A stretch of DNA of 63,985 nt, the filler included, from Candidatus Hydrogenedentota bacterium (GTDB lineage Bacteria > JBFMHD01), in the NCBI GenBank assembly GCA_040752395.1. It is 5 parts of 5 records of this genome, joined end to end, with 100 filler letters (N's around TTAATTAATTAA, not from the genome) between each part and the next. Parts side by side here need not be neighbours in the genome. Positions count along the whole stretch, not along the records: positions 1 to 26,232 come from JBFMHD010000010.1; 4 more parts are not named here. The stretch is one strand, 5' to 3'. This document shows positions 1 to 63,985 of the stretch, piece after piece (the first letter of the stretch is position 1; every line of letters starts with the position of its first letter). The notes beneath the pieces were generated by a model. It searched no databases and was not told where the DNA came from. It saw only the letters and a program-made list of their open reading frames with translations. The position numbers were made by a program, and so were the translations under genes.

Positions 1-105
1 CCTAAGTTTTTAAAGGAAACAGCTAAAAATGTCGATAATAATTTAGATTTATTACATAGCTTGATTGCGGTCCCGCTGTTATAGCTAATAGTAAGAGGGA
101 GGAGT

Positions 106-1251
106 ATGAAATATAAGTTTTCAATTATTATTTTGTTTTGTTTTATTTTTTCAGGAGCCTGGGTGATAACCGGCACTGTTGTTTCAGGACTTGAGTTTAA
201 TAATAAAGTAAATATAGATTCCAACGAATATGTAGCGATATCGAGTTTCAGTACCGAGATAGGTGCGAGTTACCAATACGACCCGATACTGAAAAAAATA
301 TCCATAAATTACAATAATCATTATTTTGTTATAATGCTTGATAAACGAGTATTTATTATAGATAGAGAAGAAATTATTTCAGGAGAAGAGTGTCTGAGAT
401 ATAATGATGGCCAATTTTATATTAACGTAGATACTGCAAAATATATTTACGATATTTTTACAGCAGATTTACAGAAACAAACCAAAGTAGAGGAGTCTTC
501 TGCGGTTGAGAAAAAAGAGCAAAGGACAAACAGCAAACTTAAAATTAATACTATCTGTTTAGATGCAGGTCATGGTGGTGATGACCCGGGCGCTATAAAT
601 CCCGCAGGATATTGCGAAAAATATTTTACTTTAAAAGTAGCGCTCGCTTTAAAAAACGAACTTTTACAAGTTCTTCCCAGTATAAATATAGTTACAACAC
701 GGGAAGATGATATAACAGTGCCACTTGAAAAAAGACCCCAAATCGCTTCAGCTAAAGGTGCTAATTTATATGTTAGTATCCATGCAAATTCTACAAAAAG
801 GGGGAACAAGAAATGGCAGGATGCAAGCGGTATCGAGAGCTATATATTCTCTTTAGAAGCAACCGATGCTGAGGCTGAGGCTTTAGCTGAACTTGAAAAT
901 GCTTCGCTTGAGACAACTGAAGAATTAACCCAGAGAGAATTAGTCCTTTTTGATTTAAGATTAAATGGAAATACAAGAGAATCCAATATCCTTGTTAATT
1001 ACATCCACAACGAGCTTATCAGTGTTATACCCCTCCCTGATAGAGGAATCAAGCGAGCAAGGTTCTATGTATTAAAGAAAATGGTTATTTATGACACACC
1101 ATCAGTGCTTCTTGAACTCGGATTTTTATGTAATAAAACAGATTATAAGTTAATGCTCGATGACTCATTTATAGAATTAAACGCTCAAGCAATTGCTAAG
1201 GGAATAAAAAAATACTTAGATGATTATAATCAACGCTACAATATTGAATGA
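106..1251 (+). CDS. N-acetylmuramoyl-L-alanine amidase (Amidase_3)
   Basis: Signal peptide; motifs LDAGHGGDDPGA, YVSIHAN and PSVLLELGF; GGAGG RBS. Confidence 0.93.
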   Translation: MKYKFSIIILFCFIFSGAWVITGTVVSGLEFNNKVNIDSNEYVAISSFSTEIGASYQYDPILKKISINYNNHYFVIMLDKRVFIIDREEIISGEECLRYNDGQFYINVDTAKYIYDIFTADLQKQTKVEESSAVEKKEQRTNSKLKINTICLDAGHGGDDPGAINPAGYCEKYFTLKVALALKNELLQVLPSINIVTTREDDITVPLEKRPQIASAKGANLYVSIHANSTKRGNKKWQDASGIESYIFSLEATDAEAEALAELENASLETTEELTQRELVLFDLRLNGNTRESNILVNYIHNELISVIPLPDRGIKRARFYVLKKMVIYDTPSVLLELGFLCNKTDYKLMLDDSFIELNAQAIAKGIKKYLDDYNQRYNIE

Positions 1252-1964
1252 TTGCTGATTATAAAATCACAAGTTTTAATAATTTAAAAATACTAAAGAT
1301 AAACAAAATAATAACCTATGATTATATAGAGCACGGAATAATACTTAAAAATGATATTATAAAGAATCCATTACAGATTAAAGAGTTGTTATCACCTGAT
1401 GCATTGATACATCTAAATCAGGTTCATTCTGATAAAGTTATATTTATTAAAGAAATAAAAAAACCAATCATGCAATTTACTGGTGATGGACTTATAACAG
1501 ATAAAATAAAAGTTTGTTTAATAGTAAAAACAGCTGATTGTTACCCGGTTTTTGTTATAGACAAAAAGAACAAATTAGTCGGGATTATTCATTGTGGCAG
1601 AAAGGGTATTTTAAACGAGATAATTTTGAAAACCATTAAGAACATAGGCATCTATGATACAGAAATTTATATAGGTCCGGGCATAGGGTTTGATTGTTAC
1701 AAAGTTAATAATGAGATAATTGATGGTTACAGAAAAAAAGAATATTATAATGCAAACAGGATAAGGGCACAGAATGGTGTGCCCCTACTTGATTTAAAAG
1801 GCATTATAATAGACCAGTTACTATATTCGGGTATCCATCATAAAAATATTTTTTATATAGATATATGTTCACATTGTAGAAGAGACCTGTTTTATTCCTT
1901 TCGTCAAGGTGATAAGAATGATTCCAGCCGAAACTATTCTTATATCTTTCGCAAAGACAGGTAA
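1248..1964 (+). CDS. pgeF: YfiH/PgeF-family (laccase-domain) protein
   Basis: Motifs LNQVHS, DGLIT, TADCYPV, IHCGRKG and FYSFR. Confidence 0.88.
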   Translation: MIADYKITSFNNLKILKINKIITYDYIEHGIILKNDIIKNPLQIKELLSPDALIHLNQVHSDKVIFIKEIKKPIMQFTGDGLITDKIKVCLIVKTADCYPVFVIDKKNKLVGIIHCGRKGILNEIILKTIKNIGIYDTEIYIGPGIGFDCYKVNNEIIDGYRKKEYYNANRIRAQNGVPLLDLKGIIIDQLLYSGIHHKNIFYIDICSHCRRDLFYSFRQGDKNDSSRNYSYIFRKDR

Positions 1965-2043
1965 TATCAAAAGCGTATGTTTCTAAATAAACATTTGCAA
2001 AACTATTTAATTTTTGATAAATTTATTATTACAGCAATCGGTA

Positions 2044-2267
2044 AAGGCACCTGCCTGCGCCGCACTCCGCCGCAGCAGGCAAGCAGAGGCACAGAGGCAC
2101 AAAGTATGAAAAGAGTCGTGAGTCGCAAGTCGTGAGTCAAAACAGGACTCGAGACTCAAGACTCAAGACTTTTCAGCAGGCTCTGGGCTTTTGGCTCCAG
2201 CCGGCTGTACTCCGTAGCCCGTAGCCTGTACCCCGAATTATTAGAGTTACAGCGTTTTTCAGAGGAG
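2044..2267 (+). repeat. Modular intergenic repeat copy R1 (GGCACARA, GAGTCGT/GACTCAA, GGCT/TAGCC arrays, cap)
   Basis: Near-identical blocks at 26146-26232 and in reverse within R12, R14 and R19; ends in CAGAGGAG 4 nt before the accD ATG. Confidence 0.92.
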
Positions 2268-2271
2268 TATT

Positions 2272-3135
2272 ATGACCTGGTTTAAAAGGATCAAACCCGA
2301 GGTAATAAACGTAAAACCTATTCAGAAGCTTGTGCCTGATGGCACCTGGCTGAAGTGTATTAAATGCAATGAAATGTATCCTGCAAAAGAGCTTGAAGAT
2401 AATTTGAATGTCTGTCCTTTATGCGGTTATCATAACAGAATAAAATCTTCTCAGTGGATAAAGGTACTGTGCGATAACGGTAGTTTTATATCGATGTTTG
2501 AGGAGATAGTTTCAGATGACCCGCTGGAATTTGTAGACAGTAAACCCTATACAAAGCGTATTGAAGAGTCAAAACAAAAAAGCAACGTATCAGATGCTAT
2601 TATTTGTGGTGAATCAAAAATCTGTAACCATCGGGTTAGTTTAGGGGTTATGGATTTCTTTTTTATGGGTGGTAGTATGGGGAGCGTAGTTGGTGAAAGG
2701 TTTTTAAGAATAGTTGAGTTCGCTATTCTTAACAGCCTACCTTTAATAACGGTTTCATCTTCAGGTGGTGCGCGGATGCAAGAAGGTTTGTTATCTCTTA
2801 TGCAATTAGCGCGCACATCAGCTGTTATATCGAGATTTCAAAAAGCTGGAGGCTTTTATATCTCAATAATGGCTGACCCTACGACAGGCGGTACCACCGC
2901 GAGCTTCGCATCATTAGGTGATATAATTTTAGCTGAACCAGGTGCCTTGATAGGTTTTGCAGGACCGCGTGTCATAGAACAGACGATAAGACAGAAATTA
3001 CCCCCAAAATTTCAGACCGCTGAATTTTTACAGGAACATGGTTTCGTTGATTGCGTTGTCGAAAGAAAAAAATTGAAGAAAACTATCCATTTGTTAATCC
3101 ATTCCTTTATCGAACATACACCACCTGATGAATAA
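2272..3135 (+). CDS. accD: Acetyl-CoA carboxylase carboxyltransferase beta subunit
   Basis: Zinc finger WLKC..C...CPLC; motifs FMGGSMGSVVGE, SGGARMQEG and GFAGPRVIEQ. Confidence 0.97.
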   Translation: MTWFKRIKPEVINVKPIQKLVPDGTWLKCIKCNEMYPAKELEDNLNVCPLCGYHNRIKSSQWIKVLCDNGSFISMFEEIVSDDPLEFVDSKPYTKRIEESKQKSNVSDAIICGESKICNHRVSLGVMDFFFMGGSMGSVVGERFLRIVEFAILNSLPLITVSSSGGARMQEGLLSLMQLARTSAVISRFQKAGGFYISIMADPTTGGTTASFASLGDIILAEPGALIGFAGPRVIEQTIRQKLPPKFQTAEFLQEHGFVDCVVERKKLKKTIHLLIHSFIEHTPPDE

Positions 3136-4339
3136 CTTTATATACCAATCATTATTAAAATCTTCATTATGTTATAGAATCAATCCCTCATTAAAGCAGA
3201 TTAAACGATTTATAAATAAAATAGCTAATCCACAGAATAGTTTAGATGCCTCCTGTATAATTGCTGGTACCAATGGTAAAGCATCTACATCTTATTCTTT
3301 ATATTTTCTTATGAGAAACATTGGATTAAATGTTGGCTTATATACTTCCCCACATATTTTTGATTTCAGGGAGAGAATTATTTACAATGATAGAAAGATT
3401 AAAGAACAGGAGATTAAAGATATATATAGAACATTATGTAGATTAAAAGAGTTTAATGAACTTACGTTTTATGAAAAGATGACTGCAATAAGTTTTATAT
3501 ATTTTAAAGAGATGAAGCCTGATTTCACAATATTCGAAGTCGGGATGGGCGGTCGCTGGGATGCTGTAAGAGTTATCCCCTCCAAAACCGTTTTTTTAGT
3601 CAATGTCTCTATAGACCATTTAGAATATCTGGGAAAAGACAGAAAAACTATCCTCCTGGATAAAGCTTTTATAACTCATAATAGAGAGGAGGCAATAATA
3701 GGGTTCAGGATGGACAGAAATAGTATTAAAAGTGAGAGATGTTATTGTTATGGTGAAGAATTCTATTTTAATAAAGATAATCAATTCATTTTATTTAGTG
3801 AAAAGACTGATTTTGGTTACCCGGAATATTTACCCCCATTATATAAAAGCGATGTCGCATCAGCATTATTTTATCTGACAAAAAATTTTAATAAAAGAGA
3901 CGTTGTTCGTAGTTTTAAAAAAACAGTATTTAAGTTTCCTGCACGCTTTGATTTTATTCGTACCAATGTTATCCTTGATATAGCTCATAACCCCGAGGCT
4001 TTTTTCTATCTTATGAAAGAGTTATTAAGCAGGTTCTCAGGTAATATTTCTGTTGTATTTGGTATCTGCAAGGATAAAGAGATAGAATTGATCTTGCCTA
4101 TCCTGAAACATAAACGTATAAAAGTCATTGTTTATGAGCCTGAGGCTTATGAAAGAACTTTGCAAAAAAAAGATTTGATAAAACTTCTTGAAAAATATAG
4201 GATATTATATTATGATAAAATATGTTTAAAAGAATTACGAAAAGAAGACTGTCTTTGTATTACAGGTTCAATAATGACTGTATCAAAGTTCTGCAGAGAA
4301 TACGGGTATAGTCCGAGCATATTCTGGAATGAGGGTTAA
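3128..4339 (+). CDS. folC: Folylpolyglutamate synthase/dihydrofolate synthase
   Basis: Motifs IAGTNGK, YTSPH, EVGMGGRWDA and LDIAHNP; accD-folC synteny. Confidence 0.9.
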   Translation: MNNFIYQSLLKSSLCYRINPSLKQIKRFINKIANPQNSLDASCIIAGTNGKASTSYSLYFLMRNIGLNVGLYTSPHIFDFRERIIYNDRKIKEQEIKDIYRTLCRLKEFNELTFYEKMTAISFIYFKEMKPDFTIFEVGMGGRWDAVRVIPSKTVFLVNVSIDHLEYLGKDRKTILLDKAFITHNREEAIIGFRMDRNSIKSERCYCYGEEFYFNKDNQFILFSEKTDFGYPEYLPPLYKSDVASALFYLTKNFNKRDVVRSFKKTVFKFPARFDFIRTNVILDIAHNPEAFFYLMKELLSRFSGNISVVFGICKDKEIELILPILKHKRIKVIVYEPEAYERTLQKKDLIKLLEKYRILYYDKICLKELRKEDCLCITGSIMTVSKFCREYGYSPSIFWNEG

Positions 4340-4418
4340 TCGAAATGCCGAAAAACAACCACTTGCTAATAAACAATTGGTTCAGGGACAAGAAACAAGA
4401 TAAGGAGAAAATTTTCAA

Positions 4419-5294
4419 ATGAGCAAAGAACGCAGCGCAGTTGAAGTAATAAGATGTATAGATAAGATGCCGACGTTATCTACAACAGCAGGTAAAGTTG
4501 TTCAGATAGCAAATGACCCTGCAACTGACGCACGTCAGGTATCAAAAGTGATACAGATGGACCCTGTTTTAACAGGAAGGGTGCTGAGACTATTGAACTC
4601 AGCTTATTTTGCGTTACCCGAAAAAATATCTTCGGTTACACGTGCTATTGTTATGCTTGGCTTAAACACAGTTAAAAATCTTGCTTTATCTACATCGATA
4701 CTTACGAATTTTCCGCCACCTGAGGTTAAAACAAATTTTGATACTAATCTATTCTGGGAACATTCAGTCGGCTCTGGTGTTGCCTCAAAGCTTCTTGCAA
4801 ATAAACTTGGGATGGATCGGAATGCGCTTGAGGAGTTCTTTGTAGCAGGGTTATTACATGACACTGGTAAACTTGTTTTTAATCAGTTTTTATCAAAAGA
4901 ATTCAGTATGGTCTTAAAGCTGGTTGAGGAAAAGGCTTTAAGTATCAGCGAAGCAGAAACAATGGTAATTGGTATGACGCATTCTGAGGCAGGAAAATTA
5001 CTTGGAGAGAAGTGGAATTTACCGAACCCTATACTTGATGTTATCAGGTATCATCATGACCCATATAATGCAGAAATAAAATATCAAAGAGTTACGAGGG
5101 TTGTTCATCTCGGTGATATCTTATGCAAATCCAAAAATATCGGTTACAGCGGCGATAAAGTCATTACCAATCTTGATTTACGGGTAATGGAAGATTTAAA
5201 AATTACAAAAAACGACCTTGAAGGGATTCTTGGCGAATTAAAACAGGAAGTAGAAAAAGCAAGTCTATTTATAAAAGAGGCACAGAAAAAGTGA
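4419..5294 (+). CDS. HDOD domain protein
   Basis: Motifs DPVLTGRVLRLLNSAYF, FWEHS, GLLHDTGK and WNLP...YHH. Confidence 0.92.
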   Translation: MSKERSAVEVIRCIDKMPTLSTTAGKVVQIANDPATDARQVSKVIQMDPVLTGRVLRLLNSAYFALPEKISSVTRAIVMLGLNTVKNLALSTSILTNFPPPEVKTNFDTNLFWEHSVGSGVASKLLANKLGMDRNALEEFFVAGLLHDTGKLVFNQFLSKEFSMVLKLVEEKALSISEAETMVIGMTHSEAGKLLGEKWNLPNPILDVIRYHHDPYNAEIKYQRVTRVVHLGDILCKSKNIGYSGDKVITNLDLRVMEDLKITKNDLEGILGELKQEVEKASLFIKEAQKK

Positions 5295-6196
5295 GAGTAA
5301 GATTCTGGGGTGTAAGAGGGTCTATACCAACTCCCGGACCTAATACTATTCGATACGGCGGAAATACGCCCTGTATTGAGGTAAGGACTAATGACAGCAG
5401 GTTGTTCATACTCGAGGCAGGTACAGGACTTCGGGAGTTGGGAAATAGTTTAATTAAAGAAAAGAAGAACATTAATGCAGCTATACTTTTATCACATACC
5501 CATTGGGACCACATACATGGTTTCCCTTTTTTTATACCGATCTATATAATAGGGAATAAATTTGATATCTATGGACCCTGGAGTATAGATGCTGATTTAC
5601 AGAGTATTGTTGCAGGCCAGATGACATTCCAGTATTTCCCTGTGAAACTCGAGCATGTTATGGCTACTTTAGAGTTTCACGAGTTAAAAGCCGGTTCTTA
5701 TAATATTCAGGATGCTTCTGTTACCGTAAAATATATGAACCATCCTGTCCCTACTATCGGTTATAGAATTTTTGTTGACGATACTGTTCTGGTATATTCT
5801 GGAGACAATGAATCGGTTCAGAATATATTTAAAAAAGATAGTGATATTGAAACTAACGAAGAAGATATAATAATGAAGGAGGCTGAGCAAGCGGTGATAG
5901 AAGCTCACAAGGAGATGGTCGCTTTTGCTAAAGATGCTGATATGCTTATATATGATGCTCAATACACAAAAGATGAGTATCAATCAAAGAAAGGGTGGGG
6001 TCATTCTACTTTTGAGGATGCTATAGAAATAGCAAGAGAAGCTAATGTAAGGAGGCTCGTATTTTTCCATCACGACCCTTCAAGAAAAGACGAGGAATTA
6101 GAAAGAATTTTATTAAAACATAAAAGAGAGCTTGAAAAAGAAAAGTCTCCATTACTTCTTTTAGCTGCTCAAGAAGGTATGGAACTCGAAATTTAG
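5291..6196 (+). CDS. MBL-fold metallo-hydrolase
   Basis: Motifs FWGVRGSIP, YGGNTPC, LSHTHWDHIHG, GWGHS and FHHDP; GTG start. Confidence 0.92.
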   Translation: MRVRFWGVRGSIPTPGPNTIRYGGNTPCIEVRTNDSRLFILEAGTGLRELGNSLIKEKKNINAAILLSHTHWDHIHGFPFFIPIYIIGNKFDIYGPWSIDADLQSIVAGQMTFQYFPVKLEHVMATLEFHELKAGSYNIQDASVTVKYMNHPVPTIGYRIFVDDTVLVYSGDNESVQNIFKKDSDIETNEEDIIMKEAEQAVIEAHKEMVAFAKDADMLIYDAQYTKDEYQSKKGWGHSTFEDAIEIAREANVRRLVFFHHDPSRKDEELERILLKHKRELEKEKSPLLLLAAQEGMELEI

Positions 6197-6217
6197 ATGT
6201 AACACATCAGTTATAAT

Positions 6218-6412
6218 AAGATAACGAAAGAAGCAAGAAGCAAGAAGTAAGCACAGAGTAGTGAGGGTCACAAGACCCGTAGTATAGCCGGGTTTACCCA
6301 TCCATAGATAGGCACAGAGGCACAAAGGCACAAAGTATGAAAAACTAATATCTTGCTTCTTGCTTCTTGCTTCTACTTGATATTATTATAGTTACAATGT
6401 TTTTCAGAGGAG
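6218..6412 (+). repeat. Modular repeat copy R2 (AAGAAGC arm, GGCACARA x3, TTGCTTC x3, cap)
   Basis: 6311-6412 matches 7720-7821 at 101 of 102 positions. Confidence 0.92.
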
Positions 6413-6421
6413 AGGGGAGAC

Positions 6422-7696
6422 TTGAGAGTTTTTATAGAAAAAATAGTTCATGGCGGATTTGGGCTTGCAAGAACTGAAAAAGAGGGTGTTATTTTTGTAC
6501 CATATACTTTGGCAGGCGAAGTGGTAGAAGTCGAGTTAATGGATATTAATAAAAATAATCTTAAACTTGCCAAACCACTTAGTTTTAACGTTAAATCAGA
6601 CTCAAGAATTGAACCTGAGTGCAGATATTTTAAAGAGTGCGGTGGATGTCATTTCCAGCATATGGATTATAAATCTCAAAAACTGGCTAAATTCTCCATA
6701 CTCGATGATTGTTTAAAAAGAATAGGAAAAATTGATTATGATAAATATGAGTGGGTAGATGCAATGGATAAGTTTGGATATAGAAATAATTTTCAGTTTA
6801 AAGTAGACGAAAATGGGCATCTTGGTTTTTATAAAATGTTCTCCAATGATATAGTTCCCGTTGATAAATGTTTATTAGCAAACGAGAATGTGAATAAAGT
6901 TATTAAAATACTTAATAATTTATTAAGTAACGATAATAGACCCGATGAGATTGATATAAGAGTTTCACCACAAAATGAAATCTATCTTATTTTCAAATTT
7001 GAAAAAAATAAAATGAAGCAGCAAATGAATTCTATTTTGAAAAATATTGAGCACGTTGCTGGAATAAAGGTGGTAAATATCAATAATGATAGAGAAGAAA
7101 GCAGCTTTTACTATAGCGATGCTATGCAATTTGATATATCTGAGTATAAAATGGTGGTATCGTATGACTCTTTCTTTCAGATAAATTATAAAGTACTTAA
7201 TAAAATCGCTGGCTTAATTAATGATCTTATAAATTCTATCAAAGAATTACCATCAATAATGATTGAGCTTTATGGCGGTGTAGGTACTTTTAGTATATTA
7301 AACTTTTATAAAAAATTTGATTTCGTAATAATGATAGAGGAGAGTCATAAGAGTTGTGATAATGCACTGACTAATCTTGAATCAAATGACATAGGGAATG
7401 TTTCAGTATGGAATGTTGATGTTGAGACAGGACTTGCACGAATAATGAGACAGGATTTGGATTCTGTCTTTATTTTTATGGACCCGCCACGTACAGGACT
7501 GACACAACCAGTTATAAAGAGCATCCTGAGACAAAAACCTGAGTGGATTTTATCATTATCTTGTGAACCTTCTACTTTTGCACGTGATTTATCTTTTCTT
7601 GTTAAAGAATATGAGATAGTAAAAATGTATGTTATTGATATGTTTCCGCAGACAAGTCATATGGAAACATTAACGTTATTAAAGAGAAGTTGTTGA
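6422..7696 (+). CDS. rlmD: 23S rRNA (uracil-5)-methyltransferase, RlmD/TrmA family
   Basis: TRAM-like N-terminus; Fe-S motif CRYFKECGGC; motifs FFQIN, DPPRTG, SCEPSTFARD and DMFPQTSHME; TTG start. Confidence 0.9.
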   Translation: MRVFIEKIVHGGFGLARTEKEGVIFVPYTLAGEVVEVELMDINKNNLKLAKPLSFNVKSDSRIEPECRYFKECGGCHFQHMDYKSQKLAKFSILDDCLKRIGKIDYDKYEWVDAMDKFGYRNNFQFKVDENGHLGFYKMFSNDIVPVDKCLLANENVNKVIKILNNLLSNDNRPDEIDIRVSPQNEIYLIFKFEKNKMKQQMNSILKNIEHVAGIKVVNINNDREESSFYYSDAMQFDISEYKMVVSYDSFFQINYKVLNKIAGLINDLINSIKELPSIMIELYGGVGTFSILNFYKKFDFVIMIEESHKSCDNALTNLESNDIGNVSVWNVDVETGLARIMRQDLDSVFIFMDPPRTGLTQPVIKSILRQKPEWILSLSCEPSTFARDLSFLVKEYEIVKMYVIDMFPQTSHMETLTLLKRSC

Positions 7697-7821
7697 AAGA
7701 TTGAAAGATTCAAAGGAAAGGCACAGAGGCACAGAGGCACAAAGTATGAAAAACTAATATCTTGCTTCTTGCTTCTTGCTTCTACTTGATATTATTATAG
7801 TTACAATGTTTTTCAGAGGAG
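7693..7821 (+). repeat. Modular repeat copy R3 (AAGATTGA, GGCACARA, TTGCTTC, cap)
   Basis: Direct repeat of R2. Confidence 0.92.
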
Positions 7822-9216
7822 ATGATACGAAGTGTGGCTATGAGTAAGATACTCATTGTTGATGATAATCTTGAACACGCACAGGTTATAGCTGAAGCAC
7901 TTGGCAAAAGCGGCTGGACTGTTAAACTTGCAACATCAGATTTCCAGGCATTCAAAATATTGGATAGTGATAATGAAATAGCGTTGGTTATAACTGATTT
8001 AAAACTATCAGGACATTATGATGGTATAGCTCTTATGGAAGAAGCAAGAAAGAGGTATCCGTTTCTTGAATTCCTTGTTATCACAGGCTATGCTACGGTT
8101 GAAAATGCTGTTTTAGCAATGAAAAAGGGTGCATACGATTATCTCACCAAACCATTAAATCTTGACGAACTCAGACTCGTCGTATCGCGCGCAATGGAGA
8201 AACAGGAGATACTACTCCAGAATATTGAGTTAAAACAATACATAGAAGAAAAATACGGGCTTGAGAATATTATAGGTCGATCTGAGTCTATGTTAAAAGT
8301 TTTTAAAATAGCAAAACAGGTTGCACCTACCAACGCCAATGTTCTTATAGAAGGAGAATCAGGCACAGGCAAAGAACTGATTGCAAAGGCGATACACCAG
8401 TACTCACCACGTAAAAACAGGCTTTTTGTAGCACTTAATTGTGCTGCTATCTCTGAGGGAATCCTTGAAAGCGAGTTATTTGGTCATGAAAAAGGTGCAT
8501 TCACAGGCGCAATACAACGTAGAATAGGCAAATTTGAAGTTGCAAGCGGCGGAACGCTTTTTCTTGACGAAGTAGGTGATATGCCAGAGCAGACACAGGT
8601 GAAACTATTAAGGGTTATTGAGGAAAGGGTTATAGAAAGGGTAGGGGGTAATCTGCCCATAACTGTTGACGTTAGAATTATCGCAGCTACAAACCAGAAC
8701 CTTGAAAAACTTGTCCGCGACGGAAAATTCAGAGAAGATTTGTATTTCAGATTAAAAGTTGTAACCATCGTTATCCCACCTTTAAGAGAAAGAAAAAAGG
8801 ATATACTACTTCTTGTAGATTACTTTATAAAGCAGTTATCAAAAGCTCATAAAAAAGATGTTACAGGCATCTCAAAAGATGCTTTAGACATCTTCATTAG
8901 ATACGATTGGCCAGGTAATGTAAGACAACTCAAAAACATTCTTGAAAGTATGATCGTTATAGCACAGAAAGATATCCTTGATAAAGAGCTTATCCCTGAA
9001 GAAATTCTTGGTGATAATGTTATTAAACCTGATAAAAAATATTTACAGAACTTTTTCGGAATGAAACTTGAGGATGTTGAAAGATGCCTTATCCTTAATA
9101 CACTAAAAGAAACTAATGACAACAAGAAAGAAACAGCCTCTTTACTTGGTATAAGCGAGAGAACACTATATAGAAAACTTAAAGAATATTCAATAAAAGG
9201 CGGTGACACATCATAG
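7822..9216 (+). CDS. Sigma-54-dependent response regulator (REC-AAA+-Fis HTH); start may be 7840
   Basis: Receiver ILIVDD; motifs GESGTGKE, GAFTGA and WPGNVRQL; C-terminal HTH. Confidence 0.95.
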   Translation: MIRSVAMSKILIVDDNLEHAQVIAEALGKSGWTVKLATSDFQAFKILDSDNEIALVITDLKLSGHYDGIALMEEARKRYPFLEFLVITGYATVENAVLAMKKGAYDYLTKPLNLDELRLVVSRAMEKQEILLQNIELKQYIEEKYGLENIIGRSESMLKVFKIAKQVAPTNANVLIEGESGTGKELIAKAIHQYSPRKNRLFVALNCAAISEGILESELFGHEKGAFTGAIQRRIGKFEVASGGTLFLDEVGDMPEQTQVKLLRVIEERVIERVGGNLPITVDVRIIAATNQNLEKLVRDGKFREDLYFRLKVVTIVIPPLRERKKDILLLVDYFIKQLSKAHKKDVTGISKDALDIFIRYDWPGNVRQLKNILESMIVIAQKDILDKELIPEEILGDNVIKPDKKYLQNFFGMKLEDVERCLILNTLKETNDNKKETASLLGISERTLYRKLKEYSIKGGDTS

Positions 9217-9255
9217 CGTTATTGCGTGATTGAGTGTTTGGTGTTCGGTGTCTTT

Positions 9256-10716
9256 ATGAAAGCTAAGTATTTTTTCTTTTCAATTGTTTTAATTATAACA
9301 GGGATTGTTATAGGTACGGCTCTGACCGTATCTTTTGATAGAGATTACCAGAGTTTAGGAACCGAGATAGGCAGAATTGATGAAGAAAAGGTAAAACCAG
9401 CTATATCTTTGAGCAAGGCGTTTACCGAGGTAGCTGATAATTGTAGACCCGCGGTTATTTATATATTCAGTGAAAAGATTATAAGACGAAGATCACTCAA
9501 TCCCTTTATTGACGAATTTTTTGGAGATATTTTAGGTGAAGATTTTCTCGAAAAATATTATGGCATCCCACAGGAACGCAAAAGTGTCTCGCTTGGAACC
9601 GGCTTTATTGTTAGAGAAGATGGCATCGTTTTGACCAATACTCATGTCATTGAAGGAGCTGATAAGATATTTATAAAAATAGATGAAAGTGAAGAATATG
9701 AAGCAAAACTGATAGGGGAGGACAGAGGCACTGATATAGCTGTTTTAAAAATAAACTCTGATAAAAAATTTAAATATCTAAGACTTGGAGACTCTGATAA
9801 ACTTAAAGTGGGTGAATGGGTTATCGCTATAGGAAACCCATTCGGATTAACAAGAACAGTTACTGCTGGCATCGTGAGTGCGCTCGGACGCGGAGATGTA
9901 ACTAATACTGAATACGAAGACTACATACAGACCGATGCAAGTATTAACCCAGGTAACTCAGGTGGCCCATTAATCAATTTAAAAGCGGAAGTCATAGGAA
10001 TGAATGCAGCTATCTATTCTACATCGGGCGGTAATATTGGTATCGGATTTGCAATACCTTCTAATCTCTTGAAAAAAATTATGGAAGATTTACTTGATGA
10101 TGGCATTGTTGACAGAGGATGGCTTGGGATTTATGTTCAGAACCTCAATGAAGGCATCGCAGAAAAATTAGGTATAAATGGAGTAAAAGGTGTTATAATA
10201 ACAGATATTAAAAAAGAGAGCCCATCTTTTAAAGCAGGACTTAAAAAGGGTGATGTCATAACAGCTATCGATAATAAAAAGATAGAAAATTATAAAGATT
10301 TAGCTGATGTCCTGGCACAGATACCGGTAAATAAAACTGTTCCCGCAGAGATTATAAGAGATGGAAAGAAAATGACTATCAATATATATCTTGCATCAAG
10401 ATACAAGAACCGAGAAGGCGGGAAACACTCTATTGAAAATCTTGGGTTAACAGTTAAGAGCATCTCCAGGACGGTTTTAAGAAGATTAAAAATATACGGC
10501 ATCAGTGGCGGAATCATTGTTGAAGACGTTAGAGAAAATACCACTGCTTTTAAAAGTGGGATTAAAATAAACGATATTATCATAGAGATAAATGAGCAGA
10601 GCATTACTGATACAGAATCTTTTATTGAAGTTTTATCACAAATAAGTGATAGAGAACCGTTACGATTTACCATTATTCGTAATGGAAAAATATTTTATAG
10701 ATACATAAATGATTGA
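9256..10716 (+). CDS. HtrA/DegP/DegQ serine protease with two PDZ domains
   Basis: Motifs LTNTHVI, DIAVLK and INPGNSGGPL; ATG at 9256 preferred because the upstream GTG extension lies in short repeats. Confidence 0.95.
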   Translation: MKAKYFFFSIVLIITGIVIGTALTVSFDRDYQSLGTEIGRIDEEKVKPAISLSKAFTEVADNCRPAVIYIFSEKIIRRRSLNPFIDEFFGDILGEDFLEKYYGIPQERKSVSLGTGFIVREDGIVLTNTHVIEGADKIFIKIDESEEYEAKLIGEDRGTDIAVLKINSDKKFKYLRLGDSDKLKVGEWVIAIGNPFGLTRTVTAGIVSALGRGDVTNTEYEDYIQTDASINPGNSGGPLINLKAEVIGMNAAIYSTSGGNIGIGFAIPSNLLKKIMEDLLDDGIVDRGWLGIYVQNLNEGIAEKLGINGVKGVIITDIKKESPSFKAGLKKGDVITAIDNKKIENYKDLADVLAQIPVNKTVPAEIIRDGKKMTINIYLASRYKNREGGKHSIENLGLTVKSISRTVLRRLKIYGISGGIIVEDVRENTTAFKSGIKINDIIIEINEQSITDTESFIEVLSQISDREPLRFTIIRNGKIFYRYIND

Positions 10717-10717
10717 T

Positions 10718-10940
10718 GGCGTTTAGTGTTCGGTGTTTGGTTTTGGGTTATCGGTAAACCGACCACTGAACACCCAGAACCGAAAACCGAATATCTTGCT
10801 TCTTGCTTCTACTTGATATTATTACACTTACAGCGTTTTTCCCTGTAGCCTGTCCTGATACTTCTCACTTCCCACTTTTGCCTTTTAACTTTTAACTTTC
10901 TGGCTGATATTATTAGAGTTAGAATGTTTTTCAAGGGAGG
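10718..10940 (+). repeat. Modular repeat copy R4 (GTGTTCG/CCGAAHA inverted arrays, TTGCTTC, partial cap, ACTTCYC, TTTTAAC, cap)
   Basis: Shares blocks with the other copies; the cap ends just before the LysM ATG. Confidence 0.88.
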
Positions 10941-10946
10941 CATTTT

Positions 10947-11393
10947 ATGATTAAAAAAATTATAGTTCTTACGCTGGTTTTTAGTTTCGGATTTTGTAGC
11001 ACCTTTTTAGCAACAGAAAATGAATTATCAAAAAAAGTAGAGGCTACACTAAAAAAGCTCGAGGAATTGAATAAAGAAGTTCAGGCTTTGAAAGAAGACA
11101 TTGCTAAACTTAAAAAAGAAGCAGAAGATACAAATACACCATTTATTAAAACAAAAACTGTCAAAGAAAAGAAGACAAGCACTCTTATTTCTGATGATAG
11201 CACCATAGAATACATAGTAAAACCAGGTGATACTTTATCAAAGATAGCACAAGACCATTATGGTAAATCTTCATTATGGAAAGATATATTAGAGATAAAT
11301 AAAGACATAATATCATCACCACAAAAACTAAGAGCAGGTATGAAGATAAGATTATATAGAAACGAGGCACAAAGGCACAAAGGCACAGAGTAG
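10947..11393 (+). CDS. Secreted coiled-coil plus LysM peptidoglycan-binding protein
   Basis: Signal peptide; YIVKPGDTLSKIAQDHYG...W..I...N. Confidence 0.9.
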   Translation: MIKKIIVLTLVFSFGFCSTFLATENELSKKVEATLKKLEELNKEVQALKEDIAKLKKEAEDTNTPFIKTKTVKEKKTSTLISDDSTIEYIVKPGDTLSKIAQDHYGKSSLWKDILEINKDIISSPQKLRAGMKIRLYRNEAQRHKGTE

Positions 11394-11630
11394 GGAAAAG
11401 ATAGGAGTTAGGAGTTCGTAATAATAGATCCGAGCTCCGAGCTTTGAACTCCGAACTTCGAATTTTTTCGAAGAAGTACTCATGATCGCGGGTTGCGCTC
11501 TACACAATATATGAAAAACTAAGGATGATATGTTGGCTTCAGGCTCCGGGCTTCGGGCTCCAGCCGGCTGTAGTCCGTAGCCCGTAGCCTGTACCCCGAA
11601 TTATTAGAGTTACAGCGTTTTTCAGAGGAG
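11365..11630 (+). repeat. Modular repeat copy R5
   Basis: GGCACAAA x3 overlapping the LysM 3' end; GGAGTT/AACTCC inverted arrays; CTCTACAC linker; GGCT..CAGCCGGCTG..TAGCC; cap identical to that of R1. Confidence 0.9.
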
Positions 11631-11732
11631 GATTTAGAAAGAGTCGATATTATGCCTGAGCAGGTGTTCACGAATTTAGACAAACTGCTTATTATATATG
11701 AAAGGATGTATACAGTTTTTTGGACAATTTAT

Positions 11733-11975
11733 TCAATATTCAGGTTTTAATCCTGCAAGCTTTGAGAACGTAATGATACCTTGCGCACAACTATGTATGT
11801 CATTTGGATATAATTGATTTATCCTGTGTTTTGGGTTCCCCTGAATAGTAAAGAGATTTTTCATATAACTATCTGCTGAGTTTAGAAGCACACTATCCCA
11901 TTCATTAATATTCAGTTCCACTTTAGAATCATAAATCTGTTCAATAATTCCGGCTGTATGATAATTATCAATATA
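11733..11975 (-). pseudogene. Fragment of a surface-polysaccharide-locus protein (YIDNYHT...YPNDIHSCAQ)
   Basis: Short internal segment without a credible start, abutting the asnB C-terminal remnant. Confidence 0.45.
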
Positions 11976-12568
11976 CGAGTTCTTTGTATTGATAGGGTAT
12001 TGAAAAAGCAAACTTTACAAGGTCTTTATCAAGAAACGGGACTCTTACCTCAACGCCGTGCGCCATTGAGGTTCTATCTTCATTAAGCAAAAAATCGTCT
12101 ATAAGTTTGATGTTTAACTCAGTTATTAAACTCTGCTCAAGTATCGATTTTTGGTTATCCATAAAAAAAAGAAATAATAATTTTTTTACTATCAAAAATA
12201 GCAAACGCAAAAATACCATCAAGTCTATCCACCATACTGAAACCAGCTTCTTCATAGAGATGCAAAAATATCTCAGTATCAGAATTAGATTTGAACCTGT
12301 GGCCCTTTTCTATAAGCTCTTTTCTAAGAATGGGGTAATTATACAATTCACCATTATAAACTATTATTATATCTCCATCCTCATTACACATAGGTTGGTC
12401 GCCTTTTTCAAGGTCGATAATGCTTAATCTTGTATGACCGAGGTGGACTTTGTTATCTGGACTAATATAGTAGCCGCTATTGTCAGGTCCTCTGTGACTT
12501 AAAATCTCAGACATTTTATTTAATAAATTTTTATTATTTGTAGAGGTAAAGCCGAAGATACCACACAA
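11968..12568 (-). pseudogene. asnB: Asparagine synthase (glutamine-hydrolysing) AsnB-like remnant, internally deleted and frameshifted
   Basis: N-terminal MCGIFG, HRGPD, GHTRLSIID and NGELYN; in another frame the C-terminal DRTSMAHGVEVRVPFLD; about 600 bp in total versus about 1.9 kb normally. Confidence 0.85.
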
Positions 12569-13408
12569 TTAATTTGATAATCCAACTTTATAATTTGATT
12601 TATGAAGAAAATTATACATACAGAAACACTCGATAGCAAACGGAATAAAACCGAGATAACCAATAAATGGCATCTCAAATATCTTAAACCATGGCCAGTA
12701 TGGAACAAAGTACTCCCATTTCGCACCTGGCCAGTAGTTCCAGAACTCCCATAATATACCGCAGATAATACCTGAGATACATAAAATGATTATCCGGCCA
12801 ATTTTTCCTTGAGCTAAATCATTTAATAAAGAATCCCTGGAAAGAAGTTGATTAACAGGCTCAAGCAAGAATATAAAACCAAGCCAGACAGGTGGACACA
12901 TCCATTCATTTTGAAAGATTAATGGTAGAGATAATAATGTTACGCCGACAATAAACCATATAATTTTTCCGTTTTTAGAGATTATAAAAGGTTTTATTGT
13001 GATCTTAGAAAGAGGAGTAAATAAAGTGAGGATATCAGCGGTTATAAAAATCCCGGGGAATATCGTAGCAAAACTCCACGCATATCCAAGCCATGTAAGT
13101 AGTTTACATTCAGGTAAACCACTATATTTCCAGTTCTCGAATATAAGATTATACCACTCAAATATATACCAGCAGAAGATCGAGATTGGTAACATTGTAA
13201 GGAAATCATCGAAATAAGTCGTTATAAGAGAAGATTTCTTTTTATAGAAGATTATTGAGTCACAAATAAGGATATAAAAAGTCCATTGTATTGGTGTGAA
13301 AAGGGTATAAAAAGGCTCTATTCTTTTAAACATTAAAATCTCTGATAATATAAGGGCTATTATGGCTATTATTCCATAGAGAGGAAAATTAAGTTTTGTT
13401 ATTCTCAT
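12569..13408 (-). CDS. Hypothetical multi-pass membrane protein
   Basis: Several TM segments; WEFWNYW..AKWEY..P and FEMPFIGYLGF look like conserved motifs. Confidence 0.75.
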   Translation of the reverse strand: MRITKLNFPLYGIIAIIALILSEILMFKRIEPFYTLFTPIQWTFYILICDSIIFYKKKSSLITTYFDDFLTMLPISIFCWYIFEWYNLIFENWKYSGLPECKLLTWLGYAWSFATIFPGIFITADILTLFTPLSKITIKPFIISKNGKIIWFIVGVTLLSLPLIFQNEWMCPPVWLGFIFLLEPVNQLLSRDSLLNDLAQGKIGRIIILCISGIICGILWEFWNYWPGAKWEYFVPYWPWFKIFEMPFIGYLGFIPFAIECFCMYNFLHKSNYKVGLSN

Positions 13409-14087
13409 CTTTTTTAAATATCAGATCATTAAGCATTTTTTGAGCTATGTCTTTACCACCGATACCCAAAGCGATACCGATAGCTAAACCAAGGGTTGCA
13501 AGGATGATTTTAAAAATGAATAGTATGACTTCGTCAAGAATCTTTAGTTCATATATCCCAAGTAATATAAAAAGTATTATTAAAAAAGTTTTTCCAAAAG
13601 TTATGTATAAATTACTATATCCTGATTTACTCAGTTCAGGCTGGTTTTGGATATAATATTTTAACCAGTTAGATAAGATAAAACCTGAAACGAAAAGTAA
13701 TATAGCGATAAAGATTCGAGGGATATATAAGACAAATCTTTCAATAATGAGAGTGATGGGTGTAAATCCTAATGAGCTCAAAGCACTTAATATAAGTAAA
13801 AAAAATACAAACCAGTAAATAAATATAGAAATAGGTTTAGAATAGTCAAAAGAAGCTGAGAAGGATGGGAGTAGTCTATGCAATTGGATTCTCTCAGCAA
13901 AAGTATTGAATTTAATTACATTTAATATTTTCTTTGTAATCTTTTCTAAAAATGTAGCGATTATTGAAGATAAAATTATCCATATCACGCAGAAGATAAG
14001 AGCAGGCAATGCTTTTGCTATTGCTTGAATTATTATTGCAAGCGGATGAATTAAAACCTTATCAATAAAATTAAAAAGTAATGACAT
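13389..14087 (-). CDS. TM-helix repeat membrane protein (CmpX/mechanosensitive-channel-like)
   Basis: Repeated LPALIF/YIPRIFIA helices; C-terminal AIGIALGIGGKDIA. Confidence 0.8.
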   Translation of the reverse strand: MSLLFNFIDKVLIHPLAIIIQAIAKALPALIFCVIWIILSSIIATFLEKITKKILNVIKFNTFAERIQLHRLLPSFSASFDYSKPISIFIYWFVFFLLILSALSSLGFTPITLIIERFVLYIPRIFIAILLFVSGFILSNWLKYYIQNQPELSKSGYSNLYITFGKTFLIILFILLGIYELKILDEVILFIFKIILATLGLAIGIALGIGGKDIAQKMLNDLIFKKDENNKT

Positions 14088-14150
14088 AATATCGAATTTT
14101 TATCTTTTTCCTTTAATTTTTGCAAGAGAAAAATGCAACATTTAGTAATG

Positions 14151-14237
14151 CCTCAGTTTTCAGTGGAGTTTGTTAATCTTACTTGTGCCTCAAACTGTGG
14201 ATGATCTAATATTAACCAACTCTACCGAAAACTGAGG
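14151..14237. mobile_element. 87-bp MITE-like element with 27-bp imperfect terminal inverted repeats
   Basis: CCTCAGTTTTCAGTGGAGTTTGTTAAT versus reverse complement of 14211-14237 CCTCAGTTTTCGGTAGAGTTGGTTAAT, 24 of 27 identical. Confidence 0.65.
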
Positions 14238-14311
14238 AAATACAATTATTTTTAATGACAAATAATATAGAATTTTGTAAATTACATAGTGTTTTTGAAA
14301 GAGGTGGTTTT

Positions 14312-14530
14312 ATGAAAAGACTGAAATCTTATAAATCAACAAGACAAAAAATCAATTTTAATTCTTATGCTGGTAATTGGGTAGCTTTTATTGATGAACA
14401 GCCAGTAACTTATGCATCTACTCTTAGTACCTTAATGCAGAAAGTAAAAAAATATCGTCTTCCCAAGGAGCCGTCAGTGATGCTTATTCCTCGGAAAGAC
14501 GAAGGACCGTATGTCCTGATTTTGCTATGA
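14312..14530 (+). CDS. Small DUF5678-like protein
   Basis: Motif YAGNWVAFID; GAGGTGG RBS before ATG 14312; overlaps the protease gene. Confidence 0.7.
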   Translation: MKRLKSYKSTRQKINFNSYAGNWVAFIDEQPVTYASTLSTLMQKVKKYRLPKEPSVMLIPRKDEGPYVLILL

Positions 14531-14931
14531 GACTGGAATTTTTCTATTTTAAAAAAGGTAACCAATATTTTCCTCTAATAGATGTCAAAATAAAGGCAAA
14601 TAGAAATGAGATCACAGTAAAGGCATTAGTTGATTCAGGTGCAACATTTTCTATTTTTCGCGCTGAGATATCAGATTATCTCGGCATAAATATTGAGAAG
14701 GGGACTCCGATTTACCTTGAAGGTATCGGTGGCAGAATTTTAGGATATTTACGTTATGTTACTTGTTATATTGGGGCAAAATCATACAAATTAAAAATTA
14801 TATTCTCGAGAGAACTCGCGGTCTCATTTAATATTTTAGGAAGAGATAATTTTTTTGTACCACACATAATTACTTTTTATGAAAAAAATAAGAAGATTAT
14901 TTTGCAACAGATTAAAGAGGTGGTTTTATGA
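14527..14931 (+). CDS. Retropepsin-like (clan AA) aspartic protease
   Basis: Motifs ALVDSGA, GIGG flap and ILGRDNFF. Confidence 0.85.
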   Translation: MRLEFFYFKKGNQYFPLIDVKIKANRNEITVKALVDSGATFSIFRAEISDYLGINIEKGTPIYLEGIGGRILGYLRYVTCYIGAKSYKLKIIFSRELAVSFNILGRDNFFVPHIITFYEKNKKIILQQIKEVVL

Positions 14932-15566
14932 GGCTGATTTTTTATATCGTTTTATTCTTTTGTTTTACGTTTCTTGTTGCTTTGAACTCTGAGGTTATTC
15001 TCTTTTATTATTTACCCAATAAATTCATATTGATACCAAAATCTCTGCTTGTCTTTTTACCGATGGTTGCAGCCTCTATGGCAGTCGCTATTATCGCATT
15101 TGGTTATATAAGATTTTATAAAAAGAGAGAGTCTAAATTAAATAATGAAATAAATGATTTGAAGCAGGAGATGACTTTACTTAAGGAGAAACTTGCAAGC
15201 ACAGGTCAGGTTACACAAGTATCTTCAACATCGCTGACTCAGGAGCTCTCAATTGAAAAAGAGATAAGTTTTAAGAAAGAGATGTTAAAAGCAATCACAT
15301 TAGTTGCGTTTTTTACAATCTCTATACTTGTCATACGTTTTAGCGCTTTATTATTTTTTAGTATATTCGTACCCCTCTCATTATTAATAGCAACTTTTAT
15401 TTTATTAAAGAATGCTAAAGATAAACTTATCAAACAGCAGAGAATTGATAAAATTGGGCTTGCTTTGATTGATTATTTTGAAGGACCAATTTTGCTTATA
15501 TTATTTGTAATGAGTATTCTTATAGGCTATCATATTATTATAATTATCCATCTATATAGAATTTAA
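14928..15566 (+). CDS. Hypothetical membrane protein with a coiled coil
   Basis: About 5 hydrophobic segments; GAGGTGG RBS; overlaps the protease stop. Confidence 0.65.
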   Translation: MRLIFYIVLFFCFTFLVALNSEVILFYYLPNKFILIPKSLLVFLPMVAASMAVAIIAFGYIRFYKKRESKLNNEINDLKQEMTLLKEKLASTGQVTQVSSTSLTQELSIEKEISFKKEMLKAITLVAFFTISILVIRFSALLFFSIFVPLSLLIATFILLKNAKDKLIKQQRIDKIGLALIDYFEGPILLILFVMSILIGYHIIIIIHLYRI

Positions 15567-15584
15567 ACAAGGACAGAGACTGCG

Positions 15585-15944
15585 TTATAGAATAACATTA
15601 AAATCAGATTGCTGGGGCTCGGATGTTTCTTTTTTTTGAGGCGGAGTGGGCTGGTTTTTATGTTGAGTAATCGTATCTAATATTTTTTTTATATTTTCGT
15701 CTTCTATCGGTTTATTATTTTTAAAAGAATCAATAATCTGTGATATAAACTTCATTGAAAAAAAGTTAGTAGAGCTTAAGTCACGTATGATTTCAAGCAG
15801 CAAAACACTTGATTTTGGATACAAGGTTCTACGACCTGATTTTTTAGTAGGAACTTTATATTCAGCTGTCCAGAATTTTAAGTTTCTATCTGATATACCT
15901 GTTTTATTTATAACATCTTGACGCGTATAGAAATTTTGTGTCAT
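15585..15944 (-). CDS. MerR-type HTH protein
   Basis: YTRQDVINKTGISDRNLKFW...GRRTLY. Confidence 0.7.
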   Translation of the reverse strand: MTQNFYTRQDVINKTGISDRNLKFWTAEYKVPTKKSGRRTLYPKSSVLLLEIIRDLSSTNFFSMKFISQIIDSFKNNKPIEDENIKKILDTITQHKNQPTPPQKKETSEPQQSDFNVIL

Positions 15945-15997
15945 AGACTAAAAATAATATTTGAAATTTATTACGTCAATAGATAAGATAATAAAAC

Positions 15998-16031
15998 GAT
16001 ATCATTAGAGTTACAATGTTTTTCAGAGGAG
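15998..16031 (+). promoter_or_regulatory. Stand-alone repeat cap (R6) carrying the Shine-Dalgarno of mtnA
   Basis: GATATCATTAGAGTTACAATGTTTTTCAGAGGAG, 5 nt before ATG 16037. Confidence 0.8.
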
Positions 16032-16036
16032 CTGAT

Positions 16037-17098
16037 ATGAAACTGGACATACCCAAGGCGATTGAATGGGACGGGAAGGAGGTGGTTATAATTGATCAGA
16101 CTTTACTACCCTTGAGATTAAAAAAGATAAAAATTAAAAGAATAGAAGAAATGGCTATCGCGATAAAAACTCTACAGATAAGAGGAGCGCCTGCCATAGG
16201 TGTAGCTAGTGCATTTGGTGTTATGCTTGGAATGAAAAATTTAAAAGAAAGAGACATAAGAAAGAGATTTTATAGAAGCTGTGAGATTATAAGAAAAACA
16301 AGACCCACAGCAGTCAACCTTTTCTGGGCTATAGATAAAATAAAAGAGTGGTTTGAAGAACTGGTTGATAAATGTTCATATAATGAAATAGTCTCACGAA
16401 TAACTGAGATGGCTGTTGATATTTTAAAAGATGATGAAAAGAGATGTTTAAGAATGGGAATGAATGGGGCTAAACTTTTAAAAGACGGTGATACTGTTTT
16501 GACCCATTGTAATGCCGGGGCTATGGCAACAGCAGGGATAGGGACCGCATTATCGGTTATATATTATGCTGCATCAAAAGGTAAGAGGATAAAAGTGTAT
16601 GTTGATGAAACAAGACCGCTGCTACAGGGTTCCAGAATAACAGCATGGGAATTAAAAAGAGCAGGGATAGATGTCACCCTTATCACTGATAATATGGCTG
16701 GCTGGGTGATGAGAAAAAAAGGTATAGATAAAGTGATTGTAGGCGCTGATAGAATTGCAAGAAATGGGGATACTGCAAATAAAATCGGGACGTATTCTAT
16801 TGCAATACTTGCTAAAGAACACCATATACCATTCTATGTTGTTGCACCCCTCTCTACTATTGACATATCTTTAAATTCAGGTGAATATATACCGATTGAG
16901 GAGAGGGGCTGGGATGAAATAATTATGCGATTCGGAGTCTTAACAGCACCCAGACGTGTAAAAGCTTTTAATCCAGCATTTGATGTGACACCTTCAAAAT
17001 ATATTTCAGCAATAATTACAGATATGGGAATAGTATATAGACCATATACTAAATCAATAATGAATTTAATGTCGCAAGAGAAAGGATTTAGAAAATGA
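16037..17098 (+). CDS. mtnA: S-methyl-5-thioribose-1-phosphate isomerase
   Basis: Motifs IDQTLLP, IRGAPAIG, RPTAVNL, THCNAG, ETRPLLQGSR and NPAFDVTP; the MFFRG extension in the ORF track comes from the repeat cap. Confidence 0.95.
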   Translation: MKLDIPKAIEWDGKEVVIIDQTLLPLRLKKIKIKRIEEMAIAIKTLQIRGAPAIGVASAFGVMLGMKNLKERDIRKRFYRSCEIIRKTRPTAVNLFWAIDKIKEWFEELVDKCSYNEIVSRITEMAVDILKDDEKRCLRMGMNGAKLLKDGDTVLTHCNAGAMATAGIGTALSVIYYAASKGKRIKVYVDETRPLLQGSRITAWELKRAGIDVTLITDNMAGWVMRKKGIDKVIVGADRIARNGDTANKIGTYSIAILAKEHHIPFYVVAPLSTIDISLNSGEYIPIEERGWDEIIMRFGVLTAPRRVKAFNPAFDVTPSKYISAIITDMGIVYRPYTKSIMNLMSQEKGFRK

Positions 17099-18186
17099 AA
17101 AGAAATAATTTATTAGTTGTTGTTCTGATTCTATGGTTTGTTCTCTTGAATAATAGATATATTAAAAGTTCAGAGAACACTTTTGAAGATGGGATAAAGA
17201 AATTTGAACAAGGAGAATATTTTGATGCAGAGGTAATTTTTAGAGACCTTGTTAAGCAGAATCCCTCTAATGTATCCTATCTTCAGATGCTTGCAAAAGT
17301 TTTAATGGTCTGGGATAGGTATCAAGAAGCTGAGGGTTATCTGTTAAAAGCAAAAAATTTATCTGATGAGGTCTCTGTTAATATTGATTTAGTAAAATTA
17401 TATCTTGAATCAGAACAACCTGAAAAGGCTCAGAATATAGTAAAGACTCTACACGCAAAAGGCGTGGACGTGACAGAACTAACGCTTGAGGTAAATTATC
17501 AGCTTGGTGTGAAGTGTTACGATGAGGGGGATCACAAGAGTGCATTTAATTATTTTACAGTTGTATCAAAAACAAGGAAGAAATATAAAGATACAGAAAA
17601 TTACATAAAAGAATTAAAAGGGTTAAAAGAAGAAGAAAACATTTCTAAAGAAAAATCAGACGATGTTTCATTGCTGGAAGCAAAATACAGAGCACTTGAA
17701 AAAAAGACTCGCGATATCTATGAAAGAAAAATGGATGAATTAAGAGAAAAAGAAGCTGAAATAGAATATAAAGCATTCCAGAAAGAAATGGAATTAAAAA
17801 AAAAGATGGGTATCGATGTTAAGAAAGATATCAAAGTGGAAAAAACTAAAAGTTATAGTAAAGAAGGGCTTGTTGGGACCGTGTATTTTGACAGAGGGTC
17901 ATCTGTGGTAAAAAAAGAGAGTCAGAACATACTTGATAAGATAATTACTCTATTAAAAGAAAATGACAGAAAAATAAAAATAATCGGACATACTGACTCA
18001 GATCCTTATAAATCCAGAAATAGAGACAATGTAGAATTATCAGTAGATAGGGCACTGAGTGTAAAAAGGTATCTTGTAGATAATGGTATAGATAAAAACA
18101 GGATTGAGATAGAGGGATTGGGTAGCAGTGTTCCGGTAAGTGAGGACAAATCACAGAATCGCAGAGTCGAGATATATCTTAAATAA
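17095..18186 (+). CDS. TPR-repeat plus OmpA-like C-terminal domain protein
   Basis: Signal peptide; TPR helices; motifs GHTDS, NVELSVDRA and NRRVEI. Confidence 0.88.
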   Translation: MKRNNLLVVVLILWFVLLNNRYIKSSENTFEDGIKKFEQGEYFDAEVIFRDLVKQNPSNVSYLQMLAKVLMVWDRYQEAEGYLLKAKNLSDEVSVNIDLVKLYLESEQPEKAQNIVKTLHAKGVDVTELTLEVNYQLGVKCYDEGDHKSAFNYFTVVSKTRKKYKDTENYIKELKGLKEEENISKEKSDDVSLLEAKYRALEKKTRDIYERKMDELREKEAEIEYKAFQKEMELKKKMGIDVKKDIKVEKTKSYSKEGLVGTVYFDRGSSVVKKESQNILDKIITLLKENDRKIKIIGHTDSDPYKSRNRDNVELSVDRALSVKRYLVDNGIDKNRIEIEGLGSSVPVSEDKSQNRRVEIYLK

Positions 18187-18221
18187 AAAAAAGCCTGTTC
18201 CAAAAATTGAAACAGGCTTTA
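18187..18221. terminator. Probable bidirectional intrinsic terminator
   Basis: AAAGCCTGTT/AACAGGCTTT stem between convergent genes, A-tract on the left. Confidence 0.7.
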
Positions 18222-18270
18222 TAACCTCTTACTTCTCGCTTTCGCGATAAATTTTCAATCTAAAAAATAT

Positions 18271-19317
18271 TTATTCTTCTTCTTTACCAATCAATCTTCG
18301 ACCAAACTTTTTTAATTTCTGCCAGGGGCTTTCACCTCGTGGCGTAGGCTCTTCTTCTTTAACCTCTTCTTTTACTACCTTTTCTTTAGCTTTTTCTTCT
18401 TTTGATCTATAAATAGTTGTTCGATCATTATCTGTCCGTTTTTTAGATTTTAGTACTATACCGCGTTCGGTCTTCGTAGCTTCTTGTTCTTTAGTCTCTT
18501 TTTCAGCCTCTACAACCTCTTCTTCTTCAGGTTTAGAGCGAGGGGCTTGACGGCCAATCCACTCTTTAAATCGTCTCCAGTTTCTTGAAATAGTGCCTTC
18601 CTCTTCATATTCTTCTTCTTCAACCTTAGAAGGCACGACTTTTTTCTTTCCTGTTTTATCTTTATATACTGTGCGGTCCAATTTTTTAACTTCACCGGTT
18701 GATACTTTTTTCTCTGGCGGCTCTGGCGTGGGTTCTGCTTCTTCTATCTCTTCATAAGAGACCTTTGTTTTCGAGACGTATGTTTTTTCTCTTTTAGGTC
18801 TCCCACCCCAGCGTCTCTCTTTTTCATCCTGAGTTCGTATTATAGCTTCTTCCTGTTCTTCTTTAGTAGTTTTACCGCGTAGAGATCTAAAGAATTTTTT
18901 TGTTTTATCTATTGTACTTGTTACTATATTTCTTTTTTGGGGTTTAGGTTTTGGTTTGGTAACAACCTTTTCTTCAGCTTTTCGTTCACTTGGTGCTTTT
19001 ACATCAACACCAATTCTATATTCTTTTTTCATTTCTTTTTCTTTAACTTTTACTTCTTTTTCTGAAGGCGGAGTAAGTTTCCACACACGTTTTCTTAAAT
19101 GAGGAGGAAGAGTTTCTTTTTGCTGTCCAATCTCTTGCTTTTCAACTTTTGGCTTCTTGACTTCTTTTTTTGGTTCTTTTGTAACTTCTTCAGTCCCTGA
19201 TGGAGCCTTAAACTTCCAGATACCTTTTTTCAAATATGTTTTCTCTGCTTGTAAATCACTGCTGAAATAAAGTAGAGTAAATAAAAGACAGACTAAGAAA
19301 CTTACATATTTTTTCAT
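18271..19317 (-). CDS. Secreted Lys/Glu-rich low-complexity hypothetical protein
   Basis: Signal peptide from MKKYVSFLV (GGAG RBS); highly charged, with internal repeats. Confidence 0.75.
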   Translation of the reverse strand: MKKYVSFLVCLLFTLLYFSSDLQAEKTYLKKGIWKFKAPSGTEEVTKEPKKEVKKPKVEKQEIGQQKETLPPHLRKRVWKLTPPSEKEVKVKEKEMKKEYRIGVDVKAPSERKAEEKVVTKPKPKPQKRNIVTSTIDKTKKFFRSLRGKTTKEEQEEAIIRTQDEKERRWGGRPKREKTYVSKTKVSYEEIEEAEPTPEPPEKKVSTGEVKKLDRTVYKDKTGKKKVVPSKVEEEEYEEEGTISRNWRRFKEWIGRQAPRSKPEEEEVVEAEKETKEQEATKTERGIVLKSKKRTDNDRTTIYRSKEEKAKEKVVKEEVKEEEPTPRGESPWQKLKKFGRRLIGKEEE

Positions 19318-19454
19318 AAAATCGTCTCCCTTACTTCTGTTAGAAATCCATTCTGACAATAAAGCATAGCCCTAAGCCAGCTGGCATTAAAACTAATTTT
19401 ATAAATTTTTGAAATATTTTGTTTTTTTTGTCAAGTAAAATTATAATTTTTTTT

Positions 19455-19488
19455 TGGAAAGTATCCCGGACATCGTATACCCCTTAAA
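19455..19488. mobile_element. 34-bp element-end-like sequence, exact copy at 55104-55137
   Basis: TGGAAAGTATCCCGGACATCGTATACCCCTTAAA occurs twice. Confidence 0.55.
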
Positions 19489-19680
19489 GAAGTAAGAAGT
19501 GAGAAGTATCAGGACAGGCTACAGTCTACAGGCTACGGACTACAGCCGGCTGGAGCCCCCTATGAAAAGTCTTGAGTCTCGAGTCCTGTTTTGACTCACG
19601 ACTTGCGACTTGTGACTCACGACTCTTTTTATATCATCTTTAGTTTTTCATACTTTGTGCCTCTGTGCCTTTGTGCCTCC
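19489..19680 (-). repeat. Modular repeat copy R7 (no cap)
   Basis: Reverse-oriented GGCACARA, linker, GAGTC/GACTC, CAGCCGGCTG, TAGCC and ACTTCTC blocks. Confidence 0.9.
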
Positions 19681-19784
19681 TTTCCTTCCCTTTAAAGTGT
19701 CTCACGTTTCAGGGGAACAGTATATTTTATTATTAAAAATTTACATAATTTTGTCGATAAATAAGAGGATAGGATATAATATAA

Positions 19785-21059
19785 ATGCAGAAGTCAAAAT
19801 TAAAAATGAGAAATCCTATTTTGAAACACTCAAAGCTGACCCCACTGTTTTTTTACTTCTTACTTCTCTCCTGTGCGCAAAGTAACAGATACATTAAACC
19901 CGAGATAAATCAGAACTTTGCTATAAATGAAGACGTCTCGAATATAAATAGTGTAGCTGTTATGCCTTTTAAATATCCGCAGAATAATCCGGGGATAGGT
20001 AAAATTGCTACTGATGAACTTATTATACAACTGATGAAGATGGAACAATTTAATATTAAATCCAGTGAGATACCACTGGCTGATATTGATGGAATTTTTA
20101 TTGGCGAGGTTTTTAAATGCAATTTATATGATGGGAGAAATCCTGTTCAAATCGGTATAAATATTAAGTTGATTGAAAATGAGACAGGCAAGACCATATG
20201 GAGTGCATCTGATATCTTTTATGGGGACGAAGAAGGAGTCTTAATGCTGGTTCCTCCTGATTTAAGAGAGAAAATCTACAAAGATGAGAAGATGTTATGC
20301 CGGGTTCTTGTAAGAGAATTATCTAAGAGCTTGAGTTTTGTAACTAATCTTCCTGAGAAACAAGCCATTATTCCAACAGAATCAAGGAAGCAAGAGCAAA
20401 TTGTCGAGGGAAAAAGAATAGATATTATTGAGAAAGAGACTAAAAAGGAAGAGGTAAAGGAAGTAGTAAAAGAAGAGACCACCGCTGAGATAGTAATAAG
20501 GGAAGAAATAAAAGTCCCGAAGAAACCTACTACGATTGAGTTTCAGGATTATGTATTATTTGACAAGAATAAAATAGAGATAAAAAAGGATGCTTTAAAA
20601 AATCTTGATAATTTAGTTGAAATATTGAAAAAATTCCCTGATGTTTTAGTGCTGATTGAGGGACATACAAGTGATATGGATATTATTAAAAAGTCATTTT
20701 CCTCAAACTGGGAGCTGTCATTTAAAAGGGCTGAGAGTGTTGCAAAGTATTTGATACAAAAAGGGGTAAATAATGATAAATTATTTATTATAGGTTGGGC
20801 TGACAGTTTTGCCAGGGTAAAAAATACTTCTGAAAAAAATCGCAGTCTGAATCGACGCGTAGAGATATATGTTATCCCTGATAAATATCAGTTTAATAAA
20901 GATACATTAGAGCTTTACAGGTTAATGGCAGATTATCTCTGTTTTGTAAGCAAAGAAAAAGCAGTAGAGTTGGGCAAAGAGGTTCTTAAAATACATCGAG
21001 AAAGCGATATCGCAAAATTTATTGAGAAACGGCTACAGGTTTTAGAAATTGTCAAATAA
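19785..21059 (+). CDS. Lipoprotein with an OmpA/MotB-like C-terminal domain
   Basis: Lipobox LLLSC; motifs VAVMPF, IEGHTS, SNWELSFKRA and NRRVEI. Confidence 0.85.
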   Translation: MQKSKLKMRNPILKHSKLTPLFFYFLLLSCAQSNRYIKPEINQNFAINEDVSNINSVAVMPFKYPQNNPGIGKIATDELIIQLMKMEQFNIKSSEIPLADIDGIFIGEVFKCNLYDGRNPVQIGINIKLIENETGKTIWSASDIFYGDEEGVLMLVPPDLREKIYKDEKMLCRVLVRELSKSLSFVTNLPEKQAIIPTESRKQEQIVEGKRIDIIEKETKKEEVKEVVKEETTAEIVIREEIKVPKKPTTIEFQDYVLFDKNKIEIKKDALKNLDNLVEILKKFPDVLVLIEGHTSDMDIIKKSFSSNWELSFKRAESVAKYLIQKGVNNDKLFIIGWADSFARVKNTSEKNRSLNRRVEIYVIPDKYQFNKDTLELYRLMADYLCFVSKEKAVELGKEVLKIHRESDIAKFIEKRLQVLEIVK

Positions 21060-21151
21060 AATACCACGCCAACGCTGTTAAAAACAAAATATTGCAAAAA
21101 TTAATAATACATATTATTTTAATAGGAGAAAGAACACAGGAGGGAAAACAC

Positions 21152-21383
21152 AAAGATTAAAAGATTGAAAGATTCAAAATTTTTCTGATACTTCTCACTT
21201 TTTCAGAGGAGTCGTCATGAGCGCGTTTACGCTCTACACTATTGGGTTATTGGGTTATTGGGTTATTGCGTTCTTGCGTTCTACACAACGTATGAAAAAC
21301 CAGATGTTTGTTTATCTTGCTTCTTGCTTCTTGACTCTTGCTTCTACTTGATATTATTAGAGTTACAATGTTTTTCAGAGGAG
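21152..21383 (+). repeat. Modular repeat copy R8 (AAGATTGA, mini-cap, GGGTTATT x3, linker, TTGCTTC, cap)
   Basis: Blocks match the reverse copy R14 and the caps elsewhere. Confidence 0.9.
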
Positions 21384-21402
21384 GAGACAGAAAGGAGAAT
21401 GA

Positions 21403-23079
21403 GTGATTACGAAAATGTATCAATTTAAAGTAGGTCTTAGAAAAAAGATAACAGCGGTCATTGTTGTTTTGATAATTGCTATAATGGGTCCATTAACAGT
21501 TATTAATATAACACAAAATAAAAATCAAAGACTAAAAGAGATGAAAGACCGTGCAATAGCCATTGCAAAGAGTATTGGTATATCTCTCTATGAGCCGCTT
21601 CTAAAAGAAGAACCCCTGGGAACAAAATATTATGTTCTTGCTGAAACGATCTGTCAGGAAGAGGAAGATATAGTATCAGTTGTTATAAAAGATTATGATG
21701 ATAATATTATAGGCCAATATCCTGGAGAGCAAAGAGCGATTATAAGACAGACATATAATATCAGGGTTCCTATAGAATACAGCAACATTGACCTTGGTGA
21801 GATAGAGATGGTTTTTTCACTTAAAAAAGTAAATAGTGAGATTATTAAATTCAGGAATAAAAATATTAGGCTTACTTTAATACTTATGATAATCGGCATA
21901 ATCATCGCACATTTACTTTCTACAACAATTATCAGACCGATTGAAAAATTAGTTAAAGTAACGAAAGTTATAGGTGAGGGTGATCTTGGGCAAAGAGTTG
22001 ATATAAGAACCCATGATGAGATTGAGGAACTCGGTTTGATGTTTAATAAAATGACGGCTAATCTTGCAGAATATCAGAGAAAACTCAGACAGCATATTGA
22101 AGACCTGAAACATCTTGGGAAATTGACACTTGATATCAGTACTCAAATATATCAGGAAAATCTATTAGATATTGTTGTAAAGAATTTTGTTGATCTTGCA
22201 AAAGTTAACAAATGCTCTCTTATGTTACTTAATGAATCAACAAATGAGTTGGTTATGAGATATGGGATCGGCGTGGATGAGCTTGTAAAACATGGTGCTA
22301 CGTTAAAGCTGGGAGAAGGTATTGCTGGTAAAGCTGCAGCAAGTGGTAATTATATTCTTATAGATGATATACTTAAATCTGAAGACTATATAATATTTAG
22401 CGGACAAAAACCGCCACAAAAGTCAGAGGCTTTACTCTCCATCCCATTGCTTATAGAGAAGAAAGTGATAGGTGTTATAACTGTTAATGATAAAAGATGG
22501 GGCGGTACCTTTAGCGAAGCCGAGGTAGATATTTTACTTATGTTTGCCAATCACATTGCAGCTGTAATTCATAATGCAAGACTATATGAGTTAGCTGTTA
22601 CAGATGGTTTGACGTTGCTTTATGTTCATAGATATTTTCAGCTACGAATTACTGAAGAGATTGACAGAGCAAAACGATATGGTCGACCTCTTTCACTATT
22701 GATGCTTGATATTGATAATTTCAAATTATTTAATGATACCTATGGTCATCAGGAAGGAGACAGATTACTTATTAATGTCTCACGTATTATGAAAAGTTGT
22801 GTACGAGTAAATGATATTGTTTGTAGATATGGTGGTGAAGAATTTGCGATCATTCTTGTTGAGACCGAGAAAGAGGGGGCAAAAATTGTCGCTGAACGAA
22901 TTCGTAAAGAGATAGAGGAATTTAAGTTTACCATAGGGAGCGAGCGTCGCGGATCCACAATATCGATTGGGATAGGTACCTGGGAAACAGGCTGGACCAA
23001 GGAGATGTTGATTAATAAAGCGGATAAAGCTCTTTATAAAGCGAAATCTCTTGGTAAGAACCGTGTTGAAATGATATAA
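21403..23079 (+). CDS. Membrane diguanylate cyclase (HAMP-GAF-GGDEF)
   Basis: Two TM helices, HAMP and GAF; motifs TDGLT, DIDNFK and RYGGEEF with RxxD I-site. Confidence 0.95.
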   Translation: MITKMYQFKVGLRKKITAVIVVLIIAIMGPLTVINITQNKNQRLKEMKDRAIAIAKSIGISLYEPLLKEEPLGTKYYVLAETICQEEEDIVSVVIKDYDDNIIGQYPGEQRAIIRQTYNIRVPIEYSNIDLGEIEMVFSLKKVNSEIIKFRNKNIRLTLILMIIGIIIAHLLSTTIIRPIEKLVKVTKVIGEGDLGQRVDIRTHDEIEELGLMFNKMTANLAEYQRKLRQHIEDLKHLGKLTLDISTQIYQENLLDIVVKNFVDLAKVNKCSLMLLNESTNELVMRYGIGVDELVKHGATLKLGEGIAGKAAASGNYILIDDILKSEDYIIFSGQKPPQKSEALLSIPLLIEKKVIGVITVNDKRWGGTFSEAEVDILLMFANHIAAVIHNARLYELAVTDGLTLLYVHRYFQLRITEEIDRAKRYGRPLSLLMLDIDNFKLFNDTYGHQEGDRLLINVSRIMKSCVRVNDIVCRYGGEEFAIILVETEKEGAKIVAERIRKEIEEFKFTIGSERRGSTISIGIGTWETGWTKEMLINKADKALYKAKSLGKNRVEMI

Positions 23080-23984
23080 TGGTAGAAAAATCATTTTATT
23101 ATATTAAAGATTTATTCTCACCGGATATACTTTATAAGTTATCACGTCTGGATTTAAAGTATTATTCTACAGTAAGGACACTTTTAAAGGGTCAGCATAT
23201 CAGTAAAAGCGTTGGTCCTAACATTGAATATGCAGAGCATCGGGAGTATGTGCCGGGAGACGATATTCGTAGAATTGATTGGAAGGTTCTTGCGCGTCAG
23301 GATAGATTGTCTATAAAGCTTCAGCAGGAAGAGGAGAGTCTGCCAGTTGAGATTTTTGTTGATGTATCCCGGTCAATGTATTTCCCAGAAAAAAATAATT
23401 TAATAAAAAAACTTGAGAATGCCTTGTTTTTAGGGCTTGGTACAGGTTTTGTGTTCCTTAATAAAAAAGATAAAGTAAGAATACATTTCTTTTCTGACTC
23501 TGTATTTAATTATGAAGGAAACTTACCACTGTCTTTTGGTGATCTATGCAATGTTTTGATGAGGGTGCCACAAGATGAAAAGTCGGATTTCAAACGCATA
23601 TTTAACCAGATTATAGAGTTTATTTCTCCTGGTAGCCTTATTATCTTTATTACTGATGCTATAACTGATGAAGATATTTTTATAAAAGGTATGAAAATGA
23701 TTGCGGGTAAAGACGTCGTCGTCGCAACCGCACATATACTGAGCTCTTTTGAAATTGATCTTATAAGAACCAAACCTGTTATTTATCTTGATTCTGAGAT
23801 TAATAACGAATTAAATGTTGACCCACTTTATATAAGAGAAAATTTCAAACAAAGAATTAGCTCGTTTATCCAGACTATATCTTCTGAATTACGAAAGAAC
23901 GGGTGTATCTATACATTTTTGCTAAATGAGAATAATAGAGTAGATAATTTGTTTAAGTTTTTAAGTAATTTTGTGAATCAATGA
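23079..23984 (+). CDS. DUF58 domain protein
   Basis: EYAEHREYVPGDDIRRIDWKV and VDVSRSM. Confidence 0.9.
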   Translation: MVEKSFYYIKDLFSPDILYKLSRLDLKYYSTVRTLLKGQHISKSVGPNIEYAEHREYVPGDDIRRIDWKVLARQDRLSIKLQQEEESLPVEIFVDVSRSMYFPEKNNLIKKLENALFLGLGTGFVFLNKKDKVRIHFFSDSVFNYEGNLPLSFGDLCNVLMRVPQDEKSDFKRIFNQIIEFISPGSLIIFITDAITDEDIFIKGMKMIAGKDVVVATAHILSSFEIDLIRTKPVIYLDSEINNELNVDPLYIRENFKQRISSFIQTISSELRKNGCIYTFLLNENNRVDNLFKFLSNFVNQ

Positions 23985-25897
23985 TTGATTTTATCTCTTT
24001 TAAAGAACCCTTTTATCTCAATTTTATATTTTTATCACTTATTCCTATCCTTATTCACCTGTTAAAAATAAAACCAAGAGAAAAAGAGATACTCCCGACG
24101 TTACGGTTTTTACTGCAAATAAAAGATGAGCCGGTACAAAAAACAAAAATAAGAGATATAATCTCGTTATTATTAAAGGTTTTGTGTATATTGTTTTTTA
24201 TTTTAGGGTTTGCTATGCCTGTTTATATCCCTTTTTCCAGACAAGAAAGAGAAGCTTTATTTATAATTGACGATTCTGTCAGTATGAAAGCTGGAGAAGA
24301 ACACACATCGTTTGATAAATCAATAGAGGTTATAAGACGTGTTTACAAACGTTTACAACCAAGACCAGTACTTTATCTTCCTTTTAGCAAAAAAAGAATT
24401 ATTATAAAGGATGATTATGATTTTACAGGATTCCAGGCCACGTATATCGGCGATAACAGAGAACTAATATTAGCTTTATATAAAGAATTTGAGAGAGAAA
24501 CACAAAGAGCCGTGTTGTTTACAGATTTTGTAGGCAGGGGCTGGAATGATATAACCTATGCACCTGATAACTTTTTAGTAGTAAAAACAGGCACAGAGAT
24601 AAATAATAGTTCCTCAATAGATAATTTATATTTTAAGAAACCTTATCTTGTAGAAGAATCAAGAACAGAACTTAATGCTATTATAAAAAATAAAGACAGC
24701 ATTGATAGAATATTAAGATTAAAAATTGAACCAGAAACAGTGATTAATCAGAATATAAAGACAGATGCTTGTTATTCTTTTATAATAAAAGTTCCACAAA
24801 ATAGATTTGTTAATATTATCTGTAGCCTTACTGATGATGATTTTAAATACGATAACGTTTATTATTTTACAGAGAGAGTTAATAAAAGGCCTAATATACT
24901 CATTTTACAGAACCCTAAATCAGCGGCCAGGATTTCAGGATTCTATATAAAAGATGCTCTAAAGCCTTATCTCGAAGAAAAAGATAATATCGTGAATTTA
25001 ATAAGTACGCTCTCAGCCAATGATATGACTGATAATAATGATATATTTTTTATTCTTGAACTCGATGATGACATAGATATCTCAAAAGAAAAGATAATAG
25101 AGTTTTTGAGTAAAGGAAAGAGAGTATTTATAACTTTAAGCAGGAATTTTGATACCTCGCAATTTTGCGAGTTTTTTTTCTCTCAAAAAGCAACTTTTAA
25201 AGAAGAAAAGACCGAACTCGCTACTTTCTCTGAAAATATAAGAGACGATATTATTGATTCTTTAAAATCTACAATCGTATATAAATATTTCAGATTAGAG
25301 GGGATACCACCTGATTATGAAACTATTATTAGTTTAAGTAATAATGAGCCATTTATTGTTCATAGAAAAATTGGGAAAGGAGATTTGTATATTGTCCTGA
25401 GTTCTTTAATGCCAGAATATAATGAACTTATGTTAAGCAGGGGATTTTTACCATTTTTAAATAATATAATTTTCAAAGAAGAAGAGACTAAATTTAATTA
25501 TAATACAGGCGATTTTATAAATTTTAAAGACGCAGAAAGAGTTATTTTTCCAACAGGAAAAATTGAAGAGATAAAAGGTGAGAATTATTTTATGTTTCAG
25601 GAGCCAGGGATCCATAAATTTATAAGAAATAAATCAGAGATAGAATACTACAGCGTAAATATTCCTAAAGAAGAGGGTAGCTTTGATATAAAAGAAGATA
25701 AAAAGTTGGGTAAAATAATACTTGATAAGGATTATGACAAAGTAGCAGATAGTATCTATGCACATCTTGTTGGCAAAGATTTATGGAGGTATATGTTTTT
25801 ACTCTCTCTTTTATTTCTTATATCAGAACTTTTATGGTATAGAAAAACGATACGCCTCAGTCATATAATATATTTTTTCACGGCTTCCCAGTTATAG
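23981..25897 (+). CDS. BatA/vWA-domain membrane protein
   Basis: BatA-like N-terminus PILIHLL...PTLRFL; IIDDSVSM; C-terminal TM helix. Confidence 0.85.
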   Translation: MIDFISFKEPFYLNFIFLSLIPILIHLLKIKPREKEILPTLRFLLQIKDEPVQKTKIRDIISLLLKVLCILFFILGFAMPVYIPFSRQEREALFIIDDSVSMKAGEEHTSFDKSIEVIRRVYKRLQPRPVLYLPFSKKRIIIKDDYDFTGFQATYIGDNRELILALYKEFERETQRAVLFTDFVGRGWNDITYAPDNFLVVKTGTEINNSSSIDNLYFKKPYLVEESRTELNAIIKNKDSIDRILRLKIEPETVINQNIKTDACYSFIIKVPQNRFVNIICSLTDDDFKYDNVYYFTERVNKRPNILILQNPKSAARISGFYIKDALKPYLEEKDNIVNLISTLSANDMTDNNDIFFILELDDDIDISKEKIIEFLSKGKRVFITLSRNFDTSQFCEFFFSQKATFKEEKTELATFSENIRDDIIDSLKSTIVYKYFRLEGIPPDYETIISLSNNEPFIVHRKIGKGDLYIVLSSLMPEYNELMLSRGFLPFLNNIIFKEEETKFNYNTGDFINFKDAERVIFPTGKIEEIKGENYFMFQEPGIHKFIRNKSEIEYYSVNIPKEEGSFDIKEDKKLGKIILDKDYDKVADSIYAHLVGKDLWRYMFLLSLLFLISELLWYRKTIRLSHIIYFFTASQL

Positions 25898-25955
25898 GTG
25901 GGATTAAGAAACAAGAGGCAAGATAATGGAAGAAGTGAGAAGTATCAGAAAAAGT
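25894..25955 (+). repeat. Short A-rich-arm repeat copy R9
   Basis: TAGGTGGGATTAAGAAACAAGAGGCAAGATA closely matches the reverse complement of 32918-32947; followed by GAAGTGAGAAGTATCAG. Confidence 0.8.
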
Positions 25956-26003
25956 ATTTGACTTAAAATTTGATTAGGCTTTAAATGTTATAGAGATTTA
26001 CGC

Positions 26004-26077
26004 GGGCGGTTAGCTCAGTTGGTTAGAGTGTATGCCTCACATGCATAAGGTCACAGGTTCGACTCCTGTACCGCCCA
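26004..26077 (+). tRNA. tRNA-Val(CAC), CCA not encoded
   Basis: Acceptor stem GGGCGGT/ACCGCCC; anticodon arm TATGC-CTCACAT-GCATA; T-loop GGTTCGACTCC. Confidence 0.95.
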
Positions 26078-26078
26078 C

Positions 26079-26232
26079 TATTGTGTTATTGTGTTATTGC
26101 GTTCTTGCGCTCTACACAAAGGATGAAAAACTAAAGATGATATAAAAAGAGTCGTGAGTCGTGAGTCAAAACAGGACTCGAGACTCAAGACTCAAGACTT
26201 TTCAGCAGGCTTTGGGCTTTTGGCTCCAGCCG
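26079..26232 (+). repeat. Modular repeat copy R10 directly after tRNA-Val, truncated by the contig end
   Basis: GTGTTATT array, linker, GAGTCGT/GACTCAA and GGCT blocks. Confidence 0.92.
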
Positions 26233-26332
26233 NNNNNNNNNNNNNNNNNNNNNNNNNNNNNNNNNNNNNNNNNNNNTTAATTAATTAANNNNNNNNNNNN
26301 NNNNNNNNNNNNNNNNNNNNNNNNNNNNNNNN
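26233..26332. other. Artificial contig spacer
   Basis: N-run with TTAATTAATTAA. Confidence 0.99.
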
Positions 26333-26333
26333 T

Positions 26334-26555
26334 GGGTTTCTGAAAAAGAATTCAAAGATTGATTATATTCATGGCGAGGATGTAGTAAGATCGCTTGTAA
26401 AAAAAGGTAATAATATCGGTTTTTTATTACCACCGATGGATAAATATAAATTATTCAAATCAGTAATTATTGATGGTGTGCTACCGCGAAAGACTTTTTC
26501 TATGGGTGAGGCAGAAGAGAAACGATATTATTTAGAATGCAGATTTATAATTTAA
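26334..26555 (+). CDS. C-terminal part of a DUF1015-family protein (partial, contig edge)
   Basis: Translates as ..IDYIHGEDVV..GVLPRKTFSMGEAEEKRYYLECRFII*. Confidence 0.75.
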   Translation, partial: GFLKKNSKIDYIHGEDVVRSLVKKGNNIGFLLPPMDKYKLFKSVIIDGVLPRKTFSMGEAEEKRYYLECRFII

Positions 26556-26618
26556 TCATACAAATTCACCTCTTCCGGTACTACTTCCTCAATCTCATCA
26601 GAACAAATGCCGCCATCA

Positions 26619-26641
26619 TAAAAAATCTTCCGGCCGGAAGA
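26619..26641 (-). terminator. Intrinsic terminator of the HEPN-MNT pair
   Basis: Perfect palindrome TCTTCCGGCCGGAAGA followed by a T-tract on the minus strand. Confidence 0.65.
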
Positions 26642-26663
26642 GAATCAACCCGATCCGGCTGGC

Positions 26664-26981
26664 TTACATAATCACAATACCATGCTTTCTAATTTCATAA
26701 ATCAATGGTACCCATGTATCATTTTCAAAAGACTCTTCTGATATAGGGACAGGTTCTATCCGCGGATCAATTTCCGAAGCCATCTCGAACAATTTAACGC
26801 CCTCATTAAACCTGTCTTTGCCAAAATCCCTGGAAATAACTGCAATATCTATATCACTGTCTTTATGGGAAACGCCTGTTACCGTTGAACCATAGACAAT
26901 TACTTTTGACGGGCTGATCTGCTGCTCTTTCAATTTTTGTATAAATTTTTGAATTATTTCCCTAATCTCAGGAGTAACCAT
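26664..26981 (-). CDS. Minimal nucleotidyltransferase (MNT) antitoxin-like protein
   Basis: VYGS...G....DSDIDIAVIS. Confidence 0.9.
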   Translation of the reverse strand: MVTPEIREIIQKFIQKLKEQQISPSKVIVYGSTVTGVSHKDSDIDIAVISRDFGKDRFNEGVKLFEMASEIDPRIEPVPISEESFENDTWVPLIYEIRKHGIVIM

Positions 26982-27352
26982 TGAAACACCTCACGTATCT
27001 CCGATAAATTTTCTAAAGAAAATTCTTTTGTGCATTTTTCAAAATATATTTTCTGCTGATCCGGATATCGTGCTTCGAAATAGAATTCCATAAATTTAGC
27101 AAACTTCTTCCTTATTTCATCCGGGATTTCAAGAGTAAGTTTACTGGCAAGCAATGGCAATGAATGCGTATAGGGAGCATGGTCGTTAGATGCTTTAACA
27201 ACATGCGCTTTGAGCAGTTTCTCAATAGCTAAATGTCCAAAAAACAAAGCATATGGATATTTACCCACATTATACAAAGAATCAGCAACATCTAAATCAT
27301 AGCAGGCACCATTAACCCAGTACTCAATGAGTTTTTCAATATCAATGTTCAT
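26954..27352 (-). CDS. HEPN domain protein
   Basis: Motifs ALFFGHLAIEKLLKA, PYTHSL and ARYPD; coupled to MNT. Confidence 0.9.
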   Translation of the reverse strand: MNIDIEKLIEYWVNGACYDLDVADSLYNVGKYPYALFFGHLAIEKLLKAHVVKASNDHAPYTHSLPLLASKLTLEIPDEIRKKFAKFMEFYFEARYPDQQKIYFEKCTKEFSLENLSEIREVFQWLLLRLGK

Positions 27353-27502
27353 AAATTAATTATATAAATATAACTCTGTGTTAGTCAAGTACGACTTCAA
27401 TAAACGACCACTGATTGATTTACTTTTCGTTGGCTGTCTGTCCAAGGTCCATGCGCAGTGAGACCCGATGCTGGTTGCCGAGCTCCTTTAATTCAGACAG
27501 GC

Positions 27503-28774
27503 TTATTTAAGGATATTATCAGCGTGTTTTTGAATGGCATCGATACAAACGTCAATCGGCTTATTCTCTTTGAATACAGGATCCAGCAAATCTACATTAA
27601 TGGCATGATCAAGGTTTTTCCATTGAGGCACAGTCTCAAGGTATCTGGAATATGATAATGCTTCTATAAAGATAAACTGGTTTATCGATGATGGTAACCC
27701 GGCTGAGCTTAAAAAAGACGATGACTGAGCTATTGATTTACGTACAGGTATCGCTAATCCGGACTCTGCAACTTTTGTCTGAACATCATAACCTACAAAA
27801 TATTTCAATACCTCCCAGGCGAGTTCTTTATTGTTTGATTTTTCCGGGATAACCCAGGCTACAGTAAAAATAGGACCAGCTTGTTTTTCTTTATACGGGA
27901 TATGAGTTATACCCCATTTAAAATTATCTATTTTTTTAAATTCAAGGCAAGCCCATCGGCCGTAGGTGCACATAGCAGCTTTATTGCTCATAAATAGATT
28001 AAGTCCGCCAAACTGTGATAATGTTTTCGGGTCAGGTGCTACTTTGTATGTATAGATTAAATCGTAAATAAATTTTAGAGCTTCTATGGATTTAGCCCGG
28101 TATTTTTTATCACCAAGAACCCATTGCCGATTTTCCGTAATTTCTGCACCATTCTGCCACACCCACGGCGCCACCTCAAGCAGCCATGTCTCAACTATAT
28201 ACCCGTACTGGTCAATAGTTTTATCATTATCAAAATCTTTGGTAAGTTTCTTTGCGATTTCAAGAAACTGGTCCCAGGTCATCTTTTTCTCCGGATACCT
28301 GATACCTTCTTTATCAAATAAATCTTTATTAAAATACAGCACCATTGTGGTGAAATCTTTAGCGATACCATAAAGTTTGCCATTATACCGGAAAGATTCT
28401 ATTAACTCAAGATAAAAATCAGCGGTATCAAAACTATTATCCTTTGTTATAAACTCATCAAGGTTAGCAAGCAAATTGTTTGCTGCATAAAACGGGAACC
28501 ATTCTTTAGACATATACGTTAAATCAGGCGGGTCATCCTTCATAAAAAGTAACTGAAGATATTCATCGAAAAACGTAGCGGTACGGTGAAGAATTTTATA
28601 TTTAAAATCAGGGTGTAATTTTTTATAGCTTTCGAGCTGGGAATCTACAGTTTTCACTTCTTCTGGCGTACCCCAGATTAATATACGTAAAGCATCTTCT
28701 TTTTTCTTTGCACAGGAAATAGTTATACAACTAATAATAGTAACTAAAATAAACCAGAGCAACAGTCTCTTCAT
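27503..28774 (-). CDS. Sugar ABC transporter substrate-binding lipoprotein
   Basis: Lipobox Cys; YGIAKDFTTMVLYFNKDLF and TWDQFL. Confidence 0.92.
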   Translation of the reverse strand: MKRLLLWFILVTIISCITISCAKKKEDALRILIWGTPEEVKTVDSQLESYKKLHPDFKYKILHRTATFFDEYLQLLFMKDDPPDLTYMSKEWFPFYAANNLLANLDEFITKDNSFDTADFYLELIESFRYNGKLYGIAKDFTTMVLYFNKDLFDKEGIRYPEKKMTWDQFLEIAKKLTKDFDNDKTIDQYGYIVETWLLEVAPWVWQNGAEITENRQWVLGDKKYRAKSIEALKFIYDLIYTYKVAPDPKTLSQFGGLNLFMSNKAAMCTYGRWACLEFKKIDNFKWGITHIPYKEKQAGPIFTVAWVIPEKSNNKELAWEVLKYFVGYDVQTKVAESGLAIPVRKSIAQSSSFLSSAGLPSSINQFIFIEALSYSRYLETVPQWKNLDHAINVDLLDPVFKENKPIDVCIDAIQKHADNILK

Positions 28775-28803
28775 AAAAATTTATTCGTATCTCCTCACTG
28801 CCG

Positions 28804-28862
28804 TTTCTTGCTTCTCGCTTCTTTTTTCTAATACTTCTTACTTTTTATTTCCTACTTCTTCT
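28804..28862 (-). repeat. Short degenerate repeat arm R11 (TTGCTTC/ACTTCTT units)
   Basis: TTCTTGCTTCTCGCTTC...ACTTCTTACTT between the two SBP genes. Confidence 0.55.
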
Positions 28863-28886
28863 CAAGCTATAACTGGTGGAAAACAT

Positions 28887-30188
28887 TTATTCAGTCTCAT
28901 CTAAAATCGCCTGAGCCTCTTTTTGTAAAGCTATAATAGCTTCTTTTGCACCTTTTTTGTTTTCCCAGACGTACTGGAGCTGTTTCCCGAGTTTTTCATC
29001 TATCCTTGTCCATTTAACATTCGTTGGTGTAGGGGCAGAATACTCAATCGAATCAAGAAAGACCCTGGCATTGATTTTCTGCGGTAGAGCAGGTGCGTTA
29101 ATAAAATCATCTGAGCTAGCGATAGATTTGATTGATGGTATAGCATGTCCGCTTCTTGCAGTAGCTTTCTGACCCACAGGTCCAGTTAAATATTTAACGA
29201 GTCTCCAGGCTTCATCTGGATGTTTAGAGGTTTTAGCGATAGAATAAGCGACTGTAAACAGGGTTGCGAACCTCTTGTTTTTCGATGGCAGCACCGCTAC
29301 ATCCCAATCAAAATCTTTAATATCTTTGAACTGCATACACATCCATCTGCCGTATGTACACATAGCAGCTTTACCGGTCATAAATATGGCGCTCGGTGAT
29401 TTATCGCGCGTAACCTGTGTTGCAGGTGCAACTTTGTGTTTATATATCAGGTCTGCTAAAAACTGGATAGCTTCAGCATTTTTATCTATGTATTCCGGGT
29501 CGCCTAATAACCATTTCTTATTATCTTCAGAAATAATTTTTCCGCCATTCTGATAAATCCATGGCATATATTCACCTAACCAGGTTTCAACCACGAACCC
29601 GTACTGGTCAATAGTACCATCGCCTTCAAAATCTTTAGTTAAAGCTTTGCAGGCATTCAGGAAATCATCCCAGGTCCATTTATCAGTTGGATAATCTACT
29701 TTTGATGCGTTAAACAAATCTTTGTTGTAGTACAATACAAGTGTAGTAAAGTCTTTGGGGATACCATAATACTTGTCATTCCATTTAAAATGAGGCAATA
29801 ATTGAGAATAGAAATCATCTAATGAAAATTGATCTTTTTCTATATATGGTGTCAGATCAAGTAATTGGTCTCTTGATGCATAATCCGGGAAATTCTCAAG
29901 CGACATATACATAACATCAGGTGGTGTCCTGCCGGCAAACATAGTTTTTAATGCCTGCTGATAATCATTTTTATGAATAATTTTTACATCTATATCTGAG
30001 TTTTCAGTTTTAAACTGTTCTATATATCCTTTTACGGTCTCGAGTTCATCTGGTGCACCCCACATCATAAATTCGATAGTAACTTTAGCACCTGTTTGTG
30101 GTTGCGTTGGTTCTTCTTTTGTTTTTTTACCACAGGAGAAATAAATCAAGGAACTTAAGATAACCAGACTAATAAAAATCTTTCGCAT
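28887..30188 (-). CDS. Sugar ABC transporter substrate-binding lipoprotein (paralogue)
   Basis: Lipobox FSC; YGIPKDFTTLVLYYNKDLF; strongly similar to the neighbouring SBP. Confidence 0.93.
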   Translation of the reverse strand: MRKIFISLVILSSLIYFSCGKKTKEEPTQPQTGAKVTIEFMMWGAPDELETVKGYIEQFKTENSDIDVKIIHKNDYQQALKTMFAGRTPPDVMYMSLENFPDYASRDQLLDLTPYIEKDQFSLDDFYSQLLPHFKWNDKYYGIPKDFTTLVLYYNKDLFNASKVDYPTDKWTWDDFLNACKALTKDFEGDGTIDQYGFVVETWLGEYMPWIYQNGGKIISEDNKKWLLGDPEYIDKNAEAIQFLADLIYKHKVAPATQVTRDKSPSAIFMTGKAAMCTYGRWMCMQFKDIKDFDWDVAVLPSKNKRFATLFTVAYSIAKTSKHPDEAWRLVKYLTGPVGQKATARSGHAIPSIKSIASSDDFINAPALPQKINARVFLDSIEYSAPTPTNVKWTRIDEKLGKQLQYVWENKKGAKEAIIALQKEAQAILDETE

Positions 30189-30218
30189 AAAAAACCTCCT
30201 ATAACTGTTTTCATATCA

Positions 30219-30543
30219 CTCCTCTGAAAAACTTTGTAACTATAATAATATCAAGTAGAAGCAAGAAGCAAGATAACGGAAGAAGTGAGAGGTATCAGGA
30301 CAGGCTACAGGCTACGGGCTACAGCCGGCTGGAGCCAAAAGCCCAAAGCCTGCTGAAAAGTCTTGAGTCTTGAGTCTTGAGTCTTGAGTCTCGAGTCCTG
30401 TTTTGACTCACGACTTGCGACTCACGACTCACGACTCTTTTTATATCATCTTTAGTTTTTCATCCTTTGTGTACCCCGTTAGAGAACCTAAGTCAACTTA
30501 TATGTCAACAAAATAACTTTCTCTAAGGGCGTGTAGAGCGCGA
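30219..30543 (-). repeat. Modular repeat copy R12 (near full length, with nested insertion)
   Basis: Linker, GAGTCGT x4, GACTCAA array, GGCT/TAGCC, ACTTC, TTGCTTC, cap. Confidence 0.93.
30474..30531. mobile_element. 58-bp mini-insertion with 12-bp imperfect IR and TGTA target duplication
   Basis: TGTA|CCCCGTTAGAGA...TCTCTAAGGGCG|TGTA; R10 and R14 show the empty site TTTGTGTAGA. Confidence 0.75.
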
Positions 30544-30575
30544 CTTGGGCTAATGTTGACACCTCTAAAAAGTTT

Positions 30576-31832
30576 CTATCCTTTAAGCCCTGTCATAACG
30601 ATCCCGCGAACAAAGAACCGCTGCCCAAATACATAAACAATAATCATCGGTGCTAATACAATCATACTTGCTGCCATCATGTACGCAGTTTGTGAATGAT
30701 ATTGGCCCTGGAAATAGCTCAATCCAACAGGGAGTGTGTATTTGCTTTCTGTTTTTAAATAAATCAATGGTCCCATAAAATCATTATAAGTTCCGATAAA
30801 TGTAAAAATGCCGAGGGTAGCAAGTGCAGGAAGCGATAACGGTAAAAATATCCGCCAGTAAATCCCGAACCGGCTGCAGCCGTCAATAATCGCGGCTTCC
30901 TCAAGTTCTTTTGGTATCGTCATAAAAAACTGGCGCAGCATAAAGACACCATAAGTTGAAAATAAACCTGGTACTATTAAAGCATAAAATGTATCCATCC
31001 AGCCGAGTTTTTCAATTATAATGAACGTCGGGATCATTGTCACGGGGAATGGTATCATCATAGTTCCGAGGTAGAGTAAAAAGAGTTTATCGCGTCCTGG
31101 AAAATTTATCCGTGCAAACGAGTAAGCTGCCAGTGAACTTGTGAATAATACACCGAATGTTATAGCCAGTGAAACCATTATACTGTTAATATACATTCTG
31201 CCAAAGGGTGCAACCCCCCATGCTTCTTTGTAGTTCCGCCACCGAAACCACATAACTTTCTTTGGTTTCAAATCAAGCGGGTCGGACACGGTCTCGTTGT
31301 CAAGCTCAAAAACAGGTAACGGTTTAACAGTAAGAACCGTGAACTTATCCGGTATACCACCGGTTAATGATTTCAATTCATCAAGTTGAGCAATAGATAT
31401 TGCGCGAGAATCAGTTGTTTCAAAATCCTGGATAATTAAATAAGTTTTACCAAGTGACCGGGATTTGTCTTTAACCAGCCGGAATTCCATCTTTTCAGTT
31501 TCTCGGATCAGACTAAAGTATGATACATTAAGTTGTGATTTAATTTTCCGAACAGTATATCCTTCCTTCTCTTTTTTAATAAGCAGATATATTTCGCCAG
31601 TTGATTTACTTTGCATAACCTGAAGCAATTTACCGTTGTACATTACACGAAGCATAACGCGTGGGGTCCATTCAGGCGGTAACGTCTGGGTTGAGCCTTC
31701 TTCTTTAAGTGAGGTGCTGATAGTCCAGACAATAGGAGCTAGCATCAGGATGCTCCCTGCGATAAGAAATAGATAAGAAAATATTTTTTTTAGAATTTCT
31801 TGTGTCTTTAATGATTTGTAGTACTCAGCCAT
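30576..31832 (-). CDS. Carbohydrate ABC permease (MalG-like) with a large extracytoplasmic insertion
   Basis: EAA motif ELEEAAIIDG; AAYSFAR; C-terminal FVRGIVMTGLKG. Confidence 0.92.
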   Translation of the reverse strand: MAEYYKSLKTQEILKKIFSYLFLIAGSILMLAPIVWTISTSLKEEGSTQTLPPEWTPRVMLRVMYNGKLLQVMQSKSTGEIYLLIKKEKEGYTVRKIKSQLNVSYFSLIRETEKMEFRLVKDKSRSLGKTYLIIQDFETTDSRAISIAQLDELKSLTGGIPDKFTVLTVKPLPVFELDNETVSDPLDLKPKKVMWFRWRNYKEAWGVAPFGRMYINSIMVSLAITFGVLFTSSLAAYSFARINFPGRDKLFLLYLGTMMIPFPVTMIPTFIIIEKLGWMDTFYALIVPGLFSTYGVFMLRQFFMTIPKELEEAAIIDGCSRFGIYWRIFLPLSLPALATLGIFTFIGTYNDFMGPLIYLKTESKYTLPVGLSYFQGQYHSQTAYMMAASMIVLAPMIIVYVFGQRFFVRGIVMTGLKG

Positions 31833-31834
31833 AG

Positions 31835-32809
31835 TTAGATCTCAAATTTTTGACCAAGATATTTCCACTGTATCCATGTAGCACTGAAAATCATTACAAA
31901 TAGTACCCAGGACAATGCCGCAGCATAACCCATTCGAAACCAAACAAAGGCATTCTGGTATATATAATAGACAATGGTAGTGGTGGAATCGCCTGGTCCA
32001 CCACCAGTCATTACGTAAATCTCACCGAACATCTGTAACCCGCCAATAATACTCATAATAATAATAAAAAAGTTTACAGGCCGTAGCATAGGGAGCGTTA
32101 TGTTCCAGAATTTATCAAAGGAAGTAGCACCATCAACATCACCTGCTTCATATAACTCCTGATTAATCCCCTGAAGTGCTGCGAGATAAAGTAACATATT
32201 ATATCCTGCACTTTTCCATATTAACATCAACATAATAGCAGGTTTAGCCCAGAGAGTTGAGCTTAGCCACTGAGGTAAGTTTTCTTTAGCTACACCTAAA
32301 ATCTGAAGTATACCATTAAGTAATCCATATTCAGGGTTGTATATCCAGCGCCATAAGATAGCGCAGGCAACCATCGAGGAGATTACCGGCAAAAAATATA
32401 TTGTCCGAAATACAACTATCCCTTTTAGTTTTTGATTCATAGCTAATGCTAAAGCAAGCGAGACCGCCATACCAATCGGTATCATCAACATAAAATAGAG
32501 TGTGTTACCCAAGAAATACCAGAGACATTTATCTCCTAAATAGTTCCAGAAACATAGGATATTCGACGTTGCGTAACCATCAGCATCAAACTGAAACAGG
32601 AGTTTATAAATATTTTTAAACCCAATAAAATATTTTTTCATAAACTCAGCCACACTATCAGTATCACCAAATAAATCATAACTGGTAAAACTTAGAAATA
32701 AAGAAATAAGAACTGGTAGCAGAACAAAGGTAATAAACCCTATTATATTAGGCAGCAGAAAAACATATCCTGTTATTGCCTCTTTTGTTTTTTTAGTTTT
32801 TACAAACAT
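31835..32809 (-). CDS. Carbohydrate ABC permease (MalF-like)
   Basis: Motifs FRTIYFLP, ELYEAGDVDGA and GYAAALS; the ORF-track extension to 32851 lies in repeat DNA. Confidence 0.92.
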   Translation of the reverse strand: MFVKTKKTKEAITGYVFLLPNIIGFITFVLLPVLISLFLSFTSYDLFGDTDSVAEFMKKYFIGFKNIYKLLFQFDADGYATSNILCFWNYLGDKCLWYFLGNTLYFMLMIPIGMAVSLALALAMNQKLKGIVVFRTIYFLPVISSMVACAILWRWIYNPEYGLLNGILQILGVAKENLPQWLSSTLWAKPAIMLMLIWKSAGYNMLLYLAALQGINQELYEAGDVDGATSFDKFWNITLPMLRPVNFFIIIMSIIGGLQMFGEIYVMTGGGPGDSTTTIVYYIYQNAFVWFRMGYAAALSWVLFVMIFSATWIQWKYLGQKFEI

Positions 32810-32811
32810 TA

Positions 32812-32947
32812 TCGCTTCGCTCCATTGCAAATTGCAAATATTGAGTTGCAAATTTCTTCACAATCTTTTGCCGTTTTGTTTCTTTCATTCAATTTCCAAT
32901 TTCCAATTCGATCGACTATCTTGCTTCTTGCTTCTTAATCCTACCTA
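32812..32947. repeat. Repeat copy R13 (TCGCTTCGCTCCATTG plus TTGCAAA array; TTGCTTC arm)
   Basis: Left block is a near reverse complement of 54481-54514; right block of 25894-25924. Confidence 0.8.
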
Positions 32948-33008
32948 ATACTTGAGTATAATCATTAAACTATCAGCGTGTCAAGAACGAAAATTGTGAG
33001 ATTTAATG

Positions 33009-33719
33009 TTAATATTTAGTTGCGAGTCCGAAACTGAAGACATTCTCGTCACCGATTCTAAGTTCTCCGTTCAAAACCCAGGTCTTTGTTATTGCTAACT
33101 CTACCCCTAAAAACCCACCAAAATTATGTTTCGGGTCTGTTTCCTGTAAACCTTCTAATCTCAGATCAGCTTGTGAATATTTCCCACCGCCATAAAACGT
33201 CAGTTTATCATAAAACGTTCGATGAGCGATGAGTGAGGTCTGCCACTGCACCCATTCACTGTCATCTACCACAACACCATTTATCAATCCGAACCCTTTA
33301 GTTCCTCCCTTTGTAGCATCTGCACTGAGACTTAATTGTATATTATTATCTAAAGATAAAAAGTTCCATCTTAATCCGAGTAGATAAAAGAAGCCAATAG
33401 AACCATTGAACCCATTATCCACATTTATTTCAGATAGACCGGCGCCTAATCTGACAAACACATTATCAGTTATACCGATACCCCAATCAATAAGAGTTGG
33501 GTTCATACTGAGTTTGTATTTGTTTTGTAATTCAGTTTTTGTTATGTCTACATAAAGCGAGGTAAATCTTGTGCCTTTTTCGTTTAGTGATATAACTTTA
33601 CCTGGTGAAATCGGATATAATTTCGAGGTTGATATTAATAGAAGCAAGAAGCAAGTGGCAAGGAGTAGGTATTTTTGTGTATAAGTAGGGTTAATGTTTT
33701 TTTGTTTTACTTTCAACAT
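33009..33719 (-). CDS. Putative outer-membrane beta-barrel protein
   Basis: Signal-like hydrophobic stretch; alternating beta-strand pattern; terminal aromatic residue (FGLATKY). Confidence 0.7.
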   Translation of the reverse strand: MLKVKQKNINPTYTQKYLLLATCFLLLLISTSKLYPISPGKVISLNEKGTRFTSLYVDITKTELQNKYKLSMNPTLIDWGIGITDNVFVRLGAGLSEINVDNGFNGSIGFFYLLGLRWNFLSLDNNIQLSLSADATKGGTKGFGLINGVVVDDSEWVQWQTSLIAHRTFYDKLTFYGGGKYSQADLRLEGLQETDPKHNFGGFLGVELAITKTWVLNGELRIGDENVFSFGLATKY

Positions 33720-34047
33720 ATTTTAGTATTTTTTTTCTATCTTGTTCTTTAATTTTCCTAAAAGTAAACCCAATATCATACTTACCCGAGTAAAGTTCTT
33801 CAACTCTTACAACTCTTACTATAGTTTTGATTGTTTTTTTGACACCTGGCAATTTCAAATCCATTTTTAGTTCGGAAGATATAGTAATAGGCTGATCCAT
33901 TTCCACAAGTAATCCGCCACCACCTATATTTTTAGTAACTCGACCCAGTACCTCTCTAATAGGAATAGTTTCATCGTGCGGGAGCTCATACCACGATAAA
34001 ACGTTCGAATCAAGTCTATAATATTTTCTTCTCTCGTATCCCATCAT
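33691..34047 (-). CDS. PilZ domain protein
   Basis: ERRKYYR (RxxxR) and NIGGGG. Confidence 0.9.
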   Translation of the reverse strand: MMGYERRKYYRLDSNVLSWYELPHDETIPIREVLGRVTKNIGGGGLLVEMDQPITISSELKMDLKLPGVKKTIKTIVRVVRVEELYSGKYDIGFTFRKIKEQDRKKILKYVESKTKKH

Positions 34048-34054
34048 ACATAGA

Positions 34055-34372
34055 CTCCTCTGAAAAACGCTGTAATTCTAATAATTTGGGCTACAGGCTA
34101 CGGACTACAGCCGGCTGGAGCCCCCTATGAAAAGTCTTGAGTCTTGAGTCTCGAGTCCTGTTTTGACTCACGACTTGCGACTCGCGACTCTTTTCATATC
34201 ATCTTTAGTTTTTCATCCTTTGTGTAGAACGCAAAAACCCAAAAACGCAATAACCCAATAACCCAATAGTGTAGAGCGCAAACCACGCTCATGACTCCTC
34301 TGAAAAAGTAAGAAATGAAAAGTAGCAGTAAAATGGAGGATGCAGAAATAATCTTTTAATCTTTGAATCTCT
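34055..34372 (-). repeat. Modular repeat copy R14 (near full length)
   Basis: AAGATT octamers, mini-cap, GGGTTATT array, linker, GAGTC/GACTC, CAGCCGGCTG, TAGCC, cap before PilZ. Confidence 0.93.
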
Positions 34373-34380
34373 CAATATTT

Positions 34381-34767
34381 TTATCTCTGCGCGAATGACA
34401 CCCTCTCAAGTATCACACACACTCTTTCAAGTATCGCCCCTAACTTTGTCATATCTTCACTTAACATTCTAAACCCTTCCCGTTGTCCCTCCTCTATCTT
34501 TACCAGTATTTGTGCCACTTCTCTCTGCACATTAAGAGATGTATTCTGGACATCAAGTGACGTCTTCTGGACATCAAGTGATGTCTTCTGAACATCAAGT
34601 GACGTCTTCTGAACATCAAGTGACGTCTTCTGAACATCAAGTGACGTCTTCTGAACATCAAGCATAGATTTTAATATTTTACTATTCTCTTTCCTTACAT
34701 CACGAATAAACCAGGCTATTGTAACACACCCTGCTACAAGCGTTATCATTGTTATAACCCATTCCAT
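34381..34767 (-). CDS. Small membrane-anchored coiled-coil protein with SLDVQKT heptad repeats
   Basis: N-terminal TM helix; 7 heptads; AGGAG RBS. Confidence 0.8.
   Translation of the reverse strand: MEWVITMITLVAGCVTIAWFIRDVRKENSKILKSMLDVQKTSLDVQKTSLDVQKTSLDVQKTSLDVQKTSLDVQNTSLNVQREVAQILVKIEEGQREGFRMLSEDMTKLGAILERVCVILERVSFAQR
34523..34662. repeat. 21-bp coding tandem repeat
   Basis: TTCTGRACATCAAGTGAYGTC, about 5.7 near-perfect copies plus one degenerate copy. Confidence 0.95.
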
Positions 34768-34782
34768 AATAACTCCTATGAC

Positions 34783-34865
34783 AAGTCTTGAGTCCTGGGT
34801 TCTGAGTCCCTTTAATGTAATTCAAATGACTAAAGACTGATAACTCAAGACTTATGACTCACGAG
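34783..34865. repeat. Inverted heptamer arrays R15 (GAGTCYT / AAGACTY)
   Basis: AAGTCTTGAGTCCTGGGTTCTGAGTC ... GACTAAAGACTGATAACTCAAGACTT. Confidence 0.75.
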
Positions 34866-34870
34866 TTTGG

Positions 34871-35128
34871 TTACGCTGGCACCACTGCGACTGATACATA
34901 CTTTTTGTTTCTTCTTGTAAAAAATTTTACTATGCCGTTTTTTAAAGCAAATAAAGTATCATCACGGCCGCAACTAACATTTGGACCTGGATGAATCTTT
35001 GTTCCACGCTGTCTCACAATAATAGTACCCTCTCTAACCAATTCACCACCAAATCGCTTCACACCTAAATACTGCGGATTCGAATCTCTGCCATTTCTTG
35101 ATGAACCCATGCCTTTTTTATGTGCCAT
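34871..35128 (-). CDS. rpmA: 50S ribosomal protein L27
   Basis: [16 protein letters not shown] and IIVRQRGT. Confidence 0.98.
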
Positions 35129-35131
35129 AAG

Positions 35132-35458
35132 TCACTCCTCTGTTATCTCTTTGATTTTAATAAAACCTCGATAACTATTATAAATACCCTTTAATCCCAA
35201 TACAGATGAATCTAATAATAGTTTAATCTTTTTATCAGCTAAATCTTTTTCTGTCAATACTACTTTAAATATACCCTCCTGGCCCTCAATTACGCCTGAA
35301 AATTCTGTTAGTCTTACAAGGCTATGGCCTAACTGCTGACATATCGCCGATACACCCGCACATATAATATCCTGCCCCTTATCATCAAAATAAGAATGTC
35401 CGCTTACTTTCAAAGAAGAGATATTGTTATCTTTATATACTATTTCAATATATATCAT
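35132..35458 (-). CDS. prp: Ribosomal-processing cysteine protease Prp (YsxB/DUF464)
   Basis: VSGHS...DIICAGVSAI; located between rplU and rpmA. Confidence 0.9.
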   Translation of the reverse strand: MIYIEIVYKDNNISSLKVSGHSYFDDKGQDIICAGVSAICQQLGHSLVRLTEFSGVIEGQEGIFKVVLTEKDLADKKIKLLLDSSVLGLKGIYNSYRGFIKIKEITEE

Positions 35459-35769
35459 TCAATAGAAATTTTATCAATTACTAATTTAGTATAATTCTGT
35501 CTGTGTCCGCGTTTTCTCCTGTATTTGGTCCTTCTTTTATACTTAAAGATAATAATCTTATCGTCTTTTTTTTGTTCTACAATCTTTGCCAAAACCTTAG
35601 TGTTCTGTATAAAAGGGTTGCCGACTTTTACTCCTTTATCATCTTTTATAAGTAGTACTTCATTTATCTCTACAACATCTCCTTCTTTACCATCTATTCT
35701 TTCAACAAATATATTATCGCCCGGTGAAACTTTATACTGTTTCCCACCGGTTTTTATCACAGCATACAT
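35455..35769 (-). CDS. rplU: 50S ribosomal protein L21
   Basis: MYAVIKTGGKQYKV and GHRQNYT. Confidence 0.98.
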   Translation of the reverse strand: MYAVIKTGGKQYKVSPGDNIFVERIDGKEGDVVEINEVLLIKDDKGVKVGNPFIQNTKVLAKIVEQKKDDKIIIFKYKRRTKYRRKRGHRQNYTKLVIDKISIE

Positions 35770-35792
35770 TATTTTTTTCTCCTATCTATTTT

Positions 35793-36039
35793 TTATCTCA
35801 TTTCTTTTTTCCTGTCAAGCAAACGTTTATATAACTCTATATAACTGTCAATAACTTTATTCATTTGAAAATTTTCTTCAATATACTTTTTTGCTTCCTC
35901 TCCCATCTCTTTCCTTATTTCCTTATTTTGTATTAAATATTTTATTCTTTCTACAAATCCGTTTAAATCGCCCTGTTCTAATAAAAACCCTGTTTTCTTA
36001 TCAATCACAAGTTCACTAATGCCACCGACATTCGTTGAT
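35793..36039 (-). CDS. GT4 glycosyltransferase C-terminus (partial, contig edge)
   Basis: ..TNVGGISELVIDKKTGFL..MGEEAKKYIEENF. Confidence 0.8.
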
Positions 36040-36139
36040 NNNNNNNNNNNNNNNNNNNNNNNNNNNNNNNNNNNNNNNNNNNNTTAATTAATTAANNNNN
36101 NNNNNNNNNNNNNNNNNNNNNNNNNNNNNNNNNNNNNNN
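36040..36139. other. Artificial contig spacer
   Basis: N-run with TTAATTAATTAA. Confidence 0.99.
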
Positions 36140-36226
36140 GCCCGTCCTGACACCTCTCACTTCTTCCGTTATCTTGCTTCTTGCTTCTACTTGATATCAT
36201 TAGAGTTAGAATGTTTTTCAGAGGGG
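36140..36226 (+). repeat. Modular repeat copy R16 (3' part with cap), at the contig start
   Basis: CCTGACACCTCTCACTTCTTCCGTTATCTTGCTTC...TTTTCAGAGGGG before nuoJ. Confidence 0.9.
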
Positions 36227-36239
36227 GATAGTATCTAAA

Positions 36240-36722
36240 ATGACCATTAGCATCACTATTTTGCTTACAGTTCTGTTGATAGTTTCCGCAGGCTTTGTTG
36301 TTCTATCAAAGAATGTAGCAAGAAGCGCCTTCTTCTTATTGTTCACGTTTAGTTGTGTTGCCTGTTTTTATTCTATACTTGGTTGTAATTTTCTTGCTTG
36401 TGTCTGGGTGATGATTTATGTCGGTGGTATCCTTGTTCTTATTATTTTTGGCGTTATCATAACATACACTATACAAAATATTGGTTTTACACAAAAACAG
36501 AATCTAGTTCCTGGTATTATTATTTCTGTCTGTATGTTTATTGTTTTTCTTAAATTAATCTCATCTTCAGCCTGGCCAAAACTGAATATTACATCACAAG
36601 AAGTAAATCAGATAGCAGATACTTTACTCGGGCCGTATATGTTGCCGTTTGAAGCTGTCTCTATCCTTCTTCTTATATGTATGATCGGTGCTGCAACCAT
36701 CGCTCGAAGGAGACTCGAATGA
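36240..36722 (+). CDS. nuoJ: NADH-quinone oxidoreductase subunit J
   Basis: IYVGGILVL and YMLPFEAVSILLL. Confidence 0.92.
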   Translation: MTISITILLTVLLIVSAGFVVLSKNVARSAFFLLFTFSCVACFYSILGCNFLACVWVMIYVGGILVLIIFGVIITYTIQNIGFTQKQNLVPGIIISVCMFIVFLKLISSSAWPKLNITSQEVNQIADTLLGPYMLPFEAVSILLLICMIGAATIARRRLE

Positions 36723-37024
36723 TAACTACACAATGTATTCTTTTAGTATCTTCGATTTTATTTGTTCTTGGTCTTTTTGCTATTCTTTGCAGAAAAAACC
36801 TGGTTGCTGTTCTTATGGGTATCGAACTTATATTCAATTCTGCAAGCCTTAATTTTGTTCTTTTTGCTAATTCTTTTAGCAATCCAGTCGAAGGCATCAT
36901 ATTTGCAATCTTTATTATAACAATCGCTGCGGGTGAGGCCGCGGTTGCGCTTGCAATCGTCTTTAACATATTCCAGCTAACAGGTGAAGGAGATATAGAC
37001 AGTGCTGAATCTCTTAAATATTGA
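36719..37024 (+). CDS. nuoK: NADH-quinone oxidoreductase subunit K
   Basis: LMGIELIFNSA and AAGEAAVALAI; ATG 36719 overlaps the nuoJ stop. Confidence 0.93.
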   Translation: MITTQCILLVSSILFVLGLFAILCRKNLVAVLMGIELIFNSASLNFVLFANSFSNPVEGIIFAIFIITIAAGEAAVALAIVFNIFQLTGEGDIDSAESLKY

Positions 37025-38978
37025 CCCTGTATCTCTAACAATTATCACAATTGTTTTTGCACCACTTATCTCTTTTATTGTTTTAATCCTGTGTGGTAAA
37101 AAACTGCCGTTTAGCAGTCACTGGCTTGCTATAATCGCTATTATTATCTCACTTATTCTGTCACTCGTTCTTTTGGGCCATATCCTATTCTTAGACAACC
37201 CTGAGTTTTCTATAAATAAATATTTCACCTGGCTCTCAATAAGCGGGTTTGTCATATCTCATGGTTATCTTCTTGATAATCTGACAGCTGTAATGCTTGT
37301 AATCGTTACTCTTGTCGCATCACTTGTCACTATCTATTCAGTTGGCTATATGCATGGAGATAAAAATTATAACACATTCTTTGCTTATCTCTCAATATTT
37401 GCTTTTTCGATGCTCGGGCTTGTTGTAACTGACAATATTTTCATTCTTTACATCACCTGGGAGCTTGTTGGTCTTTCGAGTTATCTTTTAATAGGTTTCT
37501 GGTTCGAGAAACCAGAGGCTGCGTATGCTGGTAAAAAAGCGTTTATTACAACACGTGTTGGCGATGTCGGAATGTTTATTGGCATACTTTTGATGTATGT
37601 AAACACAGGTGCCACAAGCTATATTGATATATTTAATTCGGTTAAAAACAATACTATCCAGGGAAATCTTTTAACGATTGCCGGGATATTAATCTTTATG
37701 GGTGCTGTTGGTAAAAGTGCTCAGTTCCCGCTACATGTATGGCTGCCAGACGCGATGGAGGGACCAACCCCGGTCTCTGCCCTGATACACGCTGCTACAA
37801 TGGTTGCTGCTGGTGTTTATATGGTTGGCAGACTTTATCCTATATTTACGCCGGATGCTATGCTTGTAATCACTTATATCGGCGGGTTTACTGCGTTTTT
37901 AGCAGCAACAATCGCGCTCGTGCAACGAGATATAAAAAGGGTGCTCGCATATTCAACAATAAGCCAGCTCGGTTATATGATGCTTGGACTGGGCTCTGGT
38001 GGCTATAGCGCAGGACTGTTACATCTTTTCACTCACGCTTCATTTAAAGCCTTGCTCTTCCTCTGTTCAGGCTCTGTGATACATTCGGTTCATACCCAGG
38101 ATATATTTGAGATGGGAAATCTTCGTAAAAAGATGCCTATAACTTTTATAACATTTCTTATCGGAACATTTGCGCTCTGCGGCATACCGCCATTCTCAGG
38201 TTTCTTCTCAAAAGATGCTATACTCTCATCTGCGCTCGCGTTCGCTATCACTAACCCGAAACACTTTATCCCGTTTTTATTCGGTATCTCTACTGCGTTC
38301 CTGACCGCGTTTTATATGTTCAGAGCATTGTATCTGACTTTTTACGGTAAACCAAAAGACCATCATAAATTCGAACATGCACATGAATCACCACCTGTTA
38401 TGACAATACCGCTTGTTATATTTTCGATACTATGTCTCTGGTACGTTGTAACATCAGGTGATTCGTGGTTCCAGAGACTCGTTACTTCAAACAAAATCCA
38501 TATCGACCATCATATCGAGCATATTGCCCATCTCTCTGCTACTTTCTTATCACTTGTTTTTGCAATCTCTGGTATTGTGCTTGCTACTTTATTTTATCTG
38601 AAACCACTTTTCTCTCCCCAAAAGACAGCTGAAAGATTCCAGATAATCTACAACCTGCTTGTAAAAAAATACTATCTTGACGAAATCTATCTCTGGCTTA
38701 TCCGTATCCTGATTTTCACATTTGTATATCTTTTTACAAAATTTGATTTAAAAGTAATCGATGGTATAATAGATGGCTCTGCAAAGACAACTGCAGATAC
38801 CTCTTTTGAAACAGTAAAATTCGACAATGCAGTTGTTGATGGGATGGTCAATGGTGTTGCGGACGGCACTTTCGATTTCGGTAATAAATTAAGATTTATC
38901 CAGACAGGCCAGGTCCAGTTTTATTTAAGTTTAGGCCTCGGCTTTGTTCTTTTTGTAATTTTATGGAGGCTGATCTGA
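37002..38978 (+). CDS. nuoL: NADH-quinone oxidoreductase subunit L
   Basis: GKSAQFPLHVWLPDAMEGPTPVSALIHAATMV. Confidence 0.96.
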   Translation: MLNLLNIDPVSLTIITIVFAPLISFIVLILCGKKLPFSSHWLAIIAIIISLILSLVLLGHILFLDNPEFSINKYFTWLSISGFVISHGYLLDNLTAVMLVIVTLVASLVTIYSVGYMHGDKNYNTFFAYLSIFAFSMLGLVVTDNIFILYITWELVGLSSYLLIGFWFEKPEAAYAGKKAFITTRVGDVGMFIGILLMYVNTGATSYIDIFNSVKNNTIQGNLLTIAGILIFMGAVGKSAQFPLHVWLPDAMEGPTPVSALIHAATMVAAGVYMVGRLYPIFTPDAMLVITYIGGFTAFLAATIALVQRDIKRVLAYSTISQLGYMMLGLGSGGYSAGLLHLFTHASFKALLFLCSGSVIHSVHTQDIFEMGNLRKKMPITFITFLIGTFALCGIPPFSGFFSKDAILSSALAFAITNPKHFIPFLFGISTAFLTAFYMFRALYLTFYGKPKDHHKFEHAHESPPVMTIPLVIFSILCLWYVVTSGDSWFQRLVTSNKIHIDHHIEHIAHLSATFLSLVFAISGIVLATLFYLKPLFSPQKTAERFQIIYNLLVKKYYLDEIYLWLIRILIFTFVYLFTKFDLKVIDGIIDGSAKTTADTSFETVKFDNAVVDGMVNGVADGTFDFGNKLRFIQTGQVQFYLSLGLGFVLFVILWRLI

Positions 38979-38979
38979 T

Positions 38980-40431
38980 ATGGAACATTTATTAACATTT
39001 ATAATCTTTATCCCAACCATAGGTGCACTTTTTTTACTTCTTATCCCTGAAAAAAAAGAGAAAATAATTAAAATCACAGCAACTGCTATATCTTTTATCC
39101 CGCTTCTATTGAGTCTGCCACTACTACTTAGATTCGATTCAAGTACCTCAGCATTCCAGTTCGTTGAAAAATACAACTGGATACCAATGTTTAATATAAA
39201 ATATTATGTTGCAGTTGATGGTATCTCGATTACTATGGTTATCCTTACAACCTTGCTCTCATTTTTATCAGTAATCGCTTCGTTTGGAATAAACAAATCA
39301 TTAAAAGGATATTTCTCATTATTTCTTCTACTTGAGACAGGGATGCTTGGCACTTTCTGTGCGCTTGATTTCTTTTTATTTTATATTTTCTGGGAGCTTA
39401 TGCTTTTACCGATGTATTTCTTAATCGGGATTTGGGGTGGCCCCCGTAAAGAATATGCTGCTATAAAGTTTTTCCTTTATACTCTTCTTGGCAGTGTCTT
39501 TATGCTGATTGTAATGATTGTGATGTATTTAAAAACAGGCTCGTTTGATTTAACAGAACTTCCAAAATTTAAATTCTCATTCTTCTTTCAGTGTATCGCA
39601 TTCATTTTTTTATACATAGCATTTGCAATTAAGGTGCCTGTGTTCCCGTTTCATACCTGGCTACCTGATGCTCACGTTGAAGCACCAACCGCTATCTCTG
39701 TTATTCTTGCCGGGATATTGCTTAAAATGGGTATCTATGGTTTTATGCGGATATCGTTCCCTATATTACCACATGCAGCGATATATTTTGCGTTCCCATT
39801 TGCTGTGCTCGGAGTTATTAACATTATATACGGCGCATTATGTTCTATGGGTCAGACTGATTTTAAACGGCTTGTAGCATATTCTTCAGTGAGTCATATG
39901 GGTTATTGTCTGCTTGGTATGGCTTCATTAAATCAAGCTGGTATGAACGGTGCTCTGCTTCAGATGTTTAATCACGGGACAATCACTGGTATGCTGTTTT
40001 TAATTGTCGGTGTTGTTTATGACCGCGTGCATCACAGAGATATCAATGGTTTTGGTGGGCTTGCAACCCAGATGCCGATATATTCAGGGATAACCTCGCT
40101 TGCTATGTTCGCTTCGCTTGGACTCCCGGGTTTATCAGGGTTTATCTCTGAAGTGCTTGTTCTATTTGGAGGGTTTGCAAAATTTCGGGTACTCACTGTG
40201 CTCGCATCAACAGGCATCGTCTTAACTGCCGGCTATTTCTTATGGACTATTGAACGAATGTTTCTTGGTAAACCAAACCCAAAATATAACCAGATCGAGG
40301 AAATAAATGCTCGAGAATTATTCACTCTTATACCGCTTCTTATAATCGTTATATTTGTCGGAATATATCCAACAGCTATATTGAAACTTATGGATATCTC
40401 TTTGCTTAACCTCATCTCAATGGTTAAATGA
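38980..40431 (+). CDS. nuoM: NADH-quinone oxidoreductase subunit M
   Basis: FPFHTWLPDAHVEAPT and LVAYSSVSHMG. Confidence 0.96.
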   Translation: MEHLLTFIIFIPTIGALFLLLIPEKKEKIIKITATAISFIPLLLSLPLLLRFDSSTSAFQFVEKYNWIPMFNIKYYVAVDGISITMVILTTLLSFLSVIASFGINKSLKGYFSLFLLLETGMLGTFCALDFFLFYIFWELMLLPMYFLIGIWGGPRKEYAAIKFFLYTLLGSVFMLIVMIVMYLKTGSFDLTELPKFKFSFFFQCIAFIFLYIAFAIKVPVFPFHTWLPDAHVEAPTAISVILAGILLKMGIYGFMRISFPILPHAAIYFAFPFAVLGVINIIYGALCSMGQTDFKRLVAYSSVSHMGYCLLGMASLNQAGMNGALLQMFNHGTITGMLFLIVGVVYDRVHHRDINGFGGLATQMPIYSGITSLAMFASLGLPGLSGFISEVLVLFGGFAKFRVLTVLASTGIVLTAGYFLWTIERMFLGKPNPKYNQIEEINARELFTLIPLLIIVIFVGIYPTAILKLMDISLLNLISMVK

Positions 40432-40495
40432 AGGTTCAAGGACTTTCTTGATACTTCTTACTTCTTCCTCACATATAGTGAGGTAAGGTTACTTT

Positions 40496-41962
40496 ATGAG
40501 AGACTGGATATCTGAGAACACTTTATCGCTTATTCTTATCTCACCTGAACTCATACTATCACTTATTATTTTGAGTTTTATATTAATCTGTATCGTAATA
40601 GATAGAAATAGAAGAAAACAGATTGTAATACCTTTATCTATTTTAGGGCTATCAATTTATGGTTTATCTTTGCTTTGTTTATCAAATAAAATTACTACAC
40701 TGCCTGCATTTGGTGGTTTATTAACAATCGATACTTTTGGGATATATTTTAAAATCACTGTATCAATAGCAACAGTAATAACTTTTATAATCTCAGTCCC
40801 ATCAAAAGAGATAAAATCTGAACGATTTGCAGAATACACGATATTTTTATTCACAGCCCTTCTGGGAATCTCGTTTCTTGTTTCTTCAACCCATTTTCTT
40901 ATGCTCTATCTATCACTTGAGATATTATCAATCCCTTGCTATCTACTTGCAACATTTTCATTGGACAAGAAATCATCAGAATCCGGGTTAAAATATATGG
41001 TTTACGGCGCTGCATCAACTGGTATAATGCTTTTTGGTATGAGTCTTATATATGGTAGAACCGCATCATTAGACCTTTTTGAGATAAGTGGTTCACTTTC
41101 AAGTTCCTTGATCTCATCTGATTTAGCTGTAACACTTGGTCTTATATTTATTTTAATCGGACTCGGTTACAAGACAGGTTTTTTTCCGTTTCATATGTGG
41201 GTCCCTGATGTATTCGAGGGTGCACCAACACCGGTTACCGCCTTCTTCTCAGTCGCTCCAAAAACAGCATCAATTGCAGTAATTGCAAGACTATTTATGC
41301 AAATTTTAGACCCTTGTTCTAAATACGGGAACGTAGATTGGCCTATGTTATTTGCTGTTATCTCTGCTATAACAATGAGTATCGGCAACCTCTGTGCGCT
41401 CCCTCAGACAGATGTAAAACGGCTTCTTGCTTATTCTTCAATAGCCCATATCGGATATATCTTTATGGGGCTGGCAGTCCCTGAAATCTTTGGTATGTTC
41501 GCAATCAATTTTTATATATTTGTTTACACCCTTATGAACATCGGTGCATTTTCAGTTGTTTCAGTATTGGGTAAATCCGGTATAAACGAGTTCAATGGTT
41601 TTGGTAGGAAGTCTCCTCTTCTTTCTGTTGCTATGACTGTATTTTTATTCTCGCTTACAGGTATACCACCGCTTGCAGGTTTTATAGGGAAATATTATTT
41701 ATTCATCTCAGTTCTTAATATCAAGATGTACTGGCTTGTATTACTTGCTGTATTAAACAGTGTCGTATCATTATATTATTATGCGAGGATAATAAAAGCG
41801 ATGTATTTTGAAGTCTCAGAAACTGACTCTTTATTTGTAGCTCCATTCTATATAAAGTTCACCATCTTTTTGATAATGCTTTTAGTTTTTATTCTTGGTA
41901 TCTACTGGGTCCCGCTTATTTACTTTGTTAACTTATCTTTAAGTTACCATTTCACGTTCTAA
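40496..41962 (+). CDS. nuoN: NADH-quinone oxidoreductase subunit N
   Basis: PFHMWVPDVFEGAPTPV and KRLLAYSSIAH. Confidence 0.95.
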   Translation: MRDWISENTLSLILISPELILSLIILSFILICIVIDRNRRKQIVIPLSILGLSIYGLSLLCLSNKITTLPAFGGLLTIDTFGIYFKITVSIATVITFIISVPSKEIKSERFAEYTIFLFTALLGISFLVSSTHFLMLYLSLEILSIPCYLLATFSLDKKSSESGLKYMVYGAASTGIMLFGMSLIYGRTASLDLFEISGSLSSSLISSDLAVTLGLIFILIGLGYKTGFFPFHMWVPDVFEGAPTPVTAFFSVAPKTASIAVIARLFMQILDPCSKYGNVDWPMLFAVISAITMSIGNLCALPQTDVKRLLAYSSIAHIGYIFMGLAVPEIFGMFAINFYIFVYTLMNIGAFSVVSVLGKSGINEFNGFGRKSPLLSVAMTVFLFSLTGIPPLAGFIGKYYLFISVLNIKMYWLVLLAVLNSVVSLYYYARIIKAMYFEVSETDSLFVAPFYIKFTIFLIMLLVFILGIYWVPLIYFVNLSLSYHFTF

Positions 41963-42021
41963 AGCCATTCTTCACTTTGTAGGATTCATCAGTGAGGTTT
42001 CAATAAAAACTGCCTGCCTAC

Positions 42022-42510
42022 TTACCCCAAAAGAGACAAAGGTGAAGTATCGATTTTTTTGATGTCTAATAAATCTTTGGAACGTGCTGCTATTTTTTTC
42101 AGTTTTATAAGGTCTTTTTTAGATATAAAATTAACCTCTACTTTGTCTATCAAAATTGTGTTGCGCCTTTTATAGCATAGCGTAAATTTTTTATATCGAA
42201 TATTACTGGAGAATATATCAAGCGGGATATCGGTTTCATTCAGGCGAAATTTGTTTAGTTTGAACTTTTTAAACAATTCAACAGGCCTGTATATTCTATC
42301 TAAAACAGCAATTTTATTCTTGTCTTTTATATATTCGAGTTCATATAAAGCATCTACTAACCTTTCAAGATTATCCCTGCTGCTGTTTACCCACACATCA
42401 TGGTCGTAAGTAACTCTATCTCCACCGTAAATATTGACCGCATCTCCTCCTATGACAAGATAATCAACACTGTGTTTGTTGAATACCTTGCAAATTGCCT
42501 GCAGTTCCAT
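42022..42510 (-). CDS. Putative nucleotidyltransferase
   Basis: YLVIGGDAV..G..RVTYDHD and K..AARSKDLLD. Confidence 0.8.
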   Translation of the reverse strand: MELQAICKVFNKHSVDYLVIGGDAVNIYGGDRVTYDHDVWVNSSRDNLERLVDALYELEYIKDKNKIAVLDRIYRPVELFKKFKLNKFRLNETDIPLDIFSSNIRYKKFTLCYKRRNTILIDKVEVNFISKKDLIKLKKIAARSKDLLDIKKIDTSPLSLLG

Positions 42511-42514
42511 AAAC

Positions 42515-42748
42515 TCATCTTATCTTTATAAAATTTTTGTAATCGTTAGACGCAAAATGTTTACCTTTTGAAAACTTATCCTTGATACCCGCAGATTTTC
42601 TGAGTTCAATTAATTCTTTTTGACGTTCTTTCATTACTTTTATTTTTTTATTTGCGGATAACTCAGACCACCATTTTGTATTGTTTTTTTCATCGTTGTA
42701 GTCACTATATGAAATTACTCTCACAGCTCTATTTTTAATTTTTTTCAT
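42515..42748 (-). CDS. Small hypothetical protein, probable partner of the nucleotidyltransferase
   Basis: WWSELSANKKI; GAGG RBS with probable ATT start; 4 nt from the NTase start. Confidence 0.55.
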   Translation of the reverse strand: MKKIKNRAVRVISYSDYNDEKNNTKWWSELSANKKIKVMKERQKELIELRKSAGIKDKFSKGKHFASNDYKNFIKIR

Positions 42749-42946
42749 TAATTAAGCACCTCTATGTCATGTACGTCGTCAGGCGTTTTCGGAATAAAAG
42801 CTGAATTTCCTAATGTATAGTTTTTAGGCGACCAATCGGTTATCAATATAAACATTTCTGGTTTTATTGTAAAGTTTTTTAAAGATATACTTTCTTTGCC
42901 TTAATGTTTTAAACTTAATCTGCTGTCTGCATAATAATATCTTTTC

Positions 42947-44404
42947 TCAAACTGCCCCTACTCTAATGAGATGTAATATATAAACTGAAAGATATTTTGG
43001 ATCAAAAGTAATCTGGTTGAAAGAAGAAGAAATGTCTTTTTTGTAATCTAAAGGATTAAAGGTAAAAATAATATTTCTTGTGGACTCCGGAATATAAATC
43101 GTACCAGTTCTTTTATATTTTTCGGAAAATATCTGTGTTCCCAGAGGCCTTCTATAAAAAGATGGGGTGCATTTTTTATAGACCTCATCTATATGAAACA
43201 CTCTGTATCGAGGTAAAAAATATGTGAGATTTATAAAACCAAAATAATAATTCTCATCACCTATAATAACAGTATCAGTACCGTAATTTAGTTTTATATA
43301 CTCTGTCATCCTTATCTGCAATTTCGATATTCTGTTGATAAACGCAAAACTATAATGGGAAGGAACAAAAAGATAATAACAAATGCCCGGGATAAAAACG
43401 ATAAAACTAATAATTTTTTTCACCCTCGTTTTGTAATTTGAAATAATAGACGATAAATAAACACTAATCGGTATAAATAACCACAACATATAACCCGCAT
43501 CGTTTAAATGAACAAATAAATAAAATATTAATGCCGGCATAAACAAAATGCCCCAGAAAATAATATCATTCTTTATTTCTAACTTTTTAAAAAAGGAAGC
43601 AGTTGTTCTAATCTTTGTATAAATATCCAAAAAAAGAATAAAAAATCCAACTGGAGTTAATGTAAAAAACCCTATTATTAACATCCCAAAATTATGAGTT
43701 AACGGTATCTTTACGGTGTGCGAAAATAAAAGTTCCGAAACAGTTTTAAAGTATGATAAAATTCCACCTGAAATAATAAAAAGAGGTATAAACCATAAAC
43801 ATATACCGATAAAAAATAAACCTATACCAAGTAGTTTGTATATCTTTTTGAAAGAAGAATAATATAATATAAAAATATAAAGTGGTAGTAAAAGAACCAT
43901 ATCCTGCTGTCTAACACCGCCACTTATGCCTAATAATAAAGAAGAAAACAAAAGAAAACGCTTCTCTCTAAAACAAATATAAAATAAATATAAAATAATA
44001 TTAAAAAGTAAACATACAAAGATATAGGGTCGAACCTGATTTATATAATATAAAAAAATTGGTGAAGAAAATAAAATAGAATAAATTATATTTATCGATA
44101 TCTGATATCTTTCTGTATATTTTTTCATTAAAAATATCAAAAATATAAAAGAGAGGTAGTTTAATAATATATAGCTCCAAAAAGGCTCTCTTATTATAAA
44201 AAAAATAATTTTAGTTGCCACGATATAAAAAATATATCCTGGTGCCTGGGGTTGAGACCCTGATATATCAAAATAATCCAATGCACGAATATATAATATA
44301 GAATCCCAGTGTACGGGATATGGTATAAGTGTTTGCAACAAGCAGAATAACAAGAATATAGATATTAATAATAAAATTAAATTAAATATTTTATTGTAAA
44401 GCAT
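42947..44404 (-). CDS. Multi-pass membrane protein, GT-C (ArnT/PMT-like) glycosyltransferase candidate
   Basis: WDS..Y, PQAPGY and GVRQ motifs; about 10 TM segments. Confidence 0.7.
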   Translation of the reverse strand: MLYNKIFNLILLLISIFLLFCLLQTLIPYPVHWDSILYIRALDYFDISGSQPQAPGYIFYIVATKIIFFIIREPFWSYILLNYLSFIFLIFLMKKYTERYQISINIIYSILFSSPIFLYYINQVRPYIFVCLLFNIILYLFYICFREKRFLLFSSLLLGISGGVRQQDMVLLLPLYIFILYYSSFKKIYKLLGIGLFFIGICLWFIPLFIISGGILSYFKTVSELLFSHTVKIPLTHNFGMLIIGFFTLTPVGFFILFLDIYTKIRTTASFFKKLEIKNDIIFWGILFMPALIFYLFVHLNDAGYMLWLFIPISVYLSSIISNYKTRVKKIISFIVFIPGICYYLFVPSHYSFAFINRISKLQIRMTEYIKLNYGTDTVIIGDENYYFGFINLTYFLPRYRVFHIDEVYKKCTPSFYRRPLGTQIFSEKYKRTGTIYIPESTRNIIFTFNPLDYKKDISSSFNQITFDPKYLSVYILHLIRVGAV

Positions 44405-44481
44405 TGCTTTTTAGTTTTAACCACGTGGTCTTTATAAACCTATTTGTATTCTATCCGCTATAAGTGGAATTATCTATTTTT

Positions 44482-45603
44482 TTATGCTGGCAAGCAGGCT
44501 ATTTTCCTGTCATCCTCAATACTGAATATCTGAGCTTTAGACATATCAAAAACCAGGTCTATCTGATCATTTACCTCTGCCTGGTCATCACCACTTACTC
44601 TTGCGGTTAACATATGCTTGCCAGTTGTCAGGTGTAAATAAACCTCAGCGCCCATAGGTTCAACAATTTCTACGGTTGCTCTGACTGTATGTTCTGGTGG
44701 TGCATCAGGCATAAAAACTTTATCAAAAATATTTTCAGGTCGGATACCGAGCGTAACCTGTCTTGACTTAAGGTTTAGTTCTCTTAATTTATTAGCCATC
44801 TCTGGTAAAACTCTTACTCTGAACGTACCTTCATTTAAATAAACATTCCCACTCTCTTCCTCAACAGTTGTCGTTATAAAATTCATAGGCGGCGTACCTA
44901 TAAAACCAGCAACAAATTTATTAACAGGATTTTTATATAAGTCAATAGGCGCATCGGTCTGTTGTATTATACCATCCTTCATAACAACAATTTTGGTACC
45001 CATGGTCATAGCTTCTATCTGGTCATGGGTCACGTAAATCATTGTAGCTTGAAGCCTTGTATGTAATTTAGACAACTCTGCTCTCATCTGCACCCTTAAT
45101 TTAGCATCAAGATTGGATAACGGTTCATCAAATAAGAATACTTTTGGTTTTCTTACGATGGCTCTACCCACAGCGACCCGCTGCCGCTGACCGCCGGATA
45201 AAGCTTTTGGTTTTCGGTCTAAAAGTTCAGAGAGTCCGAGTGTCTCTGCTGCTTCTTTTACGCGTCTGTCAATCTCATCTTTCGGGAATTTTCGAAGTTT
45301 TAAACCAAATGCCATATTATCATAAACAGACATATGCGGATACAACGCATAGTTCTGAAAGACCATTGCTATATCTCGGTCTTTAGGAGGAACATCATTT
45401 ACAATTTTGTCATCAATATAAATTTCACCTTTTGTTATATCCTCTAACCCTGCTACCATTCTTAAAGTAGTTGATTTCCCGCAACCAGAAGGTCCAACCA
45501 GAATAACAAACTCCTTATCCTCAACATTTATATTTGCATCTTTAACTGCTTCGACGTTCCCTTCATATATTTTCCATACATTATTTAATCTCACGGTTGA
45601 CAT
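44482..45603 (-). CDS. Carbohydrate ABC ATP-binding protein (MalK/MsmX/UgpC family)
   Basis: GPSGCGKST, VFQNYALYPH, LSGGQRQR, DEPLSNLD; TOBE-like C-terminus. Confidence 0.96.
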   Translation of the reverse strand: MSTVRLNNVWKIYEGNVEAVKDANINVEDKEFVILVGPSGCGKSTTLRMVAGLEDITKGEIYIDDKIVNDVPPKDRDIAMVFQNYALYPHMSVYDNMAFGLKLRKFPKDEIDRRVKEAAETLGLSELLDRKPKALSGGQRQRVAVGRAIVRKPKVFLFDEPLSNLDAKLRVQMRAELSKLHTRLQATMIYVTHDQIEAMTMGTKIVVMKDGIIQQTDAPIDLYKNPVNKFVAGFIGTPPMNFITTTVEEESGNVYLNEGTFRVRVLPEMANKLRELNLKSRQVTLGIRPENIFDKVFMPDAPPEHTVRATVEIVEPMGAEVYLHLTTGKHMLTARVSGDDQAEVNDQIDLVFDMSKAQIFSIEDDRKIACLPA

Positions 45604-45610
45604 AAAAGCC

Positions 45611-45819
45611 CTCCTCTGAAAAACATTGTAACTATAATAATATCAAGTAGAAGCAAGAGGCAAGATAACGGAAAGAAAGATAACGAAAGAAACAAGAAGC
45701 AAGATAACGGAAGAAGTGAGAGGTGTCAGGACGGGCTACAGGCTACGGACTACAGCCGGCTGGAGCCAAAAGCCCAGAGCCTGCTGAAAAGTCTTGAGTC
45801 TTGAGTCTTGAGTCCTGTT
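45611..45819 (-). repeat. Modular repeat copy R17, truncated by the contig end
   Basis: GACTCAA, GGCT/TAGCC, ACTTC, duplicated GTTATCTT blocks; cap 7 nt before the ATG. Confidence 0.92.
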
Positions 45820-45919
45820 NNNNNNNNNNNNNNNNNNNNNNNNNNNNNNNNNNNNNNNNNNNNTTAATTAATTAANNNNNNNNNNNNNNNNNNNNNNNNN
45901 NNNNNNNNNNNNNNNNNNN
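45820..45919. other. Artificial contig spacer
   Basis: N-run with TTAATTAATTAA. Confidence 0.99.
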
Positions 45920-46193
45920 GTACTGCAAAAGGCTTGGCGGAACTTGAATAAACAAGGAGCGTCAGGGATAGACAGACAAAGTATCAAAGAGATAGAGGAA
46001 AATGGAGTAGATGAATTTCTGAAAGGGATACAGGAAGAATTGAAAGATGAAAGTTATCGGAAAGCCGTGAGAGGGAAAACTTCAAGCACGGTTTGATGAG
46101 GGGGTGCTGGAGACAGTATGAATGTTAAGTGCTTAACTGGTCGCTTGCGACGTATCACTAACAATATCCTACTGCGCCAGCGCTCTACTCTAC
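45920..46193 (+). mobile_element. Group II intron 3' remnant: RT-0 fragment joined to domains V and VI
   Basis: VLQKAWRNLNKQGASGIDRQS..IQEELKDESYR, then AAAGCCGTGAGAGGGAAAACTTCAAGCACGGTTT (DV, AGC triad) and GTGCTGG..CCAGCGCTCTACTCTAC (DVI and 3' end). Confidence 0.88.
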
Positions 46194-46276
46194 AGAGTGA
46201 ATGCAAAATGCAAAATTTGTCTCATTATTAATGCAGAGGTCAATAGAAAATATTACAAAGTTTGAAAATTAAGTGA

Positions 46277-48013
46277 ATGAAAATGGATGATTATCAATAC
46301 AAGTCTTTTATAGATGTGATTATAGAGAATGATTTAAAAACCGGCAAATACAATGGTCGTGTCGTTACGCGGTTCCCGCCTGAACCTAATGGGTATTTAC
46401 ATATAGGGCATGCTAAATCTATTTGTCTTAATTTCGGGTTAGCAAAAAGATATAATGGTGTCTGTCATTTACGATTTGATGATACGAACCCTACAAAGGA
46501 GGATATTGAGTACATAGAATCAATAAAACGAGATGTTAAATGGCTGGGGTTTGATTGGGTGGAGAGGGTGTTTTATGCTTCAGATTATTTTCAACACTTA
46601 TATGATTATGCGATACAACTGATTAAAGATGGTAAGGCTTATGTTTGTGATTTAAGTATGGATGAGATACGAGAAACACGAGGTACTTTAACAGAGCCGG
46701 GCAAAGAGAGCGTTTATAGAGACAGGTCTATTGATGAAAATTTAAATTTGTTTAAGCGGATGGAAAGAGGAGAATTTAAAGAAGGAGAATGCGTATTACG
46801 TGCAAAGGTTGATATGAGCTCTGGCAACGTAAATATGAGGGACCCGGTTATGTATCGTATCTTACATCAACCACATCATAGAACAGGCGATAAATGGTGT
46901 ATATATCCGATGTATGATTTTGCTCATTGTATTTCTGATTCTATAGAAAAGATTACACATTCGATCTGTACTCTGGAGTTTGAGGACCATCGGCCGTTGT
47001 ACGACTGGTTTCTTGATGAATTGAAAATTTATCATCCCAGGCAGATAGAATTTGCGCGACTGAATCTTACTTGTACTGTTTTAAGTAAACGAAAATTATT
47101 AGAACTTGTTGAAAAAGGTTATGTGAGGGGCTGGGATGACCCGAGAATGCCCACAATAGCTGGATTACGGCGCAGGGGATATACACCTGAAGCCATCAGA
47201 GATTTTTGTGAACGGATAGGTGTAGCAAAAAGTAACAGTACAGTTGACATAGCATTACTTGAGCATTGTATCCGTGAGGAATTAAATAAACGTGCTCCCA
47301 GAATTATGGCTGTATTAAGACCTTTGAAAGTGGTTATAGATAATTATCCTTTTGACAAAGAGGAATTTCTCGATGCTGAAAACAACCCTGAAGACCCGGG
47401 AATGGGATCACGTAAAGTTCTGTTTTCAAAAGTAATATACATAGAGAGAGAAGATTTTATGGAAGAGCCTCCAGAGAATTTTTTTAGATTATCACCCGGT
47501 AAAGAGGTTCGCTTAAAAAACGCCTACTACATCAAATGTAATGACGTTGTTAAAAATCCAAAAACAGAAGAGGTTATTGAACTACATTGCACCTATGACC
47601 CTGAGACAAAAGGTGGTTGGTCAGCTGATGGACGGAAGGTAAAGGGGACTCTTCACTGGGTTTCTGCTAAACGATTTATAAAAGCCGAAGTTCGGTTATA
47701 TGACTATTTATTTTTAAAACCCAATCCTGACGAAAACTGGAACACATCTGATATTGCAGCAAATTTAAATCCAAATTCTTTAATTGTACTTGATTCCTGT
47801 TTAGTTGAACAAAGTCTAAAAGATGCGAAACCGGGTGATAGATTTCAGTTTTTAAGACATGGTTATTTTTGTGTGGATTCAGATTCTACAAAAGAGAGGC
47901 TTGTATTCAACCGTATTGTTGTTTTACGCGATAGCTGGAAGAAACGCGGGGAAGACCAGGTTGTAAAAATTCAATCAAAGACTGATGGGGATGCGTTGAT
48001 AGAAGGTATGTAA
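46277..48013 (+). CDS. glnS: Glutamine--tRNA ligase
   Basis: [23 protein letters not shown] and WDDPRMPT. Confidence 0.97.
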
Positions 48014-48032
48014 GTTTTAGAGACTTAAAGGT

Positions 48033-50288
48033 ATGACAGAAGAAAAAAAATATTATATTTTATACCACAATGCTGTTTATGGCTCATATACAATTGAAGA
48101 ATTAGAGTTATTTCTTACACCAGCAACGCTTGTATGCCGTGTTGGTGAAGATACCTGGCATACTGCATCAGATGTAGAAGAATTAAAACCATTATTACAA
48201 AAAAAAGCTACGCGACTTGAACCTGAGCAACCACCGGGATTTGAATACTATGTTTTACATCAAGGTAAAGAATACGGACCATATTCATTAGAGCAATTAA
48301 AAGAGTTTGTAACAAAAGCCACACAGATACGCATCGGTAAAAGTAATCGTTATATTCCTGCCTTTGAGCTTGCTGAACTTTACGATTTTTTTGAAAAAAA
48401 AGAGGTATCAGTTGAAAAATATTGGTTCTACTATGATGATTCCGGAAAAGAGTTCGGTCCTTTTTCAAGACAGGAGCTTATCAATTTAATTAAAGAAGGC
48501 AAAATAACGGCACAAATGAAATTTAAACATATAACATGGAATATCCCTGTTATCCTTTCTGAATCGAAATTATACAAAGAGGTTACGAGTCCAACTGAAC
48601 CTGGAAAACCAGAACCATCAGAAAAGAAACGGTTCGAATGGTATAAATTTTCGTTATTTATCTTTGCTTTCGCAGTTTTATTAATAGGATACTTTTTTCC
48701 TAAATCAGCCATTAAGGAGAATGCCAGGAATAAATCTGTTATTCAGCAAGAAACAAGCCAGGCTGAAGTTGATAGAGAAAATATAAAATCCGAATCTTTA
48801 AAAGTCGCCCCAATATTTGGAAGTTTATCCATTCCCCGGGAAAAAGAAGCTTGTTTAGTAGTTACGATGGTTGATGTAGGACAGGGGGATGGTTTTATTA
48901 TTGTAACGCCTTCAAAAAAGGTTTATATAATTGATGCTGGTACGAATTCTACGACTACTATGATACCTTATCTAGGTAAACTGGGAATAACTAACATTGA
49001 GGCTGTTATAATGAGCCATCCGCATACTGACCATATAGGAGGTATTGAAAAAATTTTATTAAATTTTCCTGTAAAAGAGGTTTATGACCCTGGTTACCCG
49101 CACACAACAGCTGTTTATAAAAAGTTGCTGGAACTAATACTTAACAAAGGGATAAATTATATTAATCCCAGAGCAGGTGATGAATATACCTTTGCAGATA
49201 ATATCAGGGTTCAGATATTTCATCCGGATAGACCCGAGTACAGCAATATAAATAACAACTCTATAGTATGTAAACTTACTTACAACAAGACATCGATACT
49301 TTTTACAGGTGATGCTGAGGAGATGGCTGAAAAAATTATGTTAAATAAGTATGGTGACCAGCTACGAGCAGATGTTTTGAAAGTGGGTCATCACGGGAGT
49401 ACAACCTCAACTACTGAAGAATGGTTGAGCAGGGTACAACCTAAAATTGCTTTGATTTCGTGCGGTGTAGGGAACAGCTACGGACATCCGCACACAGAGG
49501 TTATTGAGCGTTTGGGAATGCGTAATATTGAGATCTATCGAACTGATTTAATGGGGTTTGTAATATTGAGATCAGATGGAATGAAATGGAGCGTAACAAC
49601 TCATGAAACGCTTTATGATGATGTTCATTTTGTATTTGATAAGGGGCTGATATATTATGAAACATTTGATGAGATAAATTTTTTAAAAAAATCTGGTTGG
49701 AGCGAGATGTTTGTTTCAGGGAGGGCTGATATATCAGGTGGTGCTTTAACTCTATACGCAGAACCGCGTGAGCAGATATATACTAAAGAGCCATCCGGAC
49801 CATTAATACTAAAACAGCTGGAGATAGAGGATGGATACACAGTACTTATCAAGATGCAAGGTTCGGAGGCAAGAAACACTGATGGCGCGATTGTTATTTT
49901 TGGAGATAAATGGAACTGGGTATCATTAAGTTGTGCTGAGAGTAGAAACATCAGTCTTACAAACACAAATAACACCAATCAGAATACCGAATATTTTTAT
50001 TTAAAGAAAAAACCAATATTTTATGCGATTGAATTTTTTAGAGATAATATTAATATAGCTATTAGTGAAAACAGGAAGGATTGGGTAGTTATACGGCGTT
50101 ATAAAGCAGCGGAGCTTGGTTTTTCTATTTCAGATGCTCAAATTGGTCTTTCGGCAAATTCCCGGGGTTATCAGCAAGCATTAGCTTTTTTCTTTGAGTA
50201 TGCGGAATACAGTAGTAGTAGCAGGGATGCGTTACGCACAACAAAAAACCAGAACTTTGTTCAGGGACAGAGTCAGCAAAAAAAATAG
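48033..50288 (+). CDS. GYF_2(DUF4339)-repeat, TM, ComEC-like MBL hydrolase and C-terminal beta-domain fusion
   Basis: Three YG(S/P)Y/FGPF..EL repeats; DVGQGD, SHPHTDHIGG, FTGDAE, KVGHHGS and NSYGHPH. Confidence 0.85.
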   Translation: MTEEKKYYILYHNAVYGSYTIEELELFLTPATLVCRVGEDTWHTASDVEELKPLLQKKATRLEPEQPPGFEYYVLHQGKEYGPYSLEQLKEFVTKATQIRIGKSNRYIPAFELAELYDFFEKKEVSVEKYWFYYDDSGKEFGPFSRQELINLIKEGKITAQMKFKHITWNIPVILSESKLYKEVTSPTEPGKPEPSEKKRFEWYKFSLFIFAFAVLLIGYFFPKSAIKENARNKSVIQQETSQAEVDRENIKSESLKVAPIFGSLSIPREKEACLVVTMVDVGQGDGFIIVTPSKKVYIIDAGTNSTTTMIPYLGKLGITNIEAVIMSHPHTDHIGGIEKILLNFPVKEVYDPGYPHTTAVYKKLLELILNKGINYINPRAGDEYTFADNIRVQIFHPDRPEYSNINNNSIVCKLTYNKTSILFTGDAEEMAEKIMLNKYGDQLRADVLKVGHHGSTTSTTEEWLSRVQPKIALISCGVGNSYGHPHTEVIERLGMRNIEIYRTDLMGFVILRSDGMKWSVTTHETLYDDVHFVFDKGLIYYETFDEINFLKKSGWSEMFVSGRADISGGALTLYAEPREQIYTKEPSGPLILKQLEIEDGYTVLIKMQGSEARNTDGAIVIFGDKWNWVSLSCAESRNISLTNTNNTNQNTEYFYLKKKPIFYAIEFFRDNINIAISENRKDWVVIRRYKAAELGFSISDAQIGLSANSRGYQQALAFFFEYAEYSSSSRDALRTTKNQNFVQGQSQQKK

Positions 50289-50323
50289 TTGATTTTTATA
50301 AATAAATCGCTATAATAACTACG

Positions 50324-51763
50324 ATGATAAAAGAGATTAGGAAACTTGATGACAGGGCCCGGCGAGCCTATATAAAAATTAATGTCTCACCAAATCAGCT
50401 TAAAGCAACCTGCAAAATAGATATACCTGAAGAACTTGAGCCGGTAATACTTACAAAAGAGGATATCAAGGCCGCGTTAAAATTAAGGGGAGTAGTATTT
50501 GGCATAAATGAAGAAATTGTAAATGATATAATTAATCCCCCATATCGGCGAGAGGTTGTTATTGCAGAAGGGAAGCCAAAGAAGAACGGAGAAGATGCTA
50601 AACTCGAGTATCTTTTTGATCTTGGGAAATTGACACCAAAAGAGTTGGAGGATGGCAGGGTTGATTTTTTTGAGTTAGGGTATGTTAAGAATGTTGTGGA
50701 GGGTCAGATACTTGTAAAGAAGATACCACCCACATCAGGTGAAGCCGGGATGACTGTTACAGGTAAACGGATCGAACCGATATCTGGCAGAGACAAGAAA
50801 CTGCCAATGGGTAAAAATACTGAAATTTCACCCAATGGACTTGAATTAAGAGCTACGACCCAGGGTCATGTTTATATCAAGAATAATAAGGTTATGGTTG
50901 AAAATATATTTGTTATAAGCAGTGATATAGATGTTTCTACGGGTCATATAGATTTTCTTGGCAGAGTTATTGTACATGGTGATGTGGCTGATAGAATAAG
51001 AATAACGGCCCGGGATGATATTGAGATTTATGGAGATGTTAGAGCAGCAACGATTAAATCGACTGAGGGAAGTATAAAAATTAGCAGAGCTATATTTGGT
51101 CGAAACAGCGCGTTTCTTAAAGCAAAGAAGAATATCTCGGCAAGATTTGTTGAGCAGGCAAGACTTGAGGCTGGTGGAGATGTTATTGTTCAGGAATATA
51201 TATTACATTCTGAAGTGAGGTGTGAGGGTAAGATAGCTGTACTTGGCAAACCTGGTATAATTGCCGGAGGTTCTTATTATTGCATAGAATCTTTATATAC
51301 AAATGACCTGGGAAGCGAATCCGGGGTTAAAACGCAGGTAGAGGTGAATGATTTCACAGCACCAAAGTTGCAGGAAGAGATGTCTAAATTATTAGATGAA
51401 AGGTCTGTATTAAAAGCGAAATTAGCACCATTGGAGAGGGCGCTTAAAGATTTAAGAGAGATAGGGATTAGAGAAGATGCGCTGGCTACACAGAGAAGAG
51501 AAGAGCTATTAGAGCTTGTTAAACCGTTTCGTTATCTTTACCCGCAGTTATGTCTTCTTGAAGATGAGGTTGAAGAAAAAAAGAAATTTTTTAAAACTCT
51601 AAGTTCACCGCAAGAGGTTGTATGTCTTGGAAGGATATATCCCGGGGTGATAATAAAGATTGGTCCTGATGAAGTAGTAATAAAGGCTATGTATAGCAGT
51701 AAACGTTTTGTGCTTATTAATAACAAAAGTATCAGTGTCCGTGATGTGAGAGCTGGAAGATAA
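50324..51763 (+). CDS. FapA/DUF342 family protein
   Basis: DGRVDFFELG, DVSTGHIDFLG and G.IYPGVIIKI. Confidence 0.9.
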   Translation: MIKEIRKLDDRARRAYIKINVSPNQLKATCKIDIPEELEPVILTKEDIKAALKLRGVVFGINEEIVNDIINPPYRREVVIAEGKPKKNGEDAKLEYLFDLGKLTPKELEDGRVDFFELGYVKNVVEGQILVKKIPPTSGEAGMTVTGKRIEPISGRDKKLPMGKNTEISPNGLELRATTQGHVYIKNNKVMVENIFVISSDIDVSTGHIDFLGRVIVHGDVADRIRITARDDIEIYGDVRAATIKSTEGSIKISRAIFGRNSAFLKAKKNISARFVEQARLEAGGDVIVQEYILHSEVRCEGKIAVLGKPGIIAGGSYYCIESLYTNDLGSESGVKTQVEVNDFTAPKLQEEMSKLLDERSVLKAKLAPLERALKDLREIGIREDALATQRREELLELVKPFRYLYPQLCLLEDEVEEKKKFFKTLSSPQEVVCLGRIYPGVIIKIGPDEVVIKAMYSSKRFVLINNKSISVRDVRAGR

Positions 51764-51772
51764 CTATTAATT

Positions 51773-53119
51773 ATGCAAATCCCAGATGAAGTAAAAATAT
51801 TGATAAATAAATTTAATGAAAAAGGGTTTAAATCGTATCTTGTTGGTGGTTGTGTAAGAGATTATCTTATGGGTATAAAAGTTAATGATTATGATTTAGC
51901 TACTGATGCAACACCAGATGAGACAAGCAAAGTATTTAGCCATACGCATCCTGTAGGTGTAGATTTTGGTACGGTCCTTGTCATTATTCAAGGAAAGGGA
52001 TTTGAGGTAACGAGTTTCAGAAAGGATATCGAAACAGATGGTCGTCATGCAAAAGTAGAGTTCTCACGAAATCTTATTGATGACCTGAACAGACGTGATT
52101 TTACGATTAATGCTATAGCTTATGACCCTTTGAAGGATGAGTATATAGACCCTTTTAAAGGGAGAGAAGACATAAAAAACAAGATACTACAAAGCGTCGG
52201 TGATTCACGGAAGAGATTTAAAGAGGATTACCTGCGGATTTTACGCGGCATAAGGTTCGCAGCTCGGTTTAAATTACAGATTGAGCAGTCTGTAAAAGAA
52301 GCTATTTCTGAAACTAAAAACGGTATAAATATTTTATCAGATGAACGGATACGGGAAGAAATTTTAAAATCGCTTGAACAGATTGACAAACCATCAGACT
52401 ATTTTAACTTGATGGATGAATTATCGGTTTTAGCTGTAATTTTACCTGAACTTACAGAGCTTAAAGGCGTAGAGCAGAATTATTATCATCTTTATGATTG
52501 TTTTACACATACAATGGTCTCGATTGACAGAATCAAAAAAAAGTATCCGTTACTCAGACTTACGGTTTTACTTCATGATATAGCCAAACCCGAGTGCAAA
52601 ACTTTTAAAAATGAGAAAAAAGATTTTACATTTACTGGTCATGACAGACAGGGTGCCAATATAGCAAAAAAAATTATGACACGATTAAAATTCTCAAAAG
52701 ACGAGATTAAATACGTAACCACTCTTATTAAAAATCATTTATATATACTTAATGAAAATGCGACCAAACCCGCTATACGCAGATATATTAATAGAATTGG
52801 TAAAGAATATTTGAAAGATATGTTCAGATTTCATTTTGCAGATGTATATTCACACAGATTTGCAGAGCAGAGAAGGAAGGAGGTACTTAATTTTTATAGA
52901 CGGATAAAGGAGGTGCTTAAAGAAGAAAATGTCTTTAGTATAAAGGACCTTGCTATTAATGGTTATGATTTAAAAGATATGGGGTTGGAACCCTCGCCTT
53001 TATTCTCTAAAATATTAAAACATTGTCTTGAGATCGTTCTTGATAACCCAGATAAAAACAAAAAAGAGATATTGATTGATGAAGTGAAAAAATATTTACA
53101 GACTTCTAGCGGGCTGTAG
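51773..53119 (+). CDS. cca: CCA tRNA nucleotidyltransferase with HD domain
   Basis: LVGGCVRD, DYDLAT, RRDFTINA, EDYLRILR and LLHDIAKP. Confidence 0.9.
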   Translation: MQIPDEVKILINKFNEKGFKSYLVGGCVRDYLMGIKVNDYDLATDATPDETSKVFSHTHPVGVDFGTVLVIIQGKGFEVTSFRKDIETDGRHAKVEFSRNLIDDLNRRDFTINAIAYDPLKDEYIDPFKGREDIKNKILQSVGDSRKRFKEDYLRILRGIRFAARFKLQIEQSVKEAISETKNGINILSDERIREEILKSLEQIDKPSDYFNLMDELSVLAVILPELTELKGVEQNYYHLYDCFTHTMVSIDRIKKKYPLLRLTVLLHDIAKPECKTFKNEKKDFTFTGHDRQGANIAKKIMTRLKFSKDEIKYVTTLIKNHLYILNENATKPAIRRYINRIGKEYLKDMFRFHFADVYSHRFAEQRRKEVLNFYRRIKEVLKEENVFSIKDLAINGYDLKDMGLEPSPLFSKILKHCLEIVLDNPDKNKKEILIDEVKKYLQTSSGL

Positions 53120-53254
53120 CCCGTAGCCTGTAGCCTGTCCTGCTACTTCTCACTTCCCACTTCTTACTTCTTACTTTTTCCGTTATCTTGCCTCTTGCCT
53201 CTTGCTTCTTGCTTCTACTTGATATCATTAGAGTTACAACGTTTTTCAGAGGAG
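53110..53254 (+). repeat. Modular repeat copy R18 overlapping the cca stop
   Basis: GGCTGTAGCCCGTAGCC, ACTTCTY x4, TTGCYTC x4; cap 5 nt before ATG 53260. Confidence 0.92.
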
Positions 53255-53259
53255 ATGAT

Positions 53260-54375
53260 ATGAGTAAGGTTTACTTTATTAATATGCGGGCTAATATGAA
53301 AAAAACGAGTTTAAAAAGATTACGAGAATTGGTATTAAAATCTAATTTTGATGAAATTTTAGAAAAGAATGATATTACAGCTGTTAAAGTCCATTTTGGT
53401 GAGAAAGGGAACGTTGCTTATCTGCGGCCGATTTATGTCAGAGAAATAATAGATATGATTAAAGAAAAAGGGGCACGGCCTTTTCTCACTGATGTAAACA
53501 CAATTTATAAAGGCTCGAGATCCGATGCTATTGTGCATTTACAGACAGCGATTGAAAACGGGTTCAATTATGCTTCTATGAACGTACCGATAATTATAGC
53601 TGATGGCTTAAAAGGCGAAGCAAAAATAGATAAACACTTTAATAATTTAAAGCATTATAAAGTCATTGAAATTCCTGAGGCTATATATTATGCAGATAGT
53701 TTAATAGTTTTATCTCATTTCAAATTACATGAAGTAACAGGTTTTGGAGGTGCATTAAAGAATGTTGGCATGGGGTTAGCCACAAAAAGGGGCAAACTAT
53801 CAATGCATTCGACAGTAGCACCTTATGTAAAAGATAAAAAGTGTATAGGTTGTAAATTATGTATTAAATGGTGTCCTATGAATGCTATAGAATTTATCAA
53901 TGGGAGATCAACGATCAATAGTGAAAAATGTATAGGGTGTGGTCAATGTTTAGGAACCTGTCCAGAAGCCGCAATAAGTTTAAAGTGGGACGCATCTTCA
54001 TCTGTTTTACAGGAGAGAATGATGGAGCAATGTTATGCAATGCTCCAAAACAAAAAAGCCAAGGTTTTATTTGTTAATTTTTGTATAGATATAGTGCCTG
54101 AGTGCGATTGTTATGGCTATTCGGACGCAAAAATATTACCTGATCTTGGTATATTTGCATCAACTGACCCTGTAGCCATTGATAAAGCCTGTGTTGATAT
54201 GGTATTGAAGTCCATCCCTCTTGAAAAAACAGAGACAGTGCTTAAAGAAAGAGCAAAAAATAGTGATGTGTTCCGATGGGTGTATCCTGAGATAGATTAT
54301 AATGTCCAGTTTGAGTATGCTTGTAAACTCGGGCTTGGCAGTTTGAAATACGAATTAATAAAATTATCGTTATAA
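53260..54375 (+). CDS. DUF362 protein with 2x[4Fe-4S] ferredoxin domain
   Basis: KVHFGEKGN, GFGGALKNVGMG and two CxxCxxCxxxCP; the ORF-track extension from 53188 is repeat DNA. Confidence 0.92.
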   Translation: MSKVYFINMRANMKKTSLKRLRELVLKSNFDEILEKNDITAVKVHFGEKGNVAYLRPIYVREIIDMIKEKGARPFLTDVNTIYKGSRSDAIVHLQTAIENGFNYASMNVPIIIADGLKGEAKIDKHFNNLKHYKVIEIPEAIYYADSLIVLSHFKLHEVTGFGGALKNVGMGLATKRGKLSMHSTVAPYVKDKKCIGCKLCIKWCPMNAIEFINGRSTINSEKCIGCGQCLGTCPEAAISLKWDASSSVLQERMMEQCYAMLQNKKAKVLFVNFCIDIVPECDCYGYSDAKILPDLGIFASTDPVAIDKACVDMVLKSIPLEKTETVLKERAKNSDVFRWVYPEIDYNVQFEYACKLGLGSLKYELIKLSL

Positions 54376-54478
54376 ATTCCCCATCCAGCTATAAAAATAG
54401 CGGAATTTAGGTTTTAAAAAATAAAAATCAAATATAAAAAATAGCCGGGCACTATTTTATTCAGAAAGTAGGCAAATA

Positions 54479-54689
54479 AATTTGCAATTTGCAATTTACA
54501 ATGGAGCGAAGCGACAAGAAGCAAGATAACTGAAGAAGTGAGATGTATCAGGACGGGCTACAGGCTACAGGCTACGGACTACAGCCGGCTGGAACCCGAA
54601 GCCCGGAGCCTGCTGAAAAGTCTTGAGTCTTGAGTCTCGAGTCCTGTTTTGACTCACGACTCTTTTCATATCATCTTTAGTTTTTCATA
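54479..54689 (-). repeat. Modular repeat copy R19, downstream of tRNA-Pro
   Basis: Linker, GAGTC/GACTC, GGCT/TAGCC, ACTTC, TTGCTTC, then a TCGCTTCGCTCC/TTGCAAA end instead of the cap. Confidence 0.92.
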
Positions 54690-54724
54690 TTTTATATTTT
54701 ATATCTTGGTGAGAGAATTTGGGC

Positions 54725-54801
54725 TGGTCGGGGTGAGAGGATTTGAACCTCCGACTTTCTGGTCCCGAACCAGACGCGCTCCCGAACTGCGCTACACCCC
54801 G
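54725..54801 (-). tRNA. tRNA-Pro(CGG), CCA encoded
   Basis: Acceptor stem CGGGGTG/CACCCCG; TCTGG-TTCGGGA-CCAGA; GGTTCAAATCC. Confidence 0.96.
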
Positions 54802-54916
54802 ATTGTAATTTTAATAATATCAATAAAAATTAAGATTTTTCCTTGATTTCAAAGAAATTAGAACTAATTATATCAAATTATAAATGAATAATAAAAAGCA
54901 CTTTTAAGCATAAATT

Positions 54917-55018
54917 TGGTTACACTGTGGTGACAATCTAAAGCCATTTTTTAAATAAAAAATTGCCTCAAAAATTGTCACCACAGTGTAACCATCTATT
55001 ATCACCATAATGTAACCA
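54917..55018. repeat. Three 21-bp boxes: a perfect inverted pair plus a degenerate direct copy
   Basis: 54917-54937 is the exact reverse complement of 54974-54994; 54998-55018 matches the latter at 18 of 21. Confidence 0.85.
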
Positions 55019-55103
55019 TTGCAGATAACGCCGCTTGACTTGCTACTTTGATCGCTTTGTAAGTATTTTCGATTTTTTCGTCAAGTTCTTTCCAACGATA
55101 ATA

Positions 55104-55137
55104 TGGAAAGTATCCCGGACATCGTATACCCCTTAAA
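55104..55137. mobile_element. Second copy of the 34-bp element-end-like sequence
   Basis: Identical to 19455-19488. Confidence 0.55.
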
Positions 55138-55274
55138 AAAGATAAAATGTATAAGTAAAAGTAACTTTAAGTTACTAAAGATATCTATAAGTAGAAAAGA
55201 CATAGAAATAAAAAAAGAGGTTAAAAAGAGAGATGGGATCGGGCTCTTTGCTATTGCTTTCTTTATCCCTCTTT

Positions 55275-55520
55275 TTATTTACACAATTTTTCTATTGACA
55301 TCCCGCCACACCGGTAATCCACCCGGTTTTCGTCTCGTGCATATCTGCCAGCACAAAGATAACGTGTGATATCTGTACTTATAGTTGCTTCTAACGTTTT
55401 CTTTAACATCTCTAAATGTTGGGGTTTCAAATCTCCACAGATATCATCCTCTTCGACCTTGACTTCTTTCCATAAGTCTGATTCTGTTAAGGCTGTTAAC
55501 GGCTTACTCATGCTTTTCAT
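55275..55520 (-). pseudogene. IS256-family transposase N-terminal fragment, interrupted by an IS256-like terminal repeat
   Basis: LEATISTDITRYLCAGRYARDENRVDYRCG resembles IS256 N-termini; runs into GGGATGTCAATAGAAAAATTGTGTAAA. Confidence 0.7.
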
Positions 55521-55564
55521 AGGGTATGTTCCTCCTTTTTAAGAGTTTTTATACTTAATTAAGG

Positions 55565-55664
55565 NNNNNNNNNNNNNNNNNNNNNNNNNNNNNNNNNNNN
55601 NNNNNNNNTTAATTAATTAANNNNNNNNNNNNNNNNNNNNNNNNNNNNNNNNNNNNNNNNNNNN
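55565..55664. other. Artificial contig spacer
   Basis: N-run with TTAATTAATTAA. Confidence 0.99.
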
Positions 55665-56642
55665 TTGTGGATTCTTTATTTTGGAGCGGTTATAGGTTTT
55701 GATGAATATCTTTATAATATATTTTTAGTACCATTTAAACACAGGACAGTTTATGAATATTCTTTTTTATTTCACATTAAACTCGGGGTCGAACATTTAG
55801 TTGGTTTTATATCAAATCTAAATTTAGCGGAGATCTATGGTTTTTTTAGATGGACAGGGAACTTTATAATTTTCTTTGTGATAAATATGTTTGTTTCTAT
55901 TTTTATATCATATAATCTTTTGAAGAAAAAAACATATAATCCAGTTGATTTAAAGCTCTCTGTTTTATCAATAATCGGCATTTTAATGTGTTATCCTGTT
56001 GAATCCTACTGGATTTTAATATCGAAATATATTGTTTTTATTTTAGTATTTTCTTATTTTTTTGATAAAATTTTATTAAAAAGCAGATTTATTTTTATTT
56101 TAATCATATGTTTTGCATTATTTTATTCTGTGCCGCTTATATCTTCGCAGTTTATTAAAATTTGCAGGGGTGTTTATTCTGATTATAAGATAGTAAATGA
56201 ACGAGCTGATTTTAAACTGCCGCCTCAAAAAGCAGATGAACTAAAAAAGAGCATTGCTATTATAAATAAAACCGTTAGTAATAAAAAATATTATGTGGTT
56301 GATAGCTTTACAGATATGGAGATGCTATATAATTTGACGTATTACAATCACAAAAATTATTATATTTTTTTAAGAAGGGATTGTTTGACACCACAAGCGA
56401 TATCTGATTTAATAAATAGATTAAAAGATTACTTATTTATAATTATTAATCAGAAAGATTATGATCTATATGTGAGTAAAGATAAAGATTATCTTTCTGG
56501 TGGTCCATATTTAAGAACTATATCTGAAGAATTAATGAATTATATCGTTAATAATTACTTAATTATAGATCAATATAATAGGCCCGAGGAGTTAAAAGAT
56601 CCATTTATTACTGATTTTTATATATTGAAGAGGAGATTATGA
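55665..56642 (+). CDS. Membrane protein, 5'-partial
   Basis: Open from the contig edge; several TM segments followed by a soluble tail. Confidence 0.6.
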   Translation: MWILYFGAVIGFDEYLYNIFLVPFKHRTVYEYSFLFHIKLGVEHLVGFISNLNLAEIYGFFRWTGNFIIFFVINMFVSIFISYNLLKKKTYNPVDLKLSVLSIIGILMCYPVESYWILISKYIVFILVFSYFFDKILLKSRFIFILIICFALFYSVPLISSQFIKICRGVYSDYKIVNERADFKLPPQKADELKKSIAIINKTVSNKKYYVVDSFTDMEMLYNLTYYNHKNYYIFLRRDCLTPQAISDLINRLKDYLFIIINQKDYDLYVSKDKDYLSGGPYLRTISEELMNYIVNNYLIIDQYNRPEELKDPFITDFYILKRRL

Positions 56643-57142
56643 AGTATTGTATAATAAAAGAAGATGTGAAATTAGGGAAGAATGTTAAAGTTTTTTCGTT
56701 TGTAAATTTATATGGCTGTGAGATTGGGGACGGAACAAAAATCGGAGCGTTTGTAGAGATACAAAAGAATGCCAAAGTAGGTAAAAATTGTAAAATATCT
56801 TCCCATACCTTTATATGTGAAGGAGTAACCATCGAAGATAATGTTTTTATAGGTCATAATGTTGTTTTTATAAATGACAAATATCCTAAAGCCACTAATG
56901 CCAATGGTGAAATGTTAACAGATAAAGATTGGAAATGTATCCCTACTTTAGTAAAAAAAGGTGCTTCTATCGGTTCAGGAGCGATAATAATGTGTGGTGT
57001 AACTATTGGTTCTAATTCTATAGTTGGTGCTGGTGCTGTTGTTACTAAGGATGTTCCAGCAGGGGGGGTTGTTACAGGGGTACCAGCCAGGCTGATAAAG
57101 AGAAGTCACTTACTTACCGGTGGAAGAAGAAGAGTGGGATGA
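56639..57142 (+). CDS. Hexapeptide-repeat sugar N-acetyltransferase
   Basis: IGAFVEIQK, ISSHTFICEGV and VGAGAVVTKDVP. Confidence 0.92.
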   Translation: MKYCIIKEDVKLGKNVKVFSFVNLYGCEIGDGTKIGAFVEIQKNAKVGKNCKISSHTFICEGVTIEDNVFIGHNVVFINDKYPKATNANGEMLTDKDWKCIPTLVKKGASIGSGAIIMCGVTIGSNSIVGAGAVVTKDVPAGGVVTGVPARLIKRSHLLTGGRRRVG

Positions 57143-57327
57143 GCAAGATTAAATTTATTGATTTAAATAAACAATATTTATTACTTAGAGACGAAATAAT
57201 AGACAAGATCGACGTGGTATGTAGAAAATCAGCTTTTTGTTTAGGAGAATACGTTGAAGAGTTCGAAAGAAATGAAGAAGATGTAGTAACTGTTACAAAT
57301 ACAATAAAAAAATATTTAGAGGGATAA
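57139..57327 (+). pseudogene. DegT/DnrJ aminotransferase collapsed by an internal deletion
   Basis: DegT-like N-terminus IKFIDLNKQY..LGEYVEEFE joined directly to a typical C-terminal helix EEDVVTVTNTIKKY. Confidence 0.75.
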
Positions 57328-58298
57328 ATGAACCTAAAAGATAGTCGTGTTCTTATAACAGGCGGAGCAGGTTTAGTCGGCTCACACATAGCGGATCTGC
57401 TGATAAAAGAAGAGGTTTCAGAGATTGTGATCATCGATAATCTTTCTCGAGGAAGATTAGATAACCTTCGAGAGGCATTTAAGAGTGGCAAAATTAATTT
57501 TATACAGGGTGATATTAGAGATAAGAGTCTTGTTGAAAAATGTATGAAAGGTATTGATTATGTTTCGCATCAAGCAGCTATTAGAATTACAAGATGTGCT
57601 GAAGAACCACGCGAAAGTTTTGAAGTAATGTGTGAGGGTACCTTAAATGTCATTGAAGCGTGTCTTAAAGCAGAAATTAAAAAATTAATTCTTGCTTCAA
57701 GTGCCTCGGTTTATGGACAGGCAGATTTCTTTCCAACCCCGGAAGGCCATCATCTCCCTATAATAATCGCACACTCTACGGCGCTTATAAGTTATTTAAT
57801 GAACAATTAATGAGAGCATATAATGATATGTATAATTTAAATTATTTAGTTTTAAGATATTTCAATGTTTATGGACCAAGAATGGATTTACACGGCGTTT
57901 ACACCGAGGTAATGGTTAGATGGCTTGATTGCATTGATAGGGGTACACCTCCTGTAATATTTGTGGATGGTAAACAAACAATGGATTTTATTTATGTAGA
58001 GGATGTAGCATTTGCCAATATTTTGGCTTTGAAAAGTGATATTAGAGAAGACGTATTTAATATTGGTTCCGGTAGTGAAACCAGTTTAATTGAGCTCCTT
58101 AATATGATATTAAGACTTACAGGCTCTTCTCTTAAAATAGAATTTAGAGAGGAAAGAAAGATAAATCCAGTTCGTCGCCGACTTTCCAATACCGAAAAAG
58201 CAGAAAAAATGTTAAAATTTAAACCTCGCTTTACGCTTGAAGAGGGATTAAAAAAACTTATTGAATGGAGAAATAAAAATTTAGCGGTTGATTTATAA
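57328..58298 (+). pseudogene. NAD-dependent epimerase/dehydratase, frameshifted near 57755
   Basis: GGAGLVG and ASSASVYG in one frame; PYNNRTLYGAYK (YxxxK) and LRYFNVYGP in another. Confidence 0.85.
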
Positions 58299-59439
58299 AA
58301 TTATTATGAAGAATATTCCAATTATTAAACCATTTTTTAACAAGAAAGAGGAAACCAGCGTATGCCGAGTGCTTCGTTCCGGCTGGGTAACTCAGGGGAC
58401 TAAGGTGGCTGAATTTGAAAAAAGGTTTTGTGAATTTATAGATGCAAAATATGCGATTGCGGTCTCCTCTTGTACTACAGCGCTTCATCTCGCACTAATA
58501 GTTAATCAAATAGATAGAGATGATGAAGTGATCCTTCCATCGCTTACTTTTATTGCAACTGCCAACGTTGTTTTGTATTGCGGTGCCAAACCTGTTTTTG
58601 TTGATATAGATTGGCGTACCTTTAATATAGACTCAGACAAAATAGAAAATTCGATCAGTCCTAATACTAAAGCTATTATTGTAGTTCATCAGATGGGTCT
58701 CCCTGCTGATATGGACAGGATTTATAAAATTGCTGAAAAACATAAGTTAAAAGTTATTGAAGATGCTGCTTGCGCTATAGGTTCTAAATACAAAGGCAGA
58801 TTTATAGGCGCTGATTCCACCCTGGCTTGTTTCTCTTTTCATCCAAGAAAATTATTAACTATGGGTGAAGGAGGTATGATAACCACTAATAATAAGAAAT
58901 ATGAAAAATATATTAGATTGCTTAGACATCAAGGTATGTCTGTAAGTGATATTAAAAGACATTCTTCTAATAAAGTTATTTTTGAAAAATATAATATTGT
59001 CGGTTATAATTACAGATTAACAGATTTACAAGCAGCGATAGGTATTGAACAGCTTAATAAATTACAAGAAATTATTGAAAAAAGAATAAGGCTTGCTCAA
59101 AGATATAATGAGAAATTTAAAAATAAAGATTATTTAATTACTCCATTTGTCCCTGAATATGCTTATACCAATTATCAATCTTATTGTGTATATATAAAAA
59201 GTAAAAAGAATAAAACAAGAAATGGATTGATGAATTATTTAATGAGCAAACATATTTCAACAAGAAGGGGGATAATGTGCATACATAGAGAAAAACCATA
59301 TATTGAAATATCGAAAAACTGCAACCTTAAAAATTCTGAATATGCATCGGACAATTCTATTATTCTTCCTCTTTACCATCAAATGAAAAAAGAAGAGCAG
59401 GATTATATAATAAGAAGTATAGAAGAATATTTTGAATAA
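58288..59439 (+). CDS. DegT/DnrJ/EryC1/StrS aminotransferase (start may be 58306)
   Basis: SSCTTALH, EDAACA, FSFHPRK and GYNYRL. Confidence 0.94.
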   Translation: MIYKIIMKNIPIIKPFFNKKEETSVCRVLRSGWVTQGTKVAEFEKRFCEFIDAKYAIAVSSCTTALHLALIVNQIDRDDEVILPSLTFIATANVVLYCGAKPVFVDIDWRTFNIDSDKIENSISPNTKAIIVVHQMGLPADMDRIYKIAEKHKLKVIEDAACAIGSKYKGRFIGADSTLACFSFHPRKLLTMGEGGMITTNNKKYEKYIRLLRHQGMSVSDIKRHSSNKVIFEKYNIVGYNYRLTDLQAAIGIEQLNKLQEIIEKRIRLAQRYNEKFKNKDYLITPFVPEYAYTNYQSYCVYIKSKKNKTRNGLMNYLMSKHISTRRGIMCIHREKPYIEISKNCNLKNSEYASDNSIILPLYHQMKKEEQDYIIRSIEEYFE

Positions 59440-59459
59440 TTATTAAAAATTAATATAAA

Positions 59460-60965
59460 ATGAAAAATAGAAAAATTAAAAAAGTTTTGCTCTTTGTACC
59501 ACCAGCATATACCTTCAAAAATTATATAGATATTAATCCACTCCCATCTTTAGGTTTAGCATATATCGCCGCGGTTTTAAGACTCAGGGGGATAGAAGTA
59601 AAGATTGTGGATTCTCTACTTAATGGATGGAACAATAGAGAAATTATCACTGAAGAGATAATTAGAATCGGGTTGCCATTTGAAAAAATTGAAAGAATAA
59701 TTATCGAAGAAAGTCCCGAGGTTGTCGGTGTTAATTGCTTGTTTACAAAACAGCGAGAAAATGCCCATAAAATATTTGAGATATCAAAAAAAATTAATAA
59801 GGATATTATTAATATAGCGGGTGGCCCGCATCCTTCAGCGATGCCGGAACTCGTGCTATCAGACCCTAATCTCGATTGGGTTGTGATTGGTGAAGGTGAA
59901 CAGACGCTTTTTGATATAGTTGATACTATTGAAGGGAAGAAAGATTTCTCGATATTAGATGGTGTGGGTTTTCGGCATAATGGAGATATAAAAATAATCC
60001 CCAAAACAAGATATATTACTGATCTCGATTCTTTGCCGTTCCCTGCAAGAGAGTTATTGAATATGAAAGATTATTTTGGTTTAAAGTCATCTCACGGCAC
60101 AAGAGAGCGAGAGAGATTTTCTCCGATTATAACCTCCCGCGGTTGTCCCGCTAAATGTACTTTCTGTTCCGCACATAAAGTATGGGGACACAAATATCGT
60201 GTTCGTTCTCCTGAAAATGTTATTTTAGAAATGAGAGAATTAAAAGAAAAATACGATATCGAAGAAATTATGTTTGAAGATGATAATTTTAATCTTGATG
60301 TTAAAAGAGCAAACAAAATTTTGGATATGATGATACAGGAAAAATTCAATTTTATATGGAATACTCCCAATGGCTTCTCTGCATGGACAGTAACAGAAGA
60401 TTTTCTTTTTAAAATGAAAGAGAGTGGGTGCTCGAGAGTTAGCTTCGCTATCGAATCCGGCAACCAGTTTGTTTTAGATAATATTATTAAAAAGCCGATT
60501 AGACTTGAAAAAATTAAAAACCTGATAAAATACGCTAAGAAAATCAAATTAAAGGTGGGTATATTTTTGATTGTTGGTATGCCAGGGGAAACCAAAGAAC
60601 AGATCTGGGATACATTCAAACTTGCAGAAGAACTTGAGATCTATGAACCTTTTATATCAGTAGCTGCTCCATATCCCGGCTCTGAAATATATGAGATATG
60701 TAAAGAAAAAAAATATTTTTCAAAGAATTATTCTCTTGATAATTTATATATCAGGGGGTTCCCTATTACAACTGAAGAATGGACAGATGAGGAATTAAAG
60801 AAAATTTTACAGGATGGCAAGACTTATTTATATTTTTCTTTTTTAAAAAACAAACCATTTAAGTTTCTTCAGTGGTTTGTTCCGAGATTTATGGAATACC
60901 CCATACCAATACTAAAAAGAATAACGAGTTATTTTATTGAAAAATTGCAAAAGTTAATATTATGA
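59460..60965 (+). CDS. B12-binding-domain radical SAM protein
   Basis: LGLAYIAA, GGPHPS, GEGE and TSRGCPAKCTFC. Confidence 0.93.
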   Translation: MKNRKIKKVLLFVPPAYTFKNYIDINPLPSLGLAYIAAVLRLRGIEVKIVDSLLNGWNNREIITEEIIRIGLPFEKIERIIIEESPEVVGVNCLFTKQRENAHKIFEISKKINKDIINIAGGPHPSAMPELVLSDPNLDWVVIGEGEQTLFDIVDTIEGKKDFSILDGVGFRHNGDIKIIPKTRYITDLDSLPFPARELLNMKDYFGLKSSHGTRERERFSPIITSRGCPAKCTFCSAHKVWGHKYRVRSPENVILEMRELKEKYDIEEIMFEDDNFNLDVKRANKILDMMIQEKFNFIWNTPNGFSAWTVTEDFLFKMKESGCSRVSFAIESGNQFVLDNIIKKPIRLEKIKNLIKYAKKIKLKVGIFLIVGMPGETKEQIWDTFKLAEELEIYEPFISVAAPYPGSEIYEICKEKKYFSKNYSLDNLYIRGFPITTEEWTDEELKKILQDGKTYLYFSFLKNKPFKFLQWFVPRFMEYPIPILKRITSYFIEKLQKLIL

Positions 60966-62083
60966 AAAAGATCAGGTTATCGAAATCTGTTGTAGGTATT
61001 AGAGAAAAAAAGGCTCTTTCTAAAGTTATAGATCATAGCTATTTAGGTATGGGTGATTTTGTTAAAGAGTTTGAGGAGAAATTAAAAGTATACCTGAAGC
61101 GAGAAGTGGTATGTGTAAATTCAGGTACCGCAGCTTTACATCTTGCATTAATGGCATTAAATCTTAATCAAGGTGCTGAGGTTCTGGTTCAATCTTTGAC
61201 CTATGTTGCCACATACCAGGCTATAAAAGCTGCAGGCTATAAACCGGTATCCTGCGAGATAGTGCCGCAAACTTGTACCATAGATTTAGATGACGCAAAA
61301 AGAAAAATAACAGATAAAACAAAGGTGATTCTACCGGTACATTATGCTGGCAGAACTGGTAATTTGGAGCAAATTTATAATTTTGCAAGAAAGTATAATT
61401 TACATGTTGTAGAGGATGCAGCCCATGCCTTTGGAACGATTTATAAAAATAAAAAAATAGGGTCTTTTGGTGAGATCGTATGTTTTAGTTTTGATGGTAT
61501 AAAAAATATAACATCTGGTGAGGGCGGCGCTGTTGTGACCTCGGATAACAAGGTATTAGAATATGTAAGAGATGCCAGGTTATTAGGTGTTCATAAAGAT
61601 ACGGAGAAAAGATATAATGGAAAAAGGAGCTGGGAATTTGATGTTTTTTTTCAGGGATATAGATATCATATGAGCAACCTCTTCGCTGCTATAGGAATTG
61701 TGCAACTTGCAAGATTTGAAAAAGAGTTTAAAATAAAAAGACAGATTCTGGCTAAAAATTATCATAAAAGATTAAGCAAGATAAAAGATATTGAGTTATT
61801 TCCTGATGACTATGATAGAGTTGTGCCACATATTTTTCCTATAAGAATCTTGAATAATAAAAGAGATAGATTAAGAGGTGTTCTTGAGAAACATAACATT
61901 GAGACCGGTATACATTATTATCCGAATCATTTATTATCTTATTTCAGGAATAAAAATGAAAGATTACCAGTAACTGAACGGATTTACAAAGAGTTAATTA
62001 GTCTGCCACTACATCCAGAGCTCACTAAACAAGACCAGGATAGAATTATAAAAATCTTAAAAAAGGAGATAGAACGACTATGA
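60962..62083 (+). CDS. DegT/DnrJ/EryC1/StrS aminotransferase
   Basis: NSGTAALH, EDAAHA and FSFDGIKNITSGEGG. Confidence 0.94.
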   Translation: MKKIRLSKSVVGIREKKALSKVIDHSYLGMGDFVKEFEEKLKVYLKREVVCVNSGTAALHLALMALNLNQGAEVLVQSLTYVATYQAIKAAGYKPVSCEIVPQTCTIDLDDAKRKITDKTKVILPVHYAGRTGNLEQIYNFARKYNLHVVEDAAHAFGTIYKNKKIGSFGEIVCFSFDGIKNITSGEGGAVVTSDNKVLEYVRDARLLGVHKDTEKRYNGKRSWEFDVFFQGYRYHMSNLFAAIGIVQLARFEKEFKIKRQILAKNYHKRLSKIKDIELFPDDYDRVVPHIFPIRILNNKRDRLRGVLEKHNIETGIHYYPNHLLSYFRNKNERLPVTERIYKELISLPLHPELTKQDQDRIIKILKKEIERL

Positions 62084-62847
62084 AGACGGTAATTTTATGT
62101 GGTGGGTTAGGCACAAGATTGCGTGAAGAAACAGAGGTAAAACCAAAACCGATGGTTGAGGTTGGAGGCAAACCAATTCTCTGGCATATATTGAATATAT
62201 ATTATCATTGGGGATATCGTGAATTCGTTCTTGCGCTCGGTTATAAAGGTGAGATCATAAAAGAATATTTTCTGAATTATTATTATTTAGCAAATGATTT
62301 TACTATTACACTGAAGAACGGGAAAGCAAAATCAGTAAGACGTAAACATATTGATTGGAAGATTGATCTTGTCGATACAGGTCTTTCCACGATGACCGGA
62401 GGTAGACTATATCGTCTCCGTGACAAATTGCGTAAAAATACATTTATGCTGACGTATGGCGATGGTGTCGCTGACATTAATATAAAACACTTGCTTGAGT
62501 TCCATAAAAAACATAAAAAGATCGCTACTGTAACTGCGGTAAGACCTGTGGCACGGTTTGGCGAGATTATTGTTGATGATAAACAGGTGATTTCTTTTAA
62601 AGAAAAAGCTCAAATTAGAGAAGGATGGATTAACGGAGGTTTTTTTGTATTTGAACCGAAATTTTTAGAGTACCTTGATGGCGATGAATGTGTTTTAGAG
62701 GGTGAGCCGATGGAACGACTGGTAAGCGATGGTCAGTTAATGGCTTTCAAACATAATGGTTTCTGGCAATGTATGGATACTTATCGTGATAAACAGCTTC
62801 TTGAAACTTTATGGAGCAAAGGAGAGGCACCGTGGAAAATCTGGTAA
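62080..62847 (+). CDS. rfbF: Glucose-1-phosphate cytidylyltransferase
   Basis: GGLGTRLREET..KPKPMVE, TMTGGR, LTYGDG and FWQCMDT. Confidence 0.95.
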   Translation: MKTVILCGGLGTRLREETEVKPKPMVEVGGKPILWHILNIYYHWGYREFVLALGYKGEIIKEYFLNYYYLANDFTITLKNGKAKSVRRKHIDWKIDLVDTGLSTMTGGRLYRLRDKLRKNTFMLTYGDGVADINIKHLLEFHKKHKKIATVTAVRPVARFGEIIVDDKQVISFKEKAQIREGWINGGFFVFEPKFLEYLDGDECVLEGEPMERLVSDGQLMAFKHNGFWQCMDTYRDKQLLETLWSKGEAPWKIW

Positions 62848-63940
62848 ATCTTTTTAATAGCGTATACAATACCAGACGTGTTTTAGTAACAGGAAACACT
62901 GGTTTTAAAGGTTCTTGGCTTACTTTATGGTTGCTTAAATTAGGAGCTAGAGTTGCAGGTTTTTCATTAGATAATCCCTCAGTACCATGTAATTTCGAAG
63001 TGTGTAATTTAAAGAATAATATTACGCATTTTCAGGCTGATATTCGTAACCTTGAAGATATCAAAGAAGCTATAGATAGTTTTGAACCTGAGATAGTTTT
63101 TCATTTGGCTGCACAGTCTATTGTTAAGAAATCATTTGATGTGCCGAAATTGACTTTTGATACAAACATTGGCGGAACAATCAACGTCCTTGAGTGTTTA
63201 AAACAATCAAGAACTGTGAAGGCAGCTGTCATAATTACAAGTGATAAATGTTATCTAAACAAAGAATGGGATTTTGGATACAGAGAGATAGATACTCTTG
63301 GGGGCGAAGACCCGTACAGCGCATCAAAAGCATGTGCTGAAATTGCAACGAGAGCATATATTGAATCTTTTTTTAAAAAGAAGAAATCTGTTAAGATAGC
63401 AACGGTACGTGCAGGAAACGTTATCGGTGGAGGCGATTGGGCACAATACAGGATACTCCCTGACTGTATAAGAGCTTGGAACAAGAAAAAATACCTATCA
63501 TTAGAAACCCAGAATCGACTCGACCATGGCAGCATGTTTTAGAGCCCTTAAGCGGGTATCTATGGCTGGGAGCAAACCTTATAACTCAACCGAATAATCT
63601 TTCTGGCGAGAGCTTTAATTTTGGACCAGATAGTGAGGTTATTAGAACCGTCAGAGAACTCGTCGAGATGTTTTTAAAATATTTTGGTGAACATAAATGG
63701 AAACATATACCGGATGACTCTGATAAAAAAGAATCTATCCTTTTAAAACTTTGCTGTGACAAAGCCCTGAACAGATTAAAGTGGCATTCTGTTCTCTCGT
63801 TTGATGAAACTGTGAGGCTTACTGCTTTATGGTATAAAGAGTATTATCAGGATCAAAAAAATATGTATGATTTTTCAATCGACCAGATAGATTATTATGT
63901 TAATAAAGCCAGAGAATTGGGACTTGTCTGGACCACCTGA
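62832..63940 (+). pseudogene. rfbG: CDP-glucose 4,6-dehydratase, frameshifted in an A-run at 63486-63491
   Basis: TGNTGFKGSWL, TSDKCY, YSASK and RAGNVIGGGDW; IRNPESTRPWQHVLEPL continues in another frame. Confidence 0.88.
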
Positions 63941-63950
63941 ACCGAAAATT

Positions 63951-63985
63951 ATGATAACAGATGTTATAATCCAGCCGCTTAAAGT
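63951..63985 (+). CDS. Start of the next gene (MITDVIIQPLK), possibly a sugar 3,5-epimerase; truncated
   Basis: ATG just after rfbG; only 11 codons visible. Confidence 0.4.
   Translation, partial: MITDVIIQPLK

What the first reader, a model, noticed from the sequence alone, without database searches (positions are those of the whole stretch)
2044..54689. Dispersed modular intergenic element built from ordered 7/8-bp arrays (best candidate for an undescribed system)
Seen in sequence: about 19 intergenic loci on four contigs are mosaics of the same blocks in largely conserved order. The order is [AAGATTGA]n, [GGCACARA]n or [GGGTTATT]n, linker (GCGCTCTACACAAAGGATGAAAAACTAAAGATGATA), [GAGTCGT]n, AAACAG, [GACTCAA]n, [GGCTYYG]n, CAGCCGGCTG, [TAGCCYG]n, [ACTTCTC]n, CGTTATC, [TTGCTTC]n, cap. 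Copies differ by block dropout and unit number. The long copies are co-oriented with local transcription, and three contig ends break inside copies. There is no ORF, shared TIR or TSD. Inference: a non-autonomous, possibly RNA-templated or recombinationally shuffled element. It resembles cyanobacterial STRR heptamers and, from my unverified recollection, the short repeats flanking four-helix-bundle and GxxExxY genes, but here several unit types are chained in one composite.
Basis: partly seen in the sequence, partly recalled or inferred. Interest (0 to 1): 0.9.

Follow-up and report, generated by a model that had tools for sequence, protein, structure and literature searches.

The report
Chained heptamer-hairpin leaders before genes
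The spaces between genes of this unclassified bacterium are filled with ordered chains of short-repeat hairpins that end in a shared ribosome-binding leader, and the hairpins match the repeats that flank a small, widespread, poorly understood gene family.

Summary
In the 2.84 Mb genome, 851 clusters of 7/8-bp arrays sit in 444 of 1140 intergenic spaces. Block order is kept in 1143 of 1200 neighbouring pairs. About 95% of copies point the way the flanking genes are transcribed.

The "cap" is a 36-nt leader ending in AGGAG. It has 183 near-exact copies, and a start codon lies 4-12 nt downstream in 186 of 283 looser copies.

Two block pairs, GAGTCGT/GACTCAA and GGCTYYG/TAGCCYG, are arms of stable hairpins with a mismatch every 7 nt.

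The genome's five four-helix-bundle genes (TIGR02436, Avd-like) are flanked by short arrays. Four carry the mosaic's own units: three lie inside inverted pairs, and one replaces the loop of the GAGTCGT/GACTCAA hairpin. In other phyla, 11 of 25 such genes have inverted, mostly 7-nt-period flanks. The same units occur without the gene in 5 of 5 genomes tested.

Best reading: these are transcribed leader and between-gene modules, gene-less relatives of four-helix-bundle cassettes. They probably act as RNA hairpins cut by RNase III and supply the ribosome-binding site. How they spread is unresolved. No RNA data, close relatives or empty sites were available.

This is a new variant of known kinds.

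The parts
2044..2267 (+). Composite B-D-E-F-G-cap. hp1 hairpin is at about 2113-2170, hp2 at about 2176-2235, cap at 2232-2267. The ATG of an AccD-like gene lies at 2272.
6215..6412 (+). Composite: inverted i array (AAGAAGC) after the upstream stop codon, then B, a short linker, I and the cap. The gene start is at 6422. The i and I arrays bracket the spacer.
7693..7821 (+). Composite A-B-linker-I-cap. It fills the whole spacer from the stop codon of the upstream gene to the ATG at 7822.
10756..10940 (+). Two stacked short copies: I plus a degenerate cap, then G/H/L units plus a cap-like leader. They lie before the ATG at 10947.
11365..11630 (+). Composite B-J-K-S module-linker-F-G-cap. It is the hp2-only form and lacks hp1.
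15996..16031 (+). Solo cap, the minimal copy. An ATG follows 5 nt after it and opens a 353-aa ORF.
19487..19690 (-). Composite B-linker-D-E-G-H without a cap, in a divergent spacer.
21152..21383 (+). Composite A-H-S module-C-linker-I-cap, before the GTG at 21403.
26079..26232 (+). Composite C-linker-D-E-F that starts directly after tRNA-Val. It is cut by the contig end inside hp2.
30219..30479 (-). Near full-length copy: linker-D-E-F-G-H-I-cap. Its hp1 hairpin folds at -43 kcal/mol, z = -6.0.
34055..34386 (-). Near full-length copy: A-H-S module-C-linker-D-E-G-cap, before a PilZ-domain gene.
36140..36226 (+). Copy cut by a contig start: (G)-H-I-cap, before a NuoJ-like gene at 36240.
45611..45819 (-). 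Copy cut by a contig end inside the hp1 loop: E-F-G-H-I-I-cap, before an ABC ATPase gene.
53114..53254 (+). Composite G-H-I-cap. An ATG follows 5 nt after the cap and opens a 371-aa ORF (DUF362/Fer4).
54479..54720 (-). Copy linker-D-E-F-G-H-I without a cap. It lies downstream of, and co-oriented with, tRNA-Pro, in a convergent spacer ahead of a terminator-like hairpin.

Best explanation
What it is. The loci are copies of a genome-wide family of transcribed, sense-oriented leader and between-gene modules. Each module is a short tandem array of 7- or 8-nt units, or an inverted pair of arrays that folds into a long hairpin. The hairpin stems are 6-bp helices separated by a mismatch every 7 nt.

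Origin. The hairpins are gene-less counterparts of the inverted arrays that flank four-helix-bundle genes (TIGR02436/PF05635, related to Avd and to the 23S rRNA intervening-sequence protein). In this lineage several such modules have been chained in a fixed order. The chain is fused to a 36-nt leader whose last bases, AGGAG, serve as the Shine-Dalgarno site of the downstream gene.

How it works (inferred). The chain is transcribed as part of the 5' untranslated region or of the spacer between genes in an operon. Its hairpins act as RNA structures, most likely as RNase III substrates that process, stabilise or uncouple neighbouring genes. This follows the pattern of 23S rRNA intervening sequences and the heptamer-repeat hairpin of the Haemophilus hmw leader. 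The cap gives each gene a standard ribosome-binding site.

How it changes and spreads. Unit number changes by slippage. Copies spread by repeated copying from a few source variants, through recombination or gene conversion between the many homologous spacers, or through an unidentified mobilisation step. Which of these applies is open.

Shown versus inferred. Shown: anatomy, copy number, order, orientation, position relative to start codons, hairpin stability and the shared units with four-helix-bundle flanks. Inferred: transcription, RNase III cleavage, the role in expression and the mode of spread.
For: Scale:
- 851 clusters; 444 of 1140 internal intergenic spaces >=30 nt hold a module.

Cap as leader:
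- 183 copies at <=3 mismatches, 0 in the reversed control and 0 in 40 other genomes.
- 216 of 283 looser copies have an ORF >=60 aa starting within 40 nt. In 186 of them the start is 4-12 nt away.
- The cap is absent where no co-oriented gene follows (window 54479-54720).

Orientation:
- Cap 89 same against 4 opposite, linker 51 against 2, hp1 83 against 5.

Position inside transcripts:
- Strong sigma-70-like sites: 1 in 31 kb of element interior.
- In the 130 nt upstream of 171 cap-ending elements: 14 on the sense strand against 4 on the antisense strand.

Hairpins:
- hp1 folds with z = -5.5 and -6.0 (0 of 200 shuffles as good). hp2 reaches z = -2.1 in the better of two windows.
- The sense strand folds better in 231 of 306 hp2 copies and 131 of 210 hp1 copies.
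- The common stem polymorphisms keep G-U pairs on the sense strand. Unpaired positions recur every 7 nt.

Link to four-helix-bundle genes:
- All five such genes in this genome are flanked by short arrays. Four carry the mosaic's own units.
- Three lie inside inverted pairs of those units: GAGTCGT...GACTCAA, AAGAAGC...TTGCTTC and GGCACAAA...TTTGTGCC.
- One, cut by a contig end, is preceded by C-type units. The fifth lies between CACAGTC...GACTGTG arrays, a unit that is not a mosaic block.
- The four alignable paralogues are only 28-38% identical.

Other genomes:
- 11 of 25 such genes have inverted flanks scoring >=12, against 0 of 116 neighbouring ORFs. The flank period is mostly 7.
- The flank unit recurs away from the gene in 5 of 5 genomes tested, with reversed controls 0.
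- Gene-less inverted pairs were seen directly in 2 of these genomes.

Supporting context:
- An RNase III gene is present (204 bits, over the cut-off).
- Published analogue, abstract read: PMC12721329 reports a heptamer repeat in the hmw 5' untranslated region that forms a long hairpin. RNase III cleaves the hairpin and is needed for changes in repeat number.
Against: - No RNA data of any kind could be obtained, so transcription and cleavage are untested.
- There is no compensatory covariation in either hairpin. Observed pairing equals the pairing expected if the arms varied independently.
- Both hairpins are also stable on the antisense strand. A DNA-level or single-stranded-DNA role therefore fits equally well.
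- The sense-strand advantage could come from C-to-T mutation bias on the non-template strand rather than from selection.
- The local fold of the I array with the cap is no better than shuffles (z = -0.3, +1.0, +0.9). Masking of the ribosome-binding site is therefore not supported.
- The second hp2 window tested folds no better than shuffles (z = -0.4).
- The likeness of the linker to the start of four-helix-bundle genes is strong for only 2 of 5 genes (ranks 9 and 33 of 2474; the others rank 207 or lower).
- The commonest hairpin, hp2, has no four-helix-bundle gene with its units in the assembly.
- The assembly is short-read and breaks at these repeats (224 of 698 contig ends). Which flanks belong together across a copy is therefore not certain.
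Confidence: 0.45

Rival explanations
1. A non-autonomous mobile element, like a MITE or REPIN. The composite, or each hairpin module, is mobilised in trans. It inserts at ribosome-binding sites, duplicating or replacing AGGAG. The four-helix-bundle proteins or an unidentified enzyme act as its partner.
For: - Cap variants fall into discrete subfamilies of 16-64 copies, as after bursts of copying from a few masters.
- Copies that begin with the S module have AGGAG 4-14 nt before it in 117 of 144 cases, preceded by unrelated unique sequence. They end with the cap's AGGAG, so the same 5-mer sits at both ends.
- Hairpin modules are present or absent as clean units at fixed junctions such as GATGATATG.
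- The layout resembles RAYT genes and their dispersed REP hairpins: a few genes flanked by inverted copies of a sequence that is dispersed in hundreds of gene-less copies.
Against: - No Y1/RAYT transposase, no RVT_1 and no PDDEXK_3 was found.
- Four-helix-bundle/Avd-like proteins are not known enzymes.
- I saw no terminal inverted repeat for the composite in the copies read, but ran no dedicated search. The AGGAG 'duplication' cannot be told from the element's own ribosome-binding site.
- No empty site could be examined. The genome is the only one of its phylum in the held set.
- The cap is missing where no gene follows. A random transposon would not show that.
Confidence: 0.25
2. DNA-level binding arrays. 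The tandem units are multivalent binding sites, in direct or paired opposite-strand form, for a global regulator or nucleoid protein. They would control transcription of the neighbouring genes.
For: - Passages read in PMC2700814 describe paired opposite-strand sites in Geobacter metallireducens. They are made of four tandem octanucleotides, three tandem repeats of consensus TCTCCGTS[Y], or five heptanucleotides, and are annotated there as predicted global regulator binding sites.
- Arrays here usually hold 2-5 units.
Against: - Strong strand polarity relative to transcription is not needed for duplex binding sites.
- The elements lie downstream of promoter-like sites rather than over them.
- Many fill spacers inside operons, between a stop codon and the next start codon.
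- More than ten unit types in a fixed order would need many regulators.
Confidence: 0.1
3. RNA-templated copying. Leaders are reverse-transcribed from the ribosome-binding end. The resulting cDNAs, 5'-truncated at the hairpins, are integrated before other genes.
For: - All 259 cap-ending copies share the 3' end and have graded 5' extents. Counts by first block: I 45, G 37, C 36, X 24, cap alone 21, E 20, and others.
- One group II intron end sits at a contig start, so a reverse transcriptase gene may be hidden by the fragmented assembly.
- The four-helix-bundle family includes Avd, the reverse-transcriptase partner in diversity-generating retroelements (NF033474 hit; passage in PMC10053308).
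Against: - No RVT_1 match in a genome 93.8% complete.
- Only one group II intron domain V/VI in the assembly.
- Internal dropouts such as C-I-cap or linker-F-G are not simple 5' truncations.
- No poly-A or other retroposition scar was seen.
Confidence: 0.08
4. Functionless by-product. Slippage-prone junk is tolerated in spacers, or the picture is exaggerated by short-read assembly of repeats.
For: - No covariation.
- The assembly breaks at the repeats.
- Units grade into flanking unique sequence. For example, the C array grades into TTTGCGCTCTACAC on both sides.
Against: - About 95% order and orientation constancy.
- Exact placement of the cap before start codons.
- Hundreds of copies are flanked by unique sequence on both sides inside contigs.
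- The same architecture exists in unrelated genomes.
Confidence: 0.05

Closest known systems
Four-helix-bundle gene cassettes (TIGR02436 / PF05635; the 23S rRNA intervening-sequence protein family, related to Avd)
   Same: Inverted short tandem arrays bracket the insert. In this genome three of the five genes sit between inverted pairs of the very units that make up the mosaics, a fourth is preceded by C-type units, and the fifth sits between a different unit. In other phyla the flanks are again inverted arrays, mostly of period 7. Cassettes lie between a stop codon and the next start codon, as the mosaics do.
   Different: The mosaics hold no such gene. Several hairpins of different unit type are chained in a fixed order and fused to a ribosome-binding leader. 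Copy number is hundreds against five genes. Location in 23S rRNA could not be examined, because the assembly has no 23S gene. That RNase III excises 23S intervening sequences is recalled, not from a call.
Heptamer repeat hairpin in the Haemophilus influenzae hmw 5' untranslated region (PMC12721329, abstract read)
   Same: A tandem heptamer array is transcribed in a 5' untranslated region and forms one arm of a long hairpin. RNase III cleaves the hairpin and affects expression. Repeat number changes depend on transcription, the hairpin and RNase III. This is the best functional model for hp1 and hp2.
   Different: That is a single locus in a pathogen's adhesin gene, with one array against a G-rich arm. 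It is not a dispersed family, has no chain of modules and no shared leader. No experiment exists for the present elements.
TAACTGA intergenic direct repeats of marine Beggiatoaceae (PMC4679880; abstract and passages read)
   Same: Heptamer direct repeats of two to six copies, mostly intergenic. Most are in forward orientation just upstream of start codons, before genes of unrelated function.
   Different: That case has one unit type and almost no inverted pairs (169 direct sets, one indirect). [quoted passage not shown] Here the chain ends in AGGAG, many unit types are ordered, and two pairs form hairpins. TAACTGA is not among the 45 commonest heptamer units here.
Paired tandem hepta-, octa- and nonanucleotide sites of Geobacter metallireducens (PMC2700814, passages read)
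   Same: Genome-specific families of tandem 7-9-nt units occur as pairs on opposite strands at variable distance, in tens of intergenic loci. This is the same architecture as the gene-less inverted pairs seen here and in genomes G077 and G035.
   Different: They were read there as regulator binding sites. No chaining, leader or link to four-helix-bundle genes is mentioned in the passages I read. The supplementary PDFs were not seen.
Cyanobacterial STRR heptamer repeats; REP/REPIN with RAYT; pneumococcal BOX elements (all recalled, none read here)
   Same: STRR: dispersed tandem heptamers. REP/RAYT: a gene flanked by inverted copies of a sequence that is dispersed in hundreds of gene-less hairpin copies. 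BOX: a modular element with a variable number of middle units.
   Different: No RAYT gene is present. The genome is the only one of its phylum in the held set, so it is not a cyanobacterium or a pneumococcus. Unit sequences differ. No Rfam family matches.

Membership tests
Four-helix-bundle / 23S rRNA intervening-sequence cassette | Encodes a TIGR02436/PF05635 protein | tested here: not met
   The mosaics hold no such ORF. Only five such genes exist in the genome (family confirmed).
Four-helix-bundle / 23S rRNA intervening-sequence cassette | Insert bracketed by inverted repeats that can form a stem | tested here: met
   hp1 and hp2 are such stems. The D/E, i/I and B/b units bracket real four-helix-bundle genes.
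Four-helix-bundle / 23S rRNA intervening-sequence cassette | Stem cleaved by RNase III | not testable with these tools
   An RNase III gene is present. No RNA data were available.
MITE | Terminal inverted repeats of the whole element | not tested
   None was seen at the ends of the composite in the copies I read, and the inverted repeats that exist are internal, module by module. No dedicated search for terminal repeats was run.
MITE | Target-site duplication | tested here: inconclusive
   AGGAG stands before S-module copies (117 of 144) and at the cap end. It cannot be told from the element's own ribosome-binding site.
MITE | Related autonomous element with a transposase | tested here: inconclusive
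   No Y1 transposase was found. Other transposase families were not searched.
REP/REPIN with RAYT | RAYT (Y1 transposase) gene flanked by the repeats | tested here: not met
   PF01797: 0 matches in a genome 93.8% complete.
STRR (cyanobacteria) | Dispersed tandem heptamers in intergenic DNA | tested here: met
   1904 period-7 arrays against 125 in the shuffled genome.
STRR (cyanobacteria) | Cyanobacterial host and the STRR unit sequences | tested here: not met
   The genome is the sole member of its phylum in the held set. The STRR unit sequences are recalled and were not compared.
TAACTGA repeats | Unit TAACTGA | tested here: not met
   Not among the 45 commonest heptamer units.
Any Rfam family | Match at the gathering score | tested here: not met
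   Whole window: only two tRNAs and one group II intron. A full copy searched at E<=10 gave only chance miRNA-like hits.

The most novel reading that the evidence does not exclude
Four-helix-bundle (Avd-like) proteins and genome-specific heptamer-array hairpins form a widespread two-part system comparable to RAYT and REPINs. Each paralogue recognises its own array type, as RNA or single-stranded DNA, and drives its processing or spread. That would explain why every genome has its own unit and why gene-less hairpins far outnumber the genes. This lineage would be the extreme case. Here several array types have fused with a ribosome-binding leader into one composite. It occupies about 40% of intergenic spaces and supplies the translation start region of roughly one gene in ten.
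Probability: 0.2. Interest if true: 0.9.

Novelty: new variant of a known kind. Interest (0 to 1): 0.72.

Why it matters
Tandem heptamers between bacterial genes have been noted for decades, as STRR, as TAACTGA repeats and as the Geobacter 'binding sites'. None of these has an agreed origin or function. The four-helix-bundle/intervening-sequence genes are likewise common and unexplained.

Here the two are tied together by direct sequence evidence. The same units bracket the genes and build the gene-less hairpins, and this holds in several phyla.

This genome also shows how far such modules can go. One ordered composite with a shared ribosome-binding leader stands before about 180-280 genes. 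If the hairpins are RNase III sites, a large share of the organism's mRNAs would be punctuated by one repeat family.

The link gives testable predictions:
- each four-helix-bundle protein binds its cognate array;
- RNase III cleaves the hairpins;
- repeat number changes with transcription.

My literature searches found no paper that states the gene-array link. Subscription journals and database family notes were not searchable.

Tried and rejected
- Sequencing runs: none was listed, and no RNA holder was listed. No reads could be laid.
- Wider distribution: cap and hp2 patterns gave 0 hits in JGI metagenome contigs and 0 in viral contigs. A full copy gave no match in plasmids. Both patterns gave 0 in the other genomes searched.
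- One stray copy on a 2.2 kb contig of another MAG. Its coding part has no counterpart in this genome, so it gave no orthologous site.
- Group II intron idea: the linker and the intron end share GCGCTCTAC. Only one intron domain V/VI exists in the assembly, so I dropped it as too weak.
- Promoter scan of 20 kb: 82 sites against 78.7 in shuffles, so uninformative. The cap is not a recognisable sigma-70 promoter.
- Masking of the ribosome-binding site by the pyrimidine-rich H/I arrays: the site is mostly paired in whole-element folds (mean unpaired probability 0.25), but local folds are no better than shuffles. Rejected.
- Covariation in hp1 and hp2: none.
- Other genes enclosed by inverted array pairs: 77 pairs 150-1800 nt apart mostly bracket ordinary genes. 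No new cargo family was picked out, and the enclosed proteins were not scanned.
- 23S rRNA: not in the assembly, so an intervening sequence could not be sought.
- Mini-ORFs inside the chain (MSAVCALH..., MKN*, MI*): noted from reading the sequence, not pursued. The 8-nt arrays shift their frame.
- Pentamer prediction for the four-helix-bundle protein: not run, since a pass would rest on likeness to solved Avd.

Full report
**Observation**

The window is five contigs joined by runs of N. They map to contigs C2, C3, C4, C5 and C27 of a 2.84 Mb, 349-contig, 34.8% GC assembly. Tandem Repeats Finder shows the named 7- and 8-nt arrays at the stated places.

With arrays and unique modules turned into tokens, the window holds 15 composites and 5 single arrays. 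They lie on four contigs, with none on the fifth. Three contig ends lie inside copies.

**Scale and chance**

- The genome has 1904 period-7 and 703 period-8 arrays. A genome shuffled in 500-nt blocks gives 125 and 125.
- A few units dominate.
- The arrays form 1345 clusters covering 3.6% of the genome. With unique modules added and stricter classes, there are 851 clusters, 240 of them with four or more blocks.
- Of 1140 internal intergenic spaces of at least 30 nt, 444 hold a module.
- 224 of 698 contig ends lie within 60 nt of one. The repeats are therefore what breaks the assembly.

**Order and orientation**

Neighbouring blocks follow the order A, B or C, linker, D, E, F, G, H, I, cap in 1143 cases and break it in 57. 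Shuffled orders give 50%.

In spaces between co-oriented genes:
- the cap points with transcription 89 times and against it 4 times;
- the linker 51 against 2;
- the hp1 core 83 against 5.

**The cap**

- The 36-nt cap occurs 183 times at three or fewer mismatches. The reversed control gives none, and so do the 40 other genomes searched.
- Of 283 copies at five or fewer mismatches, 216 are followed within 40 nt by the start of an ORF of at least 60 aa. In 186 of them the start is 4-12 nt after the final AGGAG.
- The cap is missing where no co-oriented gene follows, as in the copy after tRNA-Pro.
- The downstream genes are unrelated housekeeping, signalling and transport genes.
- The cap is therefore a shared ribosome-binding leader.
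- Its variants fall into discrete subfamilies of 16-64 copies.

**Hairpins**

GAGTCGT arrays and GACTCAA arrays are imperfect complements around AAAACAG (hp1). GGCTYYG and TAGCCYG arrays are imperfect complements around CAGCCGGCTG (hp2).

- hp1 folds far better than shuffles (z = -5.5 and -6.0). hp2 reaches z = -2.1 in one window and -0.4 in another.
- Across copies, unpaired positions recur every 7 nt.
- The sense strand folds better in 231 of 306 hp2 copies and 131 of 210 hp1 copies. The common polymorphisms are G-U pairs on that strand.
- There is no compensatory covariation.

**Position in transcripts**

Strong sigma-70-like sites are almost absent inside the elements: 1 in 31 kb. In the 130 nt upstream of 171 cap-ending copies they occur 14 times on the sense strand and 4 times on the antisense strand. 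A plain promoter scan was uninformative. The chains therefore most likely lie in 5' untranslated regions or between genes of one operon.

**Link to four-helix-bundle genes**

The genome has five PF05635 genes. One was confirmed as TIGR02436, with a weaker Avd match. All five are flanked by short arrays, four of them by the mosaic's own units:
- one between GAGTCGT and GACTCAA arrays, in place of the hp1 loop;
- one between AAGAAGC and TTGCTTC arrays;
- one fragment between GGCACAAA and TTTGTGCC arrays;
- one preceded by C-type units, at a contig end;
- one between CACAGTC and GACTGTG arrays, a unit that is not a mosaic block.

The four alignable paralogues are 28-38% identical.

The linker resembles the 5' end of two of these genes (ranks 9 and 33 of 2474 gene starts) but not the others.

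**Generality**

- PF05635 genes occur in 57 of 150 other genomes searched.
- At 25 loci from different genomes, 11 have inverted flanks scoring 12 or more, against 0 of 116 neighbouring ORFs. The flank period is mostly 7.
- In 5 of 5 genomes tested, three tandem copies of the flank unit recur elsewhere. Window-match counts were 950+938, 87+54, 24+34, 49+86 and 2+9, with reversed controls 0.
- Fetched regions of two of them show gene-less inverted pairs in intergenic DNA.

**What is absent**

- No Y1 transposase, RVT_1 or PDDEXK_3 gene.
- No Rfam family match.
- No 23S rRNA in the assembly.
- No copies in JGI metagenome contigs, viral contigs or plasmids.
- One stray copy on a small contig of another MAG gave no orthologous site.
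- The genome is the only one of its phylum in the held set, so empty sites could not be sought.
- No sequencing run was listed.

RNase III is encoded.

**Interpretation**

The anatomy is secure. The best-supported function is an RNA-level one: structured leaders whose hairpins are RNase III substrates, and whose cap supplies the ribosome-binding site. This is modelled on the Haemophilus hmw heptamer hairpin (abstract of PMC12721329) and on 23S intervening sequences (recalled).

Spread may be by gene conversion among the many homologous spacers, by an unidentified mobilisation step aimed at AGGAG, or by RNA-templated copying, which the graded 5' extents suggest. None of these is shown.

**Comparison with what is known**

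- TAACTGA repeats share the forward position before start codons, but have one unit and no hairpins.
- Geobacter metallireducens has paired opposite-strand tandem sites, read there as regulator sites.
- Neither paper, in the parts I read, links such arrays to four-helix-bundle genes. Four literature searches found no paper that does.

**Verdict**

- It is a new variant of known kinds, with a bolder two-part-system reading left open.

Noticed in passing
window 45920-46193: A contig starts inside a group II intron. Rfam finds domain V/VI at 46060-46193, and by eye the upstream stretch looks like part of a reverse-transcriptase reading frame (not scanned). It is the only intron end in the assembly. 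The intron ends in GCGCTCTAC, a 9-mer also found at the start of the linker block.
   Followed up: partly
window 26004-26078 and 54725-54801: tRNA-Val and tRNA-Pro are each followed at once, on their own strand, by a copy of the chain. The copies therefore also sit downstream of tRNA genes.
   Followed up: partly
window 34524-34662: A 21-nt tandem repeat of 6.6 copies at 93% identity lies inside ORF 34381-34767 (minus strand). It would encode a 7-residue protein repeat, and the ORF has no Pfam match.
   Followed up: no
window 56941-57030: ARAGORN calls a 90-nt tRNA-Leu inside ORF 56639-57142, but Rfam does not. It is probably a false call.
   Followed up: no
genome G000, whole: All 150 'relatives' offered are related only at domain level. 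A phylum-level search returns this genome alone. It appears to be the sole held member of its phylum.
   Followed up: partly
L051, L052, L054, L055 (genome G077): The loops of gene-less GTAGAAA/TTTCTAC hairpins in an unrelated, GC-rich 6.1 Mb genome share a motif close to TT(G/A)AAACCG. This suggests a conserved loop element there too.
   Followed up: no
many copies, e.g. window 34270-34300 and contig C50:6100-6160: The chain carries an SD-like AGGAG, then ATGAGCGCGG and a GAGCGC/GCGCTC hairpin. Tiny back-to-back reading frames follow (ATGAAAAACTAA, ATGATATGA). They may be relics of gene starts or start-stop sites.
   Followed up: partly
contig C92:3800-4000 (not in the window): GGCACARA arrays lie inside a called ORF, in sense orientation, next to a four-helix-bundle gene fragment. 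Some arrays may be coding, or the gene call may be wrong.
   Followed up: no

What the first reader, a model, noticed from the sequence alone, without database searches (positions are those of the whole stretch)
15998..16039. Repeat cap behaves like a portable ribosome-binding site (and perhaps promoter) for unrelated genes
Seen: the cap, consensus (CTTGA)TATYATTAKAGTTACARYGTTTTTCAGAGGAG, occurs 12 times (R1-R6, R8, R12, R14, R16-R18). In 11 cases a real gene starts within about 35 nt on the same strand: accD, rlmD, NtrC-like, LysM, mtnA, GGDEF, SBP, PilZ, nuoJ, the MalK-type ATPase and DUF362. For accD, mtnA, PilZ, the ATPase and DUF362 the cap's GGAG is at normal SD spacing. At mtnA the cap stands alone. 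Many copies contain TGATATTAT, one mismatch from an extended -10. Inference: the element either targets SD sequences (recombining at GGAG) or supplies the translation signal, making it hard to lose and possibly linking these genes in a regulon.
Basis: partly seen in the sequence, partly recalled or inferred. Interest (0 to 1): 0.82.

Follow-up and report, generated by a model that had tools for sequence, protein, structure and literature searches.

The report
Mosaic repeat ending at ribosome-binding sites
The conserved end of a very abundant intergenic repeat is joined exactly at the GGAG ribosome-binding motif in front of about a tenth of this bacterium's genes, so the repeat seems to home to and preserve translation start signals rather than to build a regulon.

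Summary
The cap occurs 12 times in the window (0 expected) and 346 times in the 2.84-Mb genome. In 260 of 346 copies a scored gene starts within 60 nt on the same strand. In 227 of these the start lies 4-13 nt after GGAG, the spacing of native GGAG Shine-Dalgarno sites. Conservation stops exactly after GGAG.

In two tRNA genes the cap's GGAG is nucleotides 1-4 of the tRNA. GGAG is therefore the junction with host sequence, not merely imported signal.

The cap is the gene-proximal end of polar mosaic repeats made of hairpins and heptamer arrays. These sit inside operons, for example infC|rpmI and leuC|leuD.

Best reading: a GGAG-seeking, GGAG-regenerating mosaic element whose end serves as the Shine-Dalgarno site of about 10% of genes. 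Neither a promoter role nor a regulon is supported. No transposase, relative or RNA data were found.

Closest known are Neisseria REP2, MIRU, REP/BIME and TAACTGA repeats. I class it as a new variant of a known kind.

The parts
16000..16031 (+). Focal cap, standing alone (the repeat is 34 nt long in all). The terminal GGAG at 16028-16031 lies 5 nt before the mtnA ATG at 16037.
16037..17098 (+). mtnA (S-methyl-5-thioribose-1-phosphate isomerase), the gene served by the focal cap.
   Evidence: TIGR00512, 420.9 bits
2236..2267 (+). Type-2 cap (AATTATTAGAGTTACAGCG...) after hairpin modules C and D. GGAG lies 4 nt before the accD ATG at 2272.
6381..6412 (+). Type-1 cap after CTTGCTT heptamers. GGAG lies 9 nt before the rlmD TTG at 6422.
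7790..7821 (+). Type-1 cap before an NtrC-family regulator. An ATG follows at 7822 (distance 0). The likely start MSKILIVDD is at 7840 (distance 18).
10908..10939 (+). Diverged cap (3 mismatches, ...CAAGGGAG) 7 nt before the LysM gene ATG at 10947. A truncated internal cap lies further upstream in the same composite.
11599..11630 (+). Type-2 cap with no gene downstream. It faces fragments of an asnB-like gene on the minus strand.
21352..21383 (+). Type-1 cap 19 nt before the GTG of a GGDEF gene at 21403. That gene keeps its own GGAG at 21394-21397.
30219..30250 (-). Type-1 cap 30 nt before the ATG (30188) of a sugar ABC substrate-binding protein, which keeps its own GGAGG.
34055..34086 (-). 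Type-2 cap 7 nt before the ATG (34047) of a PilZ-domain protein.
36195..36226 (+). Cap (ends GGGG) 13 nt before the nuoJ ATG at 36240. A contig joint (N run) lies just upstream.
45611..45642 (-). Type-1 cap 7 nt before the ATG (45603) of a UgpC/MalK-type ABC ATPase. The full module series C-D-E lies upstream of it.
53223..53254 (+). Type-1 cap 5 nt before the ATG (53260) of a DUF362/4Fe-4S protein.

Best explanation
The cap is the invariant, gene-proximal end of a very abundant family of polar mosaic intergenic repeats. Their typical module order is:
- A: a small hairpin plus GGGTTATT arrays
- B: TATGAAAAACTAAAGATGATATG
- C: hairpin
- D: hairpin
- E: CU-rich CTTGCTT arrays
- cap

The repeat is joined to host DNA precisely at a GGAG tetranucleotide. 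Either it integrates at (or is copied by recombination through) a pre-existing GGAG and regenerates it, or, equivalently, it ends in its own GGAG laid exactly over the host's.

The GGAG sites where an insertion is tolerated are mostly Shine-Dalgarno (SD) cores, plus the 5' ends of tRNAs that begin with GGAG. The repeat therefore piles up immediately before start codons, in the orientation of the gene, and the gene keeps an SD at unchanged spacing. In effect the cap's AGGAG is the working ribosome-binding site of about 10% of the genes. It is an SD-seeking, SD-preserving junction rather than a cassette that gives new expression signals to genes.

Shown: copy number, strand and position bias, the sharp boundary, native spacing, the tRNA fusions, operon-internal location, and polarity of all modules.

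Inferred: mobility, the integration mechanism, that the composites are co-transcribed with the flanking genes, and that the effect on expression is near neutral.
For: 1. Scale and bias. There are 346 copies. A scored gene starts within 60 nt on the same strand in 260 of 346, covering 258 of 2551 called genes. In 227 of these 260 the start is 4-13 nt after GGAG. Controls: 5 of 346 on the antisense strand and 773 of 5000 at random positions.

2. Boundary. Information content is 1.7-2.0 bits through GGAG and falls to 0.1-0.3 at the next base. Anchoring only on the upstream 15 nt gives 382 hits. Of these, 272 are followed by CAGAGGAG, and most of the rest by one- or two-base variants.

3. Spacing and following bases resemble native GGAG SDs. 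The native peak is at 5-11 nt and the cap peak at 4-12 nt. After GGAG come G, then A/T.

4. tRNAs. Of 43 tRNAs, 4 begin with GGAG. In 2 of them (tRNA-Ser-tga on C28 and tRNA-Tyr on C175) the cap's GGAG is tRNA positions 1-4. Infernal places model position 1 on the same base.

5. Insertions upstream of an intact SD are rare: 21 of 260 have distance 14-60, and 12 of those keep their own SD. Selection against disruption alone would not give this.

6. The same junction is used by other modules. Another 128 ends have the form TTTTCNNAGGAG on different arrays: 39 are followed by a start within 13 nt, and most of the rest by module A. In 111 of 140 module-A heads, GGAG lies exactly 5 nt before their ATG, in roughly 30 cases within unique sequence.

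7. Operon-internal location. Examples are infC|rpmI, leuC|leuD and tRNA|tuf. In tandem contexts, 81 of 148 composites begin within 30 nt of the upstream stop.

8. All modules are co-oriented with the genes. Sense to antisense: A 66:1, B 87:2, C 89:2, D 136:16, cap 169:5.

9. Subfamilies in which a cap variant is tied to a particular upstream module look like amplification from a few source copies.
Against: - No mobilising enzyme was found in the 93.8%-complete assembly: Y1_Tnp 0, TnpB 0, RVT_1 0, Y2_Tnp only a 22-bit fragment. The IS110 and DDE contigs are not linked to the modules.
- No empty site and no relative could be examined. None of 40 other genomes, all related only at domain level, has the cap. 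The metagenome scan gave 2 hits that look like chance.
- Left ends are ragged. Composite length runs from 22 to 480 nt, median 186. GGAG stands at the left boundary in only 40 of 248 composites, against 11-12 of 248 in controls. So there is no general target duplication and no constant second end.
- GGAG alone does not explain the preference. 310 of 813 SD-position GGAGs are preceded by repeat. 1048 other non-coding GGAGs stand in unique sequence, and at most 34 caps lie at such places. Either extra target specificity or selection for retention at SDs is needed.
- Predicted accessibility of the ribosome-binding site is lower for cap genes than for native GGAG genes: 0.39 against 0.46, Mann-Whitney p = 1.4e-7. 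The insertion may therefore not be neutral.
Confidence: 0.6

Rival explanations
1. Portable expression cassette, as described for Neisseria REP2. The cap (with module E) would carry a promoter (extended -10 TGATATTAT), a short leader and an SD, and would give downstream genes their own transcription and translation signals, perhaps forming a co-regulated set.
For: - 227 of 346 caps contain TGnTATYAT. A start about 7 nt downstream would give a leader of about 25 nt (inference).
- Hairpin C is followed by TTTT in both orientations and might reduce read-through, which would create a need for a new promoter.
- REP2 and the Borrelia IR elements are precedents (passages of PMC3184786).
Against: - About 105 caps have AATTATTAG without the TG.
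- No -35 lies at 16-18 nt, and the consensus scan is at chance level: 82 found against 78.7 expected.
- Hairpin C does not pass the terminator scan in the sense direction.
- Cap genes are not enriched at divergent regions.
- Cap genes lie inside conserved operons and a tRNA cluster.
- The start codon is not part of the repeat.
- The tRNA fusions cannot be explained by a need for an SD.
Confidence: 0.13
2. Post-transcriptional control layer. The shared leader would be a binding site for a global RNA-binding protein (S1-, CsrA- or Csp-like) or sRNA. Alternatively, the CU-rich heptamer arrays of module E would act as anti-SD mimics that sequester the cap's AGAGGAG, so that repeat number tunes translation.
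For: - The 18 nt before GGAG are as conserved as GGAG itself.
- In predicted ensembles the GGAG is paired with probability 0.74, mostly with CUUCU/CCUCU of module E 40-65 nt upstream.
- Ribosome-binding sites of cap genes are predicted to be less open than native ones.
- Hairpin D is more stable in the sense strand in 263 of 308 copies, against 43 in the antisense strand, as expected for a structure used at RNA level.
- A similar proposal exists for the TAACTGA repeats (abstract of PMC4679880).
Against: - The copies are too alike for covariation, so conservation can equally reflect recent amplification.
- The SD pairing varies between individual folds.
- Stand-alone caps and type-2 caps lack module E.
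- The gene functions have nothing in common.
- No Rfam family matches.
Confidence: 0.15
3. Retention ratchet. The elements insert or spread without any GGAG specificity and bring their own SD. Copies that happen to replace a gene's SD cannot be lost, while all other copies decay. This would leave caps with eroded left sides in front of genes.
For: - Ragged left ends down to 22-nt remnants.
- Few caps away from gene starts.
- The repeat modules also occur, without a cap, in convergent regions.
Against: - It needs the native SD to be deleted and the spacing restored at more than 200 loci.
- It predicts many harmless insertions upstream of intact SDs, but only 21 of 260 are at distance 14-60.
- It cannot explain a join at base 1 of two tRNAs.
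Confidence: 0.1

Closest known systems
Neisseria REP2 repeats (and Borrelia IR-A/IR-B)
   Same: Repeats lying immediately upstream of unrelated ORFs that contain the ribosome-binding site, with internal stem-loops (passages of the review PMC3184786).
   Different: REP2 is a single unit of 120-150 bp with about 26 copies. It also carries a promoter and the ATG, and 14 of its genes are co-regulated. Here there are 346 copies of a mosaic of variable length, the start codon lies outside the repeat, a promoter is not supported, and two copies are fused to tRNA 5' ends.
Mycobacterial interspersed repetitive units (MIRU)
   Same: Intercistronic repeats inside operons, thought to be mobile and to insert at translation start signals in a way that spares expression of the downstream gene (passage of PMC12548453).
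   Different: MIRUs insert at start codons and couple an internal ORF to the gene with a -4 overlap. Here the junction is the SD core. The only regular internal ORF (module A) ends a median of 156 nt before the cap, and only 8 of 69 end near it.
REP/BIME mosaic elements with RAYT (TnpA-REP), and IS200/IS605 insertion next to a tetranucleotide
   Same: Mosaic arrays of imperfect palindromes in transcribed intergenic regions. Hairpin D contains repeated GTAG. One element end abuts a fixed tetranucleotide without a general target duplication, as in IS608, which recognises a tetranucleotide by base pairing (search listing and abstract starts of PMC5934647, PMC3201880 and PMC8266576). The remaining details are recalled.
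   Different: No Y1 transposase or TnpB gene was found. REP/BIMEs lie mostly 3' of genes (recalled), whereas these lie 5' of genes and are strictly polar. The cap has no subterminal hairpin, and the far end is ragged.
TAACTGA heptamer direct repeats of marine Beggiatoaceae
   Same: Tandem heptamers within a few nucleotides of start codons of many unrelated genes, ribosomal protein genes included, with a proposed role in translation (abstract and section titles of PMC4679880).
   Different: [quoted passage not shown] Here many different heptamer and octamer arrays are capped by one unique 32-nt sequence that ends in a canonical GGAG.

Membership tests
Shine-Dalgarno ribosome-binding site (functional class) | Purine-rich GGAG core 4-13 nt upstream of a start codon on the coding strand | tested here: met
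   227 of 260 cap-gene pairs have distance 4-13. The native GGAG peak is at 5-11 nt.
Shine-Dalgarno ribosome-binding site (functional class) | Complementarity to this organism's own 16S rRNA 3' end | not testable with these tools
   No 16S 3' region is present in the assembly. The canonical CCUCC is assumed.
Sigma-70 type promoter | -35 and -10 hexamers 16-18 nt apart, or an extended -10 (TGnTATAAT) | tested here: inconclusive
   TGnTATYAT is present in 227 of 346 caps and absent from the type-2 caps. No usable -35 is seen by inspection. The consensus scan is at chance level: 82 found against 78.7 expected.
Sigma-70 type promoter | A mapped transcription start | not testable with these tools
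Neisseria REP2-type upstream repeat | The repeat contains the RBS and lies immediately upstream of ORFs | tested here: met
Neisseria REP2-type upstream repeat | The repeat contains the ATG start codon | tested here: not met
   Conservation ends after GGAG, and the spacer and start codon are gene-specific.
Neisseria REP2-type upstream repeat | The downstream genes are co-regulated | not testable with these tools
   There are no expression data. The gene functions are unrelated.
MIRU | Intercistronic position inside operons | tested here: met
   infC|rpmI and leuC|leuD; 81 of 148 composites begin within 30 nt of the upstream stop.
MIRU | An internal ORF whose stop overlaps the start of the downstream gene (-4 coupling) | tested here: not met
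   The module-A mini-ORF (117 examined) ends in module B, a median of 156 nt before the cap end. Only 8 of 69 end near the cap.
REP/BIME with RAYT | Imperfect palindromic units combined in mosaics | tested here: met
   Hairpins C and D fold in all five composites folded. Fixed module order and inverted modules.
REP/BIME with RAYT | A Y1 (RAYT) transposase gene in the genome | tested here: not met
   PF01797: 0 matches in the 93.8%-complete assembly; the control genomes do give matches.
MITE | Terminal inverted repeats and a constant target-site duplication | tested here: not met
   Left ends start in any module. GGAG stands at the left boundary in 40 of 248 composites.
IS200/IS605-type single-strand element | One end abuts a fixed tetranucleotide in the flank | tested here: met
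   GGAG at the cap end and 5 nt before 111 of 140 module-A heads.
IS200/IS605-type single-strand element | Subterminal hairpins at both ends, and TnpA/TnpB genes | tested here: not met
   A hairpin exists only at the module-A head (GAGCGC-N5-GCGCTC). The cap has none. There are no TnpA or TnpB genes.
Rfam RNA families | A match to any curated covariance model | tested here: not met
   Only tRNAs and one group II intron piece reach gathering score. Nothing was found on the composites at E up to 1.

The most novel reading that the evidence does not exclude
The mosaic repeats are a previously undescribed kind of non-autonomous mobile DNA that homes specifically to the Shine-Dalgarno core (GGAG) and regenerates it. 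It would be moved by machinery that belongs to none of the usual families: no Y1, Y2, TnpB or reverse transcriptase gene was found. Its fixed end at GGAG and ragged far end point to one-ended or template-switch copying. By now it would underlie more than a third of the GGAG-type ribosome-binding sites of this genome, and its CU-rich arrays would be able to tune those sites.
Probability: 0.3. Interest if true: 0.8.

Novelty: new variant of a known kind. Interest (0 to 1): 0.64.

Why it matters
If the reading holds, a selfish repeat has found a way to multiply inside operons at almost no cost. It lands on the ribosome-binding motif and rebuilds it.

The scale is unusual. One gene in ten (258 of 2551 called genes) and 310 of 813 GGAG sites at SD position have a repeat end directly before the GGAG.

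This matters in three ways:
- It gives a natural experiment on how much upstream context a ribosome-binding site tolerates.
- It explains why this genome assembles into 349 pieces: 79 composites run into contig ends.
- It warns annotators that start-codon and SD statistics in such genomes are partly the footprint of one repeat family.

Tried and rejected
- RNA evidence: the look-up of sequencing runs on window 1500-11400 listed no run, so no RNA holder was listed.
- Relatives: all 40 'relatives' offered are related only at domain level, and none has the cap.
- The metagenome scan gave 2 isolated matches. One is upstream of a spoIIAA-like ORF and one is inside an ORF. I take both as chance.
- The viral-contig scans for the cap and for the module-A head gave 0 hits.
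- Empty alleles within the assembly: self-BLAST found only repeat-sized duplicates and no allelic contig pairs.
- Taxonomy: the Atlas look-up with NuoL gave no usable placement.
- Transposase hunt: Y1, TnpB and RVT_1 gave 0 matches. Y2 gave a 34-residue fragment within a 78-aa open frame. One IS110 and three DDE hits lie on small contigs without modules at their ends.
- SD sequestration as a fixed structure: the folds of five full composites differ outside hairpins C and D.
- Other non-coding RNA genes fused to caps: Rfam on the 34 caps without a called gene found only the tRNAs.
- Literature: the string TTTTTCAGAGGAG occurs in no held paper. Searches for intergenic repeats at SD or start sites gave the analogues cited and nothing that describes this element.
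Full report
**Observation.** The focal copy is at 16000-16031, and the mtnA ATG follows 5 nt later. The distances are 4, 9, 0 or 18, 7, 5, 19, 30, 7, 13, 7 and 5 nt. The GGDEF and binding-protein genes keep their own SD between cap and start. The copy at 11599 faces only fragments of an asnB-like gene on the other strand.

**Genome-wide.** The window is part of a 2,843,250-base draft of 349 contigs with 34.8% G+C. The 22-nt core GTTACAATGTTTTTCAGAGGAG occurs 346 times at up to 3 substitutions, 98 of them exact.
- An ORF of at least 70 aa starts within 40 nt downstream on the same strand in 252 of 346 copies. The figures are 5 of 346 on the opposite strand and 773 of 5000 at random positions.
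- With a crude codon-usage gene caller of my own (2551 genes), 260 of 346 caps have a scored gene start within 60 nt, covering 258 distinct genes.
- Of these 260, 227 are at distance 4-13, 12 at 0-3 (several of these have a second in-frame start at SD distance), and 21 at 14-60, of which 12 keep their own SD.
- Of the 86 caps without a called gene, 25 lie within 150 nt of a contig end, 27 are followed by another repeat module, and 34 are 'other'. By my reading of the sequences, the 'other' group includes rpmI, rpmH, rpsR, an lpxC with a probable ATT start, and two tRNAs. The true share of caps next to a gene start is therefore higher than 75%.

**Where the repeat ends.** With all copies aligned on the cap end, information content is 1.7-2.0 bits through GGAG and 0.1-0.3 bits from the next base on. 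Anchoring only on the upstream 15 nt gives 382 hits. Of these, 272 are followed by CAGAGGAG, and most of the rest by near variants. The spacing of the cap GGAG to the start (4-12 nt, mode 5-8) resembles that of GGAG before genes without a cap (5-11 nt, mode 8). The bases after GGAG are G, then A/T-rich, as in native sites.

**tRNA fusions.** ARAGORN finds 43 tRNAs, of which 4 begin with GGAG. In 2 of these (tRNA-Ser-tga on contig C28 and tRNA-Tyr on C175) the last four bases of the cap are positions 1-4 of the tRNA. Infernal's tRNA model places its first position on the same base. A tRNA needs no SD. The GGAG at the cap end is therefore shared with pre-existing host sequence. The repeat is joined at GGAG, whether one describes that as insertion next to a host GGAG or as an element-borne GGAG laid exactly over it. 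Because insertions that leave an intact SD downstream are rare (21 of 260), simple selection against harmful insertions does not explain the pattern.

**Anatomy.** The cap is the last module of mosaic composites 22-480 nt long, median 186 (267 had a defined left end and 79 run into contig ends). Repeated 12-mers cover 237,922 bases. The recurrent module order is:
- A: CATGAGCGCGGGTTGCGCTCTACAC plus GGGTTATT-type octamers
- B: TATGAAAAACTAAAGATGATATG
- C: a long imperfect hairpin of GAGTCGT/GACTCAA heptamers
- D: a hairpin centred on CCAGCCGGCTG, with GTAGCC heptamers
- E: CU-rich, CCTCTCACTTCTTCCGTTATC plus CTTGCTT heptamers
- the cap

Two cap subtypes are tied to the preceding module. Type 1 (...CTTGATATTATTATAGTTACAATG...) follows E. 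Type 2 (...CCCGAATTATTAGAGTTACAGCG...) follows D.

All modules are co-oriented with the flanking genes in tandem regions and are rare in convergent regions. Sense to antisense: A 66:1, B 87:2, C 89:2, D 136:16, E 140:56, cap 169:5.

The composites sit at operon-internal junctions. Examples are infC|rpmI, leuC|leuD and tRNA|tuf, and between tRNA genes. In tandem contexts, 81 of 148 begin within 30 nt of the upstream stop. Cap genes are not enriched in divergent regions.

**The same junction elsewhere.** Another 128 ends of the form TTTTCNNAGGAG close other arrays (CCGAACT, CTTACTT, GACTCAAGAC and others). Of these, 39 are followed by a start within 13 nt, and most of the rest by module A. In 111 of 140 module-A heads, GGAG lies exactly 5 nt before their ATG. 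In roughly 30 of these (my count from the listing) the GGAG stands in unique sequence. So GGAG is the usual seam between units and between unit and host.

Three results speak against a simple transposon picture:
- The outer left ends start in any module.
- GGAG stands at the left boundary in only 40 of 248 composites, against 11-12 of 248 in control windows.
- The mini-ORF that starts at module A ends in module B, a median of 156 nt before the cap.

**Promoter, structure and regulon.**
- TGnTATYAT is present in 227 of 346 caps, and type-2 caps lack it.
- I saw no -35 at normal spacing, and the consensus scan of 20 kb is at chance level: 82 found against 78.7 expected.
- Hairpins C and D fold in all five composites tested, but the pairing of the SD differs between them.
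- Hairpin D is more stable in the sense strand in 263 of 308 copies (less stable in 43), and C in 131 of 210 (less stable in 77). This fits structures used in RNA.
- The stretch from GGAG to the start codon is predicted to be less open in 227 cap genes (unpaired probability 0.39) than in 478 native GGAG genes (0.46), p = 1.4e-7.
- In 196 contexts the GGAG is paired with probability 0.74, mainly with CUUCU/CCUCU of module E.
- These are thermodynamic predictions without covariation. They keep a tuning role possible but do not show one.
- No Rfam family matches the composites.

**Mobility and relatives.**
- The own genome (93.8% complete) gives 0 matches to Y1_Tnp, TnpB and RVT_1. It gives a 22-bit Y2_Tnp fragment, one IS110 transposase and three DDE hits, none linked to the modules.
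- None of 40 other genomes offered, all related only at domain level, has the cap.
- Metagenome and viral scans gave 2 matches that look like chance, and none.
- GGAG census: 310 of 813 SD-position GGAGs are preceded by repeat. 1048 other non-coding GGAGs stand in unique sequence, and at most 34 caps lie at such places. Either the target is more than GGAG, or copies at SDs are kept preferentially.

**Comparison with known systems.**
- Neisseria REP2 and the Borrelia IR elements are repeats upstream of genes that carry a promoter, an RBS and an ATG (passages of PMC3184786).
- MIRUs are thought to insert at start codons and to couple an internal ORF to the gene (passage of PMC12548453).
- TAACTGA heptamers lie just before start codons in a marine Beggiatoaceae genome (abstract of PMC4679880).
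- IS608 chooses a tetranucleotide by base pairing, and REPs are linked to a Y1 transposase (listing and abstract starts).
- The present element shares one or two features with each and fails a defining feature of each (see the membership table). I therefore file it as a new variant of intergenic mosaic repeat.

**Verdict.** The promoter and regulon ideas are not supported, though neither is excluded.

Noticed in passing
window 45820-45919 and just upstream of 36195: Runs of N around the linker TTAATTAATTAA. The window is a chain of separate contigs, and the joints fall inside mosaic repeats.
   Followed up: partly
window 45920-46193: A contig begins with a short frame resembling the start of a group II intron reverse transcriptase (my reading of the sequence, no search), followed by an Intron_gpII domain V/VI match (41.1 bits). 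It is the only such match in the genome, and no RVT_1 domain was found.
   Followed up: partly
genome contigs C3, C113, C130, C199, C313, C349: A palindromic insert of about 65 nt (ends CCCGTTAGAGAA ... TTCTCTAACGGG, containing TTGACA) sits inside module A, in several copies between two TACAC copies. It looks like a small MITE with a 5-bp target duplication.
   Followed up: partly
genome-wide, module A/B: Module A starts with GGAG-N5-ATG and opens a mini-ORF (MSAGCALH..., median 23 aa). By my own reading of its sequence, module B carries stop codons in all three frames, so the mini-ORF ends there whatever the octamer number.
   Followed up: partly
window 11733-12568 (-): An asparagine-synthase-like gene (starting MCGIFGF...) is broken into several short frames. 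It is probably a pseudogene.
   Followed up: no
L089 190-211: An unrelated metagenome contig carries the exact 22-nt core 7 nt before a spoIIAA-like ORF. It is a single copy with no other module, and I take it as chance.
   Followed up: partly
genome contig C101, cap ending at 131 (L104): An lpxC-like frame follows the cap without an ATG, GTG or TTG. An ATT 9 nt after GGAG may be the start codon.
   Followed up: no
genome contig C175 2900-3700: A tRNA cluster in which a mosaic composite of about 400 nt separates a preceding tRNA from tRNA-Tyr, which is followed by tRNA-Gly. The composites therefore also sit inside tRNA operons.
   Followed up: partly
genome contig C263: A single IS110-family transposase (368-aa open frame, 56.6 bits) on a 1.7-kb contig, with no mosaic modules at its ends.
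   Followed up: partly
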